Source: an uncultured Methanosarcinaceae archaeon | Lineage (GTDB): Archaea; Halobacteriota; Methanosarcinia; Methanosarcinales; Methanosarcinaceae | Direction of reading: 5' to 3' | DNA: 64,000 nt | NCBI GenBank assembly: GCA_963721455.1 | Contig: CAVRJG010000052.1 | Location: forward strand, 162,421 to 226,420 | Shown: piece after piece, positions 1-64,000 of the stretch | How the letters are laid out: each line of letters begins with the position of its first letter | Position numbering within the stretch: the first letter of the stretch is position 1 | Notes under the pieces: model-generated | Told to the model about the DNA's origin: nothing | The model's database searches: none | Seen by the model: the letters and a program-made list of their open reading frames with translations, nothing else | Program-made: the position numbers and the translations under genes

Positions 1-1
1 C

Positions 2-106
2 CCGAACATCTCGGAAGCCCGGATTGTAGCAAGAGTATCTGCAGAAATCAGGGGCCTCCTGATGATTGACTCTTTTGAGAGAGCTGCCAGGGTTATAGCC
101 CTGTGA
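2..106 (+). CDS. 3' end of a CDS running in from outside the window (unidentified)
   Basis: Open frame PNISEARIVARVSAEIRGLLMIDSFERAARVIAL* ends at TGA 104-106. Confidence 0.5.
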   Translation, partial: PNISEARIVARVSAEIRGLLMIDSFERAARVIAL

Positions 107-276
107 GTATAACTCTTTGAAGGCGGGGCAAAGACTTCCCCTTTGATTGAGGATTTGTTGATAGAAATACGCATATGTACCAGAACTCTTCTATTTTTTT
201 ACGTTGGACTTTTTCCTGAGATTCAAGTGCTTACTTCTAGTCTTCTGAATACGATTATTTTGAATACGACTAAAAC

Positions 277-930
277 TCAATTCACCCCTTTTACGATACT
301 TTCCACCAGATCCCAATCATGGTCATAGACATGCGCTGAAATGCTGATAGTAGTGATCGTTCCGGGTTCTGTTCCTACCCTGTCAGCCACGTACTCGAGG
401 AGTTTCGAGAGCCCGTAAAGGTTTGCCGGGTAAGCTCCTCCGAAATCATGGCTTCTGAAGAGAGTCGTGAGATGCACTTTTCCATCCCTGATCTTAAAAT
501 CATCGAGCATCATGCAGGGAACTTCATTAACTTTCGTATCTACAGGAGGAATCCAGGTGATGGCTATTGCTCGCCTGGAGGTAGGGCTTTCCTGCAGCTT
601 TTCGATCACGTACTCTATCTGGTCTACTTTTCCGTTCCAGTTCCTAAGACGCTGCCCATACGTGTACTCGAAGTCCTGTGCGTTTTCTCCCGAGATAAGC
701 TGTTTTGCGTACTCTTCAAGCCTTTCCTCATTCCAGGCAGTATCTTCAGGAATCCTGTCCGTATAGGGATCTTCAATTACCACCATCAAGTCCATGAATT
801 CCCTGATCTGGCTTCCTCTCTCATCAGTAATCACAGTCCCGTGATTCCAGATGATATTAAGCCCGCGGTACCATGCATCAGAGATGCTTTTTGCCCTGAT
901 GATCCTGCCAATCTCAAACCTGTCTTCCAT
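277..930 (-). CDS. thyA: Archaeal thymidylate synthase (ThyA family)
   Basis: FEYTYGQRL, SRRA, VPCM, FRSHD, YPANL and SAHVY motifs; ATG at 930 has a GGGAG SD. Confidence 0.9.
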   Translation of the reverse strand: MEDRFEIGRIIRAKSISDAWYRGLNIIWNHGTVITDERGSQIREFMDLMVVIEDPYTDRIPEDTAWNEERLEEYAKQLISGENAQDFEYTYGQRLRNWNGKVDQIEYVIEKLQESPTSRRAIAITWIPPVDTKVNEVPCMMLDDFKIRDGKVHLTTLFRSHDFGGAYPANLYGLSKLLEYVADRVGTEPGTITTISISAHVYDHDWDLVESIVKGVN

Positions 931-1276
931 TGAAAACTCCCCGATAAAATCAGGATAGGGTGTGGACAATTAATATCATAATTCAATTACAAAAATATCC
1001 TTCTGATTTTTGCCAGCTTTTTTCCCTTCGAGTTGCTATTTTTATGTCTATTCTTTATCCGTTTTCTTTATCTAAAACTTTCTTTTATAAGTGCTTTTTC
1101 TCAAGTACAATCTGAAAATCTCACTATGTATATTGGTAGCATATATCACGCTTATCTTAAAAAAATTCCGGATAAAAAGAAGATCTGGAGAAAAGGAGTC
1201 AGATAATAAATTGAAGAACAGGAATTGAAGAAAAAAGTGAAGGAAAAGAAAAGAAATAAAGGTCCGAGAAATATTC

Positions 1277-2137
1277 TCAGAACCTCATTGCTCTCAGACG
1301 CTTTACCCTCTCCTCGGTTACCGGGTGGGTCCTGAAGAGAGACTGAATCGCCCCGCCCTTGAGGGGGTTGACGATAAACATATGGGCGCTGCTTTCCTTT
1401 GCCTGCACATCTGAGACGCTTGGCTTGTAATGGGAATTCCCATATTCGAGTTTTTCAAGGGCACTGGCAAGAGCCCAGGGTTTTCTGCAAATGCTGGCTC
1501 CTTCTGCATCAGCTGCATATTCTCTTGACCTTGAGATTGCAAGCTGGATCAGAGTTGCAGCAATCGGTGCCACAATGGCCATAGCGATAAGGCCTACGAT
1601 TCCGCCGTTGTCATCGTCCCTGCCGCCAAAGCCGCCAAATATTGCAGCCCACTGCGCCATATTAGCCATCATTGTGACAACACCTGCAAGGGTTGCAGCT
1701 ATTGCACTTATCAGGGTGTCCCTGTTCTTTACATGTGCCAGCTCGTGTGCCAGCACGCCTTCCAGCTCTTCATAAGAGAGCAACTCAAGAATTCCGGTCG
1801 TAGCAGCCACAGCCGCATGTTTTGGGTCTCTGCCGGTTGCAAAGGCATTTGGCATTCCAGACTCAACGATGTACACTTTGGGTTTTGGTAGTCCTGATTT
1901 CATAACCAGTCCATCCACGATCCTGTGCAGGTTCGGGGCTTCCGCAGGGGAAACTTCCTTTGCTTTGTACATCTTGAGGACTATCTTGTCGCTGTACCAG
2001 TAGCTTCCGAAATTGAGGATTACTGCAAACGCGAATGCAATGATCATTCCGCCTCTACCACCGAAGTAATCTCCTATCAGAACCAGGAGACCTGTAAGGG
2101 CAGCAAGCAAAATTGTAGTTTTAAACATGTTCTTCAT
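1277..2137 (-). CDS. htpX: Zinc metalloprotease HtpX (M48)
   Basis: PNAFATG, AHELAH (HExxH), SRSREY.AD and THP motifs; TM segments. Confidence 0.95.
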
Positions 2138-2617
2138 GACTTCTCACACGACGTCCTCCCAGGCTAATGTCTGGGTTTTCGGTCTTTGATTTCTATGCTC
2201 TGAACTTTTTTGTTAAGTTGGATCAAGTAAAATCAGCAGTATATATTCTGACTACAGGTATATATTTTTTTATCCTGCATCAGGTAAGTTGATACAATTG
2301 TGTTATTCTGGTTTCCTTATTTATCTATAATTAATTTGGAATTCTATGAAATGGAAAAATTGTTCTCAAAATGGGGAAATTCAGATTTTATATAACATAT
2401 TTTATCCTTCCCTCCAGAAATGCCCCGATGTTTTAAACTTATAATACCCAGTAATATTTCTGTTCTGGTATATTTATATTTGGTCTATTTTGAGTAGTGA
2501 TTTTGATTTGAAATCAAACTAATTATTAAACCCCGTATATATGTATTTATTGAAAGATATTTTTTATGGGGTTGATTTCTTCAGTAAATGGAGACGGAGG
2601 ACCAATCCATCAAATGT

Positions 2618-3526
2618 TCATATCACTCCGTCTTCAAAATAATCCGTATCCATCTTTTTAACGTCGTAAGACTTTACTTTCGAAACTCCTACGTCATATT
2701 CAATCATTAGCCTTGCAAGCGTTTCCCCATCAACCAAAACAATGTTCCCCGTAAGATCGGCATATTCAATAGCTTCTTTTGAAAAACTCGAGGTCGTTAT
2801 GAAAACTCCCTTCTTCGCCTTCTTTCCTATCAGGGCTCCGGCAAATTTCTGGATCTCAGGTCTTGCGACTGTACCTTCCCAGCGTTTTGCTTGGATATAA
2901 ATGACATCAAGCCCAAGCCTGTCTTCCTTTATGATTCCATCGATCCCACCATCGTGGCTTTTGCCGACTGCTCTTCCTGCATCTGTTCTTGATCCTCCAT
3001 ATCCCATTTTTGTCAGGATATCGATTACCGTGGACTCAAAAAAAGTTGGAGAACATTTTTTTACTGCTGAAAGTATTTCTAAAACGAGCTCATTGTGAAG
3101 TTGCTGGTAAGAGAGTTCAAGGTTTTCTCTTGGATCTAGCTGTTCGGTTTCGCCTTTATCGAGATCAGTAATTTCAGCTTGTTTCCCTCGGCGAAACTCG
3201 TTAAATTCTTCGTATCGTGTTAAAAAATTAACATCTATTGATACAGGATTTTCTCTCAATACAGCCAGTCCTTTTTGGGTAATGGAAAAATACCCCTTCT
3301 TTCCGGAATTCAATAATCCGGCTTTTTTCAGATAAGTGCTAGCCCATCCGACTCTGTTCTTAAAAACAGCTTGCTGGCCGCTTGGCAGTAGCTCCTTTCT
3401 TTCCTCTTCACTTAGCCTGAATTCTTCAGCTAACTTTTCTACTGCATCGCGGATTCGATGCTCTTTGCCGTCTCCCGCATATTTTAGCAAAGGGAGCATT
3501 ACGGATTGATAATCGGGAATTACCAT
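2618..3526 (-). CDS. mrr: Mrr type IV restriction endonuclease
   Basis: N-terminal MVIPDYQSVMLPLL (Mrr_N); DGGIDGII...YIQAKRW catalytic motif. Confidence 0.92.
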   Translation of the reverse strand: MVIPDYQSVMLPLLKYAGDGKEHRIRDAVEKLAEEFRLSEEERKELLPSGQQAVFKNRVGWASTYLKKAGLLNSGKKGYFSITQKGLAVLRENPVSIDVNFLTRYEEFNEFRRGKQAEITDLDKGETEQLDPRENLELSYQQLHNELVLEILSAVKKCSPTFFESTVIDILTKMGYGGSRTDAGRAVGKSHDGGIDGIIKEDRLGLDVIYIQAKRWEGTVARPEIQKFAGALIGKKAKKGVFITTSSFSKEAIEYADLTGNIVLVDGETLARLMIEYDVGVSKVKSYDVKKMDTDYFEDGVI

Positions 3527-3603
3527 TAGATCACTCGAAATCTGGATTAATTTTGTTCAGAACTTTGAGTGACTCTCTTTTTATAGTTTATTATTTTGTT
3601 ATA

Positions 3604-4164
3604 TCATTCCTCGACTTTATACTCCAACCTCACCAGTCCATTTTCGTACCTTTCTACCTTGCCAGTCGTGAGTCTGATCTCTTTCCCGATGCGGTCAAAC
3701 AGCGGAATCCCACTCCCGAGAATTATGGGAACCACGAAAATAATAAGATCCTGCACAAGGTTTTCTTCGAGAAACACTTTAATAAGCTGCGAACCGCCTA
3801 CGAGCCAGATATCCTCTTCAGTATTCTCCTTTAGATCACGCACAAATTTCCCGATGTCCCCGGAAACGAATTCTACGTTATTTTCGCGGCGCAGGGGTTC
3901 TTTTTGCCTGGTAAATACGTATGACTTCTTCTCTCCGTAAGGCCAGTCTCCGAATCCAAGAACCTGCTCGTAGGTCTTCCTACCCATAAGGACTGTGCCG
4001 ATTGATGCGTAAAACTCGGAATAGCCGTAATCTGTTTCAGGGTTGTTTTCATATTCGGTTAACCAGTTGATGCTGCCGTCTTCTCGGGCGATAAAACTGT
4101 CAAGACTTGTTGCTATGTAGAGTTTTATTATGGGTGTGTTTTCTTTCATTGTCATGCTCCCCAT
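3604..4164 (-). CDS. Dihydrofolate reductase / RibD C-terminal family protein
   Basis: YIATSLD.FIA, LMGRKTYE, IWLVGG and PIILGSGIPLF motifs. Confidence 0.88.
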   Translation of the reverse strand: MGSMTMKENTPIIKLYIATSLDSFIAREDGSINWLTEYENNPETDYGYSEFYASIGTVLMGRKTYEQVLGFGDWPYGEKKSYVFTRQKEPLRRENNVEFVSGDIGKFVRDLKENTEEDIWLVGGSQLIKVFLEENLVQDLIIFVVPIILGSGIPLFDRIGKEIRLTTGKVERYENGLVRLEYKVEE

Positions 4165-4636
4165 TTTAGTGAAATATATGGTTTTATGTTGATTTCACTT
4201 CTTATTTATTGTTTCATTTCAGGCTTTGTATGGTTCAGGCCGTTCGCAAGCGAACGGAAAAAGAAAGGTTTGGTACGGCATTCACGCAGCTCATGTGAAG
4301 TTTTTGGGCTTGTTTTTCGCCTGCCTTTTACAGAATCCAGTTGGGTTTCCTCACAATATCATATTTTTCTCATAATGGTCTCCTATAGAGGACCAGAATA
4401 TCGTGAAATTGGTCTTCTATACAGGACCACTTACCGCAAGCTTACCCAGAAATCATAAGCTTTCTACCTTCCCCTTTCATCCACTGCATCAATTTTGAAT
4501 GCTCAATGAACAGAGTTCCGGTTGAAGTGAGTAAGAAGTTTGAAGGGAAAAAAGGGAGTTAAATGAGAGTTTGGGGGAAATCAAAAGGAGCTTAGCAGCA
4601 GTTAAATGAGAGTTTAAAAAAAGGGGAGTTCCTCTT

Positions 4637-5548
4637 TCAATAATAATGGATTTTTGCGAGATTTCTTCGAATAGCACGCCTGTACTTTACTGCAGGGTAA
4701 CCGAAAATGACTACTATTCCCGGTTGGTTTCGGGGATTGATTCCGTACTTTTCTTTCACTTCTTTTCCTCCATTTTTCAGCATTGGGCCGATGGTTCCTA
4801 TCATGCAGCTTCCAAGGTCCAGAGTTTCGGCGGCAAGCATTGCATAGGTGGCTGTGATAAAGGGATCTGCTGGGTCAGCATAAGGAGAGGCGTGGAAGTA
4901 CATGGCAAGGGGGGCTCCGTAGAGCAGGTAATCAGTGTCTTCTGTTCTCATTTCTTCAAAGATTTCGATCGCCGGATACATGAATTTGTCCATGACTTCA
5001 TACTCTTCCTTCTTCATGAAAGGCCGCATCAGGAGAAGTGCGGGTTTTGAAAATATCCATTTCTGGCTTTTCATGTGCTCTAACATGTCATCGGAAAATT
5101 CCCTTACTTTTTCTTTTCCGTTTATAACCAGGACCTCAACATCGGAAGGTGGAATTCCCATGGGTGCCGTGCTTGCTGCTGCCAGGATCCTGTCTATTTT
5201 CTCATGTTCAACTTCCCTGTCCTCGAATTCCCGGATGCTGCGCCTGGCAAGCATGAGAGCCATAAGTTCTTCGTACCCGGCTCGGTTTTCTTTCGCCGGG
5301 ATATCCATAAAGGAAGTCTGGGATATATCTCTTCCTTCAACCGTGATGGCTCCTGTGGGGCAAACTGCAACACAGTGCCCGCAGCCGATGCAGCCGAAAT
5401 AGCGGGTTTGGTCGACCCTTACTTTATCGTTTTCAAGGTAGAGAGGGGCTCCTTTGCAGACTTTGACACAGAGGCCGCAGGCCTTACACTTCTCATAATC
5501 GATCCTGACGGTTGCGGTTTCAGAGTGTCTGGCTGTGGGGATGGCCAT
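4637..5548 (-). CDS. Nitroreductase family protein with N-terminal 2x[4Fe-4S] ferredoxin
   Basis: CKACGLCVKVC and CIGCGHCVAVCP; RRSIREF; LGSCMIG; VIFGYP. Confidence 0.9.
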   Translation of the reverse strand: MAIPTARHSETATVRIDYEKCKACGLCVKVCKGAPLYLENDKVRVDQTRYFGCIGCGHCVAVCPTGAITVEGRDISQTSFMDIPAKENRAGYEELMALMLARRSIREFEDREVEHEKIDRILAAASTAPMGIPPSDVEVLVINGKEKVREFSDDMLEHMKSQKWIFSKPALLLMRPFMKKEEYEVMDKFMYPAIEIFEEMRTEDTDYLLYGAPLAMYFHASPYADPADPFITATYAMLAAETLDLGSCMIGTIGPMLKNGGKEVKEKYGINPRNQPGIVVIFGYPAVKYRRAIRRNLAKIHYY

Positions 5549-5805
5549 ACGTTTTATTCTGAACGACAGTTATAAAAATCTTTTGTTGAATGTGGGTTGA
5601 CTAGAACTGAAAATATCTTTCCTGTCAGTTTGAGCATCTCTTTTTAAGGATTTGGGACAGTTGTGATCTGCATACAGTGTGAAAACTTTTCTAGATTAAA
5701 TCATTCAATTCAACCAAAATCTATTTATAGTAAAATACGGTAATAGATTTCCGTAGCCACAATATTAAATAAGGGACTACAGCAAAAGAAAAGGAGATCC
5801 GGAAG

Positions 5806-5940
5806 ATGAAAAAAGCAACCCAGAAGACTTCTCTCAAGCCCGTTTTACATGGGTTTTTGTTGAGCAACGGCAAGTTCCTCACTCCCGCGGAAATGGAAAT
5901 CATGGAAAGCCTCGGGGTTGTGCGGACAACAAAAATTTAA
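5806..5940 (+). CDS. Candidate 44-aa small protein (MKKATQKTSLKPVLHGFLLSNGKFLTPAEMEIMESLGVVRTTKI)
   Basis: AAGGAGA SD upstream of the ATG, TATA-like TTTATA near 5724, host-like codons; below the ORF-track cutoff. Confidence 0.45.
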   Translation: MKKATQKTSLKPVLHGFLLSNGKFLTPAEMEIMESLGVVRTTKI

Positions 5941-6342
5941 GATTCAAAATTACAGGAAAAGGACACACGGTTAAAAGGTCAAAAAACGCTTCAAGAAAAA
6001 TCTGAAAATAACTCCTCAAAAGTCGTCAATCTATTAAATAACCTCCAGAAATCCAACAAAACAACCTCTAATAAAAATCCAGCAAAAGAACTTCTGATAA
6101 AAGTTCAGCAAAACAACCTCCAATATCCAATAAAAAACTGCAAAAAGCCAGAGAAGTTATTTAAATACTGATTCACGCCAGAAACTATTAAGCTCAAAAA
6201 TAGTCATGGAAGCCGAATCGATAAATAAAAAAGCAAATTGAATAATTTATTAAAAATTATCCGGTTGACCTGTTAATCTCTGTGTCCTTTCTGTATTTAA
6301 ATTCCTTATTTTCTATCTCTTTTTAGCAGACATTTTAGCAAA

Positions 6343-6464
6343 GAGCTTATCCCAAAACTCGAAATTAAGTCCGAATCTAAATTCGATGGACAATTGATTT
6401 CTGATTATGAGAATGGTTCTAATTTCTTATTGGTATGAAAATAAATTGGTTTTGGGATAAGCTC
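6343..6464. mobile_element. 122-bp MITE (IS5-like ends)
   Basis: Perfect 16-bp TIR GAGCTTATCCCAAAAC / GTTTTGGGATAAGCTC; 3-bp AAA on both flanks. Confidence 0.8.
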
Positions 6465-6498
6465 AAACATAAAATGCAGGCAAACACTTGCATCGGAA

Positions 6499-7020
6499 TT
6501 AATTTCCGTTCTTTCTAAACAAATATGTTCTTTTTCCTTTCTTTTTCAGCCTGAAAAGCCTTTTTCTGGTTACCTTCTCAATTATTTCGTCCTCTCTCAT
6601 ATGGTGGTCACTAAAAGACAGGACGCCGTCAGTTTTCAAGACGCGGTGAAGTTCTCTCAAGACAACTTCCGGTTTGTTAAGGGTATGGTACGTATCATAG
6701 AAAAGGACTGCATCAAGGCTTGCGTCGGGAAGACCTGTATCGTAATCGGAAAGGATAGTTTCTATGTTTGTCAGGTGTCTTATGGATGCCAGGCTCCTGA
6801 CCATTTCAAGCGCAACCGGATTGATATCAAGGGCATAGACCTTCCCTGAAGGGCCAACCATTTCGGAGGTATCAGGAATATAGGACCCCGAGCCGCAGCC
6901 ATAATCCAGAACCCTGAAACCGGGTTTTATTCCGGCTTCTTCCAGGACCCTTCTGCGGGGAAAAAAGAAATCCCTGAACCTGAACATAAGCGTGATTGCA
7001 TGAAATTGAAAGTCAGACAT
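6499..7020 (-). CDS. Class I SAM-dependent methyltransferase
   Basis: VLDYGCGSG motif I; VYALDI; RVLKTDG. Confidence 0.88.
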   Translation of the reverse strand: MSDFQFHAITLMFRFRDFFFPRRRVLEEAGIKPGFRVLDYGCGSGSYIPDTSEMVGPSGKVYALDINPVALEMVRSLASIRHLTNIETILSDYDTGLPDASLDAVLFYDTYHTLNKPEVVLRELHRVLKTDGVLSFSDHHMREDEIIEKVTRKRLFRLKKKGKRTYLFRKNGN

Positions 7021-7257
7021 CGGCTTTTCCGTGATGATCCCTTCCTTTGCGGTGATTGATAGTCCAGATTTTTCTTTTGCAGGCAGTTATTTCACTTCAA
7101 ATCTATTTTGAAATTCACATGTCTTATATTTTGCCTGTAAAAGGCTATCTTATTTTTACCTCAGAAATACTCTGAAACTCGACCCGGAATTCCTCTCTAA
7201 AATATGACTGGAGTAACTTTATGAAGTAGGGCGACTTATACGTCGTGCAAGGAAAGA

Positions 7258-8073
7258 GTGACAACCATGAAAGCCGCCTGCATCCAGATGAATATCTCCC
7301 TTTGCTCAAAGCATGAAAACCTTGAACGTGCCCTCTTCCTGGCAGAAGAAGCGGTTTCAAAAGAAGCTGAGTTACTTGTCTTTCCGGAAGTTTTCTCAAC
7401 AGGTTTTTGTTATGACCGCATAAGGGAGGTGGCTGAAACTGCTTCCGGTCCCACTCTCGAAGCTTTATGTGATTTTTCAAAGGAACATGGGTGTATTCTT
7501 GCAGGTTCAATGATCGAACAGAGAGAAAGGGATGCAATAAGTACAGAAAAGCAGGTTCCTTCTCAGTTCAACCTGGGTTTCTGCATCGAATCCGGAAAGC
7601 TAGCCGGTATCCACCGGAAAACCCAGCTTTATGGTTCAGAAAAAGAACACTTTGCACTTGGAGACCGGATCTCCCCTATCAGGCTGCAAAAATACGGGCT
7701 TTCAATCGGGCTCATAGTTTGTAACGAACTCCGGTATCCTGAAGTTGCCCGAAAACTGGCTCTTGAAGGAGCAGATTTGCTTGTTTCGGCTGCCGACATT
7801 CCTGACTTTTATATATATCCCTGGCGCATTATGTCCATTTCCCGAGCGCTTGAAAACCAGCTGCCGCATATCGCCTGCAACAGGGTTGGGAAAGACAGGT
7901 ATTCGACTTATCCGGGCAGCTCTTTTATTGCCGACGGCTGGGGCCGGATTCTGGCAGAAGCCGGAAAGGAAGAATGCGTCCTGATAGGGGAAATCGATCT
8001 TGACGAGGCAAAGGAAATCAGGCAAACTGGCTCAATTCTCGAAGACCGCAGAACTGACCTTTATTTAATCTAG
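7258..8073 (+). CDS. Carbon-nitrogen hydrolase (nitrilase family)
   Basis: VFPE, HRKTQL and IVCNE give the E-K-C triad; RALEN; DRRTDLY. Confidence 0.9.
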   Translation: MTTMKAACIQMNISLCSKHENLERALFLAEEAVSKEAELLVFPEVFSTGFCYDRIREVAETASGPTLEALCDFSKEHGCILAGSMIEQRERDAISTEKQVPSQFNLGFCIESGKLAGIHRKTQLYGSEKEHFALGDRISPIRLQKYGLSIGLIVCNELRYPEVARKLALEGADLLVSAADIPDFYIYPWRIMSISRALENQLPHIACNRVGKDRYSTYPGSSFIADGWGRILAEAGKEECVLIGEIDLDEAKEIRQTGSILEDRRTDLYLI

Positions 8074-8270
8074 AGTCTTTTTAATTTTTTCTGGTTTTTC
8101 TTCAATTTCGAAAAAATCATGAAATTTCATCGTAATTTGAGTAAACCAATTGACTCATTTTGGAAAAGTTGATTCATTCCTGCAAAATTTTATACAATTA
8201 TTCACTACGTTACTTATTTTTGTGGAAATTTTCATTAGCTACCGCTATAGGAATCCAAGTTTGGATTGAA

Positions 8271-9168
8271 TCCACTTTCCGCAGGTGCGACAAGAAGCTA
8301 TACTATGAATCGCGCCATTACGCTACCTCTTCCATTTGAGGTAATCCTATTGTGACATGCATAAATGGTAACGTTTGTGTGTGGAGCTTCACATGACAAT
8401 ATCAAGAAATCAAGGAGCCTGACTTTGATAATTGGTTAGGATAAGAATACTATGAAGAACGTAAAGTGAACCATCGTAAGAATCGTGAAGTGGGATAAGC
8501 GCAAAGCAGGTTGATGCGCTTAACCAAAAGGTACAGAATCGGGCTATAATGGGTCTGCGGACATTATGGCAAATGGACAAATGATTCTCGGTTTATAGAT
8601 GGCTTCTAAGGTATTCACATTATTTGTAGTATAGAACTTGGTAAGCCCTAAATGCTCCCATAATGGGTATGACTCCCGCGAGGGATAACGATGGCATTGA
8701 GGGTGAGAGGATTCAGTAAAAAGCGAATGCCAATCTGTAATGGATTGGACAGAGGTTCAAACTTTGCCTCAATCCGAAAGGATGCAGACTTACTGATGGT
8801 GTTTTTTTTTGTGTGAATGGAAACAAACCTACAAATGTAAGATACTCAACGACACCAATAGGTGAGAGGCTTACAGACAATTATGTTAGTGGGCTGTTAT
8901 CCGGAATCACAAAATCAGTTATGCAAATAACTGGTGCCTGATACAGAAAGGGTTTGAAAACACTCGAGCCGTATGAAGGGAAACTTTCAAGTACGGTTCC
9001 TAGGGGAGAAAGGAGGAGTAATCCTCCCTACTTACCCGACATGTACACAAGAATGCCACCGATTTTCCCTATCTGGCAGTCGTTCAAAAATTAACTCCTC
9101 ATTTGATAAGTTATTTTGGACAAGTCGGCAAATTAATTCTACATCTGTGTACATCTGCGGAATGTCGG
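8271..9168. mobile_element. IS1634-derived MITE (142 bp when intron-free) whose left TIR is interrupted by a group II intron
   Basis: Removing 8285-9040 joins TCCACTTTCCGCAG+ATGTACACA, which matches the reverse complement of 9146-9168 (CCGACATTCCGCAGATGTACACA) at 20/23; same core as the IS1634 ends at 11446, 13372 and 62964. Confidence 0.8.
8285..9040 (+). ncRNA. ORF-less group II intron, copy 1 (756 nt)
   Basis: 5' GTGCGAC; domain V GAGCCGTATGAAGGGAAACTTTCAAGTACGGTTC (8966-8999); domain VI hairpin ending CCGAC; EBS1 CTGCGG in a hairpin loop at 8555; EBS2 AAGTGG at 8488. Confidence 0.93.
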
Positions 9169-9295
9169 TTTTACACTGTACTTATCTATTTTCACAAACA
9201 GACTCATCGATTTAATTCCAAAATAATTATATGTTGCCTAGGTTATTTCGTAACCGGTCCTAAGTAAATTGAAATTGCCTCATCATCAAAAATAA

Positions 9296-10075
9296 TTAAT
9301 TTTTCAATTTTACATATACTGAAGTATCTTCGATCTTTGTTTCCAGAATCTCGTTGCATTCATTTTTTATAAGGTTCATCAATTTTTTATGACCATAGGT
9401 GCGGGGATCAAAGGAGGACTTTATTTTCTGAAGGTTCTGGTTTAGTAAGGAAAGGTGAATCCAACTGTCTGCAGTATCTGCCATTTCATAGGCTGTTCTG
9501 ATCAAGGAAAATAGCTCTTCCTTGTCGTTTATTCCCTGTTTTTCAGATGTTTCTATTATCTCATTCTCTTTCTCGTTTTCTGTAGGGTTCATCAGGTTTT
9601 CTACATACACAAAAAGTTCACAAGCATTGCTAAAAGCTTCAGGAGTCTGTTTTTTCCCTATTCCCATGACAAATTTGTTATCTTCCCTGAAACGGGTGGC
9701 AAGCCGGGTATAGTCACTGTCACTTGAGACGATTGCAATACCGTCTATGTTTCCTTTATGGAGAATGTCCATCGCATCTATTATCAGAGAACTGTCCGTT
9801 GAGTTCTTCCCAGTGGTATACGCAAATTGCTGTTGAGGTGTGATCGCCTTCTTGTGCAGGTATTGTTTCCAGGAACTCATTTGTTGGTTTGTCCAGTCTC
9901 CATAAATCCTTTTAACGGTTACGATCCCGTATTTTGAAACTTCTGTTAGAATCGGTTCTAAAGAATCAGGCTGAGCATTGTCTCCATCAATTAGGACGGC
10001 AATTTTCCGTTCAGTTATATGGTAGTAGTTTCCGCGCTCCTCTATCCAGGTTTTAGCACCTACTTCAGAACTCAT
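9296..10075 (-). CDS. NYN-domain (LabA/DUF88) protein with C-terminal OST-HTH/LOTUS domain
   Basis: AVLIDGDNA, RIYGDW, GKNSTDSSLIIDAMD, VSSDSDY and FDPRTYG motifs. Confidence 0.9.
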   Translation of the reverse strand: MSSEVGAKTWIEERGNYYHITERKIAVLIDGDNAQPDSLEPILTEVSKYGIVTVKRIYGDWTNQQMSSWKQYLHKKAITPQQQFAYTTGKNSTDSSLIIDAMDILHKGNIDGIAIVSSDSDYTRLATRFREDNKFVMGIGKKQTPEAFSNACELFVYVENLMNPTENEKENEIIETSEKQGINDKEELFSLIRTAYEMADTADSWIHLSLLNQNLQKIKSSFDPRTYGHKKLMNLIKNECNEILETKIEDTSVYVKLKN

Positions 10076-10197
10076 AAATTAAGTAATATTTCTATCTTTT
10101 ATTTATACCATATAGTTTTAAAGTCAGACTGTTGGCTGGAGGCGGTTTTTGTCGTTTTATTTGTATCCTCTTCAAATTGAGTGGAAAGCTTTCAATT

Positions 10198-11445
10198 TCA
10201 ACTCAATGAGCTTTTTTCTCTAATGAGTTGAGCCAAAGATGGCATCTCAAATGTATTGCTCACTCTATCACATATGTACTGATATGCACTTATACTCAGT
10301 TTCTTTGCAGTCTGAACAATCGTCATAAATGTGTCGTTTGCCTTTGTCCCTTCATCTGTTATGGTTTGAAGGCTCACATCTCTTTTTCTAACCTTTGCTC
10401 TCGCCGCTAGTTCCGCTGCATTGTTATGCAGTGGAACTTCTGGTAAAACCAGTACTTTTAACAGATGTCCCTTGTTCTCTTTCGTCTTACCTATTCTTTC
10501 ATCCAACTGTTCATATCCTGTTATAGTCGAAAACAATTGATCAAACTTAATGGATAATTGCTCCGCTACCTCTGAATCTGGTTTTATTCTAAACTCACAA
10601 AGTTCCCCATAAAAGTCCCAGTACCTGTCCAGAAAAGCTTCCAGCTTTTCTTTAAAATAAGGTACTATTGGCCTCAATTTCTTGTAGTTTCTCCCATCAT
10701 GAATCCAACAAAGAGCATGATGTGATGCAATCTGCTTGAATTGACGTGCATCATCACTCAGAAGTGTGGTAACCACAGGTATGTCTGTACTTTGATGATA
10801 TGCCGCAATTGCACAGGCTTCAAGAACTTTCTTCTTAGTAGTTTTATACCCTTTGAGTGAGAAAACACAATCCAGTTTTCGACGCATTTCTTCATCACTG
10901 AATATTTTGTTTTTAAAAGAAGAGAGCTTTTCCATCCAGATTTGGGAAACATTAAACGTTTCCATCAGATCAAATGCTTCATCATTAAAGCAGTACGTTT
11001 TTTCTTTTCCACATAGAAGTATATCTAAAATGGTTTCCCTATTCTTATTGGGAACTGTAAAATAAGCAGCATAATAAGGATTACAAAGAATTTGAGTATA
11101 GTGATTGACACCATTGACTCTTGCACCTGTATCATCAATCTGCTGATAAGGCGTAGCCTTAAGACCCTCAAGAAAAATCTCAGCTTTTTCCTGATGGAAG
11201 ATATCAGTATCTTTTGTCAAAATTCGAGAAATAGTGGCTCTGGATATATGAACACCAATATTTTCCAGAAATTCATGTATTTTGGGCTCTGAAACATTAG
11301 CAACATGGTTAAGAGTGATTATAAGAGATTTGATTCCAGGGCCAAATTCACCTTTGATACCATGTGGCAATTCTCCTGAATATGTTTTATGCTCAGAAGG
11401 AGAATAAAATATCTCTATCCTGTAGTTGGTGTTCACAGGCTTTAT
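10198..11445 (-). pseudogene. IS66-like transposase, 5'-truncated by the adjacent IS1634
   Basis: QIDDTG, LLSDDA, LCWIH and PLHNNAAELAAR motifs; the frame runs up to the IS1634 TIR at 11446. Confidence 0.8.
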
Positions 11446-13372
11446 CAGACTTTCCGCATATCTCGGATTATTATTCAGACATTTTTATTGGAAAACTGTA
11501 AATAATGTAACTCGCTATTGAATTTTTGAATTTTTATGCACATTACTACTAACGCCCTGGACCATCACGGTATAGTTTGTGGAATTTTCGATGAACTTGA
11601 AATTGGAAGTATTATCGATGAAGTGTTTCCCAAAGTTGGGCAGCATAAGTTAGCTCATTCAATAGTGATAAAGGCAATGATTCTTAATTGCCTTGGATTC
11701 ACTGACAGTCGACTTTACCTGTACTCTCAATATTTCGAAAACCTTCCAGTTGAAAGGTTACTTGGTCCTGGAGTTAGTGCATCAGATCTTAATGACGATG
11801 TTTTAGGGCGAACTCTTGATAAGATATACGAAGTAGATCCTACTCAACTGTTCATGAAACTTTCCATGAGAATGATGGAAATTGTGAACCTTAAGGTTAT
11901 ACAACTTCATTGTGATGATACCAATTTCAGCGTTCATGGAGACTATGAACCTGAAGACGGTAGTTCTGCCATAGAACTCACTTATGGTCACGCGAAAGAT
12001 AAGAGATATGATTTGAAGCGTTTTTCAATGGGGATGATTGTAAACCAGTATGGTATGCCATTATTTACACAGGCTTATTCTGGAAATTCATCCGACAAAG
12101 AAACCATAGTAGAAGCCATGAAAAGACTTAAAGAAAACATAGAGTTCCCTGATGATGTTTATTTCATAGCTGATAGCTCTCTGTATTCTGAAGATAATAT
12201 CAAAGCATTAAAAGACATGAAATGGATCACTCGCGTTCCCTCAACTCTGAATCTTTGTAAAGAGCTACTGACTTCTGATCTTGAGTTTAAACAGGGAGAA
12301 GACCCACGCTACTCATTTTATGAAACGATGGTTGAATATGGTGGCATAAAACAAAAATGGATAGTTGTTCACTCTGCCGAGATGCATAAAAGAAAGGAAA
12401 TTACGTTTGAAAAGAAAATAAAAAAGATAGTCAAGGAAGCTCAGAAAGAGCTTAAAGAGCTGAAAAAAATAGAGTTTGCATGTGAAGAGGACGCAAGAAC
12501 AGCCCTGGAAAGATGGAAAAAGGAAAACCCTTACTGTTTGCTGGAAACGGTGGAGACCTCCACAATCTCAAAAAGAGAAAACGGTAAGAAGGGAAGGCCA
12601 AAAAAGGGTGAAAAGCTTGTCATTCATTATGTTGTAGATGCAAAGGCTATCAGAAATGAAGAAATCGTACAGCATGAAAATGAGTATCATGGTAGATTTA
12701 TAATCGGCAGCAGTGACCCCAATCTTGATGCTGACGATATGCTGGAAAAATACAAAAACCAGAGTAAAGTGGAAAAAGGATTCAGGTTCATAAAGGACAA
12801 AAGTTTCAGGGTTTCTGAGGTTTATCTTAAGAAACCCGAAAGAATTGAAGCGTTATCAATGATCATGGTTTTAACTCTGATGGTTTACTCGGTAGCAGAA
12901 TGGAAGCTGAGAGAAAAACTAAAAGAAACAGGGGAATCAATACCGAACCAAGTTAAGAAACAAACTCAAAAGCCGACATTGAAATGGGTTTTCATGCTGA
13001 TGAGGGGGATTACGGAAGTGGAAGTAAAAACGAAATCAAAAACTAAAATTCAAATTACCAACTTGGATGAAATTAAAGAGAAGTTAATAAGGTTGATGGG
13101 AAAGAGTTGTGAAAAATACTATTTTTGAGATGAGGGTATAAGCTCTTTAAATAAAATATTTCAAGGGTTTCAGATAGCACAAGTAGCGGATGCTGTTATA
13201 TAATTCAGGAAATACCAGTTATACAATTATGAAAAATATGGGCATAGTGACAAATTCAGTTTGTGCTGTGTTTAAGAATCAACTAACTTGCCATAACAAA
13301 GGTCAATTATTATTGAACAGTAAAATATGTAATAAAATAATTTTATTTTTGTGGACATTTGCGGAATGTCGG
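11446..13372 (+). mobile_element. IS1634-family insertion sequence
   Basis: Left TIR CAGACTTTCCGCATATCTC; right TIR GACATTTGCGGAATGTCGG; no matching TSD seen. Confidence 0.8.
11536..13128 (+). CDS. IS1634-family transposase (apparently intact, 530 aa)
   Basis: LDHHGIV, LNDDVLGRTLD, YGHAKD.R.DL, IADSSLY, VEKGFRFIK and KPTLKWVF motifs. Confidence 0.92.
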   Translation: MHITTNALDHHGIVCGIFDELEIGSIIDEVFPKVGQHKLAHSIVIKAMILNCLGFTDSRLYLYSQYFENLPVERLLGPGVSASDLNDDVLGRTLDKIYEVDPTQLFMKLSMRMMEIVNLKVIQLHCDDTNFSVHGDYEPEDGSSAIELTYGHAKDKRYDLKRFSMGMIVNQYGMPLFTQAYSGNSSDKETIVEAMKRLKENIEFPDDVYFIADSSLYSEDNIKALKDMKWITRVPSTLNLCKELLTSDLEFKQGEDPRYSFYETMVEYGGIKQKWIVVHSAEMHKRKEITFEKKIKKIVKEAQKELKELKKIEFACEEDARTALERWKKENPYCLLETVETSTISKRENGKKGRPKKGEKLVIHYVVDAKAIRNEEIVQHENEYHGRFIIGSSDPNLDADDMLEKYKNQSKVEKGFRFIKDKSFRVSEVYLKKPERIEALSMIMVLTLMVYSVAEWKLREKLKETGESIPNQVKKQTQKPTLKWVFMLMRGITEVEVKTKSKTKIQITNLDEIKEKLIRLMGKSCEKYYF

Positions 13373-13898
13373 TGATATACACAGGTTCAGGAAAAATTCT
13401 GCGAAATATCGCAGGAACAAGGATCTTCTGTACCTGGAAATGAATAGAACACTTATGAATCCGATTATGTAAATTTTTATTTCTATTATGGGAATTACAT
13501 CTCAATTATAAATAGTCTGCTATTATTATGTAACAGATTTTTAACTGTGTATATTCCTGCACAAATTGTTGTTATTCTTCAAAAATTTCCTTCCTATTCC
13601 TGTCTTTGAATTGCTCTGTTTTTAACTGTTCTGTTATATCCTGATTATTTATTTTTTCTTTTGAGCTGCAGATCAAATTCGGAAAGTCTTGATTTTTCAA
13701 CAGTAGAGGAAAGAATTTAAATCTTTGAGGAAATGTTTTATTGGGGAGAGAAATAAGTCAGTTTTCGTTTTGAATGAATATTGGCTATACGTTACTCATA
13801 TCGCCGTTGTCCGAATTTTTCTTGAATTATTCATTACAGTTTTATTTAAGGATTCATTTAATCTACAGGCGAATTCATCTATAGGTTCATTGAACCTG

Positions 13899-14052
13899 GA
13901 CTTAATTACCATTTAATGTAGACTTAATCACATTTAATGTAGACTTAATTACATTTAATGTAGACTTAATCACATTTAATGTAGACTTAATTACCATTTA
14001 ACTTAGATTTAATCACATTTAATGTAGACTTAATTATCATTCAAGCTGGACT
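13899..14052. repeat. About 7 tandem copies of a 21-22 bp unit GACTTAATYACATTTAATGTA upstream of htpX2
   Basis: Units start at 13899, 13921, 13942, 13963, 13984, 14006 and 14027. Confidence 0.9.
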
Positions 14053-14092
14053 AAACTATAGTTTTATCTATCAAGTGTAGGCGGAATAACAT

Positions 14093-14977
14093 ATGAAAAG
14101 AAAGTGGGATCGGGACTTAGGACTTCAGGGACGGATGCTTCTCACAATGTTTCTTCTGGCAGTAGTTTACATTTCATTCCTGGTATTTCTTTCGTACTAT
14201 GGAACGCCTCCGGTCTTCATGATTTTATTTATTAGTCTTTTCATGGGTATTCAATACTTTTATTCGGACAAGTTGGTTCTCTGGACAATGGGGGCACATG
14301 TAGTCTCAGAAAGTGAAGAACCACAGTTGCATGGGATGATCACCAGGCTCTGCGCAATAGCAGATCTTCCGAAACCGCAGGTGGCAATTGTCAGGACTCA
14401 GGTCCCAAACGCCTTTGCGACAGGCAGGAGCCCGAATAAAGCTGTTGTTGCAGTTACGACAGGGATTATGGATAAACTCTCTCCAGCCGAGCTTGAGGCA
14501 GTGCTTGCCCACGAGCTAAGCCATGTCAAGAACAGGGATATGGCTGTCATGACAATTGCCAGTTTCATCTCAACACTTGCTTTCTACTTTGTCCGTTACA
14601 GCCTTTACTTCGGAAACATGGGAGGAGACAGAAAGAGAGAAGGCGGAGGCATTATGCTTGTCTGGTTGGTTTCAATTGCAGTCTGGGTTGTCAGTTTCCT
14701 GCTGATCCGTGCCCTTTCCCGCTATAGAGAATATTCTGCAGATAGGGGTGCGGCCATCATCACCGGGCAGCCGTCTGATCTTGCGTCTGCTCTTATGAAA
14801 ATAAGCGGGGTTATGGCCAGGGTCCCGAGTGAAGACCTCAGGAAAGTAGAGGGAATGAATGCTTTTTTCATCATTCCTGCAATCTCAGGTTCTTCTATAA
14901 TGGACATCTTTTCCACTCACCCATCTGTGGAAAAAAGAATAGCCAGGCTTGAAAAGATGCAACAGGATATGAGTTAA
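14093..14977 (+). CDS. htpX: Zinc metalloprotease HtpX paralog
   Basis: PNAFATG, AHELSH, SRYREYSAD and STHP motifs. Confidence 0.93.
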   Translation: MKRKWDRDLGLQGRMLLTMFLLAVVYISFLVFLSYYGTPPVFMILFISLFMGIQYFYSDKLVLWTMGAHVVSESEEPQLHGMITRLCAIADLPKPQVAIVRTQVPNAFATGRSPNKAVVAVTTGIMDKLSPAELEAVLAHELSHVKNRDMAVMTIASFISTLAFYFVRYSLYFGNMGGDRKREGGGIMLVWLVSIAVWVVSFLLIRALSRYREYSADRGAAIITGQPSDLASALMKISGVMARVPSEDLRKVEGMNAFFIIPAISGSSIMDIFSTHPSVEKRIARLEKMQQDMS

Positions 14978-15025
14978 AGAATGAAATTAGTTAAAAAAAT
15001 GAAATAAATTAAGGGGATAAGTTAA

Positions 15026-15643
15026 ATGGGTTTCCGGAATTTTATGGATGCGGTCCTCGGGAGGAGCAGCCTTCCGAAAGCAAAAAGCGACAAGCTCTTT
15101 GCAATTTCTACTGCCAGCATTACTCTGGAAAGCAATCTCGGCCTAAAACCATCAGGATCGGCAGGGGTCTGCTTTAAGCCAATAGGGGCTTCAGCCTATG
15201 AATCCGCACGAAAGGAGATTCAGGAGCTTCTGGAGTACAGTTCAAAGGAAACGGAAACCGAATTCAGGCTGGAAAAAGACGAGTTCAACTTCCTGTGGGC
15301 TATTTTTAAAGACCCGGACTTCGAAGACCTTGTTGCAAACATTCACCTGGTAAGCGAAACCCTTGAAGGATATGGTTTTGGCGAGCAGATCCTCTGTGCC
15401 ATTTACAGGTTTGACAGCGAACCCGAAGCCGGAACAACCGGGCGTGAAGGAAAAACCGGCGGCAGAAAAGCAGTTTACTGGATTTATAATTTTAAACAGG
15501 GGACCTATTACCCCTTTATTCCGCTTTCTGGCAAGCAGAGGGACAGCCCCTTCGAATTCAGGCTCAGGGCAGAAATGGAGAGGGAAATGCCTGTAGAAAA
15601 AAATGTGGAAAAATGGTATCCTCTCTGGGGAATTCCGTTCTAA
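15026..15643 (+). CDS. PspA-associated protein PspAB-like
   Basis: LFAISTA, WIYNFKQGTYYPF and EKWYPLWGIPF; typical position directly after htpX. Confidence 0.7.
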   Translation: MGFRNFMDAVLGRSSLPKAKSDKLFAISTASITLESNLGLKPSGSAGVCFKPIGASAYESARKEIQELLEYSSKETETEFRLEKDEFNFLWAIFKDPDFEDLVANIHLVSETLEGYGFGEQILCAIYRFDSEPEAGTTGREGKTGGRKAVYWIYNFKQGTYYPFIPLSGKQRDSPFEFRLRAEMEREMPVEKNVEKWYPLWGIPF

Positions 15644-15731
15644 AAAACTGCCATGCCAGTAAATTAAATTCTTTCAATTCTTAATTGAGTTCATTTTGAT
15701 TGAGTTAAAGTCTAAACCCTCAGCTTTTAAT

Positions 15732-16998
15732 GGCAGTGTACCGAAAGTTCTGTAAAATATGATTGACTCTGTATCCTTTTCTTTTCACCACAAAAAAACA
15801 GGATGCAGAGTCAATGGTTAATTTATTCTCACTTATAAAAGATTATCTTGTCGATCAGGAAGATGGAATTCGCCAGCTAATTACCTGGTTTTTAAACCTT
15901 ATAATGGAGGAGGAAGCCCTCCTCCAAGCTGGCGCACAACGTTATGAGCGGATTGATTCACGTAAAGCCAGTAGAAATGGCTACAAACCCCGAACTCTTC
16001 TGACCAAGCATGGAAAACTTGAATTGTCAAAGCCTCAATTCCGTGAGTTTCCCTTTGAAACCCAGGTTTTTGAGAAATATTCGAGAGTTGAAAAGGCCAT
16101 CTTAACCGCTATAGCGGAATCTTACCTTCAGGGTGTTTCCACCCGAAGGGTGGAAAAGATCATGATCGCTTTAGGAGTAGGTGAAATCTCAGCCTCTTCT
16201 GTTTCCAGGATTACTAAAGAACTGGATGAAAAGGTTGAAGAATTCCTCTCAAAACGAATAGAACATGAAATTCCTTACTTGTTATTGATGCGACTTATTT
16301 CAAGGTAAGAGATGGGCTTCATTATGAAAACAAAGCTCTCTTCGTAGTTGCTGGAATCAGGGATGACGGTTACCGAGAGATACTTGGAACAAGATTGGCA
16401 GACAGTGAAGCTTCTATGTTCTGGGAAGATCTATTCGAGGATCTGAAAGAAAGAGGGTTAAGAGGTGTCAAGTTAATCGTTTCTGATGGTCATAAAGGAA
16501 TACAGAAAGCAGTCAGAGAATCCTTTATTGGATCAAGTTGGCAGATGTGTCATGTACATCTGACAAGACAAGTTCTCAAGAAGGTGCCAAAAAAGAAGCA
16601 GAAAGAAGTGGCTGAGAAGATAAAAGAAGCATTAGTCGACCGTCAGAACTTGAATCACCTGATTAGGGAACTGGACAGTATGGGGTATAAAAGCGCAGCT
16701 GATACCCTTGAAAGTTTTCAATATGATGTAATGAACTATATGCAGTTTCCAGAAAAACACTGGAAAAAAATAAGGACAACAAATATGATGGAAAGGACTA
16801 ACAAGGAACTCAAAAGAAGAAGCAAGGTAGTTGGAGCATTTCCTAACCAGGACTCAGTATTGAGACTTGTAGTCTCAATACTAATTGATATAAATGAAGA
16901 CTGGATCACAGGAAACAAGTATATAGTAATGGAACAGTAATCAAAAAAGAAGACGAAGGGGTAGAGAGTAGATTTTACAGAAAATTAGGCACACTGCC
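15732..16998 (+). mobile_element. IS256-family IS, transposase split by a frameshift near 16280
   Basis: TIRs GGCAGTGTACCGAAAGTTCTGTAAAAT / ATTTTACAGAAAATTAGGCACACTGCC; RNGY, YLQGVSTR, VSDGHKG, WQMCHVH and TTNMMER motifs across two ORFs. Confidence 0.88.
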
Positions 16999-17244
16999 TA
17001 AAATGGTGACTATATATTCCACATTATAACATATACAAATAATTAAATATCCAACGCTCTTAAAACACTTCATAGAAAAAGAGTAATTAAAAAGAGGTGA
17101 AAATTGATATGATGCTTTTTTTCGATTTTAGTCAACTTTTTGCATTTATGATCGAGTATTTTCCATTCGTACTGCAATAACTCAGCTATATCATATCAGG
17201 AACGTGTATTTCACATTTCCTGATACTAATTTTTAAGAGAAATT

Positions 17245-17322
17245 CAGGTTCAAACGTTGATTAATCAGAAGGCAATTGAGGCACCTGGAGAAAAGAAAAA
17301 GCCTTTCTGGAAATTTTGGTAA
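17245..17322 (+). pseudogene. Gene-tail remnant 1 (QVQTLINQKAIEAPGEKKKPFWKFW*)
   Basis: 61 bp identical to 19858-19918; no start codon or upstream frame. Confidence 0.7.
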
Positions 17323-17395
17323 CTTCATTTATCCAGATTTATCCTAAAATAAAAAGTTAAGGAAAAGGTTTTTTCCCAACTTTCAACTTCTGAAA

Positions 17396-19613
17396 TCATT
17401 TTTCCTTATGAATAATTATAGAGCCACCATTAATGGCAGTTGATGGTTCTGAGTCTTCTTCTGTTCCAATCTCATTGTCGTAAATAATATTCTCACTTTC
17501 TTTATCCCATATTTTTATTCTGAACTTATCAACTGCACCATCAACGGCACTCAACATGAATGCGTAGTTTCCTTCGCCATTGATAGTTCCAGTGCCTTTG
17601 TACTTAGCCTGTGATCCAGCAACGACAAGCCAATCATAGCTCTCTGAGTGGAAGTTCAGGTCTGCAACTTTGAACTGGAATTCTGTCTTTCCAGTTGGTA
17701 CTGTAGCACCTTTCTCATACTTAGAAACGAATCCAAATGTTGCTTTGCCTGCCAAGGTATTATCTGGAACATATGCTCCTGCTGGTGAGTTGATCCAGCC
17801 ACCGCCTGTTACAAATCCTCCTTGAGGATCATACACGACAACATAGTCGAGTGCTTTTTTTGTCTCAGATCTGCCTTCAGCATCTGTTATTGTGAAGGTA
17901 ACAGTATAGATCCCTGGTGAATTATACACATGAGACGTTTCAAAATTGGATAAAATTTGAGATTTAGATGTACTTCCATCTCCCCAATTCCATTCAGCAG
18001 TCAATGTGTCCAGATTTCCTAGATATGCAACATCCGCGCTGGTTGTAATAGAGGTGCTTACTGGTATTGGGGCAAGAGGAACTATAATAGAGTTGATAGT
18101 AGGAGCAGGGACTAAAACATTGATTGTAACATCTTTTGAAGCCGCGCTGTATTTTGTAGTATCTGAGGGTACAAAATCAACATGTAGTGTTTGCCCCATA
18201 CCTGCACTCAAGACATTTCCTGCTGCTGGATTGTAAGTAAATGTTCCGGCTACTGGAACTCCACTTACTGGATCAGTTGCAGCTGCATTCAACTGAGTAT
18301 CCCACAATGCTGTTCCAATGGTTATGTCAGCTGGGTTATTCCAGGTAATTGTAGGAGTTTTAAGAGGTTCTGGCAAGACATTTATTTGAACATCCGCTGA
18401 TGATATGTTATAGTTTGCAGTATCTATGGGTGTAAAATCTACATGCAAGATCTGTGTACCTATATCTAGTAAAGTTCCTGAAGGTGGAGTATAGACAAAG
18501 GTACCAGGTACTGAAGCTTCTGCATTAAATTGAGTATTGCTCAGTGCTGTACCATAAATTATGTCAGCAGGTTTACTCCAGATAATTGTAGGAACGATTT
18601 TTTTCTTTAGAAAATTTCTGAATGCGATGATTGCCACAATCAGCAACATATACATTGCCCGACGAATCAACAACAATATCCCTTGGACTATGAAATTGTC
18701 CTTCGCCGTTACCATAAGAACCCCATTTAGTAATAAATGCACCACTACTGTCAAACTTCTGAATGCGATTATTTCCCGTATCGGTCACATAAACATTGCC
18801 AGATGAATCGACAGCAACACCATATGGATAATAAAATTGTCCGTCGCCAATATCATGAGAACCCCATTTGGTAATAAATGCACCATTACTGTCAAACTTT
18901 TGAACGCGATGATAGCCAGTATCAATAACATATACATTGCCAGATGAATCGACAGCAACACCGGATGGCCCAGAAAATTGTCCATCACCACTGCCCTGAG
19001 AACCCCATTTGGTAATAAACATACCACGACTGTTAAACTTCTGAATACGATAATTGGATGTATCGGTCACATAAACATTGCCAGATGAATCGACAGCAAC
19101 ATCATATGGATTAGCAAGTTGTCCGTCGCCACTACCGTAAGAACCCCATTTAGTAATAAACATACCACTACTGTCAAACTTTTGAACGCGACTATTTGGC
19201 CAATCGACAACATATACATTGCCTGGTGAATCGACAGCAATACCATATGGATTAGCAAGTTGTCCGTCGCCGCTACCGAAAGAACCCCATTTGGTAATAA
19301 ACATACCACTATTGTCAAACTTCTGAATACGATGATTGGATGTATCGGTCACATAAACATTGCCAGATGAATCGACAGCAACATCATATGGATTATAAAA
19401 TTGTCCATCACCACTGCCCTGAGAACCCCACTTTGTAACAAAAGTATAATTTTCAGCATGCGTAACAGAAGCGCTCATCAATCCAAGGAAAAATAAAATC
19501 AAAAAAAACAGTATTTTCTTAGAAACATTAACCTGTTGATAATTCGTTTTCAAATCCTCCTTATAGGTTATGATATATTCACTTTTCATCACGTTTCGTT
19601 TCTTCCGTTTCAA
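17396..19613 (-). pseudogene. Secreted NHL-repeat beta-propeller + Ig-like/PKD surface protein, frameshifted at an A7 run (18598-18604)
   Basis: Six NHL repeats (P..VAVDSSGNVYV.D..N.RIQKF); downstream frame has PTITW.NPADI repeats and a PKD motif (WNWGDG); removing one A joins KFSKEK-IVPTIIW. Confidence 0.85.
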
Positions 19614-19794
19614 ACCTCAGTAAATTAATTTTGAATTTAGAATGAAACATAGTTAATAAGTAAAACAGATAATATTTTTCTCTATAAAGAAAATGATTTG
19701 AATAAAAAAGAGCGTTTTTCGAATTATCAACAGAATTTATATTAATTTTAGTTCTTTCAATGATACAGAGCTCTTCAAACTTATCAAACTTGTA

Positions 19795-19935
19795 GATCTC
19801 GAGAAGGCCAGCTAGGACAAAGAGGACCTTAAGCAAATGCATAATAATTATTTCCTGCAGGTTCAAACGTTGATTAATCAGAAGGCAATTGAGGCACCTG
19901 GAGAAAAGAAAAAGCCTTGGTATAAGTTTTGGTAA
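19795..19935 (+). pseudogene. Gene-tail remnant 2 (DLEKAS*DKEDLKQMHNNYFLQVQTLINQKAIEAPGEKKKPWYKFW*)
   Basis: Longest of the three copies; in-frame TAG at 19813. Confidence 0.7.
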
Positions 19936-20051
19936 TATCCGCAAGGTATTAAATTCGCAGCTTCAAGACCTCACAGGCATGGAACCTGCAAACTTCCATG
20001 CCTACAAGAAAAAAATCACCGAAAAAATAAGAGCTTTCCAGGCTTCTTATA

Positions 20052-20546
20052 TCATACTGTTCCTTGAGCAATCTTTGCTAAAGTAGATGCTCTGTTCATA
20101 TGAAGCAACATTGAACTTACAAGTGATTGAATGTTTTTAAGCTCTTCGTTTAGAGCAGTTTCATTATTATTTTTGCTATTATTTGACATATTTAACAAAC
20201 ATTTTCCGTAGGATGTGCTGTCATTGAGTCCCAAAACCCACTCTTTCTGTGCTTCCTGCAAGTCAGGAGATACAGTAAATTGGTTATTTTCGTTTAGTGC
20301 GTTCTGAGAATCATCAATGATATTTTGTCCCGCCATTATAAAGGAGGTATCATTTAAATCATCTGTTAGATCCAGTGCATTGTCCGTATTATTCATATCG
20401 GTGTGTAATAATGCTAAATTGTTATGAAAACTTTCGTTCCATTCAGCATCTTGATAAGCAGTTTTCTCATTGTTTGATCCAGTACACCCAACTGCCAGCA
20501 TTGAAGCAAGCAAAATAAACGAAATAATATAAATATATTTTTTCAA
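20052..20546 (-). CDS. Putative lipoprotein
   Basis: GAGGTGA SD + TTG start; MKKYIYII...LAVGC lipobox-type signal. Confidence 0.75.
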   Translation of the reverse strand: MKKYIYIISFILLASMLAVGCTGSNNEKTAYQDAEWNESFHNNLALLHTDMNNTDNALDLTDDLNDTSFIMAGQNIIDDSQNALNENNQFTVSPDLQEAQKEWVLGLNDSTSYGKCLLNMSNNSKNNNETALNEELKNIQSLVSSMLLHMNRASTLAKIAQGTV

Positions 20547-20680
20547 ATCATCACCTCGAAATATCAAGTTACAACATAGAAATTCCAAGGTTATATATCA
20601 CAATGATTTTATTCAATTTAATATAAAAAAGGGCATTTTTTAGTAAAAAGAGCATAAAATCCGTGTCTTAGCTGAATATT

Positions 20681-20741
20681 TTAATCAGTTAGAAGGCAAT
20701 AGGCACCTGGAGAAAAAAAGAAATGGTGGAAAATTTGGTAA
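20681..20741 (+). pseudogene. Gene-tail remnant 3 (..APGEKKKWWKIW*)
   Basis: Degenerate copy of remnants 1 and 2. Confidence 0.6.
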
Positions 20742-20906
20742 TTATTCTATTTCTTAAAGAGCCCCGCCACTCCGTTGTAAACTGCCATGCCAACGACTAC
20801 AGCCATAACTAACCAAATAAAGTTGTATAAATCTTCATACATCAGATAACATATGGCACACAGATATAATAAGTTAATTAAGTGTGGGAAAAGGTAGAAA
20901 TTAAAT

Positions 20907-21095
20907 TTAATATATGGTCAGTAATCCAAGATTCCGGCCATTATCAGGAATAAAGATCCGGACCATATCACCGTTTAAGAGTTCTGCAGGTATCGCCTTT
21001 GCAGGATCGTAAATAATAATACTCTCAAATGCATTTCCGGGCTTTAGTGTTTCCCTGATCCCGGCTAATTCTTTTCTGATTCGTTGAAGAGTCAT
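20907..21095 (-). CDS. Small hypothetical protein (IPDNGR motif), probably from an integrated element
   Basis: ATG overlaps the stop of a truncated upstream frame (..LEQQEGL*, TAATG coupling). Confidence 0.55.
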   Translation of the reverse strand: MTLQRIRKELAGIRETLKPGNAFESIIIYDPAKAIPAELLNGDMVRIFIPDNGRNLGLLTIY

Positions 21096-21254
21096 TATAG
21101 GCCTTCCTGTTGCTCCAGATCAAACATATATTTTATATTACATTGTGGACCTTCTGGTTTATTTGCGTTCCATGCAGCCCTTAAAAGATTGTGATGTGCT
21201 TGAAGGACAATACCGTCACATGTTAAACCATTCTTTTCTTTTACCTGTGGGTCC

Positions 21255-21485
21255 TTAATCGTTTGGACATGGAACGTCAGTAAACTTTGGTTTTGCTCCT
21301 CTTTTTCCCGCCAAGTACAAATTATTGTTACTATTATATAATCTCAACTCAATATTATGGGAGCACCGGGCATGCAAATAACTCAATTTTTCATTGCCAA
21401 AGTTACACAAAGATTTTTCAATGTTTAACTCATTTATTTTTATGGAGTTGCTCTTCTTTGAGACTCTTGTACCTATCACAAGTCC
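21255..21485 (-). mobile_element. Left-end remnant of an IS1-family element
   Basis: Truncated N-terminus (M)AGKRGAKPKFTDVPCPN resembles Methanosarcina IS1 transposase starts; putative end GGACTTGTGATAGG. Confidence 0.5.
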
Positions 21486-21602
21486 TTTAGATTCGAGAAT
21501 TCAATCCTCTTACTTATCTAAGATATCGACAGAGACCGATTATTTTTAGGGGGTCAAATTCACTTTGATTAAACAAAATTTTATCCAGGTGGGGGTTCAT
21601 AT

Positions 21603-22298
21603 ATGCTAAATTTTTTTCGGAATAATTCAAATGTAAATGAAAAATCAGAAGATGTAAGTAAAGAAATTGCAGAACTTATTCTCAAGCAAGAGGATAAATT
21701 ACTCACTGTGTGCCAGGTATTTGAGCATTTGGAACCTGATCTTGCTTCCTGGCTTTTAGATACGATGAAGGCTCGTAAATCCACAAAATCTTTCACCGAA
21801 ATTGACATCTCGGAAATAGTAGCAAGCGGCAACATAATTCTGCCTGGGGATGTAATTATAAAAAAGAATAGAGATCCACGTCAAGGAGATTTTGTGGAAA
21901 TCAGATTCAGAAGCAACGATGGTTATGTGACTGAGATTGATAGAGTTCTGAAAATCAATATTAAGGAAGGCAGTTTGTTCGTTCAGGATGGATTGTATCC
22001 TGAAATAAAAGGTAACATTCATCTGGTAAATGTCATTTGGGTAATAGACAAGATAATTAAATATGAAGATCCTGAATGGGAAAAAATTACTCAGGCACTT
22101 GAAATCGAATATTATTTGGAGGACATTAAGATGAATTTGGAAGGGAGTATTGAATTTCTGGAAAAAAACGATAGTTTTTATGATAGAGAAAATACCTTAA
22201 AAAAATTATATGAAAGACTTGAGTTAGTAAATAGACATAGTTGTGAATTACCCCCGACTAAAGTCGGAGGCTTCCTGTTTCATTCCCCTCTCTTTTGA
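21603..22298 (+). CDS. Hypothetical protein; last ~18 codons come from the inserted tnpB element end
   Basis: GGGGG SD + ATG; the C-terminus after ..NRHS reads through the IS605-type right end. Confidence 0.6.
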   Translation: MLNFFRNNSNVNEKSEDVSKEIAELILKQEDKLLTVCQVFEHLEPDLASWLLDTMKARKSTKSFTEIDISEIVASGNIILPGDVIIKKNRDPRQGDFVEIRFRSNDGYVTEIDRVLKINIKEGSLFVQDGLYPEIKGNIHLVNVIWVIDKIIKYEDPEWEKITQALEIEYYLEDIKMNLEGSIEFLEKNDSFYDRENTLKKLYERLELVNRHSCELPPTKVGGFLFHSPLF

Positions 22299-22718
22299 GA
22301 GCGAGTCCACAGGCTCAATCCGCTATTCCGGCGGTGATTAATGCAAATTTTTTAATGTTGATAGCGGCGTTAATGTCCCGATCATGTTCTGCATTACATT
22401 CAGGACATTTCCAATCTCTATCAATTAACGTTAATTCGGAATTATGATAACCACAAACATTGCAGTTCTTAGAAGAAGGTTCAAACATGCCGATTTTCAA
22501 TATAGTTTTCCCAAACTGTTCAGCTTTATATGTTAGTTTCAGTACAAAACTACTCCATGCTGAATCTCCAATAGCTTGTGCAAGTTTGTGATTTCGCATC
22601 ATTCCACGAACATTTAAAGTTTCAACAGCTATTGCTTGGTTTTCGCTGATTAGCTTATTTGAAACTTTATGCTGGAAATCATGTCTCTGGTTAGAAATTT
22701 TTTCATGGATTAACTAAT
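22243..22718 (-). mobile_element. tnpB: IS200/IS605 remnant: 5'-truncated tnpB plus intact right end / omegaRNA region
   Basis: IAVETL (RuvC-II), C..C..C..C zinc finger and RDINAAINI (RuvC-III); GAAGCCTCCGACTTTAGTCGGGGGTAATTCAC hairpin end. Confidence 0.85.
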
Positions 22719-22766
22719 AATCACTTTACAGAAACTCTATCCTGTAGAAATCTGTAATGTATATTA

Positions 22767-22884
22767 TAGGACTTACGCGGTTGAACTGAGAAATCAATAG
22801 TATTAAACCTTCAACTGTATAAAACACTAACCCAATCACAACGCCTAATGTGCTTGATTTTGTACCTTACATGCGTAAGTCCTA
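22767..22884. mobile_element. ~118-bp MITE
   Basis: 12-bp TIR TAGGACTTACGC / GCGTAAGTCCTA; no ORF. Confidence 0.7.
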
Positions 22885-23342
22885 TGTTATTTAAAAGACT
22901 TGCGCGTTATCTTAATATTTGAATTTTCTTACTCCCACCCCAGATAACAATCAACAGCTTATGCTTAATATGCGCACTTCTCCGCAATTTTCGTTATCTT
23001 CTTTCTGGATTTCTTACATATTTCCGGGTTACCTGTTATCTTATCGATTTTTTCATATCCAGCCTGGATGAACGGGCAGTTGAATCTATAAATGTCGCAG
23101 CCGGCCTCTATTTTAATCCCTGTAGGTGTATATTTTGCACTGCCATGCTTTCACGCACTGACTCAACATAAATAAACAGACAAATTATTCTATAAATATA
23201 CGATTTAGACCAAATATTAATCTTTATTAATATAGTTTATTAAATTCTTATATAAACTTCATATTCTTTAATATATGCTAAAGTAAATATTACAGTGCCT
23301 GGAAACGTAATCTCCAGACAGCTTTATCTTAGGGGGAATATT

Positions 23343-24788
23343 ATGAAAATTAAAAATATGTTAATGATTTGTTTTTTAATTTCTTTGATATTAATATGTG
23401 CAGGAACGGCAACTGCAGCTGTAGCAGAGGGAAACGAGACTCAGATCACTACTGATGAAGCCGATCAAAGAAACTCTGCTATATCCGGTGACATGATAGT
23501 GTGGGAGGATTATCGCAATGGGGAAAGCTATGAAAATACTGATATCTATGCATACAACCTCTCCACTGGCCAGGAAATGAAGATAACCACCAATAAGTCA
23601 TTGAAGTACTCACCTGTTATCTATGGAGACAGGATAGCCTGGGAGGATAACCGCAATGGGAACTGGGATATCTACATTTACAACCTCTCCACTTCCAGAG
23701 AAACTCAGATCACTCTTAATGAATTAGATCAGTACTCTCCTGCTCTTTATGAGGACAGGATAGTCTGGCTGGATGGGCGCAACGGAGGAGGAAAACTGGA
23801 TGTTGACCACTGGCCTGGAGGAAACTGGGATGTCTACATGTACAACCTTTCCACTTCAAAGGGGACTCGAATAACTGCGAATGTATCCTGGAAGACTTCC
23901 CCTGCAATCTATGGAGACAAAATACTGTGGATAGATGGGCGTAACGGAGAGGGGCTGTATTCACATCAGATTGTGGATGGGGATATCTACATGTATGATC
24001 CCTCTACGTCGGAGGAAACTCAACTTGTTACTAATGTATCTTCTGACACCAGGCCTGATATCTATGGTGACAGATTTGTGTGGGAAGATAAGCGCAATCA
24101 AAACTCTGACATCTATATGTACGACCTTGTAAACTCTACGAAGGTTCAGATAACCGACAATGAATCCGAGCAGCGGTATCCTGCCATCTATGAAGACAGG
24201 ATCGTATGGACGGATTATCGCAATGGCAATGGATGGGATAATCCTGATGTCTATATGTACAACCTCTCCACTCCCAAAGAAATACAGATAACGACCAACG
24301 GATCTGAGCAGAGGGCAGATGATATCCACGGTGACAACATTGTATGGACAGATAACCGCAATGGGAACTACGATATCTATATGTTCACACCAGGGGCTTC
24401 TGAAGAAGAGCCTGTGAAGGAAGAACCTGTGAAGGAAGAACCTGTGAAGGAAGAACCTGTGGAAAAACAGTCGGTTGAAGCGAGTTATGTAGAAGAAACT
24501 GTGGAGCATGAGGCTGTTGAAGCAGATTCTATAGAAGAACTGAAAAAACTCAAAACACATGTGAACTTTTTAGACATAGAGCCATCTGCAAAGGATCTTC
24601 TCAATGCAAAACTCGGGTATGTTATCCAGTATCTTGAAGCTGGAGATACCGAGGCTGCCCTGGATAAGCTTGGTTTTTATATTGAATGTGTCTCAAAAAT
24701 GGAAATGAAAGGTAGAATCGAAAGCGGAGAGGCATATTATATAATCAGCGAGGCAGAGAGAATTTTCGATATGATAAGGAGTTCTTGA
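23343..24788 (+). CDS. Secreted beta-propeller-repeat (TolB-like, methanogen type) surface protein with EEPVK linker
   Basis: Signal peptide; about 7 repeats of P.IYGD.IVW.D.RNG..DIY.Y.LST; 15-bp GAAGAACCTGTGAAG tandem near 24402-24462. Confidence 0.85.
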   Translation: MKIKNMLMICFLISLILICAGTATAAVAEGNETQITTDEADQRNSAISGDMIVWEDYRNGESYENTDIYAYNLSTGQEMKITTNKSLKYSPVIYGDRIAWEDNRNGNWDIYIYNLSTSRETQITLNELDQYSPALYEDRIVWLDGRNGGGKLDVDHWPGGNWDVYMYNLSTSKGTRITANVSWKTSPAIYGDKILWIDGRNGEGLYSHQIVDGDIYMYDPSTSEETQLVTNVSSDTRPDIYGDRFVWEDKRNQNSDIYMYDLVNSTKVQITDNESEQRYPAIYEDRIVWTDYRNGNGWDNPDVYMYNLSTPKEIQITTNGSEQRADDIHGDNIVWTDNRNGNYDIYMFTPGASEEEPVKEEPVKEEPVKEEPVEKQSVEASYVEETVEHEAVEADSIEELKKLKTHVNFLDIEPSAKDLLNAKLGYVIQYLEAGDTEAALDKLGFYIECVSKMEMKGRIESGEAYYIISEAERIFDMIRSS

Positions 24789-25337
24789 AGATTTCACAGG
24801 ATAAGATACAGCATTTGTGTATAACAAGGCGTTTGTTTATAACAAGGCGTTTGTTTATAACATGCAGCGTTTATAGAATATACACTGTTTGTCTAAATTA
24901 TACGTGGTGTATCCCTTGCGGTTCACCACCTTCTATTTCTCTCAACTCAGGCATTTCAGTACTGAAAATTATTTCATAAAACCATACTGTTCTTCCTTAC
25001 CGGCATGCCAGGTGCTCAAGTATCCTGTCATCCTGATACCAGGTTCTATCAGGCATGTCTGTTGACATTACATGAACTTTCTTACTAACAAGTAAAATAA
25101 AACGATAAAGCAAAGAATAAGGAATAAATGCATCAATACTCCAAGCATTACTTCAGAACTTACGTTGCGGTCTTTTAAATATGGAACATTTTGTTTCAAA
25201 CTGGAGAGGAAATTTCCAAGAAAGTTTGCCATAGTTATACAATAATTTTTTCCCATATATAGAATTATAGTTTTGAACCAGTGCAGCCTCTCCGGAAATA
25301 AATAATTTGGTTTACTTTAACATCGCTACCTTTTTCC

Positions 25338-26533
25338 GGTAGTGTCCCCAAATCATTGACTTAATTTTATATAATCTTGAATCTGTTATTATTTGGGGCA
25401 TTGGAATCACTTCTGAAATCGATTTTTCACAATTTTTTTGCTGGAACAAAGATTGTCCTGATTATGGAATCAAAAATCAAGGGAATATAGTCCTTAAAGA
25501 GAGATACGGTAAAAATAATCATGCACTCCTTAAATGTAAAACCTGTAATCACTGCTTAGTGAAACTAGAGGTACAGTATTTTTCGGACTTGATACTCCTG
25601 AGGAAGAAGTTCTAAGAACCTTGGCTATGATTCCTGAGAAAGGAAGTATTCGTGGAGTTGCAAGAGCTACTGGACATAGTAAAAACACAATTTGTAGATG
25701 GCTCGATATTGCGGGAACTCATTCAAAAGAAGTTACAACTTATTTCCTCACAAATCTTAATCTTAAGGAAGTAGAGGTTGATGAGATCTGGTCATATATA
25801 AAAAAAGCAAAAAAATGTAACTGAAGAGGATCCTGAAGAGTATGGTGACGTATACTCACTTACAGCAATAAAAAGTGACACAAGATTGTTCCTTTTCCAT
25901 CATGAAGGAAAACGTAGTACAGAGGATGCTATAGAATTATTTGACGAAGTTGAGAAGATGCGTTCCACATCTTCACCTATTCCTGTATTTTCCTCGGATG
26001 ATTGGGATGCCTTTGAAGAAGGGCTTATAAATGTTTATGGTAAAATTGAGTTGCCACAATACAAAGGTATTGGGAGAAGACCACTACCGAAACTGGTTCC
26101 ACTTGACGATTTAAAATATGTCAAGGTATTAAAGAAAAAGATAAAAAATTATGTAGTTGGAACACTTCAAAGTATCATTTTTGGAGATCCTGAAGAAATA
26201 TTCGAAATGCTTGGAGCGAATTCGGATAGTTATATTGGTACTTCATATGTAGAAAGGATAAATCTTACAATTCGGACATCTCTTGCAAGATTTATACGGA
26301 AAGGAATGAATTTCAGTAAAACCATAAAGATGCATCAGAAGGCTTTTGATTTTTTCCAGGCATGGTATAACTTTATAAAACCCCATAAGTCTCTAAAATT
26401 AAAAATAGACTCTGGAAATAGAAAATGGTTCCAAAGAACTCCAGCAATGGCAGAAGGAATAACTGATCACATGTGGAATTTAAAGGAATTACTAACTTAT
26501 AGGGTTCCTGTTCAATAACTTGGGGACACGACC
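25338..26533 (+). mobile_element. IS1-family IS with 8-bp TSD
   Basis: TIRs GGTAGTGTCCCCAAATCATTGA / TCAATAACTTGGGGACACGACC; TSD CTTTTTCC on both sides; Zn-ribbon + HTH + EVDEIWSYI; A-run frameshift site near 25800; extra frameshift near 25558. Confidence 0.92.
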
Positions 26534-26542
26534 CTTTTTCCT

Positions 26543-27196
26543 TCAATCAAGCAATATCAGTGTGAAAGGCGAGGGAGCTGTATCATCCATTGGGAATTTC
26601 TGCAGGGGAGTACCGATTTTTTCAAGGGTTCTATCCATTCTGATGCCAAGTCCCATAAGGCACGGCCTGCGGAGAGTCGGGTGGTGGCAGGGACCTTTCT
26701 CTCCGGCGCATTTTACGCTCGAGTAGTCGCTTGTAGCGCACCAGGTACACATGCCTGGAAAGGTTGCGAGAGCAGTATTATAACCAAGTGTCCATGCGAG
26801 CTTTTCAAGCTCCAGAACTCCGGGCTGGATCGTTTCTTTGCGGTCTTTCAATATTGTTTTCAGATTATTCTGGAATTTTTGTTTTACGGTTTCATCTTCA
26901 GGTGTTTCGACGCTGAATTTTACGAAGTTCTCGCTGACCTCCTTGGAAAAAACGTTCTCAGACTTCCACTCAACAAGAAGGGCAGATTTATAGTCTGCAA
27001 GCATTTTTTTAAATTCACTTACTGTGGGGATATAAGGAGGACAGACCCGGCTTCCGTAACCATTGCATCCGAAAATACATTTTAAAACGGTTCGGTCTTC
27101 GACCACGATATCTTCTGCAGGAAACAGCTTTACACTCTTTGCTCCCAGTTCTTTTGCCTTTTCTTCCAGCTTCTCGTAATTTTCGTTACTTATCAT
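26543..27196 (-). CDS. DUF2284 Cys-rich metal-binding protein
   Basis: KC.FGC.GYG...CPPY, GMCTWC, C.HP...RP.L.GLGI. Confidence 0.8.
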   Translation of the reverse strand: MISNENYEKLEEKAKELGAKSVKLFPAEDIVVEDRTVLKCIFGCNGYGSRVCPPYIPTVSEFKKMLADYKSALLVEWKSENVFSKEVSENFVKFSVETPEDETVKQKFQNNLKTILKDRKETIQPGVLELEKLAWTLGYNTALATFPGMCTWCATSDYSSVKCAGEKGPCHHPTLRRPCLMGLGIRMDRTLEKIGTPLQKFPMDDTAPSPFTLILLD

Positions 27197-27346
27197 TATC
27201 TTTATATTATAATTTTTAGGGAAAAATAGTTTTGCAGTATAAACCGATTTTTCAGGTCAACTTTTTCATGTTAGCTGAGCTTTTCACTTCCCAAACCCCG
27301 ATGCTGTTATATTTCTTGCGGGAAAATAAAGTAATTGGGATTCTGC

Positions 27347-27796
27347 ATGGGGAACGTTAGTTTTAAGAAAATAATGGTTGCAACCGACGGCTCGGTCTGC
27401 TCAAGGCTTGCTGCCAACAAAGGGATAGAACTTGCCAGGTTGAGCGGAGGGACGGTTTACGCAGTTTATGTAGTATCAACTGAATACTTTTCTTCGATGG
27501 CTGTGGATTTTGACTGGGAGAGAATGCATGAGGCGTTGAAAAAAGATGGATGCAAAGCCGTAAATTATGTAAAAGGAATAGGAGAGCTGGAAAACGTCAA
27601 TGTAAAGTCTATCCTGCTTGAAGGACATCCTGCGGATGAACTTATCCGGTACGCAGGAGAAAATGAGATGGATATCATTGTTATGGGCACTCTGGGCAAA
27701 ACAGGATTGGACAGGCTGCTTCTGGGCAGCGTTGCTGGAAACGTGGTCAGGCACTCGAAAGTGCCTGTTATGGTTGTAAGAGAAAAGTGTAAGTAA
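27347..27796 (+). CDS. uspA: Universal stress protein
   Basis: IMVATDGS, GHPA, DIIVMGT.GKTG, LLGSVA and PVMVV motifs. Confidence 0.92.
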   Translation: MGNVSFKKIMVATDGSVCSRLAANKGIELARLSGGTVYAVYVVSTEYFSSMAVDFDWERMHEALKKDGCKAVNYVKGIGELENVNVKSILLEGHPADELIRYAGENEMDIIVMGTLGKTGLDRLLLGSVAGNVVRHSKVPVMVVREKCK

Positions 27797-27906
27797 TGGT
27801 GAGTCTTTTGGCCGGATAAATCCTGAGGCTGGGCCCATGAAAACTATAACTTGCAGCCTCTGGATTTTGAATTTCCTCTTACTTCTTTTCTTCGGCTTTT
27901 TGCTTC

Positions 27907-29364
27907 TCACCCTTCAATTTTCTTTTTCACGGCTGCAGCGGCGTTTTCCGGGGAGCCGGTTTCCCAGAGTTTCCTGACTTTAGCACTCCTGAGTGCCGGC
28001 GTTAAGGCATCAAGCTTTGCCTGCACGGCTGCAAGCATTTCCTCATTAATGCAAGGGGGCTCGATTCCCATGAATTTCTGGGCTTTAAGTGTCTCGGTTT
28101 CCCTGAAAACCGCACGATCGACTCCTGTTCTGACTCCTGTCTTCAGGGACTCGATTGCATCCTTCCACTGGGCAGCCCAGGGAGTATCAGGAATTTCGGT
28201 ATGGTGGACATCAGTCCTTTCCACTTTGATAGCCGCAAGGTGGCACGCTTTTACGCAGGCTCCGCAGTAGGTGCAGAAATCTGCCGCAAACGCAATCTTT
28301 CGCGGGTCTTCAGGATCTTTGGGCACGTACCAGAGATTCGAGGGGCAAACATTGAAGCAGCCACGGCAGCCCTGAGGATCGCACTCTTTCAGATTAACTT
28401 CTATAAGGCTCAGTTCCCCTTCCATGGGTTTTTGCAGGTCCACGGCTTCGTAGGGACAGACAGCCTTACAACGGGCACACTGCGTACATTTCAGTTCGTC
28501 CACCTTGACTTTCCCCTCAACTTTCGGAGCCTCGCAGGGGCGTTCCCCTTTGACCTTTATTGCCTCTTCCGGGCAGAGGTCCTGGCAGAGCACACAGTAG
28601 TCGCATTTGTCCTCATCCACAAGGATTTGCTCAAAGGGCACAGGATTTTCAGGAGTTGGTTCGCGTTCGAGCAGGATAAAAGCATCACAGAAACGAGCAC
28701 AGATCCCACAGAAATTACATTTATCAGTGTCAATTTCGATCTCTCCTTCTGCCCCTTCCTTGAAGGGGGCTATCTCCTCTTTTTTCGGAAAGGTGAACTC
28801 AACTTCGATTGCGTCCTGAGGGCACGCTCCCTCACAGAGAGCACAGGGAAGGCATTTTTCATTGATCTTTACATACGTGTCGTACTTTGGGTACTGCTTT
28901 TCATCAGGGACTTCTCCGATAGCCTCAAAGGTGATGGCGTGGACAGGGCAGAGATTTGAACACATCCTGCAGAAGGTGCACTTTTCAAGGTCCATCATTA
29001 CTGGAGGAGCGTCAAGCCCGGTTGCAATTTCATGTATGGGCCCGAGTTCAAGGGCTTTCGTGGGGCAGATTTCTACACAGATTCCGCAGCCGTTGCAGCG
29101 CTTGTAGTCATAGTCAAGATTCTTGATGGACTTCTCGGTTGACTGGGTATAGATAAAATGGGAACCCTGAAGGTCCATGCCGGTTGTAACAGTAATCTTT
29201 TCCTGATTTTTTTCCTGTTTTTCACTCTCTACAGTATCGGGCCCTTCGGCTTCGGACTCCCCTGCCTCGAATTCTTCGGTCTCGGGCTCCTCAGCTTCAT
29301 TTTCTCCGGCTCCGCAGCATCCTCTGCATACGTGAACCTCCTGTTCAGGGTGTTCCTCGCTCAC
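27907..29364 (-). CDS. Polyferredoxin (about 8 [4Fe-4S]; FwdF/MvhB-like) coupled to hdrA
   Basis: Many CxxCxxCxxxCP motifs; GTGA overlap with the hdrA stop. Confidence 0.88.
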   Translation of the reverse strand: MSEEHPEQEVHVCRGCCGAGENEAEEPETEEFEAGESEAEGPDTVESEKQEKNQEKITVTTGMDLQGSHFIYTQSTEKSIKNLDYDYKRCNGCGICVEICPTKALELGPIHEIATGLDAPPVMMDLEKCTFCRMCSNLCPVHAITFEAIGEVPDEKQYPKYDTYVKINEKCLPCALCEGACPQDAIEVEFTFPKKEEIAPFKEGAEGEIEIDTDKCNFCGICARFCDAFILLEREPTPENPVPFEQILVDEDKCDYCVLCQDLCPEEAIKVKGERPCEAPKVEGKVKVDELKCTQCARCKAVCPYEAVDLQKPMEGELSLIEVNLKECDPQGCRGCFNVCPSNLWYVPKDPEDPRKIAFAADFCTYCGACVKACHLAAIKVERTDVHHTEIPDTPWAAQWKDAIESLKTGVRTGVDRAVFRETETLKAQKFMGIEPPCINEEMLAAVQAKLDALTPALRSAKVRKLWETGSPENAAAAVKKKIEG

Positions 29365-31742
29365 TGTGCCACCTCCCCAAGTTCGGTTCCGGTTTCATCA
29401 TGTCTGAGCTCGGTGCCTATTGGCCCGATTTCTTCAAGTTCCTTTACAAACTCAGTAATCGTGTTCGAGAAGCGTTCTCCTTCGGCAGCCGAGATCCAGA
29501 GGGTTCTGAGCCTTCTCGGATCAAGCCCGACTTCCTTTATAACTTCTTTTAAGACATCCATCCTTTGTTTTGCATCAAAATTCCCGTGGATATAGTGGCA
29601 CTCGTCCATCCGGCAGCCTGCGACCAGCACCCCGTCGGCTCCGCCTTTTAAGGCTTCAAGCACGAACTCCGGGTTTACCCTCGCAGAGCACATTGTGCGG
29701 ATGACTCTGATATTTGTCGGGTAATGCAGCCTGGACATGCCTGTGAGATCCGCACAGGCATAACTGCACCAGTTGCAGAGAAAAGCCACAATGAAAGGAC
29801 TCTGGGACTTGTGCGCAGTTGCAGCCTTTATCTGGGCAAAAATCTGCTCGTTTTCGAAATTCCGCATCTGGATTGCTCCTACAGGACATGCGGCACTGCA
29901 GTCTCCGCAACCATAACATGAGACCTCATCTACCACAGCTTTTTTGTCCTCAATGCTGATCTTCCCGAACTTGCAGACGTCTACACAGGTCCTGCAGCCT
30001 ATGCATTTATCAGAATCAACATGTGCACCCATCGGATCTGCTTCAAGCTCGCCTGTACCCAGCAGCTGCATGACCTTGGAAGCGCATGCACTCCCCTGCG
30101 CAATCGAAACCTGAATTTCTTTGGGTCCGGAGGCACAGCCTGCAAGGAAAACCCCGCTTACAGGGGCATCAACAGGGCGCATTTTCGGGTGGGCACTTGC
30201 AAAGAAACGATCCGGCCGCCGTGAAAGATTTAACATCCTGCCTATGCCTTCTGCCGCTTTGCTGGGCTCGTAACCCGTTGAAAGCACAACAAGGTCATAG
30301 GCCTCTTCTTCGATCCGGGATTCCAGGGTATTTTCATAACGGAGTACAGGCCTGCCGTCTTCGCCTGCGTAGATTTCAGCAACTTTCCCGCGAATGAAAT
30401 CCACGCCCATTGCCTGCGTCCTTACATAATATTCCTCATACATCTCCCCTGCAGCCCGGATGTCAATATAGTGGATGGTTACCTCAGTATCAGGGTAGCG
30501 TTCCCTGATCATCTGGGAGTTCTTAAGCGCTGCCATACAGCAGACCCTTGAACAGTACTCATTGCCAACGGTTTTGTCCCTGGACCCGACACACTGGATG
30601 AATGCTACGCTTTTTGGGGGTTTGCCCGTAGAAGGCACAAGGACTCTTCCGCCTGTAGGCCCTGCAGAATTAAGCATGCGCTCAAGCTGCATATTTGTTA
30701 TAACATCAGGATATTTTCCAAACCCATATTCCTTTTTCCTGGACGCATCAAAGAGCTGGTAACCGGTTGAAACGATTACTGCTCCGGCTTCAAACACAAT
30801 CTCTTCAGGTTTCTGCTCGTAATCCACAGCTTCTGCAGGGCAGGCCTGCATACAGAGCCCGCAACCGACACAGTGGTCAGGGTCAATGAGCACTACCTGG
30901 GGTACGGACTGGGGAATTGGCATATATATGGCTCTGGTCTTTCCAACCCCGTAATTCATCGGGTTTTCGATTTCTACAGGACAGACAGCCGAGCAGAGGT
31001 CTACGCAGCCTTTGCATTTGTCTTCAATTATGAATCTTGGTTTGCGTTTGACTTTTACATGGAATTTGCCGACAGATCCGGAAATATCGGTAACCTCGGA
31101 ATATGTATAAAGAGTGATATTAGGGTGGTTCTGAACGTCCGTCATTTTAGGGGCGAGCACGCAGATAGAGCAGTCATTTGTGGGAAAGACCTCGTTCATC
31201 AGGGCCATTTTGCCTCCGATCGTAGATTCCCTTTCCACCATTGTGACTGGAAAACCGGCATCTGCAAGGTTCAGGGCTGCCTCGATTCCAGCAACTCCTC
31301 CCCCTATGACCAGGACATTTTTGCTGGCTTTAGAGCTTGTTGCGCTCAGCTCCTTGAGGAATTTTGCCTTTGCAACTCCCATCCTGATCAGGTCGAGAGC
31401 TTTCTGGGTCGCCATCTGGGGGTCATCTGCGTGCACCCAGGAGCACTGTTCCCTTATGTTTACCATTTCCATAAGGTAAGGGTTCAGACCGGCTTTTTCC
31501 ATCACATGCCTGAAGGTCTTTTCGTGCAGCCTTGGGGAGCAGGCAGCTATCACGACTCTGTCGATTTTGTTTTCTTTTATGTCCTTAATGATGCCTTCCT
31601 GTCCGGAATCGGAACACAGAAACTGTACTTCCCGGGCAAGCACCACATCTTCCAGTTCGGCTGCCATTTCCTGCAGGGCCGCCACATCTATTACTCCCGC
31701 AATATTCAGTCCGCAGTGGCAAATATAAACTCCGATTCGCAT
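29361..31742 (-). CDS. hdrA: Heterodisulfide reductase subunit A fused to MvhD (HdrA2 type)
   Basis: IGVYICHCG, ACSPRLHE, NIREQCSWVH, GGGVAG and CSRVCC; C-terminal FLCNWCSY...C...CHY MvhD domain. Confidence 0.95.
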   Translation of the reverse strand: MRIGVYICHCGLNIAGVIDVAALQEMAAELEDVVLAREVQFLCSDSGQEGIIKDIKENKIDRVVIAACSPRLHEKTFRHVMEKAGLNPYLMEMVNIREQCSWVHADDPQMATQKALDLIRMGVAKAKFLKELSATSSKASKNVLVIGGGVAGIEAALNLADAGFPVTMVERESTIGGKMALMNEVFPTNDCSICVLAPKMTDVQNHPNITLYTYSEVTDISGSVGKFHVKVKRKPRFIIEDKCKGCVDLCSAVCPVEIENPMNYGVGKTRAIYMPIPQSVPQVVLIDPDHCVGCGLCMQACPAEAVDYEQKPEEIVFEAGAVIVSTGYQLFDASRKKEYGFGKYPDVITNMQLERMLNSAGPTGGRVLVPSTGKPPKSVAFIQCVGSRDKTVGNEYCSRVCCMAALKNSQMIRERYPDTEVTIHYIDIRAAGEMYEEYYVRTQAMGVDFIRGKVAEIYAGEDGRPVLRYENTLESRIEEEAYDLVVLSTGYEPSKAAEGIGRMLNLSRRPDRFFASAHPKMRPVDAPVSGVFLAGCASGPKEIQVSIAQGSACASKVMQLLGTGELEADPMGAHVDSDKCIGCRTCVDVCKFGKISIEDKKAVVDEVSCYGCGDCSAACPVGAIQMRNFENEQIFAQIKAATAHKSQSPFIVAFLCNWCSYACADLTGMSRLHYPTNIRVIRTMCSARVNPEFVLEALKGGADGVLVAGCRMDECHYIHGNFDAKQRMDVLKEVIKEVGLDPRRLRTLWISAAEGERFSNTITEFVKELEEIGPIGTELRHDETGTELGEVAQ

Positions 31743-32657
31743 ATTGGTGACTCCGTATACCTTTGGTAATGTTAACAATTATGCTATGATATAGCTTTTG
31801 ACATATTTTTACATATAAATTGCAGGTTATAATTTCTGGGTTATAATTAAGGGCTGTGTATCCAAAGCATTTTGCCATACAGAAAAGTCAAGCTTGGTAC
31901 AGCTCCTCAATAAAGGCCTTTTTTAAACTGAAAACAATTTTATCTATTTTAGATTCGTGAATTTGTTATTTACTAACTAATTTGTTATTTACTCATTAGT
32001 TGGTTAGTTACTATGAATTTGTTACTTTTATGTATCCTATACTTTTTCTGATGAACTGAATAAAAATATATGTTTTTTGTACAAAATCAAAACCTTTATT
32101 TTATAAGGGTTTTCCAAATTTATTGAAAGTTGATTAAATACTTTAGAAACCAGAGATATTTCCAAAAATTTCAATGATTCTGTTATTGTTAATTATCACT
32201 GGTTGAATGCACGCCTTGAAATTAACTAACTGAAATTAACTAACTCAAATTTGTGAGTTAGCATTTATATATAAGTTTATCAATTACAGTCTATTTATAT
32301 AATAGAAATTATATTTATTAATATATTAACTTTCTGATCCATCTGAAGCTCAACCAAATTAACTGGTATTTAACTCAGTAACCTGAACCTCAGACTGTCA
32401 ATTGCACCTTACCTGATACCTGTGTGATTCTGATACCTGCGCGGTCATGGACAAAAACCTTAATTCCATTGAACCTGCCTTATTACTGGGGTTTTACCAA
32501 TTGATTTATAGTTTGAAAGCTTAATTCGTAATCGACAAGCCAGTTTTCAATAAGCCGATTTTAAACCGGTACTTCAAAAAAGTTATAGCAGAAAAGTGGT
32601 TATATGGTAGTGAATGAGATAACTCCTGTAGAAAAAGCCATTTCTATGACTGACCTG

Positions 32658-32742
32658 GATAAAATTGAAGTTATTATACTATACAAATTGAAGTGATTTG
32701 CTATAAATTGAAATTATTACGCTATAAATTGAAATTATTATA
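32658..32742. repeat. 3-4 imperfect ~21-bp direct repeats (GCTATAAATTGAAATTATTA) upstream of FTR
   Basis: Exact copies at 32700 and 32721; degenerate copies upstream. Confidence 0.6.
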
Positions 32743-32868
32743 TAAATAATTCATATAACTTAAAATACTCCCATTTTATAAACGGCTCGGGTATATTCTT
32801 CTCACAACAAATTCTTCTCATCAGTAATCCAGGATTGTTTCAATTTAAGAGCAAAAGGAGTTTTTTGT

Positions 32869-33150
32869 ATGGCTGATCATAATGAATTAAAACAAAAAAT
32901 GTATGAATGGACTGAGAAATATTCAGACAAAGCAGGTTACAGGCTTAACCCGGATAAAGAAGCTCTTGACTATGTGCTTGATGGACTTACGGTTAGGCTT
33001 GAAAAATTCGGAAGGCGTTACTGCCCCTGCAGAATAGTCACCGGAGATGAAAAGGAAGATAGAAAGATTATATGTCCCTGCATCTACCATAAGGAAGAAG
33101 TTGAAAGGGACGGAAACTGCCACTGCGAACTTTTCTTTAAATCGAATTAA
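32869..33150 (+). CDS. Ferredoxin:thioredoxin reductase catalytic-subunit-like protein
   Basis: YCPCR...ICPC...CHC motifs. Confidence 0.9.
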   Translation: MADHNELKQKMYEWTEKYSDKAGYRLNPDKEALDYVLDGLTVRLEKFGRRYCPCRIVTGDEKEDRKIICPCIYHKEEVERDGNCHCELFFKSN

Positions 33151-33546
33151 ATTGAACTCACTTAAATTCATTTTGCCTGTAAAGAGGCCCTTAATGATCT
33201 ATTTCCAGAGTTTAGGGAAACTAATTTACTAAAAGTGCTTTATCCTATCTCAGGCAGCCCGGAATTAAAAAGTCTGCATTTCAAATAGGAGAATTTGAGG
33301 GCTTGAGTTAATTTGGGTAGTGTCTGCAGGGCCCTTCCCGCCGTAATCTAAAATTAATACTGATCGATGCTGAGCATAAAAAACGAGAGTTTAAGAAAGG
33401 TTATATAGGTATATCTAATCAAAGGTCATTTGACCGAATTTTCGATTGACGCTTTTAATTTTGCTTCTTAATATATATAATTTAACGGATATCCTATTTA
33501 ATAAAGTTTAACGCAAACATAAAATTTGACTCAAGGGTGACCTGGA

Positions 33547-34011
33547 ATGACAAATGCAATGGAACTCTATCAGATGCTTCCAAAAACGAACTGCAAAAAA
33601 TGCGGAAAAACCTCCTGTATGGCGTTTGCAGTAGCCCTCATGGCCCACGAGCTCACACCCGAGGACTGCCCGCCTCTGAAGGATGAGCCGAAATACAAAG
33701 AGGGTTATGAAAAGATAAGCGAAATCTTCAAACCATCCGAAGGCGCAACCGAAACAGGGCTTATAATACATGAAGAGCTGTGTTTTGGCTGCGGAAATTG
33801 TGTGGTTGCCTGTCCTCCTAATGTAGCAAATGATCCTTATGGAGTAGGCTCGGGAAATGCCCCCACGAATATTAATAAGCTGGTCCTGACCATAGAAGAC
33901 GGCATTGTAAAAGCCCAGAACTTAGGGGAATGTCGCCGTTTCGGAAAGAACAAAATTCTCTGTAATGGCTGTATAGTAACCTGCCCTGTAGAGGCAATCG
34001 AGTTTGTGTGA
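33547..34011 (+). CDS. fwdG: FwdG-like Fe-S protein
   Basis: LPKTNCKKCG..SC N-terminal FeS domain; CFGCGNCVVACP and CNGCIVTCP; first gene before fwdB. Confidence 0.75.
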   Translation: MTNAMELYQMLPKTNCKKCGKTSCMAFAVALMAHELTPEDCPPLKDEPKYKEGYEKISEIFKPSEGATETGLIIHEELCFGCGNCVVACPPNVANDPYGVGSGNAPTNINKLVLTIEDGIVKAQNLGECRRFGKNKILCNGCIVTCPVEAIEFV

Positions 34012-34022
34012 GGTAAGCGGAT

Positions 34023-35267
34023 ATGGAAAAAAATTATCATGTATGCACAGGCTGCGGACTCCTTTGCGACGATATTGAGGTTGAGTCTGAAAAGAACATA
34101 ATAAATAAAGTTTATACAGCTTGCAGAGTAGGCGTAGCCCACATGAAAGAAGGCAAGGAGAAAGTAATTTTCCGTGTCGATAACAAGCCTGTCGATGAGG
34201 CAACTGCGGTCAGTGAGGCTGCAGCGATCCTGAAGAATGCAAAAAACCCCCTTATTTTCGGGCTTGGAACCTCCACCAACGAAACCCATAAACTGGCAAT
34301 AGAGCTGGCGAGAAAAACCAACGCAACCCTTGACGATACTTCCTCTTTTTGCCTGGGCCGCCTGGTTGAGGCTCTTATCCAGGATAAAATTAAGACCTGT
34401 ACCCTTGACGATGTAAGGAATAAGGCTGATGTTGTTATTTTCTGGGGGGCGGACCCGTCTGACTCCCATCCTCGCCATCTTTCGAAATATTCATACTTTC
34501 CCAGAGGAAGCGAAAAGCAGCGGGGCTGGGAAGAGGAGCGAACTGCAATCGCAATAGATATTCGGAAGTCCCATACCGCAAAGATCTGTGGGAATTATTT
34601 TTTCCAGATCCCGCCAGGCGGAGACACCGAGTTCATTGATGCCCTGATCGCAGGACTTTCCGGAAAGCTGCCGAAAACATCCTATAATTACCCACCCAAG
34701 AAAATCCTTGAGCTGGCAAATATCCTTAAAGGGGCAAAATTCGGTATAATTTTTGCAGGACTTGGCCTGATCTACTCGCTGGAAAACCTTGAGCCCCTTT
34801 TCAGGCTTATGAAAGCCCTGAACGAAAAAGCAAACTTCCACCTGGTGCCAATGGTCGGGCACTACAACATGCGGGGCTTTAACGAAAATCTCTTTGCCGA
34901 AACAGGATATGTGAACAGCGTAAAGTTCGAAAACGGAATCGTAAAACACGGGCCCGAATATTCAATTGTCGAATCCCTTAAAGCAAAAACCGTGGATGCA
35001 GCCCTTATCATCGGTTCTGACCCGCTTTCGAGCCTTCCGAGATCTATTTCGAAGAACCTGCTTGAAATTCCGGTTATCTCAATGGATCCCTGCGAAACCC
35101 TGACTTCCAGAAATGCAAAGGTTTACATCAACACCGCAATCAGCGGAGTTGAGTCAGGAGGCACTGCCACGCGCATGGACGGGACTAAGGTAAGCTTTAA
35201 ACCTGTTGTTGAGACAAATCACCTGTCTGATGAAGCAATCCTCAAGAAAATAATGGAGGCCCTCTAA
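34023..35267 (+). CDS. fwdB: Formylmethanofuran dehydrogenase subunit B paralog
   Basis: CTGCGLLCDD, NKADVVIFWG.DP..SHPRH, GHYN.RG and RMDG motifs. Confidence 0.88.
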   Translation: MEKNYHVCTGCGLLCDDIEVESEKNIINKVYTACRVGVAHMKEGKEKVIFRVDNKPVDEATAVSEAAAILKNAKNPLIFGLGTSTNETHKLAIELARKTNATLDDTSSFCLGRLVEALIQDKIKTCTLDDVRNKADVVIFWGADPSDSHPRHLSKYSYFPRGSEKQRGWEEERTAIAIDIRKSHTAKICGNYFFQIPPGGDTEFIDALIAGLSGKLPKTSYNYPPKKILELANILKGAKFGIIFAGLGLIYSLENLEPLFRLMKALNEKANFHLVPMVGHYNMRGFNENLFAETGYVNSVKFENGIVKHGPEYSIVESLKAKTVDAALIIGSDPLSSLPRSISKNLLEIPVISMDPCETLTSRNAKVYINTAISGVESGGTATRMDGTKVSFKPVVETNHLSDEAILKKIMEAL

Positions 35268-35665
35268 TGGATTTCGGATCTTTTCTTGCAGTTCCCGAAA
35301 TAAAAGTCAAAGTCGTAACCTACAGGGATATCTTTCAGGATAAGGCTATGATCGAAAACCGTTTTGGGGAAGAGTACAGGGACCGCTCTGCCGTCATAAA
35401 GCTGGACCCTGCAGACCTCAAACAGTTGAGCGTGAAAAAAGGCGACACTGTTATCTTGAAAAACTCCTTCGGAAGGATTGTGGTCAGAGCTGAGGAATCG
35501 GGATACGAAACTCCTCACAGGGGTATTGCATATATGCCTAACAGCCCCTGGTCCAATATGCTGGTCTCGGATGAAACCGGGGGCACAGGAGTCCCGAAGT
35601 TTAAAGACATATCTGTAACTGTTACCAGTGCAAAAGGGGAAAAAGTAACTGAACCAGGATTTTAA
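35267..35665 (+). CDS. fwdD: FwdD-like molybdopterin-dinucleotide-binding subunit
   Basis: YMPNSPWSN and ETGGTGVPKFK; TAATG-coupled to fwdB. Confidence 0.82.
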   Translation: MDFGSFLAVPEIKVKVVTYRDIFQDKAMIENRFGEEYRDRSAVIKLDPADLKQLSVKKGDTVILKNSFGRIVVRAEESGYETPHRGIAYMPNSPWSNMLVSDETGGTGVPKFKDISVTVTSAKGEKVTEPGF

Positions 35666-35768
35666 ATTGTTTCCTGATAAGGTTTGCAAATTACCTTAAA
35701 AACGGCAAAATTATTTTTATTTCCCTTCCTTTTTCAGAGCTTTCTTTAACCGTAAACAGGATGGGAGT

Positions 35769-36056
35769 ATGACTGATAAACTCCTGAAATTTACCCGGAT
35801 CTTGAAAAACGGAACCGTTTTTTACCGTTTTGAAGGTTTTGAAAATGTAAAATCCAGATGGGAGCTGCCCTGTGAGTACCTGTCTGGCTCTCACTTCGCA
35901 GCCTGGGATAAGGTTCTATTATACTCGGACGGGAAAAATCTCTTTTCACTTGCTCAGGGAAGTGAACTCTCGGAAAGGGCATATTCTGAACTGATGTCCA
36001 TTATTGGCACAGGAAAAGAGAGGCTGAAGGAAATCCGAAGCCGACACTCTTTTTGA
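35769..36056 (+). CDS. Hypothetical protein
   Basis: GGGAG SD + ATG, 95 aa, host-like codons. Confidence 0.6.
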   Translation: MTDKLLKFTRILKNGTVFYRFEGFENVKSRWELPCEYLSGSHFAAWDKVLLYSDGKNLFSLAQGSELSERAYSELMSIIGTGKERLKEIRSRHSF

Positions 36057-36075
36057 ACCTTTAACCTCAGGACTT

Positions 36076-36720
36076 TTAAAATGGTTTTCTTACAGAGGTC
36101 ACAGCAAAAACCCCTGCCCCATGTCCTTTTTTTGGAACCTCTATTTCCCTGGTTATCTCAGGCTGCTTAAAAAGTGTCTGGCAGATCTCAAGCTTTTCAA
36201 ACCCAAGTTTTACCAGATATATCGATATTTCTGTTGCCGAAAGAAAATGCGCCTCAGAAGAAAACCTGCCTTCTTTTTTTTCCGACCTGAAGCAGCGGCC
36301 CTGAGGGCTGTCCCTATCGAGTATTCCAGCTATAAGTTGTCCGCCTGGTTTTAAGACCCTTAGAGCTTCCCTGAGTGCCTGCTTCGGGTCTTTGAAAAAA
36401 GCAAGTGCAGTAACAATCAAAACCAGATCAAATTTCTCTTTTTTGAAGGGCAGAAATTCGGCAACACCAAGAACTGTTTCAAGTCCGCGTTTTTTTGCGA
36501 TTTTTGCCATAGCCCTTGACGGTTCAAGCCCGAATCCGATTCCAAGAGGAGATGCAAATCTGCCTGTTCCGGCTCCGATTTCAAGTGCTTTCAGTTTTTC
36601 CGGGTTTTCGGGAAGGAAAGCTCTCAGGGCAAGAAGCTCGGATTCGTATGCAGGTTTATATTTCTCGTACCAGGTATCGTATTCATCTGCGTATCTATCA
36701 AAGGTCTCCCATGACCGTAT
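36076..36720 (-). CDS. Class I SAM-dependent methyltransferase (probable ATA start)
   Basis: The frame continues upstream of the track ORF through FDRYADEYDTWY...ALEIGAGTGRF (motif I) to ATA at 36720, which has a G6 SD. Confidence 0.8.
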   Translation of the reverse strand: MRSWETFDRYADEYDTWYEKYKPAYESELLALRAFLPENPEKLKALEIGAGTGRFASPLGIGFGLEPSRAMAKIAKKRGLETVLGVAEFLPFKKEKFDLVLIVTALAFFKDPKQALREALRVLKPGGQLIAGILDRDSPQGRCFRSEKKEGRFSSEAHFLSATEISIYLVKLGFEKLEICQTLFKQPEITREIEVPKKGHGAGVFAVTSVRKPF

Positions 36721-36773
36721 TAAAATCCCCCCACTCCCAACTACTGATATCTTTTATCTTTCTGGAATCCTTT

Positions 36774-38174
36774 TCACCTTTTCTTACACATGGATACGGC
36801 AAGCAAACCGAGTACTCCATAGATTAATTCAAAGCCAGGCAAGCCCATGATCCCATTCTGCCCGGAAGCCGGATTCTCAGTTCCATTTTCTTCCGTAACG
36901 GCTATTATAAGGAGTTTGGAAGCAGTCCCGTTTTCATTTCCTGCAGTGAGGTTAACAGTATAGGTTCCCAACTCTGAGTAGGTATGAACCGGATTTTCAT
37001 CCGTAGAGTCGACATTTCCGTCGTTTTCAAAGTCCCAGTTTCTCCCGGCCTCATTTTGCGATAGGTCGGTAAACTGGACAGAAAGAGGAGGACAACCGCT
37101 GGTTGTGCTGGCACTGAAATTTGCAACAGGAAGAATCGGCTGCTGAAGTTCAGCGGCTACAAGAGGCAGATAATCGACATAGTCGCTGTTTTCAAGCCTG
37201 TATTTTTTATCAGCAAGGCCGTTCCCATCTGTATCAGGTGTGATTTCAGAGTGTCCGAATCCGTCGGGTCTTGCCCAGAAATTTCCTGCAAGGTAGGGCC
37301 CACCGACAATGTTTGTACCTGCGGTTTTTTCTGTACTATATATATTGTCGGTTCCGTTATTAGCTTCAGCGTTAATAGTGTTATTGAAATAATTATTCAA
37401 GACCTGGTTCCTGTCACTTTTGGGACAGATAAAAAGCCCATAAATCTCGTTTGAAACAATTGTATTATCTGAGATCTTATTGCCGTCAGAATTGCCCAGG
37501 TGGATTCCCCTGCCGTTATTGGAAGCCTCATTTCCTGAGAGAGTGTTGCTGACTGCAGTTGAAAGTAAGATCCCGTAATCTTTGTTTTCCGAAAGCGTAT
37601 TATTTGAGAGGACATTTCCTTGAGAATTAGGGAGATAAATTCCATACCTGTTTTTTGAAGCTCTATTATCTGAGACCGTGTTATAGCTGGACTGTTCGAT
37701 ATCAATCCCTTTCTCACCTCTTCCGATCAGGTTGCCGAGAATCAGGTTATAATCCGAATTCCTCAGATGTATTCCAATAGAATTATTCAACAGCCTATTA
37801 TTCTCGACAGTGCAGTTCTTGCACTTATACATATAGATCCCTGCATGGTCAATTTTTGACTCCATTATCTTAAATCCGCTAATCGTAACTTTATTTGACT
37901 CTACAGTAAACACATCTACAGCCGGGTCGTTAGCAATTATTATCGTATTTGCAGGGTTCCCGGATTCTGACTTTATTATCAGGTTATGTGTGGTTACCTT
38001 GATGTTCTCTGTATAGGTCCCGGGTTTTACAATTATCACATCGCCTGAGACTGCATTATTCACAGCGGCCTGTATAGAATCTCCTGGCTGGACGAAGGTC
38101 TCAGCCGCCGTTCCAATGCCAGAGCTTAATATCAGGATGAGAAAAACTAATAATAAAGAGCTCAATCTGCTTAT
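36774..38174 (-). CDS. NosD/right-handed beta-helix + PKD surface protein with PGF-CTERM anchor
   Basis: SIQAAV..A..GD.I.V.PGTY.EN, parallel beta-helix repeats, GNFW, PKD and LPGF+TM+KKR; start ATA 38174 or GTG 38192. Confidence 0.88.
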   Translation of the reverse strand: MSRLSSLLLVFLILILSSGIGTAAETFVQPGDSIQAAVNNAVSGDVIIVKPGTYTENIKVTTHNLIIKSESGNPANTIIIANDPAVDVFTVESNKVTISGFKIMESKIDHAGIYMYKCKNCTVENNRLLNNSIGIHLRNSDYNLILGNLIGRGEKGIDIEQSSYNTVSDNRASKNRYGIYLPNSQGNVLSNNTLSENKDYGILLSTAVSNTLSGNEASNNGRGIHLGNSDGNKISDNTIVSNEIYGLFICPKSDRNQVLNNYFNNTINAEANNGTDNIYSTEKTAGTNIVGGPYLAGNFWARPDGFGHSEITPDTDGNGLADKKYRLENSDYVDYLPLVAAELQQPILPVANFSASTTSGCPPLSVQFTDLSQNEAGRNWDFENDGNVDSTDENPVHTYSELGTYTVNLTAGNENGTASKLLIIAVTEENGTENPASGQNGIMGLPGFELIYGVLGLLAVSMCKKR

Positions 38175-38656
38175 TCCGATTCCTCCGTCCACTCAAGGAA
38201 AGTAATGAAACTTCTGCGAAACACATTTATTTATATGACTGTTTACTCGATTCCTGTACGAGCAACATTCAAGTAATCTGTATACATTTATGCATAGAAT
38301 TATGCATAGAATTCGCTTCATCTAAAAGGAATTCCTTACATAAATTCTCAGAACAGCGGAAATTATGTATTTGACAATATAAATATACTGGTTTAAAACA
38401 AAATGAGATAAAAATACCACGGGAAATTAAAAAAATAATTAAACCCGGTTAGATTAAATTAATTTTGCTGAAATTTGATTAAATTTATTGAACTTGAATT
38501 AAACTGGTTGGAATTAGTCCAGGTCTATTAAATTATGGATGGGAAAATAAAAATTAAGGTGAGGATATCAAATCCTCATCCTTCCTTTATACTAAATTTT
38601 TCTATTTTTTACTTTTATTTCTTACTTTTATTTGTTTTATTTTTTTACTTATCTGT

Positions 38657-41176
38657 TTATTTTCTTTTATGCAGGAATACCGTAAGAAGGCAAGCTATCC
38701 CGGAAATCATTTCAAATCCTGGTATGCCTGTAATTTTTCCCTGCTCGGGTTCCTGTTCAGTTCCTGTTTTCGGTTCAACTTCCAATGATGTGTTGTTCTG
38801 TTTAATAGCCTGAGTGCCAGTTTCAGGCTTTACTTCAGTCCCTGATTCTTTCTCTACTGGTTTACCTGTTATTGCAAAGAACGAGAATCCTGGCGTTTCT
38901 GCCGTGAAGTACAGGTACTTATCGTCTTCTCTTAACAGGGTTACTGGCAGTTGTGACCAATTTTTATCGCTGTACCTGTTGAGAGTGATTGAAGCCTGGT
39001 CAATCTTTTTCTCCTGTACCCAGGACTTTTCAATCTTGAAGCATACGACAGGGTTTTCTATATTGCTTGAAGTGGCATACCCTCCGTTTCCGACCCAGAG
39101 GTTGAAGTACTTGTAAACCTCTCCCGAACTCAGCTCTGAAACCAGGGTTGATTTTCCTTTGAGCAGCTCGGCAATGGTTGTGGTCTTGCCTGCAGTCTTC
39201 TTTGCATCAAAACCCACGTAAACAACACAGGTTGCGTTCTTTGTGAAATCAAACTTTACAGGTTTTCCGTTTGAGATAAATGTCTGCGAGATTTCCTTTA
39301 CCTCAACATTTTTTGCAGGTTCAGGGGAACCGCCAGCGCCGCCGCTGCTCCCACCGCTTGAGCTGCCATGTTTCGTGACAGTTATTGAGGTAGTCTTTGA
39401 GGAAGTGCCGTTTTCATTGATTGTGGTTAAGTTAACTGTATAGGTTTCAGGAGCAGTGTACACATAAACAGGGCTTGACTCGTTGGAGTCAGACTGCCCG
39501 TCGTTATTGAAGTCCCAGCTCCTTGAGGTTGAATTTTGTGAAAGGTCCGTAAACTGGACCGAAAGGGGAGCATACCCACTGGTGACACTGGCACTGAAGT
39601 CTGCAACAGGATAAATTTTAAATTCTTCTGCCGTTATTTGCACAGTTTTTGAAGCAGTGCCCTTTACATTGATTGCGGTTAAGTTAACGGTATAGGTTCC
39701 AGGAACAGTGTACACATAAACAGGGCTTGATTCGTTGGATTCAGACCGCCCGTCGTTATTGAAGTCCCAGCTCCTTGAGGTTGAATTTTGTGAAAGGTCC
39801 GTAAACTGGACTGAGAAAGGAGCATAACCGCTCGTCGCATTGACGCTGAAGTCTGCAACAGGATAAATTTCAAATTCTTCTGCCATTATTTGTACAGTTT
39901 TTGAAGCAGTGCCGTTTACATTGCTTACTGTAAGTTTAGCGGTATAGTTTTCTGGAATTGTATACGTGTGAACCGGATTTTTGTCTAAAGAGTCTATATT
40001 TCCGTCATTTTCAAAGTCCCATCTCCATGAAATTGCATTTTGCGACAGGTCAGTAAACTGGACAGAAAGAGGGGCATACCCACTGGTGACGCTGGCGCTG
40101 AAGTCTGCAACAGGCAGGGTTGAGTTGGAAACAGGTACAAGAGGCAGGTTATCTGAAATGTAGCCTGAGTCGTCAATATATGAGGAATCGGCAATTCCGT
40201 CCCTGTCTGCATCGGTTGCCTTCTGGGAGAATCCGGTACCTTCAGGATTTGCCCAGAAATTACCTCCTATATACTGTCCACCGACAATATTTCTGCCAGA
40301 AATTTTTGCTACATTCCAGGTAGTATCTCTTGTGTTGATATTTGCATTACGATCGTTATTTATGTAATTATTGTACACAAGGTTATTATGGCAGGCCGGG
40401 CACTCAAATAAGCCGTAGCCGTCAGTAAAAGCGACAATGTTTCCGGAGATTGTGTTCCCTATGGCAGAATTTAGATGGATACCCCCACTACCGGTTGTGC
40501 CATCACCACATTCGTTAACAGTGTTCCCTGAAATATTGTTATCGTTAGATAGTGAAATCCACATTCCATATTGACTATTATTCAAAGCAATATTGTCTAA
40601 AATTGTGTTTTTATTTGAGGTTTCAGAGTAAATGCCTCTTTTATTCAAATTTAAACTATTGTTTAAGAGAGTATTCCCTTCAGAGTTCTTGAGCTGAATC
40701 CCATACAGGCTGTTCGAGTTTGCTCGGTTTCCCGATATCTCGTTGTTATTCGAGATATTAAGATATATCCCAATCTTATTATCCGAAAGATCATTATTAG
40801 TAATTGTGCAATCACTGCATCCAGCCAGATAGATCGCTGTTTCCCCGGATTCAATCTTAAACCCGCTAATTATCGTATTACTTGCTCTAACAGAGAATCC
40901 AGTTGTTGAGTCAGTCCTGATTATCGTATCTGCAGGATTTCCGGATTCTGATTTGATTATTAGATTTGGTTTTTGTGTACTGATTCTGATATTTTCGGTA
41001 TAAGTTCCAGGCTTAACGATAATTTCATCGCCTGAACTCGCATTATCCACCGCGGCTTTTATTGTCGAATAGTTTGCCGTTCCATCATCATCTACAGAAA
41101 TTGTTGTAGCTGCCCCGATTCCGGAGCCGAATGCAAAGATCAGCATAACTATCAGCAGGATGATTAATTTGTTCAT
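38657..41176 (-). CDS. NosD + 3xPKD + PGF-pre-PGF surface protein with PGF-CTERM
   Basis: MNKLII signal peptide, beta-helix, three PVADF...PLSVQFTD repeats, GGSPEPAKNVEVKE and IPGF. Confidence 0.9.
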   Translation of the reverse strand: MNKLIILLIVMLIFAFGSGIGAATTISVDDDGTANYSTIKAAVDNASSGDEIIVKPGTYTENIRISTQKPNLIIKSESGNPADTIIRTDSTTGFSVRASNTIISGFKIESGETAIYLAGCSDCTITNNDLSDNKIGIYLNISNNNEISGNRANSNSLYGIQLKNSEGNTLLNNSLNLNKRGIYSETSNKNTILDNIALNNSQYGMWISLSNDNNISGNTVNECGDGTTGSGGIHLNSAIGNTISGNIVAFTDGYGLFECPACHNNLVYNNYINNDRNANINTRDTTWNVAKISGRNIVGGQYIGGNFWANPEGTGFSQKATDADRDGIADSSYIDDSGYISDNLPLVPVSNSTLPVADFSASVTSGYAPLSVQFTDLSQNAISWRWDFENDGNIDSLDKNPVHTYTIPENYTAKLTVSNVNGTASKTVQIMAEEFEIYPVADFSVNATSGYAPFSVQFTDLSQNSTSRSWDFNNDGRSESNESSPVYVYTVPGTYTVNLTAINVKGTASKTVQITAEEFKIYPVADFSASVTSGYAPLSVQFTDLSQNSTSRSWDFNNDGQSDSNESSPVYVYTAPETYTVNLTTINENGTSSKTTSITVTKHGSSSGGSSGGAGGSPEPAKNVEVKEISQTFISNGKPVKFDFTKNATCVVYVGFDAKKTAGKTTTIAELLKGKSTLVSELSSGEVYKYFNLWVGNGGYATSSNIENPVVCFKIEKSWVQEKKIDQASITLNRYSDKNWSQLPVTLLREDDKYLYFTAETPGFSFFAITGKPVEKESGTEVKPETGTQAIKQNNTSLEVEPKTGTEQEPEQGKITGIPGFEMISGIACLLTVFLHKRK

Positions 41177-41817
41177 TTTAATTCCCCAATATAAATGTGA
41201 AATTTCACTGAAACTTGTTTTAATAATGGAGAAATTAAACACGAAACAATATAAATATATTGATCCAGTTGATTTCCAGATGAAGCTGTAAAAATGAGAA
41301 AAATATAAAGCCCTGTCCCAGTTAATCTTAATTTACCGGAGGCAATTCAGGAGTTTTTCTTCTCCACTGCTCCAAAAGTATCTATTTATCTAATAAGCCA
41401 GATGGCAACGATTTTTGATAAATCCTGATTATTTTCACCTTTTTAAGTTTGTAACTGTTCAGTTATTGGAAACTGAGTAAATTCTACAGCCTGGGAATTC
41501 CAGTTTTCTCTCAAATGCCATTAACACTGTGAACTGGTCGTATAATTTGCAAGATTGAACTTAAAATATTATAAAAGTATGCTTAACAAGCTGCATTTAT
41601 CCATATATTTTTATTTCCCTGCAAGAGGGCATTTTTGTCCTGCCCGAAAAGAGAATTGTGAGAACTCAACATTAAGATCTCGAGAAAAGGTTAAAAAATA
41701 CTTGGAAAAAAAATACTTGGAAAAAGTAAAAATAGGGTAGAGGAGTCAAACCCTCGTCCCAAACCTTTAGCCTGCTGTTTTTATCCATTGTATTATTCAG
41801 GCTGCTTCGAATTGAAT

Positions 41818-43848
41818 TTACATCATTTCCGTTTCATCAATGTCCATTTCGGTTTCGTTGTTAATGTCCATTTCAGTTTCGTTAATTTTCATTTCTATCT
41901 CGTTGACAGCTGTTTCCTTTTCGTTTGTTGTTATTTTCTTTTCGTTGGTACTTGTGGCTTTGCTGGTATTGAGGTCTTCTACAGGCACTACAGGCCGTTT
42001 CGGTTCACCGCCACCTGCGAGAGGCAGGAAATCCGTATAGTTGTTGTTGCCTGAGAGTTTATAAACCGTGTCAGCAATGCCGTCCCCATCCTCATCCGAT
42101 GCGGTCTGGGAAAATCCGGTACCGTCAGGCTTTGCCCAGAAGTTACCTCCTATGTATGGCCCACCGACGATATTAGTACCAGCGGTCTTTGTTGTATTCC
42201 AGACGTTTCCTTCACTTCCATCTTTAACGTCTGCATTAAATACGTTATTCAGGTAGTTATCGAAGACGACATTGTTATTGCTCGTAGAACTTACAAAAAT
42301 TCCGGAAATGTTGTTCAAAGCAATAATGTTTCCTGAGACGATGTTGCTTTGAGAGGTGCTCAGGTGAATACCCCGGCTGCTGTTGGAAGCTTCGTTTCCT
42401 AAAATTTTGTTGCCTGTACAGTACGATAGCAAGACCGCATATTCTCTGTTATCCTGAATCGTATTGTTTAAAATATTGTTTCCACTGGACGATATCAGGT
42501 AAATACCTCTGCCGTTGCTGGAAGCTATATTATTGCCGAAGGTATTACTGCTCGAATTGGTCAGATAAACCCCATGGTCCCCATTTGAGGTTAGAATATT
42601 ATTTATAAATTCGTTATCACTGGAATTTACCAGAACAACACCATGGTTAACGCTTGTACCTGCCGTATTGTTTAAGAGCATATTCCACTGAGAGCGCAGG
42701 ACATACATTCCATACCTGTTGTTTAAAGCCGTGTTGTTTGATACTATATTGTAACCTGAATCCTCAAGGTTAATTCCCCTGCCGCCTTCTCGGACACCGT
42801 TATTAAGGATAATGCTGTTATTCGAGAAAGCCAGATCTATCCCGATAGTGTTATTTACCAATATATTCTCAGTGATGGTACAGTTATCAGAGTTAAATAA
42901 AGAGACGCCTGAGACGTTGTTGTTCGAGACATCATTGCCGAAGATGTTGCTATTCCCTCCTGATGAGATCCGGATACCATTCCCGTTATTTGAAACCATA
43001 TTACCCGAAACCATACTTTCGCTGGATCTTAACAGGAAAATGCCTCTGTTACTGTTGACTGCTGTGTTGTGTGCAACGTTATTTTTATTGGAATCCACAA
43101 AACAGATACCATAAATTATGTTTGAGTCTGCTTTGTTACCGGTCAGATTGTTATTACCGGAACCAACTATGTAGATACCATAGCCTCTGTTTGAATTTGC
43201 CGTGTTGTTTTCCAGCTTGTTATTGTTGCAATTTTCAAGGACAATACCATGGTTAGAGTTCGTATTTGCCATGTTTTTTGAAAGCTCGTTCCCTTCAGAA
43301 CCAGTCATATAAATTCCAAACCTCTGGTTTGAAACATTATTATTTAATATTGTATTATAGCTTGACCTCTCAATGTTAATTCCTCTCTTGCCCTCTGATG
43401 CCGTATTATTGAGGATATTATTGTACGTTGAATCTTTCAGGTATATTCCAAGGGCATTATCAACGAGTTTGTTATTCTCGATGGTACAATTATTAGACCC
43501 GGAGAGCTGGATTCCTGACCTGTCAATCTCAACTCCCATAATACTTAGTCCCATAATTGTTACGTTATCTGCATCTATATAGAATACATCTGTAGCGTTA
43601 TTATTTGCCATAATTAGTGTGTCTTCAGGGTTCTTAGACTCTGATCTTATTACGAGATTATCCTTTGTTACTACAATATTATCTGTATAAGTTCCGGGAC
43701 TTATGACTATTTCATCTCCTGAACTTGCATTATTTACTACGGACTGTATTGATTCACCTGGCTGGACGGTGATCTCAAGCGCAGCGCCGATACTCGATCC
43801 CAACGTAAAAATAAAAAAGATTGCAGCTAAAGTGACAAACTTGTTTAT
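41818..43848 (-). CDS. Long NosD/beta-helix secreted protein without PKD or PGF anchor (probable ATA start)
   Basis: Extended beta-helix repeats; signal (I/M)NKFVTLAAIFFIFTLG starts at ATA 43848, directly after an in-frame TAA; C-terminal ETEMDIN repeats. Confidence 0.85.
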   Translation of the reverse strand: MNKFVTLAAIFFIFTLGSSIGAALEITVQPGESIQSVVNNASSGDEIVISPGTYTDNIVVTKDNLVIRSESKNPEDTLIMANNNATDVFYIDADNVTIMGLSIMGVEIDRSGIQLSGSNNCTIENNKLVDNALGIYLKDSTYNNILNNTASEGKRGINIERSSYNTILNNNVSNQRFGIYMTGSEGNELSKNMANTNSNHGIVLENCNNNKLENNTANSNRGYGIYIVGSGNNNLTGNKADSNIIYGICFVDSNKNNVAHNTAVNSNRGIFLLRSSESMVSGNMVSNNGNGIRISSGGNSNIFGNDVSNNNVSGVSLFNSDNCTITENILVNNTIGIDLAFSNNSIILNNGVREGGRGINLEDSGYNIVSNNTALNNRYGMYVLRSQWNMLLNNTAGTSVNHGVVLVNSSDNEFINNILTSNGDHGVYLTNSSSNTFGNNIASSNGRGIYLISSSGNNILNNTIQDNREYAVLLSYCTGNKILGNEASNSSRGIHLSTSQSNIVSGNIIALNNISGIFVSSTSNNNVVFDNYLNNVFNADVKDGSEGNVWNTTKTAGTNIVGGPYIGGNFWAKPDGTGFSQTASDEDGDGIADTVYKLSGNNNYTDFLPLAGGGEPKRPVVPVEDLNTSKATSTNEKKITTNEKETAVNEIEMKINETEMDINNETEMDIDETEMM

Positions 43849-44064
43849 TTAAATCCCCCACCTTTTATGTAAATTATTATTTAAATTTCTATTAATGAAT
43901 CAGAGTTTAAACATTAAATGATATATATTTATTGGATCATAATAATATCAGGTTAAAGACATAAAAATATACAGTAAACAGCAATCACTAGCCAGCTTAG
44001 CGAAATAAGTCATATCATTTTTTCACATATTTCAGGTTAACTTTAATAAAATAGCAAGCTGGAG

Positions 44065-44263
44065 GACACAATGCCAAAATCTAGTGATGAACATAAAATT
44101 AAAAATCACTAGATTTTGAAAATGGTCACAATCCTTTGAACGTGACCTATTGATTGATGCCGGAAGACCTCGAATATTGAGTTTTATTGAAGACTGAATT
44201 CTTCTTGGAAATTCAAGATTTCAATCAAAAAATGCAAAAATCACTAGATTTTGGAACTGAGTC
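44065..44263. mobile_element. 199-bp MITE with 24-bp TIR and 8-bp TSD
   Basis: GACACAATGCCAAAATCTAGTGAT vs reverse complement GACTCAGTTCCAAAATCTAGTGAT; AGCTGGAG duplicated at 44057 and 44264. Confidence 0.82.
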
Positions 44264-44421
44264 AGCTGGAGTGCTTGCCTTCCGCATAAAACATCCCGTA
44301 CGCGTGAAAGGGACATTTCGGGCTCGATAAATCAGAGCAGGCTGCAACTGTCGAAAATTTATTTTCTGCACTGTCCTTGAGAAAAGGTTTTAGGAACGAG
44401 ATAAATTAAGAATATAGCGAA

Positions 44422-44522
44422 AAGAATAAGGAAAACTGACAAAAATAAGGGAAACTGACAAAAATAAGGAAAACTGACAAAAATAAGGAAAGACTAAAAT
44501 AAGAAAACTGACAAAAATAAGG
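44422..44522. repeat. ~19-bp tandem repeat AAAATAAGGAAAACTGACA, 4-5 copies
   Basis: Direct reading of the sequence. Confidence 0.8.
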
Positions 44523-44651
44523 TAAGCTGATAATGCTTTCCCTACTGAATTTATTTCTTTTCATTTTGTACTTTTTATTTTTACTGTTTACATTTATTTT
44601 CTTTTCATTTTTACTTTTTATTTTTACTTTTACTTTTTACTTATTCTATTT

Positions 44652-47600
44652 TTAATTCATCTTTTTATTTTTTTTATGCAGGAATACCGTAAGAAGGCAA
44701 ACTATCCCGGAAATCGTTCCAAATCCTGGCGATTTTGTGACTTTTTCCTGCCCTGTTTTCGATTCAACTTCCGATGCTGTGTTGTTCTGTTTAATAGCCT
44801 GAGTTTCAGTATCAGGTTTTACTTCAGTCACTGATTCTTTTTCGACTGGTTTACCTGTTATTGCAAAGAACGAATATCCTGGTGTTTTTGCCGTGAAGTA
44901 CAGGTACTTATCATCATCCCTTAACAGGGTTACTGGCAGTTCTGACCATTTTTTATCATTATACCTGTTCAAAGTTATGGAAGCCTGGTCGATCTTTTTA
45001 TCCTGTATCCAGGATTTTTCGATCTTGAAGCATACCACAGGGTTTTCTATATTGCTTGAAGTTGCAAACCCTCCGTTTCCAACCCAGACATTGAAGTACT
45101 TGTAAACATCTCCCGAACTCAACTCTGAAACCAGGGTTGATTTTCCTTTGAGTTGTTCAGCAATGGTTGTGGTCTTGCCTGCAGTCTTCTTTGCATCAAA
45201 ACCCACGTAAACAACGCAGGTAGCGTCCCTTGTGAAATCAAACTTTACAGGTTTTCCATTTGAGATAAACGTCTGTGAAATTTCCTTTACCTCAACATTT
45301 TTTGCAGGTTCAGGGGAACCGCCTGCACCGCCGCCGCCACCGCTGCTATGGCTGCTTCCACCACTGCTGCCACCGCTAGAGCTGCTTTCCTGCATTACAG
45401 TTTATTTGGGCAATTTTCGCTGGGGAAGTGCCGTTTTCATTGCTGACCATCAGGTTAACATTATAGTTTCCTGCTGCAGAGTAAGTATGCGCTGGATTCT
45501 GCTCGGTTGAAGTAGTTCCATCTCCAAAGTCCCAGCTCCTTGATGTTGCGTATTGCGAAAGGTCAGTAAACTGGACGGAAAGAGGGGCATACCCGCTCGT
45601 GACACTGGCACTGAAGTCTGCTACAGGTAGAATTTTAAATACTTCCGCAGTTATTTGCAAAGTTTTTGATTCTGTACTATTTTTATTGCTTGCTGAGAGG
45701 GTGACAGTATAGGTTCCTGCTGCAGAGTAAGTATGCATTGGATTCTGCTCGGTTGAAGTAGCTCCGTCTCCAAAGTCCCAGCTTATCGATGTTGCATCCT
45801 GTGAGAGATCTGTAAACTGGACAGCGAGAGGGACAAAACCCTTTATGGGATTGGCGTTGAAGTTTGCGACAGGCACTACCACACGTACGAGCGGGAAATT
45901 GTCTATGATATTGCCGTTGGCTGATACATAGGCGGTATCAATAGTACCGTTATCAATAATACCGTCGCCGTTTGTATCAGAACTAGTATCGGAAAAGCCC
46001 AGTTCTGAAGGAAGTCCCCAGAAGTTGCCTCCAAGGGTTGGTCCGCCCATAACGTTTTTGCCAAGAGTCTTTTCTATGTTCCAGTAGCTTCTATTATTTC
46101 TAACATCTGCATTTTCATAGTTGATTAAACAGTTGTTATAAACCATGTTGTAGAAGCTTCTGGGACACATGTAGATACCTTTCCCATTTGAATTTATATT
46201 ATTGCCTGAAATATTATTGCTTTCAGAAGAGTCGAGAGAGATACCTTCAACAATGCTGCCATGAACTTTATTCCTTGAAAGGGTGTTATTATTTGCAAGC
46301 GAGAGCAGAATTCCTTTATCAAAGTTATCGAAGACCGTATTTTCAGAAAGCGTATTTCCAGTTGAGGTCCACAGGTAGACACCTATCTTATTGAGCTGCG
46401 CTGTATTGATCTTCAGTTCATTATTACTACATGATGAGCCCATTAGACAGATCCCATAGGTATAGCTCTCACTTATAGCATTGTTAATAAGGTCATTCTC
46501 ACTTGAGTTGTCAAGGCGAATACCATCAGCTCTGTTTTTATTCAAAATATTGTTTGAAAGGGTGTTTTGTGTAGATCCGACACCTTGTAAGACAATACCT
46601 CTTAAATTATCGGATGCAGCATTGTTAGATATTTTGTTATTGTTTGTAGTTTCAAGGTAGATACCATTATTACCATTCGAATTTACTTCATTTCCATCCA
46701 CAACATTATTGCTGGAACTAAAGATCAGAGTAATACCATTAAGGCTGTTCGAATTTGCCTTATTGCCTGAAAGCATGTTTTCTCTGGATGTATAGGCTAC
46801 GTAAAAGCCTCTGTCGTTATCATGTACATTATTGTTTATCACACTGTTATTTACGGCAGTCCTCAGAGCTATTCCGTATTCACAGTCTGAAACGGTATTG
46901 CCTTGCACGTAACCATTACTAGACTCATACAGGAATATACCATGGTTATTGTCCGTTGTAGTATTACCTGAAACCTCGTTATTCAAAACTGTGTTTCCAG
47001 AAGACGACTCTATTCTAATCCCGTTATATCCACTGTAAGAAACGATATTGTTTTTCAGGGTGTTCTTGTTTGATCTTGCTAGATTGATCCCCTCTTTCCC
47101 GTTCGAGCTTACAGTGTTGCTTTCTAAAACTTGGTTGTTTGTATCTTCTAGCAATACACCACTGCCAGAATTCTGGCTTACATTATTTCCTGAAATGGTG
47201 TTAATGCCCGGGGAGCTAGCAATCTTAATCCCAGACATGTCGTAACCTGAAACTTGATTGCCCGAAATAGTGGTCGAATCAGACTTTGAAATGTAAATTC
47301 CTGTACTTGCTCCATTGGTAACTATGTTGTTGCTTACTACACTATTTCTGGAATTGCTCACGGATATTCCCATGTTATTGTTTAAAAATTTGTTATTTTC
47401 AATGGTGCATCCATTGCACAAATTCAGAGAAATTCCTGAACTGGTTGCTCCGGTGGCACCACTGATCGTAAATCCTTTAATTTTTGAATTAGATCTGGCT
47501 CCAACATAGATTACATCTTTGCCTGTGGTATTGGAAACAATTATCGTGTCCTCAGGGTTACCCGATGCTGACCTGAGTTCCAGGTTAGCTCTATTTATAT

Positions 47601-47790
47601 CGATATTTTCATAATAGGTACCTGGGGATACAATAATTGTATCACCTGAACTTGCACTTTTCACTGCGGATTGTATTGTTGCATAGTTTCCCGTTCCATC
47701 AGTGGCTACAGTATATGTCGCAGCCGCTCCGATAAAGGAACTTACTGTGAAAATAAAAAATGCTAGTAGTAAAAGTTTTAATTTGTTTAT
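44652..47790 (-). pseudogene. NosD + 2xPKD + PGF-pre-PGF surface protein split by a 1-nt frameshift near 45402
   Basis: Removing one A from CAA ATA AAC TGT gives Q-I-T-V-MQESSS, joining ORF 45376-47805 to ORF 44652-45395 as in the paralog at 38657. Confidence 0.85.
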
Positions 47791-48557
47791 GTCTAATTCC
47801 TCCATACAGATAACAGAAGTTAAAAATGATACTTTCTAAAGTTAATTAGGAATTAATTGCAAATAGAATATAAACATATTGGTTTCGATTAATATATTTA
47901 CAAAGACATTAAATATATGGAAAAGAGTAAGATAACATCTACACTTATTGGAATTACCTCTTGATTACTCTCTCATATAATTGAGTATCCATTTTCCATT
48001 ATATTAAGCTGAAAATGAGTTAAAGCTGACTCTATCTTATTTTTACTCGCTTCCATTTGACTGCTGGAGTCAATAACTGAAATGCACTTTTCGGCTAGCC
48101 AGGACCAATTTCCAAATCTCCTCTAAATTTTGAATAACCTGACGATTTTAGTCCGCTTGGGTAAAATTAATATATTTAGTAAGTTTTCCAAAGAAATGAT
48201 GATATCTTACGAAGTTTTCTCTTACTAAATAGGTACCTATTTTTTATTATTTCTTCAAAAAGGATACCTGGCATAAAATAGAATTAGATACAAAATAAAG
48301 AAATCCAATTAATACAGAAAGAGCTGAGACGCTGGTAAGAAAAGGCAGGACGAAGGATTTGACCAGGGAGAGAAAAGGCAGAGGAAAAATAAATTGACCT
48401 TCACGGAAAATAAAGAAAAATACGCAGGGATAAAAAGGAAAAAGAATCTGCATAAATCCTCTTTCAATGACCTTTTCCTGCGTTAATAAACGGTTTCCCA
48501 TCTCAATAAACTCTATCTCAATAAACTGTTTCCTGCTTCAAAACGCTCTTTCCTGTT

Positions 48558-50135
48558 TCAATAAACAGTTTCCTGCTTTGTCCTCATATTATATGCCCTG
48601 TATTCATCCTCTTTTTTATCCTGCAGGTAAACGTACTGGTATTCCGGATGATTGAGCCTTTTCCTGTACTCTTCCCTGGCTTCAGCCTGGCAGTTATCAC
48701 AGGCGTAGATAGGAATCGAAACCCCGAAGATCCTGGTATCACTTATGCTCCTGTGTGCGCGGGAGTCGATGGTTTTGTAGCCCTGGCAGTCAGGGCACAT
48801 CCGGATTGTTTCTTCCTGCGATTCCTGAATCATATCCGTGTCGTAAAAAATCTGTTTTTTCCGGCGGTAGAAGTCCCCGTGCTTTGCTACCTCTGCCTTC
48901 ACAAGCTCGTCCCTGTTTCTCCAGTTTTCGAGCTGCGCTGCAACGATTTCCTCCAGTGCCTGCCTGTCCCTTGCAGCCTGGACAAACATGCCTGGCTTAA
49001 AGTCAGGTTCCCTTACGCAGGAATAGTCAAGCCCTGCCATTGCAAGGATTATACCTGTGTTCACATAAGGCAGTGCACTCTGGATTGCGTAGCCTCCTTC
49101 AAGCACCGCCATGTCAGGGGCAAGTTTCTCGTTTAGTTTTGCATATCCCTGTGCGGAAAAGCGCATATTTGCGAGAGGGTCGGTATAGTGGTTGTCCTGT
49201 CCTGCAGAATTAAGGATAAGTTCAGGCTTGAAATCCTTAAGAATCGGAAGCACCAGAGAATCGAGCACGTAAAGTATACCCTCATCAGGAGTTGCAGGCG
49301 GGAGGGGAATATTGATTGTCCTGCCAAGGGCTTTTGGGCCGCCCAGTTCGTTTATGAAACCCGATCCTGGGTAAAGTGTCCTTCCGTCCTGGTGGAAAGA
49401 AATAAAAAGCACATCAGGATCGTTATAGAAGATTTCCTGTGTCCCATCCCCGTGATGCACGTCAGTATCCACGATTGCTATCCTGCGGACCCCATATTTT
49501 TTTCTCAGGTATTCGACCAGGATAGCTTCGTTATTGATATTGCAAAAACCCCGGTTTCCGTGAGCTACAGTCATCGCATGGTGGCCAGGCGGGCGGACAA
49601 GGGCAAAAGCGTTTTTGACCTCCCCTTTCATCAGGGCATCCCCAAGCACCAGGCAGCTTCCTGCCGCGATCAGGTGAGGGGTTGTAGCCTGGGCTTTTAT
49701 GTCAGGCACACAGAAGTGGACTCTGGCAATATCTCTGCAATCTGCAAGGCGGGGTTTATATTCGGCTATTTCTGGAAGATCCATCAGGCCTTCTTCAAAA
49801 ATCTGGTCCCTGGTATAGAGGAGGCGCTCTTCTCTTTCAGGGTGGGTCGGAGAAATAGCCCAATCGAATGCAGGGAAGAATATAAGTCCTGTTTTTTTGG
49901 CTTCAGCGCGGTCTGCCGGAGATAAAGGTCCATCTTCCGGTTCCAACCCGGTCTTTTTCAATTCCATTTTAGTTCCCTCGGATGTTTCAGGCCTATATTC
50001 ATCATTTCTTATCTTCTGGATTTCTTCTTTGTCGAACTGTCTTTTCCCCTCGACATGTTCTTTTTTACCTTCTGAAGTGCTTTCCGCGGTCACACCTTTC
50101 AGTGTGTCCTTGATCCTTCCAAACCCTAACTTCAT
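48558..50135 (-). CDS. Histone deacetylase family (acetylpolyamine amidohydrolase-like) protein with C-terminal CxxC..CxxC
   Basis: HPE, RPPGHHA, GFC, DTDVHHGDGTQ, SAGQD and VLEGGY; ATGA overlap with the hydantoinase gene. Confidence 0.9.
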   Translation of the reverse strand: MKLGFGRIKDTLKGVTAESTSEGKKEHVEGKRQFDKEEIQKIRNDEYRPETSEGTKMELKKTGLEPEDGPLSPADRAEAKKTGLIFFPAFDWAISPTHPEREERLLYTRDQIFEEGLMDLPEIAEYKPRLADCRDIARVHFCVPDIKAQATTPHLIAAGSCLVLGDALMKGEVKNAFALVRPPGHHAMTVAHGNRGFCNINNEAILVEYLRKKYGVRRIAIVDTDVHHGDGTQEIFYNDPDVLFISFHQDGRTLYPGSGFINELGGPKALGRTINIPLPPATPDEGILYVLDSLVLPILKDFKPELILNSAGQDNHYTDPLANMRFSAQGYAKLNEKLAPDMAVLEGGYAIQSALPYVNTGIILAMAGLDYSCVREPDFKPGMFVQAARDRQALEEIVAAQLENWRNRDELVKAEVAKHGDFYRRKKQIFYDTDMIQESQEETIRMCPDCQGYKTIDSRAHRSISDTRIFGVSIPIYACDNCQAEAREEYRKRLNHPEYQYVYLQDKKEDEYRAYNMRTKQETVY

Positions 50136-51844
50136 TCTTTCTCTCCCCTTTTCCATTCCGGGATCAGGCCTGCAGGAATCTGCATATTCACGTCAAAAAG
50201 CCGCCCTACAGTGGACCAGCCGCTGACAACGTTAAAAACTTCACTATCAACAATCTCGGCTTCGTCCGCATACTCGGAAATTCCATAACTTTCCGCACGT
50301 TCCCTGAGGAGTTTTGCGGCAAGGGCTTCAGCTTCATCTGAACCCATCCTGTTGAAATTACCGATATCTGTTACGTTAAGGCTGACGATCTCCCCTTCTT
50401 CAGCGACTGAGTACACTTTCTGTTCAGTATCAATGCGCAGGTTCAGAGTAAGCGTGGGCCTTGCAACGGCTGCTCCGATAGCGTTTCCTACTTCTGCATA
50501 TTTAGGAATAACAGGTTTTGCATCAAGTTTTTTCGCAATTTCTGCAATCAGGCCTCTCGCCCCACCTCCGATTCCTACCACGTTTTCGGGCTTTGCCTTC
50601 TTCTCTTGCAGAACTTCCCATATCCTGTAAGCAGGCTCCTGTGCCCATTCAAGAAACATCTCATTGACTGCTTCAACAATCATCTGTGTAGCTTTATCCA
50701 CTATCAGGGATGCAGTTTCAATCTCGGATTTACCCAGGCTGGAGGCTGTGGCTTTAATTGCTTTCCTTGCACGTTCGGGATTTCCTACCTCAATAAGCCC
50801 GAGCACCTTCAGGGCATCAGTCGGGGTAGTTTCTTCTCCTCCCATGCAGTAAGCAGGACCTGCCCTATCAGGGCCGACAGTTATCAGCTTTGTACCGCTG
50901 TTCGAACTCGTAACCCTTACAACGCTGTCTCCTCCAACAGCTATCGAGCGGACAGCAAAAGCCCGAACATGCGTCAGGAAGCCTCCTAGCTTTGCGCCTT
51001 TAGAAGCCAGAAGGGGCTCGCCTGAAAGGATTAACGCAAGGTCTGTGGTGGTTCCTCCTATATCCGCTACCACGGATGTCTCCCCTTCAGGGGTAAGGGC
51101 GAGGGCTCCAATTGTGCTGGCAGCAGGGCCTGAAAAGATAGTTTCCACAGGGAACTCTATTGATTTCTCAACCGGGAGAGTCCCTCCGTCGGCTTTCAGG
51201 ATATAAACAGGAGCCCTGATATTCCTCTCCTCAAGGGCTTTTCTGATTTTCTCAACAAATTCCTGATAGTTCTCTCTGGTAGCAGAGGCGAGCATGGTAG
51301 TTGCTATCCGCCTTGGGAAATTCAGTTTTCCCGAAACCTTATGCCCGAGTTCCAGTTTGCAGCCCGGATACATTTCCCTGAATATTTCCTCTATCCTGAG
51401 TTCATGGGAAGGGTTTCTCTGCCCGAATTTACTCACAACGGCAGCCCTGGAAAATCCAAGTTCCCGGATCAAGCCCACTGCTTTCCTGAGCTCGGCCTCA
51501 TCGAGGGGCTGAATTTCCCTTCCCCTGTAATCCATAGCCCCTTTGAGATAAAAACTGTCAGGAAAAGTATAACTTGCCGGGTTAACACCAGGTCCGGGGA
51601 TGAGCAGCAGGGCTACCCGGTCAGTTTTGCCTTCGGCAATGAGATTTGTTATCACGGTTGTGCTGAATACCACTCTTTCCAGCTGCTCAGGAGGGATATC
51701 TTTGCTGATCGCATCAAGGGCTTCAAGCAGGGAACTCAGGAGATCCCCGGGCTCAGTGGAAACCTTGGCAGTACTGTACACTTCTCCATTCCGGATAAGC
51801 ACCGCATCCGTGGTGGTGCCTCCGACATCAATTCCTATTAACAT
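50132..51844 (-). CDS. Hydantoinase/oxoprolinase family protein
   Basis: GIDVGGTTTDAV, SGPAAS, DIGGTTTD, PTDAL and NAIGAAVA motifs. Confidence 0.9.
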   Translation of the reverse strand: MLIGIDVGGTTTDAVLIRNGEVYSTAKVSTEPGDLLSSLLEALDAISKDIPPEQLERVVFSTTVITNLIAEGKTDRVALLLIPGPGVNPASYTFPDSFYLKGAMDYRGREIQPLDEAELRKAVGLIRELGFSRAAVVSKFGQRNPSHELRIEEIFREMYPGCKLELGHKVSGKLNFPRRIATTMLASATRENYQEFVEKIRKALEERNIRAPVYILKADGGTLPVEKSIEFPVETIFSGPAASTIGALALTPEGETSVVADIGGTTTDLALILSGEPLLASKGAKLGGFLTHVRAFAVRSIAVGGDSVVRVTSSNSGTKLITVGPDRAGPAYCMGGEETTPTDALKVLGLIEVGNPERARKAIKATASSLGKSEIETASLIVDKATQMIVEAVNEMFLEWAQEPAYRIWEVLQEKKAKPENVVGIGGGARGLIAEIAKKLDAKPVIPKYAEVGNAIGAAVARPTLTLNLRIDTEQKVYSVAEEGEIVSLNVTDIGNFNRMGSDEAEALAAKLLRERAESYGISEYADEAEIVDSEVFNVVSGWSTVGRLFDVNMQIPAGLIPEWKRGEKE

Positions 51845-52139
51845 TCACAATTCGCCTATCCTCGCCTATATGTATTCTTTTGTTATCTTTTTCTTCCTTA
51901 TTTTATATCCAGTTTCAAATGAATTCTTAGTATAGAAGTATGTGTGATTTGTTTCAATTTGTACAGCGCCGTGTCTCTCATGCGCAGGATACTTATTTTT
52001 AAACCTATAGGACAAAAAATTTGAATGAAAAAATCACTCTGGCCTGAAAAAAATTTCTGCTTTCAGGCATTAAAAGAAAGCTGAATTTGAGATTCAGTTT
52101 TAGAATGGGATTGGTCTGATAAGGTTCAAAAGGTAATTT

Positions 52140-54818
52140 TTATGCTTTTGAGGGTGATAATATATCTTCGAACCTGATAGTAAATTTTGTTTCTTTCTCT
52201 TTTTCAAGCTCGATTGTTCCGTTAATCTGATCAACGAGAGCGTTTACAAGTTGCAAACCAAGAGTTCCGGGATTTTTGAAATTGACATTTTCCGGAAAAC
52301 GAGCCCCGTTGTCCGAATAGATAAGAGTAAACCTGGAAGATGTCTCAGGCACTTTATTTCCTGTGGCTTCTGCAAAACCTGTTTTTTGACCGTCTGCTTC
52401 ATTTCTGTAAAGGAAAATCCTGATCTCTCCTTCTGCACCTCTGGGAAATGCGTATTTAAGGGAGTTTGAAAAAAGTTCGTTAATTACGATTCCAAGGGGA
52501 ATTGCTGTATCAATCCCGAGAAATGTGCTGTCCGCCTCAAGGAGAAGCTTGACCTTCTCGTTTCCAACTCTGTAAGAACGCAAAAGGTCAGCAGTCAATT
52601 TCCTGAGATATGCTGCAAAATCAATGCTCGTTGCGTCCTCTGATTTATAAAGCTCTTCATGGATTATGGACATTGAGACTACGCGGTTTTCGCTTTCTCT
52701 GAAGGCTTCAATAACGTCCTTGTCTTTAAATTTTTCAGCCTGAAGGCTGAGCAGGGACGAAACTACCTGAAGGTTGTTCTTGATCCGGTGGTGAATTTCT
52801 CTCATGCCGATTTCTTCGGCTTTCGCGAGGTTTTCCTCAACTTTTTTCCTCTGAGTAATGTCATAAGCATAGCCCTGGATAAACATTGTTTCGCCTGAGG
52901 CATTGCAGACATTGTGGATTAACTCATGAACCCACGCCACAGTTCCATCTTTCCGCCTAAGCCTGTACTCATGCTCCATAAGCCTGTACTCATGCTCCAT
53001 AATGGAGTTCGGGGAGGAAATCATTTTTTTCCGGCTTAGATTGAACAGCGGCCTGTCTTCCGGGATAATAAGGTCAATCAGAGATATTCTACCGGAGATA
53101 AAGTCTTCTTCTGTATACCCGGTTATTTCCTCAAGAGCTCCCTCAAGAAAGAGGGGAACAAAATTCCTGTCAAGTTTAAATGAAACTCCTTTGAAATTCT
53201 GTAAAAACGACCTGTAGAGCTCTTCGCTTTCCTTCAATTTTTCAGAGGACTGTTTAATTTCGGTAACATCTTCCATTACCCCAAGAGCTTTGCATACACG
53301 GTCTTCCTCATCTCTCAGATATACCCCTTTATTTTTCACATAGAAATAGCTTCTATCCTTCCGCCTGAACCTGAATTCCTCTTTGAATTTTTCTCCTGTG
53401 TTACAGCACTTTTTGAATGACTGCTGTATTCTTTTGCGATCTTCCGGATGAATATGTTCGAGCCAGTCATAAAAATCCAATTTCTCAATTTCTTTATAAC
53501 TGTAGCCGGTGAGTTCCGTGACTGCCCCTGCCCACTCAACATGGCCGTTTTTCAGTTCAATATCGTATATCAACTGCCCTGTCTGTTCAGCAATAAGGCG
53601 GTATCTTTCTTCGCTTTTTTGCAGTTTTTCTTCCGTTTTTTTGCGTCCTGTGATGTCAAGCATTACTCCTATAAGCCCTTCTGCAGCTCCACAATAGTTT
53701 TTGTATACGGCTTTATTGAAAATAAAGTCCCTTTTCAATCCGTCAGAACACATTACTTTGGACTCGTAAACCTGGCCTCCTCTTTTCTGGAATAGCCGCT
53801 GGTCCATTCTTTTGTAGACTTCCCCAAGTCCGGCAGGAATTGCTTCAGTAAGCTCGTCCATGGAGTGTCCGGTCACCTTTTCTTTTGAACACCCAAGGAT
53901 CATTTTTGCAAAGAGCTCGTTGCAGCCCTGATAAACGCCTTTTAGGTCCTTGTAAAATACAGGAGCCGGAATTGTATCCAGCAGCGTCTCCAGGAAATAA
54001 ACCTTTTCTCGGTGGGCATCTTCTACTTCTTTTCGTTCAACGGTCAATGAAATGAGTATTGCAGCCGCATTCAGGAAATTAGCATCTTCCTCGGTAAATT
54101 TTTCCTTTTTCGTGCTGTGAGCCGTGAGCACTCCATAAGGCTTTTCAACACTTCCTATGAGCACACTTATCCCGCTCATTATATCCTGATACCCTTCAAG
54201 TCCCATTGTCCTGAGGGAGTTTTTCCGATCCAGTTTTTCTAACAGGATAGATCTGTTTGAAAGTACAGTGTAGCCTGCTCTTGAGGCTAAATCTTTTTTA
54301 ATGATTTTACCTGTATCCTCTGGCTTCCAGCCTATCCCTCTCTCAAACAAAAAATTTCCATCAGGCAAGAGTTTCAGAATGTTGCAGTATTCTACGCCAA
54401 GAGTAGCTGCAACCAGAGGTAAGACTTCATCCAGCAGAGTCCGGAAGTCCTGGGTTTTGAGAGAAAGCTCGGCAATTAGGGAAAAGACTTCTTGTTCCCT
54501 CTTTCTTAAAAGTAGTTTTTCCTCGGTTTGTTTGAGGGGGGTGATATCGGATGCACAGAGAATTATACCCTCACCGGCAAGTAAAGGAGTAAAAGTAATT
54601 GAATATGTTTTTTCGCCTGCTTTGAGTTCCATCTGAGCAGGTTTCTTTTGGAGTGCTACTCTCCGGACAGTATTCAGGATTTCAACCGGAACTTTCTCTC
54701 CAACCTGGCTTTTAAGCACTTCAAGCAAGGATTTTCCTGCCTTGTTTGCGTAAAGAATAGTTTCTTCTTCCCCCGTTCTCAGGATAGGGGCAGGGCTGTT
54801 TAAAAGGAATTCCCTCAT
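52140..54818 (-). CDS. PAS/GAF sensor histidine kinase (HisKA_2 type); possible ATA start at 54863
   Basis: EIHHRIKNNLQVVSSLL, NELFSNSLKYAF, DNG and LGLQLV; several PAS/PAC domains and one GAF. Confidence 0.92.
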   Translation of the reverse strand: MREFLLNSPAPILRTGEEETILYANKAGKSLLEVLKSQVGEKVPVEILNTVRRVALQKKPAQMELKAGEKTYSITFTPLLAGEGIILCASDITPLKQTEEKLLLRKREQEVFSLIAELSLKTQDFRTLLDEVLPLVAATLGVEYCNILKLLPDGNFLFERGIGWKPEDTGKIIKKDLASRAGYTVLSNRSILLEKLDRKNSLRTMGLEGYQDIMSGISVLIGSVEKPYGVLTAHSTKKEKFTEEDANFLNAAAILISLTVERKEVEDAHREKVYFLETLLDTIPAPVFYKDLKGVYQGCNELFAKMILGCSKEKVTGHSMDELTEAIPAGLGEVYKRMDQRLFQKRGGQVYESKVMCSDGLKRDFIFNKAVYKNYCGAAEGLIGVMLDITGRKKTEEKLQKSEERYRLIAEQTGQLIYDIELKNGHVEWAGAVTELTGYSYKEIEKLDFYDWLEHIHPEDRKRIQQSFKKCCNTGEKFKEEFRFRRKDRSYFYVKNKGVYLRDEEDRVCKALGVMEDVTEIKQSSEKLKESEELYRSFLQNFKGVSFKLDRNFVPLFLEGALEEITGYTEEDFISGRISLIDLIIPEDRPLFNLSRKKMISSPNSIMEHEYRLMEHEYRLRRKDGTVAWVHELIHNVCNASGETMFIQGYAYDITQRKKVEENLAKAEEIGMREIHHRIKNNLQVVSSLLSLQAEKFKDKDVIEAFRESENRVVSMSIIHEELYKSEDATSIDFAAYLRKLTADLLRSYRVGNEKVKLLLEADSTFLGIDTAIPLGIVINELFSNSLKYAFPRGAEGEIRIFLYRNEADGQKTGFAEATGNKVPETSSRFTLIYSDNGARFPENVNFKNPGTLGLQLVNALVDQINGTIELEKEKETKFTIRFEDILSPSKA

Positions 54819-54989
54819 CCAGTTTTCTTCGGTTTCTCCATCTATGCTGTCATTCCGGTTTATGCCAGAGCCACCTGTCCATGATTTTCTCTACTCTTTT
54901 TAGTAATTATTTCTCAATATTTTGGATTATTTATTCCAGGATTCAAATTCTTAAGCCTATTTCTAAGCATTATTTTGTGGTCATCTATA

Positions 54990-55060
54990 AAATACTTATA
55001 ACATATTAAATCTGTAAATACTTATAACATATTAAATCTGTAAATACTTATAACATATTA
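54990..55060. repeat. 26-bp tandem repeat AAATACTTATAACATATTAAATCTGT, about 2.7 copies
   Basis: Copies at 54990, 55016 and 55042, in the divergent promoter region. Confidence 0.85.
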
Positions 55061-55313
55061 ATATTCGGATAATTCACTCAAATAAATAATATAAGTCCTT
55101 CGATAAAAGTCCGGTTGAATTCAGACAATTAACCATGAGTATTTATAAAAAACCTGGCATTTATGAATCCGTAGGTACCGGCAAAGCCTGCAGCAATTCC
55201 TGGAAAAACGCCTGGATTCCGGAAAAATGCCCGGATAAAAATGCTCGGATAATGTAAAGGCTAATATCTGAAATTCAAAAATTAAACTCGATTTTTGTAA
55301 AAAAGGTGATATT

Positions 55314-55502
55314 GTGGAGGATTTTAACCAGCTCAAAAGAAAACTTGATGATATGAACGCTTCGGAACTTTTCGGGTATGTAAGGGAGAACTATCCTGAA
55401 AACGAGGATCTTGGGATCGGGTCCAAAAAAATAGTCATCAGGAAAATCCTTAACTTTGAAAGAAACAGGATGAATGAGCAGGAAGGTTTAAAGGAAGGTT
55501 GA
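55314..55502 (+). CDS. Small hypothetical protein
   Basis: AAGGTGA SD + GTG, 62 aa; followed by GAGCAGGAAGGT repeats. Confidence 0.65.
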   Translation: MEDFNQLKRKLDDMNASELFGYVRENYPENEDLGIGSKKIVIRKILNFERNRMNEQEGLKEG

Positions 55503-56148
55503 GCAGGAAGGTGAGCAGGAAGGTGAGCAGGAAGATTTCTTTTTCGCCAGCCGAGTTGCGTTTCGGCAGCCCGCTGTCCGTTTCACTCGCTTCGCTCGCT
55601 CAAGCGGACTAATTTATAAATTACAAATTTACATTTTTTTCTATTTTCTTCCGTGCCGTGGCAGTTATAGAGGTTGAGTGAATTAAAAACCACTGAAAGC
55701 ACGGAATAAAGGAAACAAGGGCACAGAGTTTCCGTTTTTTCGGTGGTTTATCTTATTTAAGATTTGTAAAATATCTTTGATGCTTAACTATTCTCTATCA
55801 GGGCCAGAAGCGCTCTAAAATACATTTCTTACTTTTTTATCCAAATAAGAACCTGCTTTTTTGAAGGTTTAAGGTCATACTTTTTTAAACCTTTCCTTGG
55901 GAGCTCCGCACCTGGGGCACGTCCAGGATTTTGGGAGATTTTCAAAAGGCGTATTCGGAGCTATGGATTGTGAGGAATCCCCATGGTCAGGGTTATAAAG
56001 GTATCCGCAGTTATCGCATCTGTACATTCGAATCACCCCGGTTTCTATATTATAAAGAAAAAACCTCAGTTAATTTTAAAATTTTATGCCTGGTACCTGT
56101 TATATTAAAAATTAACTTTTTTCTTTGTTCAGGTCTTTTTCCCTGCTT

Positions 56149-57399
56149 TCATATCCAGCCCCGAAGCTGCATGGCTTCAACCACTCTGCCGACAGCAAGG
56201 GTATATGCAGCCTGCCGCATGTAGACATTGTTTTTTGCCGCGAACGCGTACACCGAATGATATGCTTCTTTCATCTTTCTCTCCAGCCGGTCCTGAATCT
56301 CGTCTTCTTCCCATTGTGTGTTTGACTGGTTCTGCACCATCTCGAAGTACGAAACAATAACTCCGCCTCCATTGCAGAGGATATCGGGGATGAGATGGAC
56401 CCCATTTGAATTGAGGATTTCTTCTGCTTCCGTTGTGGTCGGCCCGTTAGCCATCTCGGCAAGAATCCTGGCTTTAACCCTTTCCGCGTTTTCTTCGGTT
56501 ATCACATTCTCAAGAGCAGCCGGGATCAGGATCTCCACATCCAGTTCCAGCAACTCTTCGTTAGTGATATTTTCTGCTCCGGGATAGCCCAGCACCGAAC
56601 CTGTTGAGTGCTTGTATCCGGAAACGTCTTCAGGGTCAAGCCCTTCAGGTGAGTTGATAGCGCCTTTGCTGTCGCCTACAGCCACAACTTTGCAGCCGAA
56701 TAGCTTTTTTGCCAGATACGCAGCATGATATCCCACGTTTCCGAAACCCTGTACTGCAACCCTTGAGTCTTTCAGGCTAATTCCAAGCTTTTCTGCAGCT
56801 TCCCTTATGGTATATAAGCCGCCCCTTGCCGTGGCATCAAACCTGCCTGCAGAGCCTCCAAGGCTTGTGGGCTTGCCTGTAATGGAACCAAATACATTTT
56901 TGCCTGCCATTTTTGAGTACTCGTCCATCATCCAGGCCATGACCTGCGGATTTGTATAGACATCAGGAGCAGGAATATCCCTGTCCGGGCCTATCATCTG
57001 GTAAATCCCACGGATGTATGCCCTGCTAAGGCGCTCGATTTCCCTGTGGGAGAGTTCTTTCGGGTTGCACACAACCCCACCTTTTGCCCCTCCGAGAGGC
57101 AGCCTGTGAAGGGCACATTTCCAGGTCATCAGGGCCGCAAGGGCTCTTATCGTTTCCATTGTCTCTTCAGGATGGAAACGAATGCCTCCTTTGGTAGGGC
57201 CCAGAGCTTCGTTGTACTGGACCCGGAAGCCTTTAAAAACCTTTATGGAACCGTCATCCATATGGACAGGCAGGGAAACGTAGAGTTCTCTCATAGGCAT
57301 TTCCAGGAACGCTTCCATATCAGGAGTGAGCTTAAGGCCTGCAGAGCAGGTACACAGATGCCGTTTAACGTCTTCCAGGAGCTTGGAATCGGAACTCAT
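56149..57399 (-). CDS. gdhA: Glutamate dehydrogenase
   Basis: GPTKGGIRFHP, GGAKGG, DIPAPDVYT, QGFGNVG, EMANGP and GGVIVSYFE motifs. Confidence 0.95.
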   Translation of the reverse strand: MSSDSKLLEDVKRHLCTCSAGLKLTPDMEAFLEMPMRELYVSLPVHMDDGSIKVFKGFRVQYNEALGPTKGGIRFHPEETMETIRALAALMTWKCALHRLPLGGAKGGVVCNPKELSHREIERLSRAYIRGIYQMIGPDRDIPAPDVYTNPQVMAWMMDEYSKMAGKNVFGSITGKPTSLGGSAGRFDATARGGLYTIREAAEKLGISLKDSRVAVQGFGNVGYHAAYLAKKLFGCKVVAVGDSKGAINSPEGLDPEDVSGYKHSTGSVLGYPGAENITNEELLELDVEILIPAALENVITEENAERVKARILAEMANGPTTTEAEEILNSNGVHLIPDILCNGGGVIVSYFEMVQNQSNTQWEEDEIQDRLERKMKEAYHSVYAFAAKNNVYMRQAAYTLAVGRVVEAMQLRGWI

Positions 57400-57477
57400 G
57401 GTTACCCCCTCTAAATAATGGGCTTCTGAACATTAAATAACTGCTGGAAACCCGATTCTCCTGCACATACCGGGCCT

Positions 57478-57911
57478 TTAAAAGGCAGCAGGTACCTCAA
57501 ATTCCCTTTTATCCTTTTCATCTGAAATTGGTAGTCCATTTTTATTCAGTTGAATAATCGAAGAAGAAAGCTCATAATCAAGACTGGCGTAGAACAACAC
57601 AGCCACAAAACTCAAAAAACAAGGCAAAAAGACTAACAAATTAACAAAATACACAACAAACCTAGCATAAAACCTAGCACCATAAGCCCTAACAAGACTA
57701 TACATCAATAAACCCGTATTTAATATCGAATAATATACCATAATTGTAAACAAGAACAGTAAGAAAAAAGCCATTGCATTACGTTGAAGCAAAGGAACTT
57801 GGTCATAGGATAACACAAACCAAATAAAACAATATACGTTTGAACTAACCTCTCACGCTTATCAGCTTCCTTATCATCAAACACAACGATACCCTTTTCA
57901 TATCCAGACAT
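57478..57911 (-). pseudogene. Frameshifted membrane-protein gene of atypical composition
   Basis: Two overlapping hydrophobic ORFs (57720-57917, 57478-57816) that would join by a shift near 57795; strongly T-ending codons. Confidence 0.45.
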
Positions 57912-58104
57912 TATCAAAAAAAGAGTTGCATTTCTTATTCAATCAGATGGTAAGTCAGATAGCTTTCTCTGAAATAAGTCCTGAGTCTATGAGTATTTTT
58001 AGACATTCCATATATCGTAATCAAGTAAATTATCTATGATACGTATGTTTGTTTCTGTTTCTTTTTATCTATGCTTATTTATATTTTGAAATCTTTTTTC
58101 TATT

Positions 58105-58236
58105 GAGCTTGTTTCAAAACGAACTCCAATTCCTCTGAACAAATATTTCGGAGGAGCTAAATCAAGATCAATAGAGATAAATGGAATATCTGCTTTTGGT
58201 CAAAAACATAAATAGCCGGAATCTTGAAACCAGCTC
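58105..58236. mobile_element. 132-bp MITE (IS5-like ends, related to 6343)
   Basis: TIR GAGCTTGTTTCAAAA vs reverse complement GAGCTGGTTTCAAGA (13/15); ATT on both flanks. Confidence 0.7.
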
Positions 58237-58409
58237 ATTAAATAATCATTGATTTATAAATTCGTAGAAATTTATCTAATTGCGTGGACAAGGACAAAAA
58301 TCGGGGTTAGTCGTATTATTTTCTGGGTGTAGGAAACATATCCATAAAACAGAATTCGGTATCAAGCTCAATAAGTATAATATAAAGAAAAAAGACTGGA
58401 AGGAGAAAT

Positions 58410-58643
58410 ATGGTCTGTCCTGTGTGTGTAGTTGGAGGAGTTGGGTTTATTCTCAGTAGGATTTTTGGGTTCCCTGATGTTGTTGTGGCTTTTGTTATTG
58501 GGATGATGGCAACTTCGATGGCATACTGGGTAAATCATATCATGGCGAAAAAATGGAAAAAAAGAAAAGGTCAGCTTGTAGCAATCAATATCCTGTCAGG
58601 GATTATTTTTTTATATTCTCTCAAATTGATTGGGCTGTGGTAA
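58410..58643 (+). CDS. Small membrane protein with N-terminal CPVC
   Basis: AAGGAG SD; MVCPVC followed by 2-3 hydrophobic helices. Confidence 0.7.
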   Translation: MVCPVCVVGGVGFILSRIFGFPDVVVAFVIGMMATSMAYWVNHIMAKKWKKRKGQLVAINILSGIIFLYSLKLIGLW

Positions 58644-58803
58644 CAGAATATGAAAATTCATCGAGTAACAGGCACAAAGAAATGAAAGTACCTCCAAGCT
58701 GGCAGTACTTTCATGCTAAGGACCCACCGCGAAATAACATAGGCAGTTTTTAAGAATGTATTAAATAACTTTCACGAGCAAGGTAGATGATTTAACTTTA
58801 ACT

Positions 58804-60248
58804 CATGCGTCATCGGTTAAGCATTAGATAATCACTTCTACATGCGTTTTTATAATAATAATTTAAATATTAGTGTATATATGTCTCCTCATCCCCCACC
58901 TACTCTTGAAGACTCTCTTCGGGAAATGTTTCCCGAAGAGTGGTTAAGGCAAACTGCCAAAGAAACTGGTCTCATAGTACGTGAGCGTAAAATTGACCCT
59001 GTCATCATCTTTTGGGTTTTAACTCTCAGTTTTGGTGTACGCTTGCAGCGTACACTTGCCAGTTTGAAAAGAGAATATGAAAAAGAATCAAATAAGACCC
59101 TAAGCGACAGCAGCTGGTACTATAGATTCACTCCAGAACTTGTGGAGTTTCTTCATCAGTGTGTTATTCATGGCATAGAAGAACTTGCAAAAGAACCCGG
59201 TAGAAAACTTAGTAAAAAACTCGAAAACTTCCAGGATGTTCTCATTCAGGACAGCACAATTGTTCGTCTTCACTCCTCTTTATCAGACAAGTTTCCGGCA
59301 GCAAGAGCAAGAACAGTAGCTGCTGGAGTAAAAGTGGGAGTTATGGTAAGTGCAGTTGCTAATGGACCTAAAACAGTTGCTCTGTACTCTGAAAAAACAG
59401 CTGAAATGAAAACATTGAAAATAGGGCCCTGGATCAAAGACCGTATTCTTCTTGTTGATCTTGGTTTTTACAAAAGCCAAATGTTTGCAAGAGTTGAGGA
59501 AAATGGAGGATATTTTGTCTCAAGAATTAGGAAGAATATGGATCCTATTCTTGTTTCTGTTGAAGAGGGACTTTCTAAGACAAAAAGCAAAGAGTTCACT
59601 GGAAAACCTGTTAGTGAGTGTATTAAGCAACTTTCAGGAAAAGATCTTGATGCTGTTGTGAAAATAAAGTTTAAAAGAAGAGCATACAAAGGCAAGCAAA
59701 AACAGGATGAGATGTGTGTACGTCTTGTTGCGGTATATAATGATGAAGATGAAAAGCACCACATATACATTACAAATATTCAGAAAGATGTTTTGAGTGC
59801 AAAAGACATTGCAAAATTATATGGAGCAAGATGGGACATAGAGCTGCTTTTCAAGGAGTTAAAAAGCAAATACGCGCTTGACGTTCTGGATACAAAGAAT
59901 GTGCAGGTAATTGAGGCTCTAATATGGACAGCAATGTTGACATTAATCGTTAGCAGAAGAATTTATTCTCTTGTAAAGAACAATGCGGCTCATCCTGAAA
60001 AAATGGTTCGATATACTCAAGAGAGATGGAGCATAATATTTGCTGAAAATGCATCAGATTTATTGACAGTGATTCTGCATAGATGTGGAATTGAAAGAAC
60101 TTTTGAAACAGTGATGAGTGTGTACGAAAGTCAAGCATTGGATCCACATGTAAACAGAGAAAGGTTCAGAGAAGAATGGTTAGAATGAAAAGATGAACTG
60201 AAAAACACTATTGGTAGATTGAAGTAAGTTCTTAACCGATGACCAATG
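58804..60248 (+). mobile_element. IS4-family (ISH8-like) IS, intact, 10-bp TSD
   Basis: TIRs CATGCGTCATCGGTTAAG / CTTAACCGATGACCAATG; TSD AACTTTAACT at 58794 and 60249. Confidence 0.93.
58881..60188 (+). CDS. IS4-family transposase
   Basis: IQDST, VDLGF and YGARWDIELLFKELK (YREK) motifs. Confidence 0.92.
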   Translation: MSPHPPPTLEDSLREMFPEEWLRQTAKETGLIVRERKIDPVIIFWVLTLSFGVRLQRTLASLKREYEKESNKTLSDSSWYYRFTPELVEFLHQCVIHGIEELAKEPGRKLSKKLENFQDVLIQDSTIVRLHSSLSDKFPAARARTVAAGVKVGVMVSAVANGPKTVALYSEKTAEMKTLKIGPWIKDRILLVDLGFYKSQMFARVEENGGYFVSRIRKNMDPILVSVEEGLSKTKSKEFTGKPVSECIKQLSGKDLDAVVKIKFKRRAYKGKQKQDEMCVRLVAVYNDEDEKHHIYITNIQKDVLSAKDIAKLYGARWDIELLFKELKSKYALDVLDTKNVQVIEALIWTAMLTLIVSRRIYSLVKNNAAHPEKMVRYTQERWSIIFAENASDLLTVILHRCGIERTFETVMSVYESQALDPHVNRERFREEWLE

Positions 60249-60509
60249 AACTTTAACTAAATTATCTATTGCCTAAGTTATTTCGTTACAAATCCTAAGG
60301 GCTCGTCACAAAATAATTTAATTAATACCCGAATTTGACAGAAACATACATTTTATAATGTGTAAATGGGCTTCGTGCGTCTGTTTTCTTAATATAATTC
60401 AAATTTATTTCTTGTGTTTTTTGATTTTTGACGTTTTTCATTTTTCCAAAAGGTACTGTGTCGATGCAACACTTTTTTTGTAAGAAAAAACTGTATTAAT
60501 TAGTAGAAT

Positions 60510-62964
60510 CCCACTTTCCGCAGGTGCGACAAGAAGCTATACTATGAATTGCACCATTCGCTACCTCTTCCATTTGAGGTAATCCTACTGTGACATGCAT
60601 AAATGGTAACATTTGTGTGTGAAGCTCACAGGACACTATCGAGAAATCAAGGAACCTGACTTTGGTAATCGGTTAGGATACGAATACTATGAAGAACATA
60701 AAGTGAACCATCGTAAGAATCGTGAAGTGGAATAAGCGAAAGCAGGCTGATACGCTTAACCAAAAGGTACAGAATCAGGCTGTAATGGGTCTGCGGACAT
60801 TATGGCAAATGGACAAATGATTCTCGGTTTATAGATGGCTTCTAAGGTATTCACATTATTCGTAGTATGGAACTTGGTAAGCCCTAAATGCTCCCATTAT
60901 GGGTAGGACTCCCGCGAGGGATAACGATGGCATTGAGGGTAGAGGATTCAGTAAAAAGCGAATGCCAATCTGTAATGGATTGGATAGAGGTTCAAACTTT
61001 GCCTCAATCCGAAAGGATGCAGACTTACTGATGGTGTTTTCTTGTGTGAATGGAAACAAACCTACAAATGTAAGATACTCAACGACACCAATAGGTGAGA
61101 GGCTTACAGACAATTATGTTAGTGGGCTGTTATCCGGAACACAAAATCAGTTATGCAAATAACTGGTGCCTGATACAGAAAGGGTTTGAAAACACTCGAG
61201 CCGTATGAAGGGAAACTTTCAAGTACGGTTCCTAGGGGAGAAAGGAGGAGTAATCCTCCCTACTTACCCGACATCTCCCCTTAAAAATAGTATTTTTCAC
61301 AATTTTTCCCCATCAACCTTATTATCTTTTCCTTAGTTTCATTTAAGTTTGCAACTTGAGTTACCACTTTTGAGTCAACATCCATTTTTACTTCTGTAAT
61401 TTCTCTCATCAGGATGAAAACCCATTTTAATGTTGGTTTTTGAGTTTGTTTTTTAATCTGGTTTGGTATTGTTTCCCCTGTTTCTCTTAACCTTTCTCTT
61501 AATTTCCATTCTGCCACAGAATAGACCATCAGAGTTAATACCATTACCATTGACAGTGCTTCAATTCGCTGAGGTTTTTTTACATACACCTCAGAGACCC
61601 TGAAACTTTTGTCCTTTATGAATCTGAACCCTTTTTCCACTTTACTCTGGTTTTTGTAGTGTTCCAGCATCTTTTCAGCATCAAGATTGAGGTCATTGCT
61701 TGCGATTATAAACCTCCCCTGATACTCTTTTTCATTCAGTGTAATTTCTTCATTCCTGACTGCTTTTGCATTTATAACATAGTGAACGATAAGCTTTTCA
61801 TCCTTCTTTGGCCGTCCTTTCTTCCCGTTTTCTCTTTTTGAGATCGTGGAAATCTCTGCTGTTTCCAGCAAACAGTACGGATTCTCATTCTTCCATCTTT
61901 CCAGAGCAGCTCTGGCATCCTCTTCACAGGCAAACTTTATCATCTTTAACTCTTTGAGATCTTTCTGAGATTCCGTAACCTTCCTCTGGATTTTCCTTTC
62001 AAAAGTAATATCCTTTCTTTTCTGCATCTCAGAAGAGTGAACAACTACCCATTTTTGTTCGATACCTCCATATTCAACAATAGTTTCGTAAAATGAATAA
62101 CGTGGATCCTCTCCTTTTTTGAACTCAAGATCAGATGCCAACAAATCTTTTGAAAGATTTAAGGTTGAAGGAACACGAGTGATCCATTTCATGCCTATTC
62201 CCATTGATTCTGATATTTCCGTCAGAGTATAGAGCACTATCAGCTATGTAGTAAACATCATCAGGGAACGTTATGTTTTCCTGAAGTTTTTTCATTGCCT
62301 CAATTATGGTTTCTTTGTCTGATGAATTACCAGAGTAAGCCTTTGCAAATAACGGGATTCCATACTGATTTGTTATTGTTCCAAGTCCAAAACGCTGCAG
62401 GTCGTCTCTACCGTCTTTTGCATGACCATATGTAATTTCAATGGCAGAACTACCATCGATATGTTTGTAGTCACCATAAACGCTAAAATTGGTAGTGTCA
62501 CAATGGAGGAGTTGAGTCCTGATGTTCACGATTTCCATCATTTTCAAGGCAAGTTTCATGAAAAGTTGAGTCGGATCTGCTCCATGGATCTCGTCAAGAG
62601 TCCTTCCTAAAACATCGTCATTAAGATCAGATGCACTGACTCCAGGACCAAGTAGTCTTTCAACTGGAAGAGTTTCAAAGTACTGAGAATACATGTAAAG
62701 GCGAATGTCAGTGAAACCAAGACAATTGAGAAGCATTGCTTTTACTACTATAGAATGAGCTAACTTGTGCTGCCCAAGTTTGGGCAGCACTTCGTCAATC
62801 ACTTTTCCAATTTCAAGTTCATCATAAATGCCAGAAACGATTCCGTGATGATCAAGAGAACGTGTTGTAACAAGCATAATAAAATCTAAATCAAGATTCG
62901 ATATTTTAGATATTTATACATTAATAAAAAAGGAAAAATTTGTCAGACATCTGCGGAAGGTCAG
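60510..62964 (-). mobile_element. IS1634-family IS with frameshifted transposase (62877-61281) and a group II intron in its downstream TIR
   Basis: End at 62964 reads CTGACCTTCCGCAGATGTC on the - strand; the other end rejoins as CCCACTTTCCGCAG+ATCTC after removing the intron; transposase paralogous to 11536 and split near 62210. Confidence 0.88.
60524..61272 (+). ncRNA. ORF-less group II intron, copy 2 (749 nt)
   Basis: Near-identical to 8285-9040; GTGCGAC start, domain V at 61198-61231, ends CCGAC; EBS2 at 60725, EBS1 at 60791. Confidence 0.93.
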
Positions 62965-63156
62965 ATTGAATGTACTTACAGGTCAATGTTTAAAAAGGAG
63001 AATGGATAACATCGAGGCTGTTAGGAAAGAAGTATTAGCCTGGCAAAAGTTCAGAAACAACAAAAATGCAAAGGTTAATTGGCAATTCACAACAGAAGAT
63101 GCAAGGATAAAATTATCACGTCTTTATCCGACACTTGAAGATTGACGCGACACTAG
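62965..63156 (+). pseudogene. 3' remnant of an IS630-family element
   Basis: LNVLTGQCLKRR...VNWQFTTEDARIKLSRLYP* (stop 63143-63145), then CACTAG and TA. Confidence 0.8.
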
Positions 63157-63157
63157 T

Positions 63158-64000
63158 ATAGTTCTTCACGGAACTAAATCCAAGCTTGGTAAGTACGGAT
63201 ATAGCAGGGATCATAGACCTGATAAGTTGCAGATAACAGTTGGAGTCAGTGAACTCAGAAAACCAATTAACATCCCTATTGGAATTACAGTTAATAGAGG
63301 AAACGTTCTTGATCTGCAACATTTTCCTGAGACTTATAACCAGGTAAAGAGAAATCTCAAAAAAGGATCTCTTATTGTCTTTGATAAAGGTGCAAATACA
63401 GTTGACAACATTAAGCTAATACAGGAAGATAAGATGACATATCTTACTTCCATGAAACTGAACGCAAGCGACGATAAAATCATTGAGAATTTTGATAAAG
63501 ATAAAGCAGAGCTAATAGATTCTGAAAAAAGTATTTATGGGATTAAGATCGTCAAGCCAAATAGCATTAAGTATTTTTATTTCTCAGAATCACTACAAGC
63601 GAAACAGTTGGAAGCAAAGGCAAGAACTGTTCTTAAGAAGTTACAGGAAGCAAAAGAGATACAAGAAATAATTGTTAAAAACAAAAAGCTTCCCAAGAAA
63701 TTCAGAATCAACAATGAGTTGATTGAGATTGACTACTCTTTTACAACTAAGCTCGAAGAGCTTAGTGATGATGAAGCAATAGAACTTCTGAAAAACTCGA
63801 TAATTAATGGAAGAGAAGGATTTTTCTGCCTTAAATCAAACAAGAATTTGACACTTGAGAAGGCATTAGAAATATATCGAGAGAAGGACTCTATCGAGAA
63901 AATATTCAACTCATTGAAAAACGAATTACAGATTAAGCCGTTAAGGGTTTGGTCAGATAATAGCATTTATGGAGCTGTTCTCTTAGGATTTATCCTACTT
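63158..64000 (+). pseudogene. IS1634-family transposase of a second subgroup, 5'-truncated at the IS630 end and running off the window
   Basis: Open frame with GKYGYSRDHRPDK, VFDKGAN and YREKDSIEKIFNSLK. Confidence 0.8.

What the first reader, a model, noticed from the sequence alone, without database searches (positions are those of the whole stretch)
8271..9168. ORF-less group II intron programmed to home into IS1634 terminal inverted repeats (site 1: inside a MITE)
Seen: the intron (8285-9040) sits between TCCACTTTCCGCAG and ATGTACACA. Rejoined, these form one TIR of a 142-bp MITE whose other TIR is 9146-9168. The intron EBS1 loop (CTGCGG, 8555, inside the stem GCTATAATG/CATTATGGC) pairs with IBS1 CCGCAG. 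EBS2 (AAGTGG, 8488) pairs with IBS2 CCACTT. Known: EBS/IBS pairing sets group II intron target choice, and ORF-less introns are reported in Methanosarcina. Inference: this is a non-autonomous retroelement whose target is a multicopy transposon end, here inside a second non-autonomous element. It would need an RT in trans to move, and the IS would keep creating fresh neutral target sites. I do not know of TIR-specific homing being described for these introns, but I cannot check the literature here.
Basis: partly seen in the sequence, partly recalled or inferred. Interest (0 to 1): 0.88.

Follow-up and report, generated by a model that had tools for sequence, protein, structure and literature searches.

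The report
Intron that homes into transposon tips
A small self-splicing intron with no gene of its own sits exactly 14 bases inside the end of a miniature transposon in a Methanosarcina genome, because its guide sequences match the tips of one transposon family; this habit is already known from a bacterial intron, so it is a good new example and not a new principle.

Summary
Window 8285-9040 is a complete 756-nt ORF-less group II intron. It lies 14 nt inside the left tip of a 142-bp MITE (8271-8284 plus 9041-9168).

EBS1, EBS2 and a candidate EBS3 pair with the flanking exons. They co-vary with the exons across four intron lineages in this genome.

Of 18 group II intron signatures in the genome:
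- 13 lie exactly 14 nt inside tips of IS1634-family elements or MITEs with the same inverted repeat.
- 1 lies about 23 nt inside an IS256-family repeat.
- 1 lies inside an IS6 transposase gene.
- 2 have tip-like 14-mers but no recognisable host element.
- 1 is an orphan D5/D6.

Seven copies are 100% identical yet sit in different host elements, which indicates a recent burst. Nine of the 12 fully pairable genomic sites are occupied. Three intact RT-encoding relatives without an endonuclease domain could act in trans.

The tip-to-intron junction occurs in 20 of 59 genomes of the genus.

Homing into IS inverted repeats is already published for bacterial RmInt2/ISRm17. Trans-mobilised ORF-less derivatives are published for Thermosynechococcus. 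This is therefore an archaeal, MITE-hosted, non-autonomous variant of a known strategy. Splicing and mobility remain untested.

The parts
8271..8284 (+). Outermost 14 nt of the left inverted repeat of the MITE. This is the 5' exon holding IBS2 (CCACTT) and IBS1 (TCCGCAG).
   Evidence: The tip position is set by paralogues with target-site duplications.
8285..9040 (+). ORF-less group II intron, 756 nt, an older sequence variant. It differs at 31 positions from the 7 identical burst copies.
8488..8493 (+). EBS2 (AAGTGG)
   Evidence: Pairs 6 of 6 with IBS2. It co-varies as AAGCAG/CTGCTT in the RT introns and AAGTCA/TGACTT in L036.
8555..8561 (+). EBS1 (CTGCGGA) in a hairpin loop
   Evidence: Pairs 7 of 7 with IBS1 in all 16 copies, across three different EBS1 sequences. 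Hairpin fold.
8596..8596 (+). Candidate EBS3 (U), pairing with the first 3' exon base (A)
   Evidence: T with +1 A in 10 of 11 copies and C with +1 G in 5 of 5. The position is inferred from covariation only.
8964..9040 (+). Domains V and VI
   Evidence: RF00029, 63.5 bits. Fold z = -3.8.
9041..9168 (+). Rest of the 142-bp MITE (3' exon). The right inverted repeat is 9146-9168.
60510..62964 (-). IS1634-family element, 1706 bp without the intron, with a frameshifted transposase (61281-62237 and 62131-62877). Tips are at 60510-60523 and 62951-62964.
60524..61272 (+). Second ORF-less intron copy (burst variant, 749 nt), 14 nt inside the transposase-distal tip of that IS
11446..13185 (+). Intact IS1634-family element with no intron (transposase 11536-13128). 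Its left tip is CAGACTTTCCGCAT, with T at -1.
   Evidence: NF033559, 404 bits. Ends taken from comparison with the C53 copy.
15732..15754 (+). Empty left inverted repeat of an IS256-family element. This is the target type of the divergent C49 intron lineage.
   Evidence: with the flanks.

Best explanation
Window 8285-9040 is a non-autonomous (ORF-deleted) group II intron of the chloroplast-like IIB type. It entered its present place by retrohoming, that is, reverse splicing into DNA guided by EBS1, EBS2 and EBS3. The roughly 14-nt sequence these guides recognise is the outermost 14 nt of the terminal inverted repeat shared by IS1634-family elements and their MITE derivatives. The intron therefore always lands 14 nt in from a transposon tip and reads inwards. 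Reverse transcription and probably splicing are supplied in trans by the RT/maturase of related full-length introns in the same genome. Transposition of the IS and MITEs keeps making new, harmless target sites. The insertion splits the inverted repeat and probably immobilises that end. Shown: anatomy, pairings, covariation, site distribution, recent copies and presence of RT donors. Inferred: the retrohoming mechanism, trans-mobilisation and the effect on the transposon.
For: Anatomy. The element has a GTGCG 5' end, D1 and D5/D6 Rfam hits, and no ORF.

Pairing. EBS1-IBS1 pairs 7 of 7 in 16 of 16 copies, across three EBS1 sequences (CTGCGGA, CTGCCGA, TACAGAA). EBS2-IBS2 is fully pairable, counting G-U, in 12 of 16. 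The candidate EBS3 fits in 15 of 16.

Host elements. Intron-free paralogues begin about 14 nt upstream of the insertion point at 14 of 16 sites. MITE families A, B, C and E have 5-6-bp target-site duplications that place the tip exactly 14 nt before the site. Intron-bearing MITEs keep their duplications: ATATTA on C71 and TTTTAT on C15.

IS family. Full-length elements with the same tips encode IS1634-family transposases (NF033559, 404 bits).

Recent activity. Seven copies are identical over 749 nt and an eighth differs by 1 nt, yet they sit in different host elements.

Occupancy. Of 639 TCCGCAG sites in the genome, 12 have a fully pairable IBS2 and 9 of these carry the intron. None of the 37 sites with five pairable positions is occupied, and 2 of the 123 with four are.

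RT donors. Three 2.1-kb relatives have intact 497-aa ORFs with RVT_N, RVT_1 and GIIM (TIGR04416, 353.7 bits, cut-off 300) and no HNH hit. The ORF-less form aligns to them at nt 1-588 and 639-732, so about 1.4 kb of domain IV is missing.

Other genomes. The tip-to-intron junction is in 20 of 59 genus genomes, with 0 hits for the reversed control pattern. The sequence upstream of -14 is unrelated between sites. MITE-like 3' exons are seen in 3 of the 4 loci where the intron end was found.
Against: No experiment or read evidence shows splicing or mobility, and no spliced junction was seen.

The window MITE copy and the window IS copy lack target-site duplications.

Two burst copies (C13:38664 and C8:87562) have tip-like 14-mers but no recognisable host element. 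Retrotransposition to chance look-alike sites therefore also happens, or those hosts have decayed.

The C71 and C44 copies sit at a tip with only 4 of 6 IBS2 pairs.

A sharp end of conservation at -14 is also what RNA guides alone would give. The transposon-tip reading rests on the paralogues and duplications, not on that boundary.

The RT-encoding introns are only 84% identical to the ORF-less form in D1-D3 and 71% in D5/D6. Whether their protein is the driver is not shown.
Confidence: 0.85

Rival explanations
1. The intron did not choose these sites. It is a passenger that was copied when intron-bearing MITEs or IS elements transposed, or when segments were duplicated.
For: C71 and C44 share 99% identical flanks, and so do C25 and C12. 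Some copies therefore are duplications, or alleles, of one locus.
Against: The 7 identical copies lie in different hosts: an IS1634 element, MITE-A, a MITE-A-like end (65-68% identity), MITE-E, and two sites with no recognised host. No intron-bearing MITE is found at two loci with different flanks. The C71 and C44 introns differ at 22 positions although their flanks are the same.
Confidence: 0.04
2. The link with transposon tips is chance. The genome is full of small repeats, and the intron simply retrotransposes to any roughly 14-nt look-alike in intergenic DNA.
For: Two sites have no host element. The genome holds very many small repeats.
Against: The offset is the same (14 nt) at 13 sites in at least six element families. 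Four families have duplications that fix the tip. Related lineages with other EBS sequences sit at the matching tip variants. The same junction recurs in 19 other genomes of the genus.
Confidence: 0.04
3. This particular copy (8285-9040) is a dead relic of an older wave that no longer splices or moves. Only the 749-nt burst variant is active. This is compatible with the main explanation for how it got there.
For: It differs at 31 positions from the burst copies, and only the C71 copy is close to it, with 9 differences.
Against: D5/D6 score the same as in the burst copies (63.5 bits). EBS1 and EBS2 pair perfectly with its own exons, and the 5' and 3' ends are intact.
Confidence: 0.3
4. The introns are kept because they disable transposon ends. 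In this reading they are a host-beneficial brake on the IS1634/MITE family and not purely selfish elements.
For: The insertion separates the outer 14 nt from the rest of the repeat. Nine of 12 best-matching tips are occupied. The only intact, recently duplicated IS1634 copies (99.6% identical transposases) have a tip with a mismatch to EBS1 at -1.
Against: There is no test of transposition with or without the intron. The sister tip family is mostly unoccupied, with 3 of 20 fully pairable sites filled. A selfish safe-haven strategy explains the same data.
Confidence: 0.1

Closest known systems
RmInt2 of Sinorhizobium meliloti GR4, which homes into the inverted repeats of ISRm17 (Molina-Sanchez et al. 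2014, PMC4615759; passages read)
   Same: The group II intron homing site lies within an IS inverted repeat, with the IBS region at -14 to +1. The IEP has no endonuclease domain. The stated rationale is the same: a multicopy, non-essential target with a potential site at each end. Head-to-tail copies are discussed there, and one head-to-tail joint was seen here in a metagenome contig.
   Different: RmInt2 is bacterial, class D and autonomous, and its host is a full IS. Here the host is an archaeon and the nearest solved RT is the chloroplast-like TeI4h protein (6ME0_C, E 1.4e-151). The main proliferating form is ORF-less, many hosts are MITEs, and several lineages track different tip variants.
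Thermosynechococcus elongatus TeI3/TeI4 introns (Mohr et al. 2010, PMC2882425; passages read)
   Same: The RT is closely related. The ORF-less derivatives were made by a roughly 1.5-kb deletion in domain IV and mobilised in trans. Target specificity diverged through EBS changes. One family sits at a conserved site in an IS (ISEL1, IS200 family). There are several identical copies.
   Different: In the passages read, the targets are intron ORFs, an IS body and intergenic sites, not inverted-repeat tips. The system is thermophilic and bacterial. MITEs are not mentioned in those passages.
Methanosarcina acetivorans and M. mazei group II introns (Dai & Zimmerly 2003, RNA 9:14; text not held, known only from the title and the summary in PMC4424553)
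   Same: Same genus, with ORF-less and RT-encoding introns and site-specific homing. [quoted passage not shown]
   Different: The published emphasis is on homing into related intron ORFs (nested twintrons). I could not check whether the outer exons were recognised as IS or MITE tips.
Class C (IIC) introns at terminators and attC sites (summary in PMC4424553)
   Same: Retroelements that choose a repeated, non-coding DNA motif made of an inverted repeat.
   Different: IIC introns read a stem-loop structure with a short IBS. Here recognition is by about 14 nt of base pairing, and the intron is IIB-like (the three solved group II RTs after 6ME0_C score far lower).

Membership tests
Group II intron (ribozyme) | Domain V/VI and domain I matching curated covariance models | tested here: met
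   RF00029 scores 63.5 bits (cut-off 40) and RF02012 scores 63.1 bits (cut-off 34). D5/D6 fold z = -3.8.
Group II intron (ribozyme) | Consensus boundaries (5' GUGYG, 3' AY) and EBS1/EBS2 pairing with the 5' exon | tested here: met
   The intron starts GTGCG and ends GAC. EBS1 pairs 7 of 7 and EBS2 6 of 6 at this copy, with covariation across lineages. The consensus boundaries themselves are recalled.
Group II intron (ribozyme) | Self-splicing or protein-assisted splicing | not testable with these tools
   Only contigs of public runs could be laid, and no spliced joint was seen. This is not evidence of absence.
ORF-less (non-autonomous) derivative of an RT-encoding intron | No RT ORF, with domain IV deleted relative to a full-length relative | tested here: met
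   No ORF of 60 aa or more lies inside the intron. It aligns to the 2143-nt RT intron at nt 1-588 and 639-732 only.
MITE | Small, non-coding, multicopy, with terminal inverted repeats and target-site duplications | tested here: met
   It is 142 bp with a 17-nt exact inverted repeat. Paralogues are on C15, C16, C45, C39 and C59. A duplication (CTATAA) is seen at the C15 paralogue but not at the window copy.
IS1634 family (host and source of the inverted repeat) | Transposase matching the family model | tested here: met
   NF033559 scores 404.4 bits (cut-off 100) for window 11536-13128. The interrupted copy at 61281-62877 carries DUF4277 and DDE_Tnp_1.
IS1634 family (host and source of the inverted repeat) | The same tips on the full-length IS as on the MITEs, with 5-6-bp duplications (the typical family size is recalled from ISfinder, not checked) | tested here: met
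   The IS on C30 and C13 has tips CCTAC(T/A)TTCGGCAG with duplications TTATT and ATAAGG. The window IS has tips CCCACTTTCCGCAG and CTGACCTTCCGCAG.
Inverted-repeat-homing introns of the RmInt2 type | Homing site inside the IS inverted repeat | tested here: met
   13 of 18 intron signatures lie 14 nt inside IS1634-type tips and 1 lies inside an IS256-type repeat.
Inverted-repeat-homing introns of the RmInt2 type | Same intron lineage (bacterial class D) | tested here: inconclusive
   No class phylogeny was made. The best solved relative of the RT is the TeI4h maturase (6ME0_C, E 1.4e-151), far above the others, which points to the chloroplast-like class. It works like RmInt2 but is probably not of that lineage.
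Inverted-repeat-homing introns of the RmInt2 type | Demonstrated retrohoming into the repeat | not testable with these tools
   This needs a donor and recipient mobility assay.

The most novel reading that the evidence does not exclude
The introns and the IS1634/MITE family are in an arms race. Intron lineages retune EBS1, EBS2 and EBS3 to follow tip variants: CCCACT, CTGACT or CTGCTT for IBS2, and TCCGCAG or TCGGCAG for IBS1. Each insertion cripples a transposon end. Only tip variants that mismatch the guides stay mobile, such as the intact IS with T at -1. On this reading the retroelement is a hyperparasite that shapes which DNA transposons survive in Methanosarcina.
Probability: 0.25. Interest if true: 0.7.

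Novelty: new variant of a known kind. Interest (0 to 1): 0.5.

Why it matters
This gives a clear natural example, in an archaeon, of one class of mobile element (a retroelement guided by RNA base pairing) living on another (DNA transposons and their miniature derivatives). The guide and target covariation can be read directly from genomes. The flanking exons of Methanosarcina introns look non-coding, and this suggests why: they are transposon tips. The system can be tested for trans-mobilisation of ORF-less introns, for target-site saturation, and for whether intron insertion blocks transposition. It does not change the known principles of group II intron mobility.

Tried and rejected
Reads. 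Twenty of the 24 listed runs hold part of the stretch, but none holds half of the sampled words, and all four laid runs were contigs. No contig joined 8284 to 9041, so there is no evidence for or against splicing. One contig from an RNA library (X3, record 22, 8751-9089) bridges the 3' splice site. That could be precursor RNA, DNA carry-over or a relative, since matches were accepted from 90% likeness. The flanks around 8155-8256 had no cover.

Orthologous empty site. The right flank, 9169-9900, has no orthologue in 58 other genus genomes. Only a roughly 96-bp repeat matched, so an intron-free allele of this exact locus could not be found. Only paralogous empty elements were found.

Idea that the cut transposon end primes cDNA synthesis. 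I rejected this on geometry. The 3'-OH at a tip lies upstream of the insertion point, so it cannot prime on the 3' exon side. This is reasoning only.

Literature.
- Dai & Zimmerly 2003 (PMC1370365) and PMC1847376, the id I recalled for Filee et al. 2007, are not held.
- Searches, and passages, gave no description of archaeal homing into inverted repeats.
- This covers only the held library. Supplements are closed, and Figure S1 of PMC4615759, which shows the ISRm17 sites, was not seen.

Other points.
- One search was an unfinished script with no output.
- One search used mis-set regular expressions for EBS1 and EBS2. Its table is superseded.
- In one search, EBS motifs could not be extracted from many of the 22 loci from other genomes ('None' rows). 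Those rows were not used.
- Target-site duplications were read by eye from printed flanks.
- No class phylogeny of the RT was made.

Full report
WHAT IS THERE

Window 8285-9040 starts GTGCGAC and ends CCCGAC. Rfam places domains V and VI at 8964-9040 (RF00029, 63.5 bits against a cut-off of 40). It places a domain I model at 8324-8435 (RF02012, 63.1 bits against 34). The same pair of hits recurs at 60562-60711 and 61196-61272, which marks a second copy at 60524-61272. No ORF of 60 aa or more lies inside the intron.

The 14 bases before the intron (8271-8284) and the 128 bases after it (9041-9168) together form a 142-bp element. Its right end, 9146-9168, is the inverted repeat of the rejoined left end, with 17 consecutive matching bases. 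Intron-free paralogues of 142-144 bp on C15, C16, C45 and C39 run uninterrupted across the insertion point.

THE GUIDE SEQUENCES

The whole genome is 3.94 Mb in 73 contigs, and the window is C52:162421-226420. In it the intron has these relatives:
- 13 full-length ORF-less copies and one 166-nt fragment.
- Three 2.1-kb relatives that carry an ORF.

I aligned the first 420 nt of all 16 and read their flanks. From this I extracted EBS1, EBS2 and a candidate EBS3.

EBS1 pairs 7 of 7 with the last seven exon bases in all 16 copies, although three different EBS1 sequences occur:
- CTGCGGA with TCCGCAG.
- CTGCCGA with TCGGCAG.
- TACAGAA with TTCTGTA.

EBS2 pairs at all six positions, counting G-U, in 12 of 16 copies. 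AAGTGG goes with CCACTT and AAGCAG with CTGCTT. In another genome (L036), AAGTCA goes with TGACTT.

One position, window 8596, is T where the first 3' exon base is A (10 of 11 copies) and C where it is G (5 of 5). That fits an EBS3-IBS3 pair, but this assignment rests on covariation alone. The EBS1 hairpin and D5/D6 fold better than shuffled sequence, with z of -3.3 and -3.8.

THE TARGETS ARE TRANSPOSON TIPS

I joined the flanks of each copy in a script and compared them with the genome. At 14 of 16 sites, intron-free paralogues span the insertion point and begin about 14 nt upstream of it. For the C49 copy they begin about 23 nt upstream.

Several element families have target-site duplications that fix the tip 14 nt before the insertion point:
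- MITE-A, about 250 bp: four empty copies with 6-bp duplications AAACAT, TTCTAA, ATGAAA and CTCGCT.
- MITE-C, about 240 bp: ten empty copies listed, at least seven with 6-bp duplications.
- MITE-B: CTATAA at the C15 copy.
- MITE-E on C51: CAAAT.

Two intron-bearing MITEs still have their duplications, ATATTA on C71 and TTTTAT on C15.

Full-length elements with the same tips encode IS1634-family transposases:
- Window 11536-13128 scores 404 bits on NF033559.
- The copy at window 60510-62964 has DUF4277 and DDE_Tnp_1 in two frameshifted pieces. It carries the second intron 14 nt inside its transposase-distal tip.
- A 46% identical group on C30, C13 and C67 has tips CCTAC(T/A)TTCGGCAG and duplications TTATT and ATAAGG. 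The C25 and C12 introns lie 14 nt inside the right tip of this type.

The C49 lineage lies in the inverted repeat of an IS256-family element. An empty copy of that repeat is at window 15732-15754, in front of Transposase_mut ORFs. Relatives in two other genomes have the same 5' exon type.

TALLY

RF00029 finds 18 signatures in the genome:
- 13 lie 14 nt inside IS1634-type tips.
- 1 lies inside an IS256-type repeat.
- 2 (C13:38664 and C8:87562) have tip-like 14-mers but no recognisable host element.
- 1 is a 2111-nt RT intron on C35, inside an IS6-family transposase gene and antisense to it.
- 1 is an orphan D5/D6 behind a decarboxylase gene on C45.

RECENT ACTIVITY AND SATURATION

Seven ORF-less copies are identical over 749 nt and an eighth differs at one base. 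Their hosts differ: an IS1634 element, MITE-A, a MITE-A-like end, MITE-E, MITE-B and two sites with no recognised host. The window copy at 8285 is an older variant, with 31 differences from the burst copies and 9 from the C71 copy.

Of 639 TCCGCAG sites on both strands, occupancy follows IBS2 pairing:
- Fully pairable IBS2: 12 sites, 9 occupied.
- Five pairable positions: 37 sites, 0 occupied.
- Four pairable positions: 123 sites, 2 occupied (the C71 and C44 pair).

The three empty perfect sites (C8:84749, C51:3552, C67:11623) are followed by sequence of the MITE-tip type; C51:3552 is the tip of MITE-E. For the RT-encoding lineage, only 3 of 20 fully pairable sites are occupied.

SOURCE OF THE PROTEIN

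The three 2.1-kb introns (C15 twice and C19) have intact 497-aa ORFs with RVT_N, RVT_1 and GIIM. They score 353.7 bits on TIGR04416 against a cut-off of 300, and there is no HNH or endonuclease hit. The best solved relative is the maturase of 6ME0 (E 1.4e-151), which I recall as the Thermosynechococcus TeI4h protein.

The ORF-less intron aligns to these introns at nt 1-588 (83.7% identity) and 639-732 (71%). It lacks about 1.4 kb of domain IV but keeps the start of the ORF region. That these proteins mobilise it is an inference.

OTHER GENOMES

- Related intron DNA is found in 27 of 41 sampled relatives.
- The 18-nt tip-to-intron junction, allowing one mismatch, is found in 20 of 59 genomes of the genus. 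The reversed control pattern gives no hits.
- In the 27 junctions I read, the 14 nt before the intron follow the tip pattern and the sequence further upstream is unrelated between sites.
- In the 4 loci where the intron end lay within the locus, 3 have 3' exons like MITE-A or MITE-B.
- An exact 22-mer of the junction occurs in 15 stretches of records titled Methanosarcina or Methanosarcinaceae.

WHAT IS KNOWN

- Group II introns commonly sit in mobile DNA.
- RmInt2 of Sinorhizobium meliloti is reported to lie only within the inverted repeats of ISRm17, with its IBS region at -14 to +1 taken from the repeat. The authors discuss the doubling of sites and head-to-tail copies (PMC4615759, passages).
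- In Thermosynechococcus, ORF-less derivatives made by a roughly 1.5-kb domain IV deletion are mobilised in trans. Target specificities diverge, and one family sits at a conserved site in an IS200-family element (PMC2882425, passages).
[quoted passage not shown] The original paper is not held.

I found no description of archaeal homing into inverted repeats in the searches. Subscription papers and supplements were out of reach.

VERDICT

The principle is already published for bacteria. What is new here:
- The setting is archaeal.
- The intron is non-autonomous and sits inside a non-autonomous transposon.
- The guides coincide exactly with the outermost 14 nt of the repeat.
- Several lineages track tip variants of two IS families.
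- The matching tips are close to saturated.

Splicing, mobility and the effect on transposition remain untested.

Noticed in passing
window 9040 joined to 8285 (run X1): One contig of a sediment metagenome run, probably DNA, joins the intron's last base to its first base. This could be a head-to-tail tandem or a circular form. No such tandem exists in this genome.
   Followed up: no
G000 C71:27080-27830 and C44:153636-154384: The two loci have 99% identical flanks (400 nt upstream, about 230 nt downstream), but their introns differ at 22 positions. Possible causes are independent homing into duplicated MITEs, intron replacement, or two strains in the assembly.
   Followed up: partly
window 11446-13185 and G000 C53:19780-21540 (approx.): The only intact IS1634 copies have 99.6% identical transposases. 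Their left tip has T instead of G at the position that pairs with the first base of EBS1, and their right end barely resembles the left. This may be an escape variant.
   Followed up: partly
G000 C35:15037-17147: A 2111-nt RT-encoding group II intron with a 499-aa ORF containing YADD lies inside an IS6-family transposase gene, antisense to it. Intron-free copies of that IS are on C54, C36, C48 and C19.
   Followed up: partly
G000 C45:33112-33186: An orphan domain V/VI signature (57.7 bits) lies about 70 nt downstream of a thiamine-pyrophosphate decarboxylase gene on the same strand. No domain I and no RT are nearby.
   Followed up: partly
window 9169-9265: The roughly 96 bp next to the MITE are themselves a repeat, with copies on C49, C21 and C41 and in two other genus genomes. 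The intron-bearing MITE therefore sits in a nest of small repeats.
   Followed up: no
G000 C59:1380-2600: About 384 bp are duplicated. The duplicated unit includes the 5' exon tip and the first 166 nt of the intron, and it precedes the full copy.
   Followed up: no
window 10198-11436, 15763-16940, 58842-60188, 63227-64000: The window holds further transposase genes: an IS66 family gene, an IS256 family gene split into two ORFs, and two DDE_Tnp_1 genes. The window is rich in mobile DNA.
   Followed up: no
G000, many contigs (e.g. C3:105293-105567, C16:7091-7365): A MITE of about 275 bp has tips CCTACTTTCGGCAG on both ends in at least 14 copies, none occupied. It has one A-C mismatch to EBS2 of the RT-encoding introns.
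   Followed up: no

Follow-up and report, generated by a model that had tools for sequence, protein, structure and literature searches.

The window, a 64,000-nt stretch of DNA (C52:162421-226420), contains two group II introns, an IS1634-type MITE, an intact IS1634-family element and a second, interrupted IS1634 (Table 1). In both cases the intron adjoins an IS1634-type element at its ..CCACTTTCCGCAG end, with GTGCG directly after the exon. The element at 8271-9168, originally taken for an IS1634, is a MITE-like derivative of ~141 bp rather than a full IS; its left TIR at 8271 matches its right TIR over ~22 nt. Intron 2 runs antisense to the transposase of the second IS1634, whose stop codon is 8 nt away and whose coding sequence is spread over two frames (61281-62237 and 62131-62877, with 183.5 and 199.6 bits, respectively). 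In environmental contigs the flank switches exactly at 60510. The transposase of the intact IS1634 matches Pfam DUF4277 and DDE_Tnp_1, and the flanks of this element (CTTTAT vs TGATAT) form no matching target duplication; 6-bp target duplications are found at its copy on C53, at MITEs and at the IS copies of the relative G009. IS1634-type TIRs were confirmed by sequence in the window elements, and no further IS1634-type ends were found in the window, where the remaining TTCCGCA matches lack an end context.

Table 1. Introns, guide sequences and IS1634-type elements of the window.
Feature	Position	Strand	Basis or remark
5' exon of intron 1 (IBS2+IBS1), TCCACTTTCCGCAG	8271..8284	+	outermost 14 nt, left TIR of MITE
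Intron 1, ORF-less group II, 756 nt	8285..9040	+	Rfam, sequence, alignment; 5' GTGCG, 3' ..CCCGAC
Intron 1 EBS2, AAGTGG (plus G at 8494)	8488-8493	+	alignment
Intron 1 EBS1, CTGCGGA	8555-8561	+	alignment
Remainder of ~141-bp IS1634-type MITE	9041..9168	.	related MITE copies on C15, C16, C59
MITE right end, no intron, inward CCGACATTCCGCAG	9155-9168	.	sequence read
Intact IS1634-family element, no intron	11446..13372	+	99.7% identical copy on C53; relatives known
IS1634-family transposase ORF, 530 aa	11536-13128	+	NF033559, 404.4 bits (cut-off 100)
Left end of intact IS1634, inward CAGACTTTCCGCAT	11446-11459		sequence read
Right end of intact IS1634, inward CCGACATTCCGCAA	13359-13372		sequence read
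5' exon of intron 2, CCCACTTTCCGCAG	60510..60523	+	outermost 14 nt, transposase-distal end of second IS1634
Intron 2, ORF-less group II, 749 nt	60524..61272	+	Rfam, sequence, alignment
Intron 2 EBS2, AAGTGG	60725-60730	+	alignment
Intron 2 EBS1, CTGCGGA	60791-60797	+	alignment
Second IS1634, body	61273..62964	-	sequence, profile search
Intron-free end of second IS1634, inward CTGACCTTCCGCAG	62951-62964		sequence read

In Rfam, covariance models picked out domain V/VI and the domain I-IV core in both introns, RF00029 scoring 63.5 bits in each against a gathering score of 40 and RF02012 63.5 and 63.1 bits against one of 34, and their boundaries, GTGCG...CCCGAC, fit the group II pattern of 5' GUGYG and 3' AY. 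An intron-encoded RT/maturase is absent from both copies. EBS2 (5'-AAGUGG) faces IBS2 at positions -13..-8 and EBS1 (5'-CUGCGGA) faces IBS1 at -7..-1. In a set of 34 distinct intron/exon combinations, drawn from this genome and its relatives, 5.09 of 6 pairs per combination are formed by EBS2 and 6.38 of 7 by EBS1, as against 3.46 and 4.23 with shuffled exons; the observed values were reached in 0 of 5000 shuffles. This covariation confirms the EBS assignments. Thermodynamic (MFE) folding of domain I, tried as a means of locating the EBS loops, did not reproduce the canonical loops, so that the loop context rests on alignment and covariation.

The intron is the sole difference between an occupied end and its empty homologues: C71, for example, reads CCGACCTTCCGCAG, intron, ATGTCTCAAG, and empty MITE ends read CCGACCTTCCGCAG ATGTCYTCAAG. 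Insertion is always between nucleotides 14 and 15 of the TIR, with the intron directed into the element. The 14-mer is a real element terminus, with 6-bp duplications directly outside it at MITEs as well as at IS copies.

The four intron-free ends of the window read exactly as the original prediction had given them. With AAGUGG/CUGCGGA, the ends at 9168 and 62964 form 4/6 IBS2 and 7/7 IBS1 pairs, those at 11446 and 13372 4/6 and 6/7; in the intact IS1634, position 14 (IBS1 -1) is indeed not G at either end, as had been noted. The mismatches for which IBS2 had been called broken are real, but the term is overstated: at C44/C71 an intron with unchanged EBS2 sits in CCGACCTTCCGCAG, which has 4/6 IBS2 pairs and mismatches at the same two positions. 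The contrast between two of two ends occupied and none of four, although correctly counted, yields a Fisher p of only 0.067, and the window by itself is little proof of a targeting rule.

The genome-wide counts come from a list of 37 ends picked by hand, in which C44 and C71 are counted as one event, as are the two rows of C59; repeats with a constant upstream flank, such as caaaaaTAATATTTCCGCAG, were left out and two doubtful ends (C50:31298, C39:244394) retained. An attempt to define IS ends automatically, from clusters of downstream sequence, was dropped, being overrun by paralogues and duplicated contigs. Among fully paired ends, 8 are occupied and 3 empty (C8:84737, C51:3540, C67:11635); among imperfect ends, 1 is occupied and 25 are empty (Fisher p=3.5e-5, a value which, like the other, overstates independence because ends share descent as MITE copies or on duplicated contigs). 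Together with the EBS covariation, these counts bear out the proposal that the empty ends serve as an internal control for the targeting rule. When G-U pairs were allowed, 86 sites were pairable, of which 9/12 were occupied at ≤1 G-U and 0/74 at ≥2. The occupied 14-mers vary (CCCACTT, TCCACTT, CCTACTT, CCCGCTT, CCGACCT), and one intron sequence, that of intron 2 with its 6 identical copies elsewhere, is found at 7 places in various element types with 100% identity over 750 nt, suggesting recent mobility. Pairing is close to necessary, and far from sufficient, for occupancy.

Occupancy might instead reflect history, the occupied ends being from older families, which were exposed to introns for longer, or inherited in the occupied state, and the recently amplified GAC-type MITEs and the active IS being young. 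In line with this, the occupied elements are decayed or reduced to solo ends, the empty MITE-236 copies retain their TSDs and are mutually 93.6-98.4% identical, and C44 and C71 inherited a single insertion (99.0% identity over 6542 nt). However, all of these elements are older than the intron copies, whose identity at 7 places points to a burst that met both kinds of ends. The occupied sites represent at least six distinct element contexts with different flanks, the same selectivity recurs in a second, RT-encoding lineage, and age alone cannot explain the empty CCCACTT ends of the relatives G001 and G010. We thus regard a purely historical explanation as quite improbable.

Nor do we see much merit in the idea that insertion itself produces the match, the 14-mer having been co-mobilised with the intron or converted by it, to which we assign only a very slight probability. 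AAT precedes CCCACT at three occupied sites, and the local end of the second IS differs from that of relatives by the single base that creates the match; yet five variants of the 14-mer are occupied, the TSD at C54b (TTTAAT) lies directly outside CCCACT, so that AAT there is flanking DNA, and relatives commonly have empty CCCACTTTCCGCAG ends. Lariat retrohoming, moreover, brings no 5' exon, according to an excerpt of PMC5894124. Co-mobilisation of the 5' exon was rejected on the variable 14-mers, the C54b flank and the empty ends in relatives; a compensatory change of IBS2 after insertion was also considered and rejected.

The preferred reading, homing guided by pairing, gains a reciprocal control from the relatives. 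Introns with EBS2 AAGUCR occupy CTGACTT ends in G001, G003, G010 and G029, and the CCCACTT ends are empty in G001 (11/11 among the matches listed) and likewise the empty ones in G010. A lineage with co-varying EBS2 had been anticipated and exists in this form, but ATGTCG in CGACAT ends was not seen. At L069, EBS1 GUGAGGA is paired with a ..CAC end. Exceptions are AAGUCG in CCCACTT (L065, L016/L017) and AAGUCA in CTCACTT (L080). Eight further occupied ends of relatives were read for EBS2; only L123 was informative, the other seven being 5' intron fragments or broken off at contig ends or Ns. Separately, an occupied CCGACAT end at G041:C47 falls at a contig end, where EBS2 is unreadable. In G005, one AAGUGG intron occupies a CCCACTT end and 21/22 CCCACTTTCCGCAG ends are empty (150 of 389 matches listed). 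Many empty perfect ends and occupied mismatched ends had both been named as evidence against the targeting rule, and each is found in part: matching ends are mostly empty in the relatives and three are empty here, and C44/C71 is occupied despite its mismatches.

The original prediction had also raised the possibility of TIR escape, which can be extended to a genus-wide arms race: insertion would disarm the IS, TIR bases (IBS2 -12/-9, IBS1 -1) would vary and EBS loops follow, and the empty window ends would be escape variants, with position 14 of the intact IS, changed from G to T, as a live example. Matched pairs do differ by species (AAGUGG/CCCAC, AAGUCR/CTGAC and, at L069, GUGAGGA/..CAC), and compensating guide-loop changes are found reciprocally, AAGUCR with CTGAC(T/-)T and GUGAGGA with ..CAC, apart from the exceptions above. 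The intact IS copies examined are free of introns and, in this genome, mismatched at -1 at both ends; the commonest MITE families mismatch the resident introns; and occupied elements are decayed, as seen in the frameshifted transposase of the second IS1634 and in the degenerate TIRs opposite the occupied ends at C54b and C59. An intron that blocks the spread of its IS also has a precedent in RmInt1 (PMC5894124, excerpt). The left-end G-to-T change is derived, since G009, G012 and G014 have ..CAG and only G028 and this genome ..CAT.

This polarity, however, fails for the other three window ends, and the left-end ..CAT is the only derived state among those that could reflect resistance after exposure to introns. 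All 5 of the G009 copies have the ..CAA right end, which G012 and G028 have too; in G009, an intron query gave only weak fragments (best E 2.5e-10). Throughout the genus, the same IS types commonly end in GAC-type termini, and CCCACTT is native to a widespread MITE family, empty in G001, so both end variants are old polymorphisms. The second IS type has even changed towards susceptibility, from CCGACTT in relatives to CCCACTT here. We therefore consider an arms race unlikely, in the genus as a whole as well as for the window ends.

The second intron lineage, which encodes an RT, has the co-varying loops EBS2 AAGCAG and EBS1 CUGCCGA and is confined to those ends of a second IS1634 subfamily that match them; 3/15 CCTGCTTTCGGCAG ends, 0/35 CCTACTT ends and 0/16 CCTACAT ends are occupied. 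Three intact IEP ORFs of 492 aa, two on C15 and one on C19, are 99.8-100% identical; in a domain search (E≤0.01) they showed RVT_N, RVT_1 and GIIM, a weak match to RdRP_1 and no endonuclease domain. Over nt 1-594 and 646-739, the ORF-less intron aligns to an ORF-containing one. In RNA sequence, identity to the closest intron with an IEP is only ~83%, with 71% in the 3' part, which weakens the case for mobilisation in trans by this particular intron. In sequencing runs only the intron part was found (word shares 0.22-0.59), and contigs from metatranscriptome libraries, which cannot show splicing or transcription, span the intron without joining the exons.

Taken together, we consider it highly probable that these are nested parasites, ORF-less group II introns whose homing into IS1634 and MITE ends is guided by pairing. 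Through EBS2 and EBS1, which are complementary to the 14 outermost TIR nucleotides, the intron would be guided to its entry point between nucleotides 14 and 15, presumably by reverse splicing into DNA. The four window ends would then be empty mainly for lack of pairing, and in part because homing does not saturate, even perfect ends often being empty. The ORF-less copies are probably internal-deletion derivatives of ORF-containing introns, spliced and mobilised in trans, as we infer, by the RT/maturase of related introns of this genome, and an element with a split TIR would be expected to lose its mobility.

The finding amounts to a clean natural data set on the target rules of archaeal group II introns: a single 14-nt site occurs in dozens of variants per genome, and both resident lineages of introns, as well as several sister species, act as reciprocal controls. 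At least here, IS1634 and MITE termini serve as the non-coding 'exons' of these Methanosarcina introns; one selfish element lives on another and probably disables it. Should the arms race prove real, two mobile elements would be seen to coevolve at the level of sequence, which is rare, and swapping a handful of bases could test it; on present evidence, the introns behave by known rules, with a precedent in bacteria.

The closest precedent is provided by RmInt1/ISRm2011-2 and RmInt2/ISRm17 of Sinorhizobium meliloti, group II introns homing into IS. In the excerpt available of PMC5894124, RmInt1 has its natural homing site in a multicopy IS, recognises it mainly by EBS/IBS pairing, has an IEP without endonuclease domain and is said to block the spread of the IS; related introns use different IS targets (PMC5894124 and PMC4615759, both in part). 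The introns described here share the IEP without endonuclease domain, the multicopy IS target and the EBS/IBS recognition. They differ in their archaeal host (Methanosarcina), in their target, which belongs to IS1634 rather than IS630, and in that most copies are ORF-less. Further, their site consists of the 14 terminal nt of the TIR, with none of the target in the transposase gene, and MITEs can therefore also serve as hosts.

For Thermosynechococcus elongatus, the available part of Mohr, Ghanem and Lambowitz (2010; PMC2882425) describes ORF-less derivatives formed by a single internal deletion in domain IV, which outmultiply their ORF-containing relatives, are mobilised in trans by driver IEPs and belong to families whose EBS and targets have drifted apart; experiments demonstrated their mobility. 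Those introns occupy diverse genomic sites, whereas the ones described here share one transposon terminus and their mobility is deduced from sequence. Archaeal group II introns are mostly CL1A in the excerpt of PMC8919778. The IS1634-derived MITEs of Methanosarcina in PMC3852290, ISMba11- and ISMac10-related and ~247-249 bp long, are matched by those found here in size, IR length and 6-bp duplication, as far as the available text goes; that text brings up group II introns solely because repeat searches return them as false positives, and does not place them in MITE ends.

In the same genus, Dai and Zimmerly are reported to have described, in 2003, ORF-less and RT-encoding introns homing into the ORFs of related introns, the same mixture of forms as here. 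The accessible part of PMC4424553 describes nested intron insertions in Methanosarcina with non-coding flanking exons, and a nested intron junction is present in environmental contigs too; unlike that pattern of homing into introns, IS1634 TIR ends go unmentioned in this part. Our literature searches turned up no account of group II introns that home into the ends of IS1634; Dai and Zimmerly (2003) and Simon et al. (2008) might mention such homing. The system is not of a new kind but matches, in an archaeon, a habit already known from bacteria.

Direct reading of the window bore out every sequence statement of the original prediction, according to which the guide loops EBS1 and EBS2 of the group II introns mismatch all four intron-free ends of IS1634 type (the outermost 14 nt of the terminal inverted repeat, or TIR, read inward as IBS2 and IBS1). 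No further ends of this type were found within the window. Both group II introns (Rfam) lack an ORF and are 95.9% identical to each other. The first element, taken for an IS before, is really a ∼141-bp MITE-like derivative whose TIRs match each other. IS1634-derived MITEs of ∼247-249 bp are described in passages of PMC3852290. For the window alone, the occupancy of 2/2 versus 0/4 yields a Fisher p of 0.067.

Ends, introns and elements in the window and elsewhere in this genome (C, contigs of this genome; bare numbers, window positions; ends read inward)
Feature	Position	Sequence or description
Intron-free end	9168	CCGACATTCCGCAG
Intron-free end	62964	CTGACCTTCCGCAG
Intron-free end	11446	CAGACTTTCCGCAT
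Intron-free end	13372	CCGACATTCCGCAA
Occupied end	8271-8284	TCCACTTTCCGCAG, then GTGCG
Occupied end	60510-60523	CCCACTTTCCGCAG, then GTGCG
Intron 1	8285-9040	756 nt
Intron 2	60524-61272	749 nt
ORF of intact IS1634	11536-13128	530 aa; IS1634 family, 404.4 bits (NCBIfam)
Transposase of second IS1634	61281-62877	two-frame remnant; also IS1634 family (NCBIfam)
IS66-family transposase remnant	10198-11445	412 aa; below NCBIfam cut-off
CN-hydrolase ORF	7258-8073	upstream of intron 1, co-directional
DDE_Tnp_1 transposase ORF	58842-60188	upstream of intron 2, co-directional
Second copy of intact IS1634	C53:18071-21522	99.7% identical
Empty perfect end	C8:84737	
Empty perfect end	C51:3540	
Empty perfect end	C67:11635	
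Third intron	C25:9190-9940	5′ start ATTCG
Third intron	C12:48373-49124	5′ start ATTCG
Amplified MITE family, examples	C16:7103-9832; C38:101256-101506	CCTACTTTCGGCAG and GTCGAC.. ends

Comparison of occupied with empty homologous ends places the insertion precisely between nt 14 and 15 of the element, with the intron always oriented into the element; in the second IS1634 it lies 8 nt beyond the transposase stop codon and in antisense orientation relative to that gene. In MITEs (AAACAT, TTAGAA, ATGAAA, CTCGCT, TAATAT), at C54b (TTTAAT) and likewise in relatives' IS copies, the 14-mer is immediately flanked on its outer side by 6-bp target duplications and is therefore the true element terminus.

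The window copy of the intact IS1634, whose left end adjoins the IS66-family remnant, has no matching target duplication (CTTTAT versus TGATAT); its twin on C53 has one (ATATAA) and is interrupted by ∼1.5 kb between transposase end and right TIR. With a co-directional ORF upstream of each window intron, transcription could read through into the introns. At position 60597, contigs from two RNA-library runs leave the intron and run on into the beginning of a different group II intron (GTGCGACGAG..), so that in environmental relatives one intron is nested within another. No exon-exon junction was found among the environmental contigs aligned to the intron.

The proposed targeting rule, by which occupancy follows pairing, holds across this genome (3.94 Mb in 73 contigs, a draft assembly with redundant contigs). 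The ORF-less intron follows a ..TCCGCAG end in 11 rows representing nine independent events, one of them shared by C44 and C71 (99.0% identity over 6542 nt) and the duplicated C59 rows likewise counting as one, and is 100% identical over 750 nt in seven places. Among 37 ends curated by hand, eight of the fully pairing ones (7/7 and 6/6, G-U allowed) were occupied and three empty, versus one occupied and 25 empty for imperfect ends (p=3.5e-5, the ends not being independent). When all 86 sites able to pair with G-U allowed were considered, occupancy was 9/12 at no more than one G-U and 0/74 at more. A mismatched end occupied without a change in EBS was found once, CCGACCTTCCGCAG at C44/C71, where EBS2 is unchanged. 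The same 14-mer is empty at five other ends, and the CTGACCT end of the window equals it in pairing (4/6).

The near-identical contig pairs C44/C71 and C12/C25 (98.7% identity over 7674 nt) may reflect either strain heterogeneity or segmental duplication; the C44 and C71 introns at the shared locus (∼97%) diverge more than their flanks. Starting within the right TIR of the MITE that carries the intron, the last ∼3.4 kb of C44 (154500-157964) have 60-72% G+C versus ∼42% for the genome, which suggests contamination or a chimeric assembly. On the 6.3-kb contig C59 (1454-2600), the full intron is preceded by two tandem copies of a segment made up of the flank, the 14-nt end and the initial ∼167 nt of the intron; this repeat arose either by local duplication or as an artefact of assembly.

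When 16 of this genome's intron copies were aligned, the two loops proved to vary in step with the 5′ exon: EBS2/EBS1 AAGTGG/CTGCGGA faces CCCACTT/TCCGCAG, AAGCAG/CTGCCGA faces CCTGCTT/TCGGCAG and AATTTG/TACAGAA faces TCAAAAG/TTCTGTA. MFE folding did not reproduce the canonical loops. For 34 distinct intron/exon combinations from this genome and its relatives, the mean numbers of pairs were 5.09/6 and 6.38/7, compared to 3.46 and 4.23 for shuffled exons; the observed values were reached in 0/5000 shuffles, which is not a probability because the intron and exon sequences are kin. A further ORF-less lineage, ∼80% identical (C49:3888-4646 and relatives' loci L087-L090), has a quite different conserved site, ..AAAGTTCTGTA, matched by its EBS1 TACAGAA/TTACAGA.

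Of the 59 genomes of the genus, 46 contain matches to the intron family, and the predicted lineage with compensating EBS2 exists among these relatives: AAGUCA, AAGUCG or AAGUC- introns occupy CTGACTT ends (genomes G003, G001, G010, G029). An AAGUCU intron occupies a CTGATTT end (G045), and at locus L069 a ..CAC end is occupied by the single intron whose EBS1 is GUGAGGA. Exceptions to pairing are AAGUCG in CCCACTT (L065, L016/L017) and AAGUCA in CTCACTT (L080). Among the matches listed (150 of 389, counted by eye with a pattern that excludes one base at the last position), CCCACTTTCCGCAG ends were empty in 11/11 cases in G001 and occupied in 0/3 in G010, CTGACTT ends were occupied in 1/3 and 1/2, respectively, and CCCACTT ends in 1/22 in G005, where an AAGUGG intron is present. 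Outside this genome, perfect ends are therefore mostly empty, versus three empty and eight occupied here; by the original prediction, many empty perfect ends would count against the rule.

The mismatches had also been considered possible escape variants of the TIR. In the intact IS type, the right end ..CAA is found in 5/5 G009 copies and also in G012 and G028, and the left end reads ..CAG in G009, G012 and G014 and ..CAT in G028 and this genome. In the second IS type, relatives have CCGACTT, CTGACTT, CTGACCT or CTGCCTT where the occupied CCCACTT stands here, and all these counterparts are empty. Since relatives share these terminal states, the mismatched states are old and common, which, together with a local change towards the match at the occupied end of the second IS, speaks against escape; in its favour, only the left-end T is derived.

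Three ORF-containing introns (two on C15, one on C19) encode intact 492-aa reverse transcriptases/maturases (IEPs) with RVT_N, RVT_1 and GIIM, in which a domain search found no endonuclease domain. Their sites are CCTGCTTTCGGCAG ends, which belong to a second IS1634 subfamily (∼45% amino acid identity); this lineage occupies 3/15 such ends. The ORF-less and ORF-containing introns can be aligned at nt 1-594 and 646-739. CCTACTT (0/35) and CCTACAT (0/16) ends are unoccupied in this genome. The third intron, whose 5′ start departs from the expected GTGCG, sits in CCTGCATTCGGCAG adjoining an IS1634-like transposase fragment; its EBS2, AAGTAG, would pair perfectly with 35 CCTACTTTCGGCAG MITE ends, of which 0/35 are occupied. 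This exact 14-mer at 35 ends belongs to a highly amplified ∼250-bp MITE family on many contigs, with several copies head to tail on C16.

The sequence comparisons are best explained by ordinary retrohoming guided by EBS/IBS pairing, in which an intron deleted for its ORF would be mobilised in trans and the transposon terminus would provide a harmless multicopy site. Proliferation of ORF-less introns with driver IEPs has a precedent in passages of PMC2882425, and nested introns of Methanosarcina are described as having non-coding exons in PMC4424553. Nothing in the literature searched, from which two primary Methanosarcina intron papers were absent, describes IS1634 ends as homing sites. A precedent for group II introns inside insertion sequences is provided by RmInt1 in ISRm2011-2 and RmInt2 in ISRm17, where intron insertion is said to block IS spread (passages of PMC5894124, PMC4615759), whereas here the sites are IS1634 ends.

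Follow-up and report, generated by a model that had tools for sequence, protein, structure and literature searches.

How does an intron come to occupy the same nucleotide in the terminal repeats of two unlike transposable elements? The question is raised by a 64,000-nucleotide stretch of DNA from an uncultured Methanosarcinaceae archaeon (the window), in which two copies of a group II intron stand in TIRs, copy 1 in a MITE and copy 2 in an IS1634-family IS. The first-pass annotation had taken the two for separate homing events, not for passive duplication. For the host IS, it had proposed two outcomes: a disabled end, with the intron acting as a transposon brake, or a tolerated insertion that hitchhikes on transposition.

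Table 1. Positions of the intron, its host elements and their flanks in the window.
Feature	Position	Strand	Basis or remarks
ORF-less group II intron (copy 2)	60524..61272	+	GUGCG at 60524-60528; ...CCCGAC at 61267-61272; Rfam, copy comparison
Domains V and VI	61196..61272	+	RF00029; same sequence in copy 1
EBS2 (AAGUGG)	60725..60730	+	unpaired region of the consensus fold; pairs with IBS2
EBS1 (CUGCGGA)	60791..60797	+	hairpin loop; pairs with IBS1
5' exon, outer 14 nt of IS1634-type TIR (CCCACTTTCCGCAG)	60510..60523	+	IBS2 + IBS1
3' exon ATCTCCCC	61273..61280	+	inner TIR portion, cut off by the intron, in the first ~6 nt (61273-61278); intact end for comparison: ...CCGCAGATGTCT
IS1634-family transposase gene	61281..62877	-	ORFs 62877..62131 and 62237..61281
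Intact, unoccupied TIR, transposase-proximal end	62946..62964	-	read inward: CTGACCTTCCGCAGATGTC
6-bp target duplication (ATTGAA), one of its two copies, within an IS630-like element	62965..62970		partner on contig C30
Truncated ~185-bp MITE of another family (TIR CCCTAATTTGACAG)	60326..60510		upstream query 103-287 matches ~12 loci
Copy 1 MITE, ~142 bp without the intron	8271..9168	+	outer TIR 8271-8284, intron 8285-9040, far TIR 9155-9168

The intron and its host element

Copy 2, 749 nt long, is a complete ORF-less group II intron with an intact structure and with the conserved group II ends GUGYG (5') and AY (3'). The Rfam model of domains I to IV (RF02012) matches at 60562-60711 with 63.5 bits (cut-off 34), in line with the expected domain I-IV architecture. 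The model of domains V and VI (RF00029) is matched over its full length (positions 1-77 of 77; 63.5 bits, cut-off 40), which covers the AGC triad of domain V as well as the bulged A of domain VI, and the end of this match agrees with the 3' end of the intron. A consensus fold, built from 11 ORF-less copies in six genomes, contains 226 pairs, and compensatory double changes are seen at 48 of these. Domain IV holds no RT/maturase ORF, and the intron hence does not qualify as an autonomous mobile intron. Lineages with A at +1 are set apart from those with G at +1 by three T/C columns, at positions 228, 234 and 309; position 234 was considered as an EBS3 candidate and rejected, its T/C change being accounted for by its helix partner, position 211. 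The intron is also present in Logan contigs, both metagenomic and metatranscriptomic, whose sources are soil, freshwater and sediment, presence in an RNA library being distinct from transcription or splicing. The best share of the words of the whole window in any sequencing run was 0.47.

The insertion lies between nucleotides 14 and 15 of a ~20-bp TIR, at the transposase-distal end of the IS. As first annotated, the intron (plus strand) is antisense to the transposase gene (minus strand) and leaves only the outer 14 nt of the TIR contiguous, a length borne out by MITEs that have this type of TIR and 6-bp target duplications. Within this exon, IBS2 is CCACTT (-13 to -8) and IBS1 is TCCGCAG (-7 to -1). 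The transposase fragments match NF033559 with 199.6 and 183.5 bits (cut-off 100) and contain the domains DUF4277 and DDE_Tnp_1. The earlier description of a full-length IS1634 holds for the length of the element, 1706 bp without the intron, and fails for its transposase, which is frameshifted near codon 222 as defined against an intact 530-aa relative at 11536-13128 of the window. The intron-bearing IS body is found in a single copy at 100% identity in the genome, its nearest relatives being 80% identical. Only one relative has an intact transposase; the left TIR of both of its copies reads TTCCGCAT at the -1 position, and on the right the sequences of this pair part before a TIR is reached.

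Copies 1 and 2 share the 13-nt 5' exon CCACTTTCCGCAG (60511-60523 in copy 2, 8272-8284 in copy 1). Their outer flanks are unlike each other, and their 3' exons differ: ATCTCCCC followed by TTA (61281-61283, the minus-strand stop of the transposase) in copy 2, ATGTACAC in copy 1. All three points are as originally described. The copy 1 intron is 756 nt long, with Rfam matches at 8324-8435 (RF02012) and 8964-9040 (RF00029). Between the two introns, 31 alignment columns differ (24 substitutions and seven indel columns), all of which fall within positions 27-616 of the intron; the part that holds domains V and VI, 617-749, is free of differences. The claim that the EBS motifs and domains V and VI are unchanged stands for EBS1, the six-nucleotide core of EBS2 and both domains, and has to be given up for the edge of EBS2: position 208 (60731), directly 3' of it, has A in copy 2 but G in copy 1.

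Target choice and probable separate homing

Ten near-identical copies of the intron are present in this genome, at nine distinct insertion sites with nine different 3' flanks; seven are identical, and one more carries a single substitution. All ten stand directly after TTCCGCAG. EBS1 CUGCGGA pairs with UCCGCAG and EBS2 AAGUGG with CCACUU, together nucleotides 2-14 of the TIR. The genome contains 639 TCCGCAG sites, with full 6/6 EBS2 pairing at 12. Nine of these 12 are occupied (8 of 11 when the C59 duplicate is counted once), versus 2 of the other 627, and those two, C44 and C71, are a single locus with two EBS2 mismatches. The remaining three of the 12, C8:84737, C51 and C67, are empty. The insertion always reads inward, and either end of an element is usable: ends of the transposase-distal type are occupied in copy 2 and C54b, those of the other type in C44/C71 and C30, and the copy-1-type MITE is occupied at one end in genome G000 and at the opposite end in G041. 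At two of the nine sites, C13 and C8, the 3' flanks are unlike TIR interiors. Target duplications of 6 bp accompany unoccupied paired TIR ends (TTAGAA and AAACAT). Duplications in cis are also seen for the intron-bearing elements at C71 (ATATTA), C54b (TTTAAT) and C15a (TTTTAT) and, in other genomes, as ATCTAA and TTGAAT.

EBS and IBS covary in three other lineages, with compensating changes that fit other TIR variants. An RT-encoding lineage combines EBS1 CUGCCGA with IBS1 UCGGCAG and EBS2 AAGCAG with CUGCUU, the C49 lineage combines EBS1 UACAGAA with IBS1 UUCUGUA, and in an RT intron of genome G003, EBS2 AAGUCA faces UGACUU, at the junction of ...CCGCAG with ATGTC.

Three intact RT-encoding relatives of 2143 nt, two on C15 and one on C19, occupy the same TIR position in TTCGGCAG-type TIRs of this genome. 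Their 512-codon open frames contain YADD and are 1 aa apart, and over domains I-III these introns share ~84% identity with the ORF-less intron; by BLAST ranges, their two ends correspond to positions 1-589 and 640-733 of the latter. The encoded protein (helper IEP) matches RVT_N, RVT_1, GIIM and TIGR04416 (353.7 bits, cut-off 300), and the domain search found no HNH domain in it. Its nearest solved structure is 6ME0_C (E 1.4e-151), which we take to be the maturase of a chloroplast-like intron of T. elongatus, of the TeI3/TeI4 intron family. From the seven identical copies at matching targets, we infer that the endonuclease-less relatives can supply protein in trans and thereby mobilise the ORF-less intron. 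Judged from its sequence, the 749-nt intron very probably represents a chloroplast-like (IIB-type) lineage specialised to retrohome into the TIRs of IS1634-family elements and MITEs in Methanosarcina.

The nine sites with different 3' exons, the occupancy that tracks EBS2 complementarity and the EBS/IBS covariation strongly support separate homing events of the near-identical intron, as the first-pass annotation had proposed. Passive spread would instead require one entry into an IS1634-type element, multiplied afterwards by transposition or by decay into MITEs. The target duplications kept by intron-bearing MITEs are expected also if the MITE moved with the intron. However, the interiors of the MITE and the IS are alike in the TIR alone (local alignment score of 18, against a shuffle maximum of 21), so that the case which the first-pass annotation had named as refuting its view, a MITE interior derived by simple deletion from the intron-bearing IS, does not hold. 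Moreover, the nine unlike 3' flanks come from several element types, the IS body is present once, and the host elements of the seven identical introns are either unrelated or 75-97% alike. Among the ten copies, no intron-bearing IS or MITE recurs in identical form at a second locus, which tells against the hitchhiking outcome; the only downstream match, the same-interior pair C44/C71, has its upstream flank in common over at least 1.5 kb and is thus one locus. Passive spread is largely refuted, and we regard it as highly improbable.

Within separate homing, the match between EBS2 and its targets could have arisen after the choice of the site, if co-conversion of the 5' exon during retrohoming rewrote TIR nucleotides 2-3 to the donor CCCACT. 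Five of the nine occupied sites read (C/T)CCACT, whereas empty ends of the same MITE types mostly read CTGACT or CCGACC; as CCCACT is frequent at occupied sites but rare in empty TIRs, co-conversion keeps some small likelihood. Empty CCCACT ends do occur, however (C8:84737 and C51), other occupied sites read CCTACT, CCCGCT or CCGACC, and the EBS2 variants of other lineages fit their own TIR variants. Co-conversion is hence considered unlikely, and the choice of pre-existing targets by EBS2 is preferred.

Flanking sequences and the assembly

The outer 5' flank of copy 2 is the truncated ~185-bp MITE, of which the last ~13-14 nt are missing; no junction carrying this end was found in the assembly, which consists of 73 contigs. 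For the window IS, no target duplication was found in cis, the left 6-mer, TAGAAT, being different from that at the other end, and none was found in cis for copy 1 either. The element around ATTGAA is IS630-like (DDE_3 and HTH domains), and the second copy of ATTGAA adjoins an intron-bearing TIR on contig C30, outside the window. The location of the partner junction on another contig points to recombination between identical introns or to mis-assembly.

The window may therefore join parts of two intron-bearing elements, the 5' flank with the 14-nt exon (60326-60523) of one and the IS body (61273-62964) of the other, and the chances of this are about even. The way of joining, in which identical 749-nt introns recombined by homology or the assembler mis-threaded the repeat, is put forward with the same balance of belief and disbelief, and it is an equally open bet whether CCTACTTTCCGCAG on contig C30 is the real outer TIR of the IS. 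The uninterrupted IS630-like element reads ...GAGATTGAATTGAATGTACTT; C30 reads ...GATTGAATTGAA, then CCTACTTTCCGCAG and the intron, and the window reads ...CTGCGGAAGGTCAG followed by ATTGAATGTACTT. Taken together, the three give a perfect 6-bp ATTGAA duplication in trans, and the mismatched left 6-mer and the absent MITE end also speak for such a join. That chimeric joins happen is evidenced by C44, whose tail has a GC content of 60-72% versus 42.5% for the genome, so that at least one contig of the assembly has a chimeric end beside an intron copy; the left-right pairing of flanks across the seven identical copies is insecure for this reason. On the contrary, C54b, with a 100% identical intron, and C71 have their target duplications in cis, so for these two, at any rate, the flanks on either side of the intron are correctly paired. 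Each junction of copy 2 is so short that it can be real with either partner, and the conclusion that the intron lies in a TIR is therefore unaffected.

Proposed course and comparison with known introns

The loss of ~1.4 kb of domain IV would have made the ORF-less intron dependent in trans on the endonuclease-less RT/maturase of its relatives. EBS1 and EBS2 pair with TIR nucleotides 2-14, and strands of the replication fork would prime the integration between nucleotides 14 and 15. The insertions of both window copies and those at seven further sites would be separate events of a recent burst. With the ~20-bp TIR split into 14 and 6 bp, the end is most likely unusable for transposition, and intron-bearing elements would consequently stop spreading. 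The single, frameshifted intron-bearing IS fits a dead end or the brake outcome, even if one copy cannot show cause. As a hint only, TTCCGCAT at -1 in the left TIR of the intact-transposase relative may be an escape change.

In its behaviour, the present intron is an archaeal parallel to an intron known from bacteria. RmInt2 homes into the inverted repeats of ISRm17 (PMC4615759), and RmInt1 blocks the spread of ISRm2011-2 (PMC5894124). The likeness to RmInt2 includes insertion within IS inverted repeats with both ends usable, an IEP lacking the endonuclease domain (here the helper IEP, without an HNH match), several identical copies that point to recent spread and a target set by EBS/IBS pairing with IBS2 mismatches tolerated; its authors likewise proposed that IS spread is limited by such introns. 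RmInt2, however, is a bacterial class D (IIB3) intron with its own ORF, whereas the present intron is archaeal and ORF-less, with a helper IEP nearest to a chloroplast-like maturase. It also differs from RmInt2 in targeting several MITE families besides IS1634-family IS elements, and in having sister lineages with EBS1/EBS2 retargeted to other TIR variants. As the nearest solved relative of the helper IEP is 6ME0_C and not a class D protein, the resemblance is probably one of behaviour, not of descent.

The ORF-less TeI3 introns of Thermosynechococcus elongatus are mobilised in trans by TeI4 IEPs (PMC2882425). They share with the present intron a domain IV deletion of ~1.4-1.5 kb, ORF-less copies that outnumber their ORF-containing parents, families defined by EBS changes with good EBS/IBS pairing at insertion sites, and a related intact IEP-encoding intron within the same genome. 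The TeI3 targets given there are other introns, intergenic sites and genes, in contrast to transposon ends here, and the schematic of the TeI4h IEP has D and En domains, unlike the Methanosarcina helper IEP without an HNH domain. The group II introns of Methanosarcina acetivorans are reported to home into the ORFs of related introns and to form nested twintrons (Dai and Zimmerly 2003, cited via the review PMC4424553). Both cases concern the same genus, with ORF-less and RT-encoding introns side by side, no coding exons and repeated site-specific homing into other mobile sequences; the target there is the ORF of a related intron, here an IS or MITE terminal repeat. Relatives of the intron with ~80% identity in genome G001 are located at other, non-TIR sites. 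A full-text literature search found no report of introns homing into archaeal IS1634 or MITE repeats, an earlier description being possible.

As a tentative reading, the system may reflect an arms race between introns and transposons in an archaeon, with sister lineages retuning EBS1/EBS2 to the TIR variants of IS1634 subfamilies and MITEs. It is no less speculative that the perfectly matching ends are nearly saturated (9 of 12) and disabled by this race, or that transposon flanks are reshuffled through identical introns serving as portable homology, a process that the ATTGAA junctions of C30 and the window might illustrate. In Methanosarcina assemblies, identical 749-nt repeats within other repeats are likely to break contigs, to produce chimeric joins or to cause real rearrangements. 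The occupied and empty ends, the four EBS/TIR variant pairs and the intact helper RTs form a natural series on which intron retargeting, and a possible restraint of DNA transposons by introns, could be studied. The habit of homing into the terminal repeats of transposons, previously documented in a single class D intron of bacteria, would have evolved in archaea too, in this case in an ORF-less, chloroplast-like lineage, where it reaches MITEs as well.

Introns in transposon ends

Rfam recognizes two group II introns in the window, both well over its cut-offs (table below). Copy 2 is 749 nt long, runs from GTGCG to ...CCCGAC, where the DV-DVI model also ends, and contains no RT ORF. The first-pass annotation had proposed separate homing of the two copies to one nucleotide of a terminal inverted repeat (TIR), and most of its particulars are borne out. 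CCACTTTCCGCAG directly precedes both copies, the 3' exons differ (ATCTCCCC for copy 2, ATGTACAC for copy 1), as do the outer flanks, and the introns differ in 31 alignment columns (24 substitutions, seven indel columns), all within intron positions 27-616, so that domains V and VI are identical. EBS1 and the six-nucleotide EBS2 core, which pair with the 5' exon, are likewise unchanged, but at position 208 (window 60731), adjoining EBS2, copy 2 has A where copy 1 has G. The intron structure is visibly constrained: when 11 ORF-less copies, taken from six genomes, are folded to a consensus, 48 of the 226 pairs carry compensatory double changes.

Features in the window and on other contigs (C) of the genome
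Feature	Position	Strand	Remark
RF02012 (D1-D4)	60562-60711; 8324-8435	+	copies 2; 1
RF00029 (DV-DVI)	61196-61272; 8964-9040	+	copies 2; 1
Intron copy 2	60524-61272	+
EBS2, AAGUGG	60725-60730		pairs with exon -13 to -8
EBS1, CUGCGGA	60791-60797		hairpin loop; pairs with exon -7 to -1
IS1634-family IS	60510-62964		1706 bp without intron
Transposase stop, TTA	61281-61283	-
IS far end	62951-62964		inverted CTGCGGAAGGTCAG
Copy-1 MITE	8271-9168
Intact IS relative	11448-13128		transposase 11536-13128
Its second copy	C53:19840-21429		99.6% identical
Unoccupied ~224-bp MITE	C39:235368-235589		duplication TTAGAA
Unoccupied ~224-bp MITE	C39:262339-262562		duplication AAACAT
IS630-like halves	62965-63160; C30:14082-14381		each with ATTGAA
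C44 tail	C44:154600-157964		contig's last ~3.3 kb
~185-bp MITE	60326-60510
IS4-family transposase	58842-60188	+	NF033592, 248 bits
~250-bp MITEs	C16:7103-7353; C3:105305-105555		examples
C59 tandem duplication	C59:1250-2600		5' flank and first 167 nt of intron, immediately upstream of full copy

As proposed, the TTA behind the 3' exon of copy 2 ends a minus-strand ORF. It overlaps another ORF, and both match NF033559 (IS1634-family transposases), DUF4277 and DDE_Tnp_1. The inverted TIR sequence at the far end delimits an IS that is full-length in extent, as claimed, but whose transposase is frameshifted near codon 222 relative to an intact 530-aa relative in the window (74-77% identical). The left TIR of this relative, CAGACTTTCCGCAT, has T at -1, where EBS1 needs G. 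Descent of the copy-1 MITE from the intron-bearing IS by simple deletion finds no support: the common part is the TIR only, and the interior alignment falls within the shuffle range.

The 14-nt sequence C[CT]NNC[TC]TTCCGCAG, followed by ATGT..., makes up both ends, inverted relative to each other, of ~224-bp MITEs that are unoccupied and flanked by 6-bp target duplications. Cis duplications also border intron-bearing elements on C71 (ATATTA) and C54b (TTTAAT), in the other genomes G013 (ATCTAA) and G041 (TTGAAT), and around the RT intron C15a (TTTTAT). The TIR is ~20 bp long, the intron divides it into 14 + 6, and within the IS/MITE family each of the two end types carries insertions. Judged from these ends and duplications, the intron target is a genuine transposon end.

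Site choice and dispersal

The genome contains 639 TCCGCAG sites, 12 of which pair 6/6 with EBS2, G-U pairs included. Nine of these 12 are occupied (8/11 with the C59 tandem duplicate counted once) vs. two of the other 627, both representing the single C44/C71 locus. In other lineages, EBS changes are compensated by IBS changes: RT-encoding copies combine CUGCCGA/UCGGCAG (EBS1/IBS1) with AAGCAG/CUGCUU (EBS2/IBS2), the C49 intron has UACAGAA/UUCUGUA (EBS1/IBS1), and an RT-encoding intron of the complete genome G003, located between CTGACTTTCCGCAG and ATGTC, combines CUGCGGA/UCCGCAG with AAGUCA/UGACUU. The TTCGGCAG-type TIR occurs in a second IS1634 set (transposases 46% identical) and in an abundant ~250-bp MITE family; the RT lineage occupies 3/20 fully matching sites of this type. 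Abundant ~250-bp MITEs ending in CCTACTTTCGGCAG followed by GTCGAC contribute ~75 TIR-like ends to the genome under study, 35 of which perfectly match EBS2 AAGUAG of a lineage 91% identical to copy 2. All 35 are empty, and the only copies of that lineage (C25 and C12, with the same flanks) have a 5' splice site mutated to AUUCG (ATTCG in the DNA).

In the 3.94-Mb assembly (73 contigs, window included), seven introns, copy 2 among them, are 100% identical over all 749 nt. The C59 intron differs by one substitution, and the C71 intron, copy 1 and the C49 intron are 97%, 96% and 80% identical to copy 2. Three ORF-carrying relatives of 2143-2148 nt (two on C15, one on C19) reach ~84% over domains I-III. 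The ten near-identical copies have nine distinct 5' and nine distinct 3' junctions; C44 and C71 are one locus, with a common upstream flank of at least 1.5 kb. Hitchhiking on IS transposition, suggested as the alternative to a brake on the transposon, is not seen in the test proposed for it: no amplified intron-bearing element was found, the IS body of copy 2 is single-copy (nearest relatives 80% identical), and among all copies in the genome no interior is common except that of C44/C71.

Flanks of copy 2 and fate of the IS

The copy-2 IS has no target duplication in cis: its left outer 6-mer is TAGAAT, its right one ATTGAA. To the right lies the right-hand portion of an IS630-like element with DDE_3 and HTH domains; uninterrupted copies of this element read ...GAGATTGAATTGAATGTACTT. 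The left-hand portion lies on C30, where ...ATTGAA precedes CCTACTTTCCGCAG and then an identical intron, with a MITE-like fragment adjoining a thioredoxin gene, not an IS, on the 3' side. The IS630-like element was split by IS1634 insertion. As the ATTGAA halves are on different contigs and the outer 6-mers in the window are unmatched, chances are even that the 5' flank and the IS body derive from two intron-bearing elements, with flanks exchanged across identical introns by recombination or by the assembler. A chimeric join does seem to exist beside another copy: the C44 tail (60-72% GC vs. 42.5% for the genome) is attached within the far TIR of an intron-bearing MITE, as if this contig end were a chimera; C71 holds a second assembly of the locus, with the 97% intron variant. 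The true 5' exon of the copy-2 IS may be CCTACT... instead of CCCACT.... Insertion of the intron in a TIR beside the transposase stop holds either way, each junction being short enough to fit in one read.

Upstream lies a member of a ~185-bp MITE family (ends CCCTAATTTGACAG; about 12 other loci), in which a 14-nt IS1634-type TIR segment replaces the last ~14 nt; no reciprocal junction for the absent end is present in the assembly. The IS4-family transposase gene, ~335 nt upstream of copy 2 on the same strand, might give rise to read-in transcription.

With its TIR cut, no amplified derivative and a frameshifted single copy, the split IS end would be unusable for transposition. As precedent, RmInt1 insertion is reported as a block to ISRm2011-2 spread (PMC5894124), and RmInt2 uses both ISRm17 inverted repeats, which in its authors' argument guarantees one lagging-strand-template target (PMC4615759).

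Probable helper protein, distribution and comparison

Intact frames of 512 codons, 1 aa apart and with YADD, are present in all three RT-encoding copies. Their proteins match RVT_N, RVT_1, GIIM and TIGR04416; a domain profile search found no endonuclease domain in them. The nearest solved structure is 6ME0_C (E 1.4e-151), an intron maturase of chloroplast-like type from T. elongatus. Only positions 1-589 and 640-733 of the ORF-less intron align to these relatives, which indicates that ~1.4 kb of domain IV is absent. The ORF-less intron is probably mobilized in trans by their protein, by analogy with the TeI3/TeI4 introns (PMC2882425).

The lineage is present in 29/59 genomes of the genus, this one included. 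The exon-intron junction occurs in Methanosarcina sp. Mfa9, sp. 2.H.T.1A.6, M. spelaei MC-15 and several MAGs; in M. spelaei, a contig end is no more than ~35 nt away at 4/5 junction loci, which fits a multi-copy repeat. Relatives are also present in RNA-library contigs and in soil and sediment metagenome contigs, where the many variants include G>A and G>C at window 60729 (EBS2) and G>C at 60795 (EBS1), which are EBS variants of sister lineages.

No description of archaeal homing into IS1634/MITE ends was found in the literature searched, which partially covers the relevant archaeal papers; for M. acetivorans, homing of introns into introns, in contrast to TIRs, is reported in a review (PMC4424553). 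RmInt2 likewise homes into IS inverted repeats and uses both ends. However, RmInt2 is bacterial, belongs to class D and targets ISRm17, whereas the Methanosarcina intron is archaeal, has a putative helper IEP nearest, by closest solved structure, to a chloroplast-like maturase, targets the IS1634 family and also MITEs, and has several sister lineages tuned to distinct TIR variants. In its behavior, the intron is an archaeal counterpart of RmInt2/ISRm17, combined with probable ORF-less, trans-mobilized proliferation as in T. elongatus (PMC2882425).
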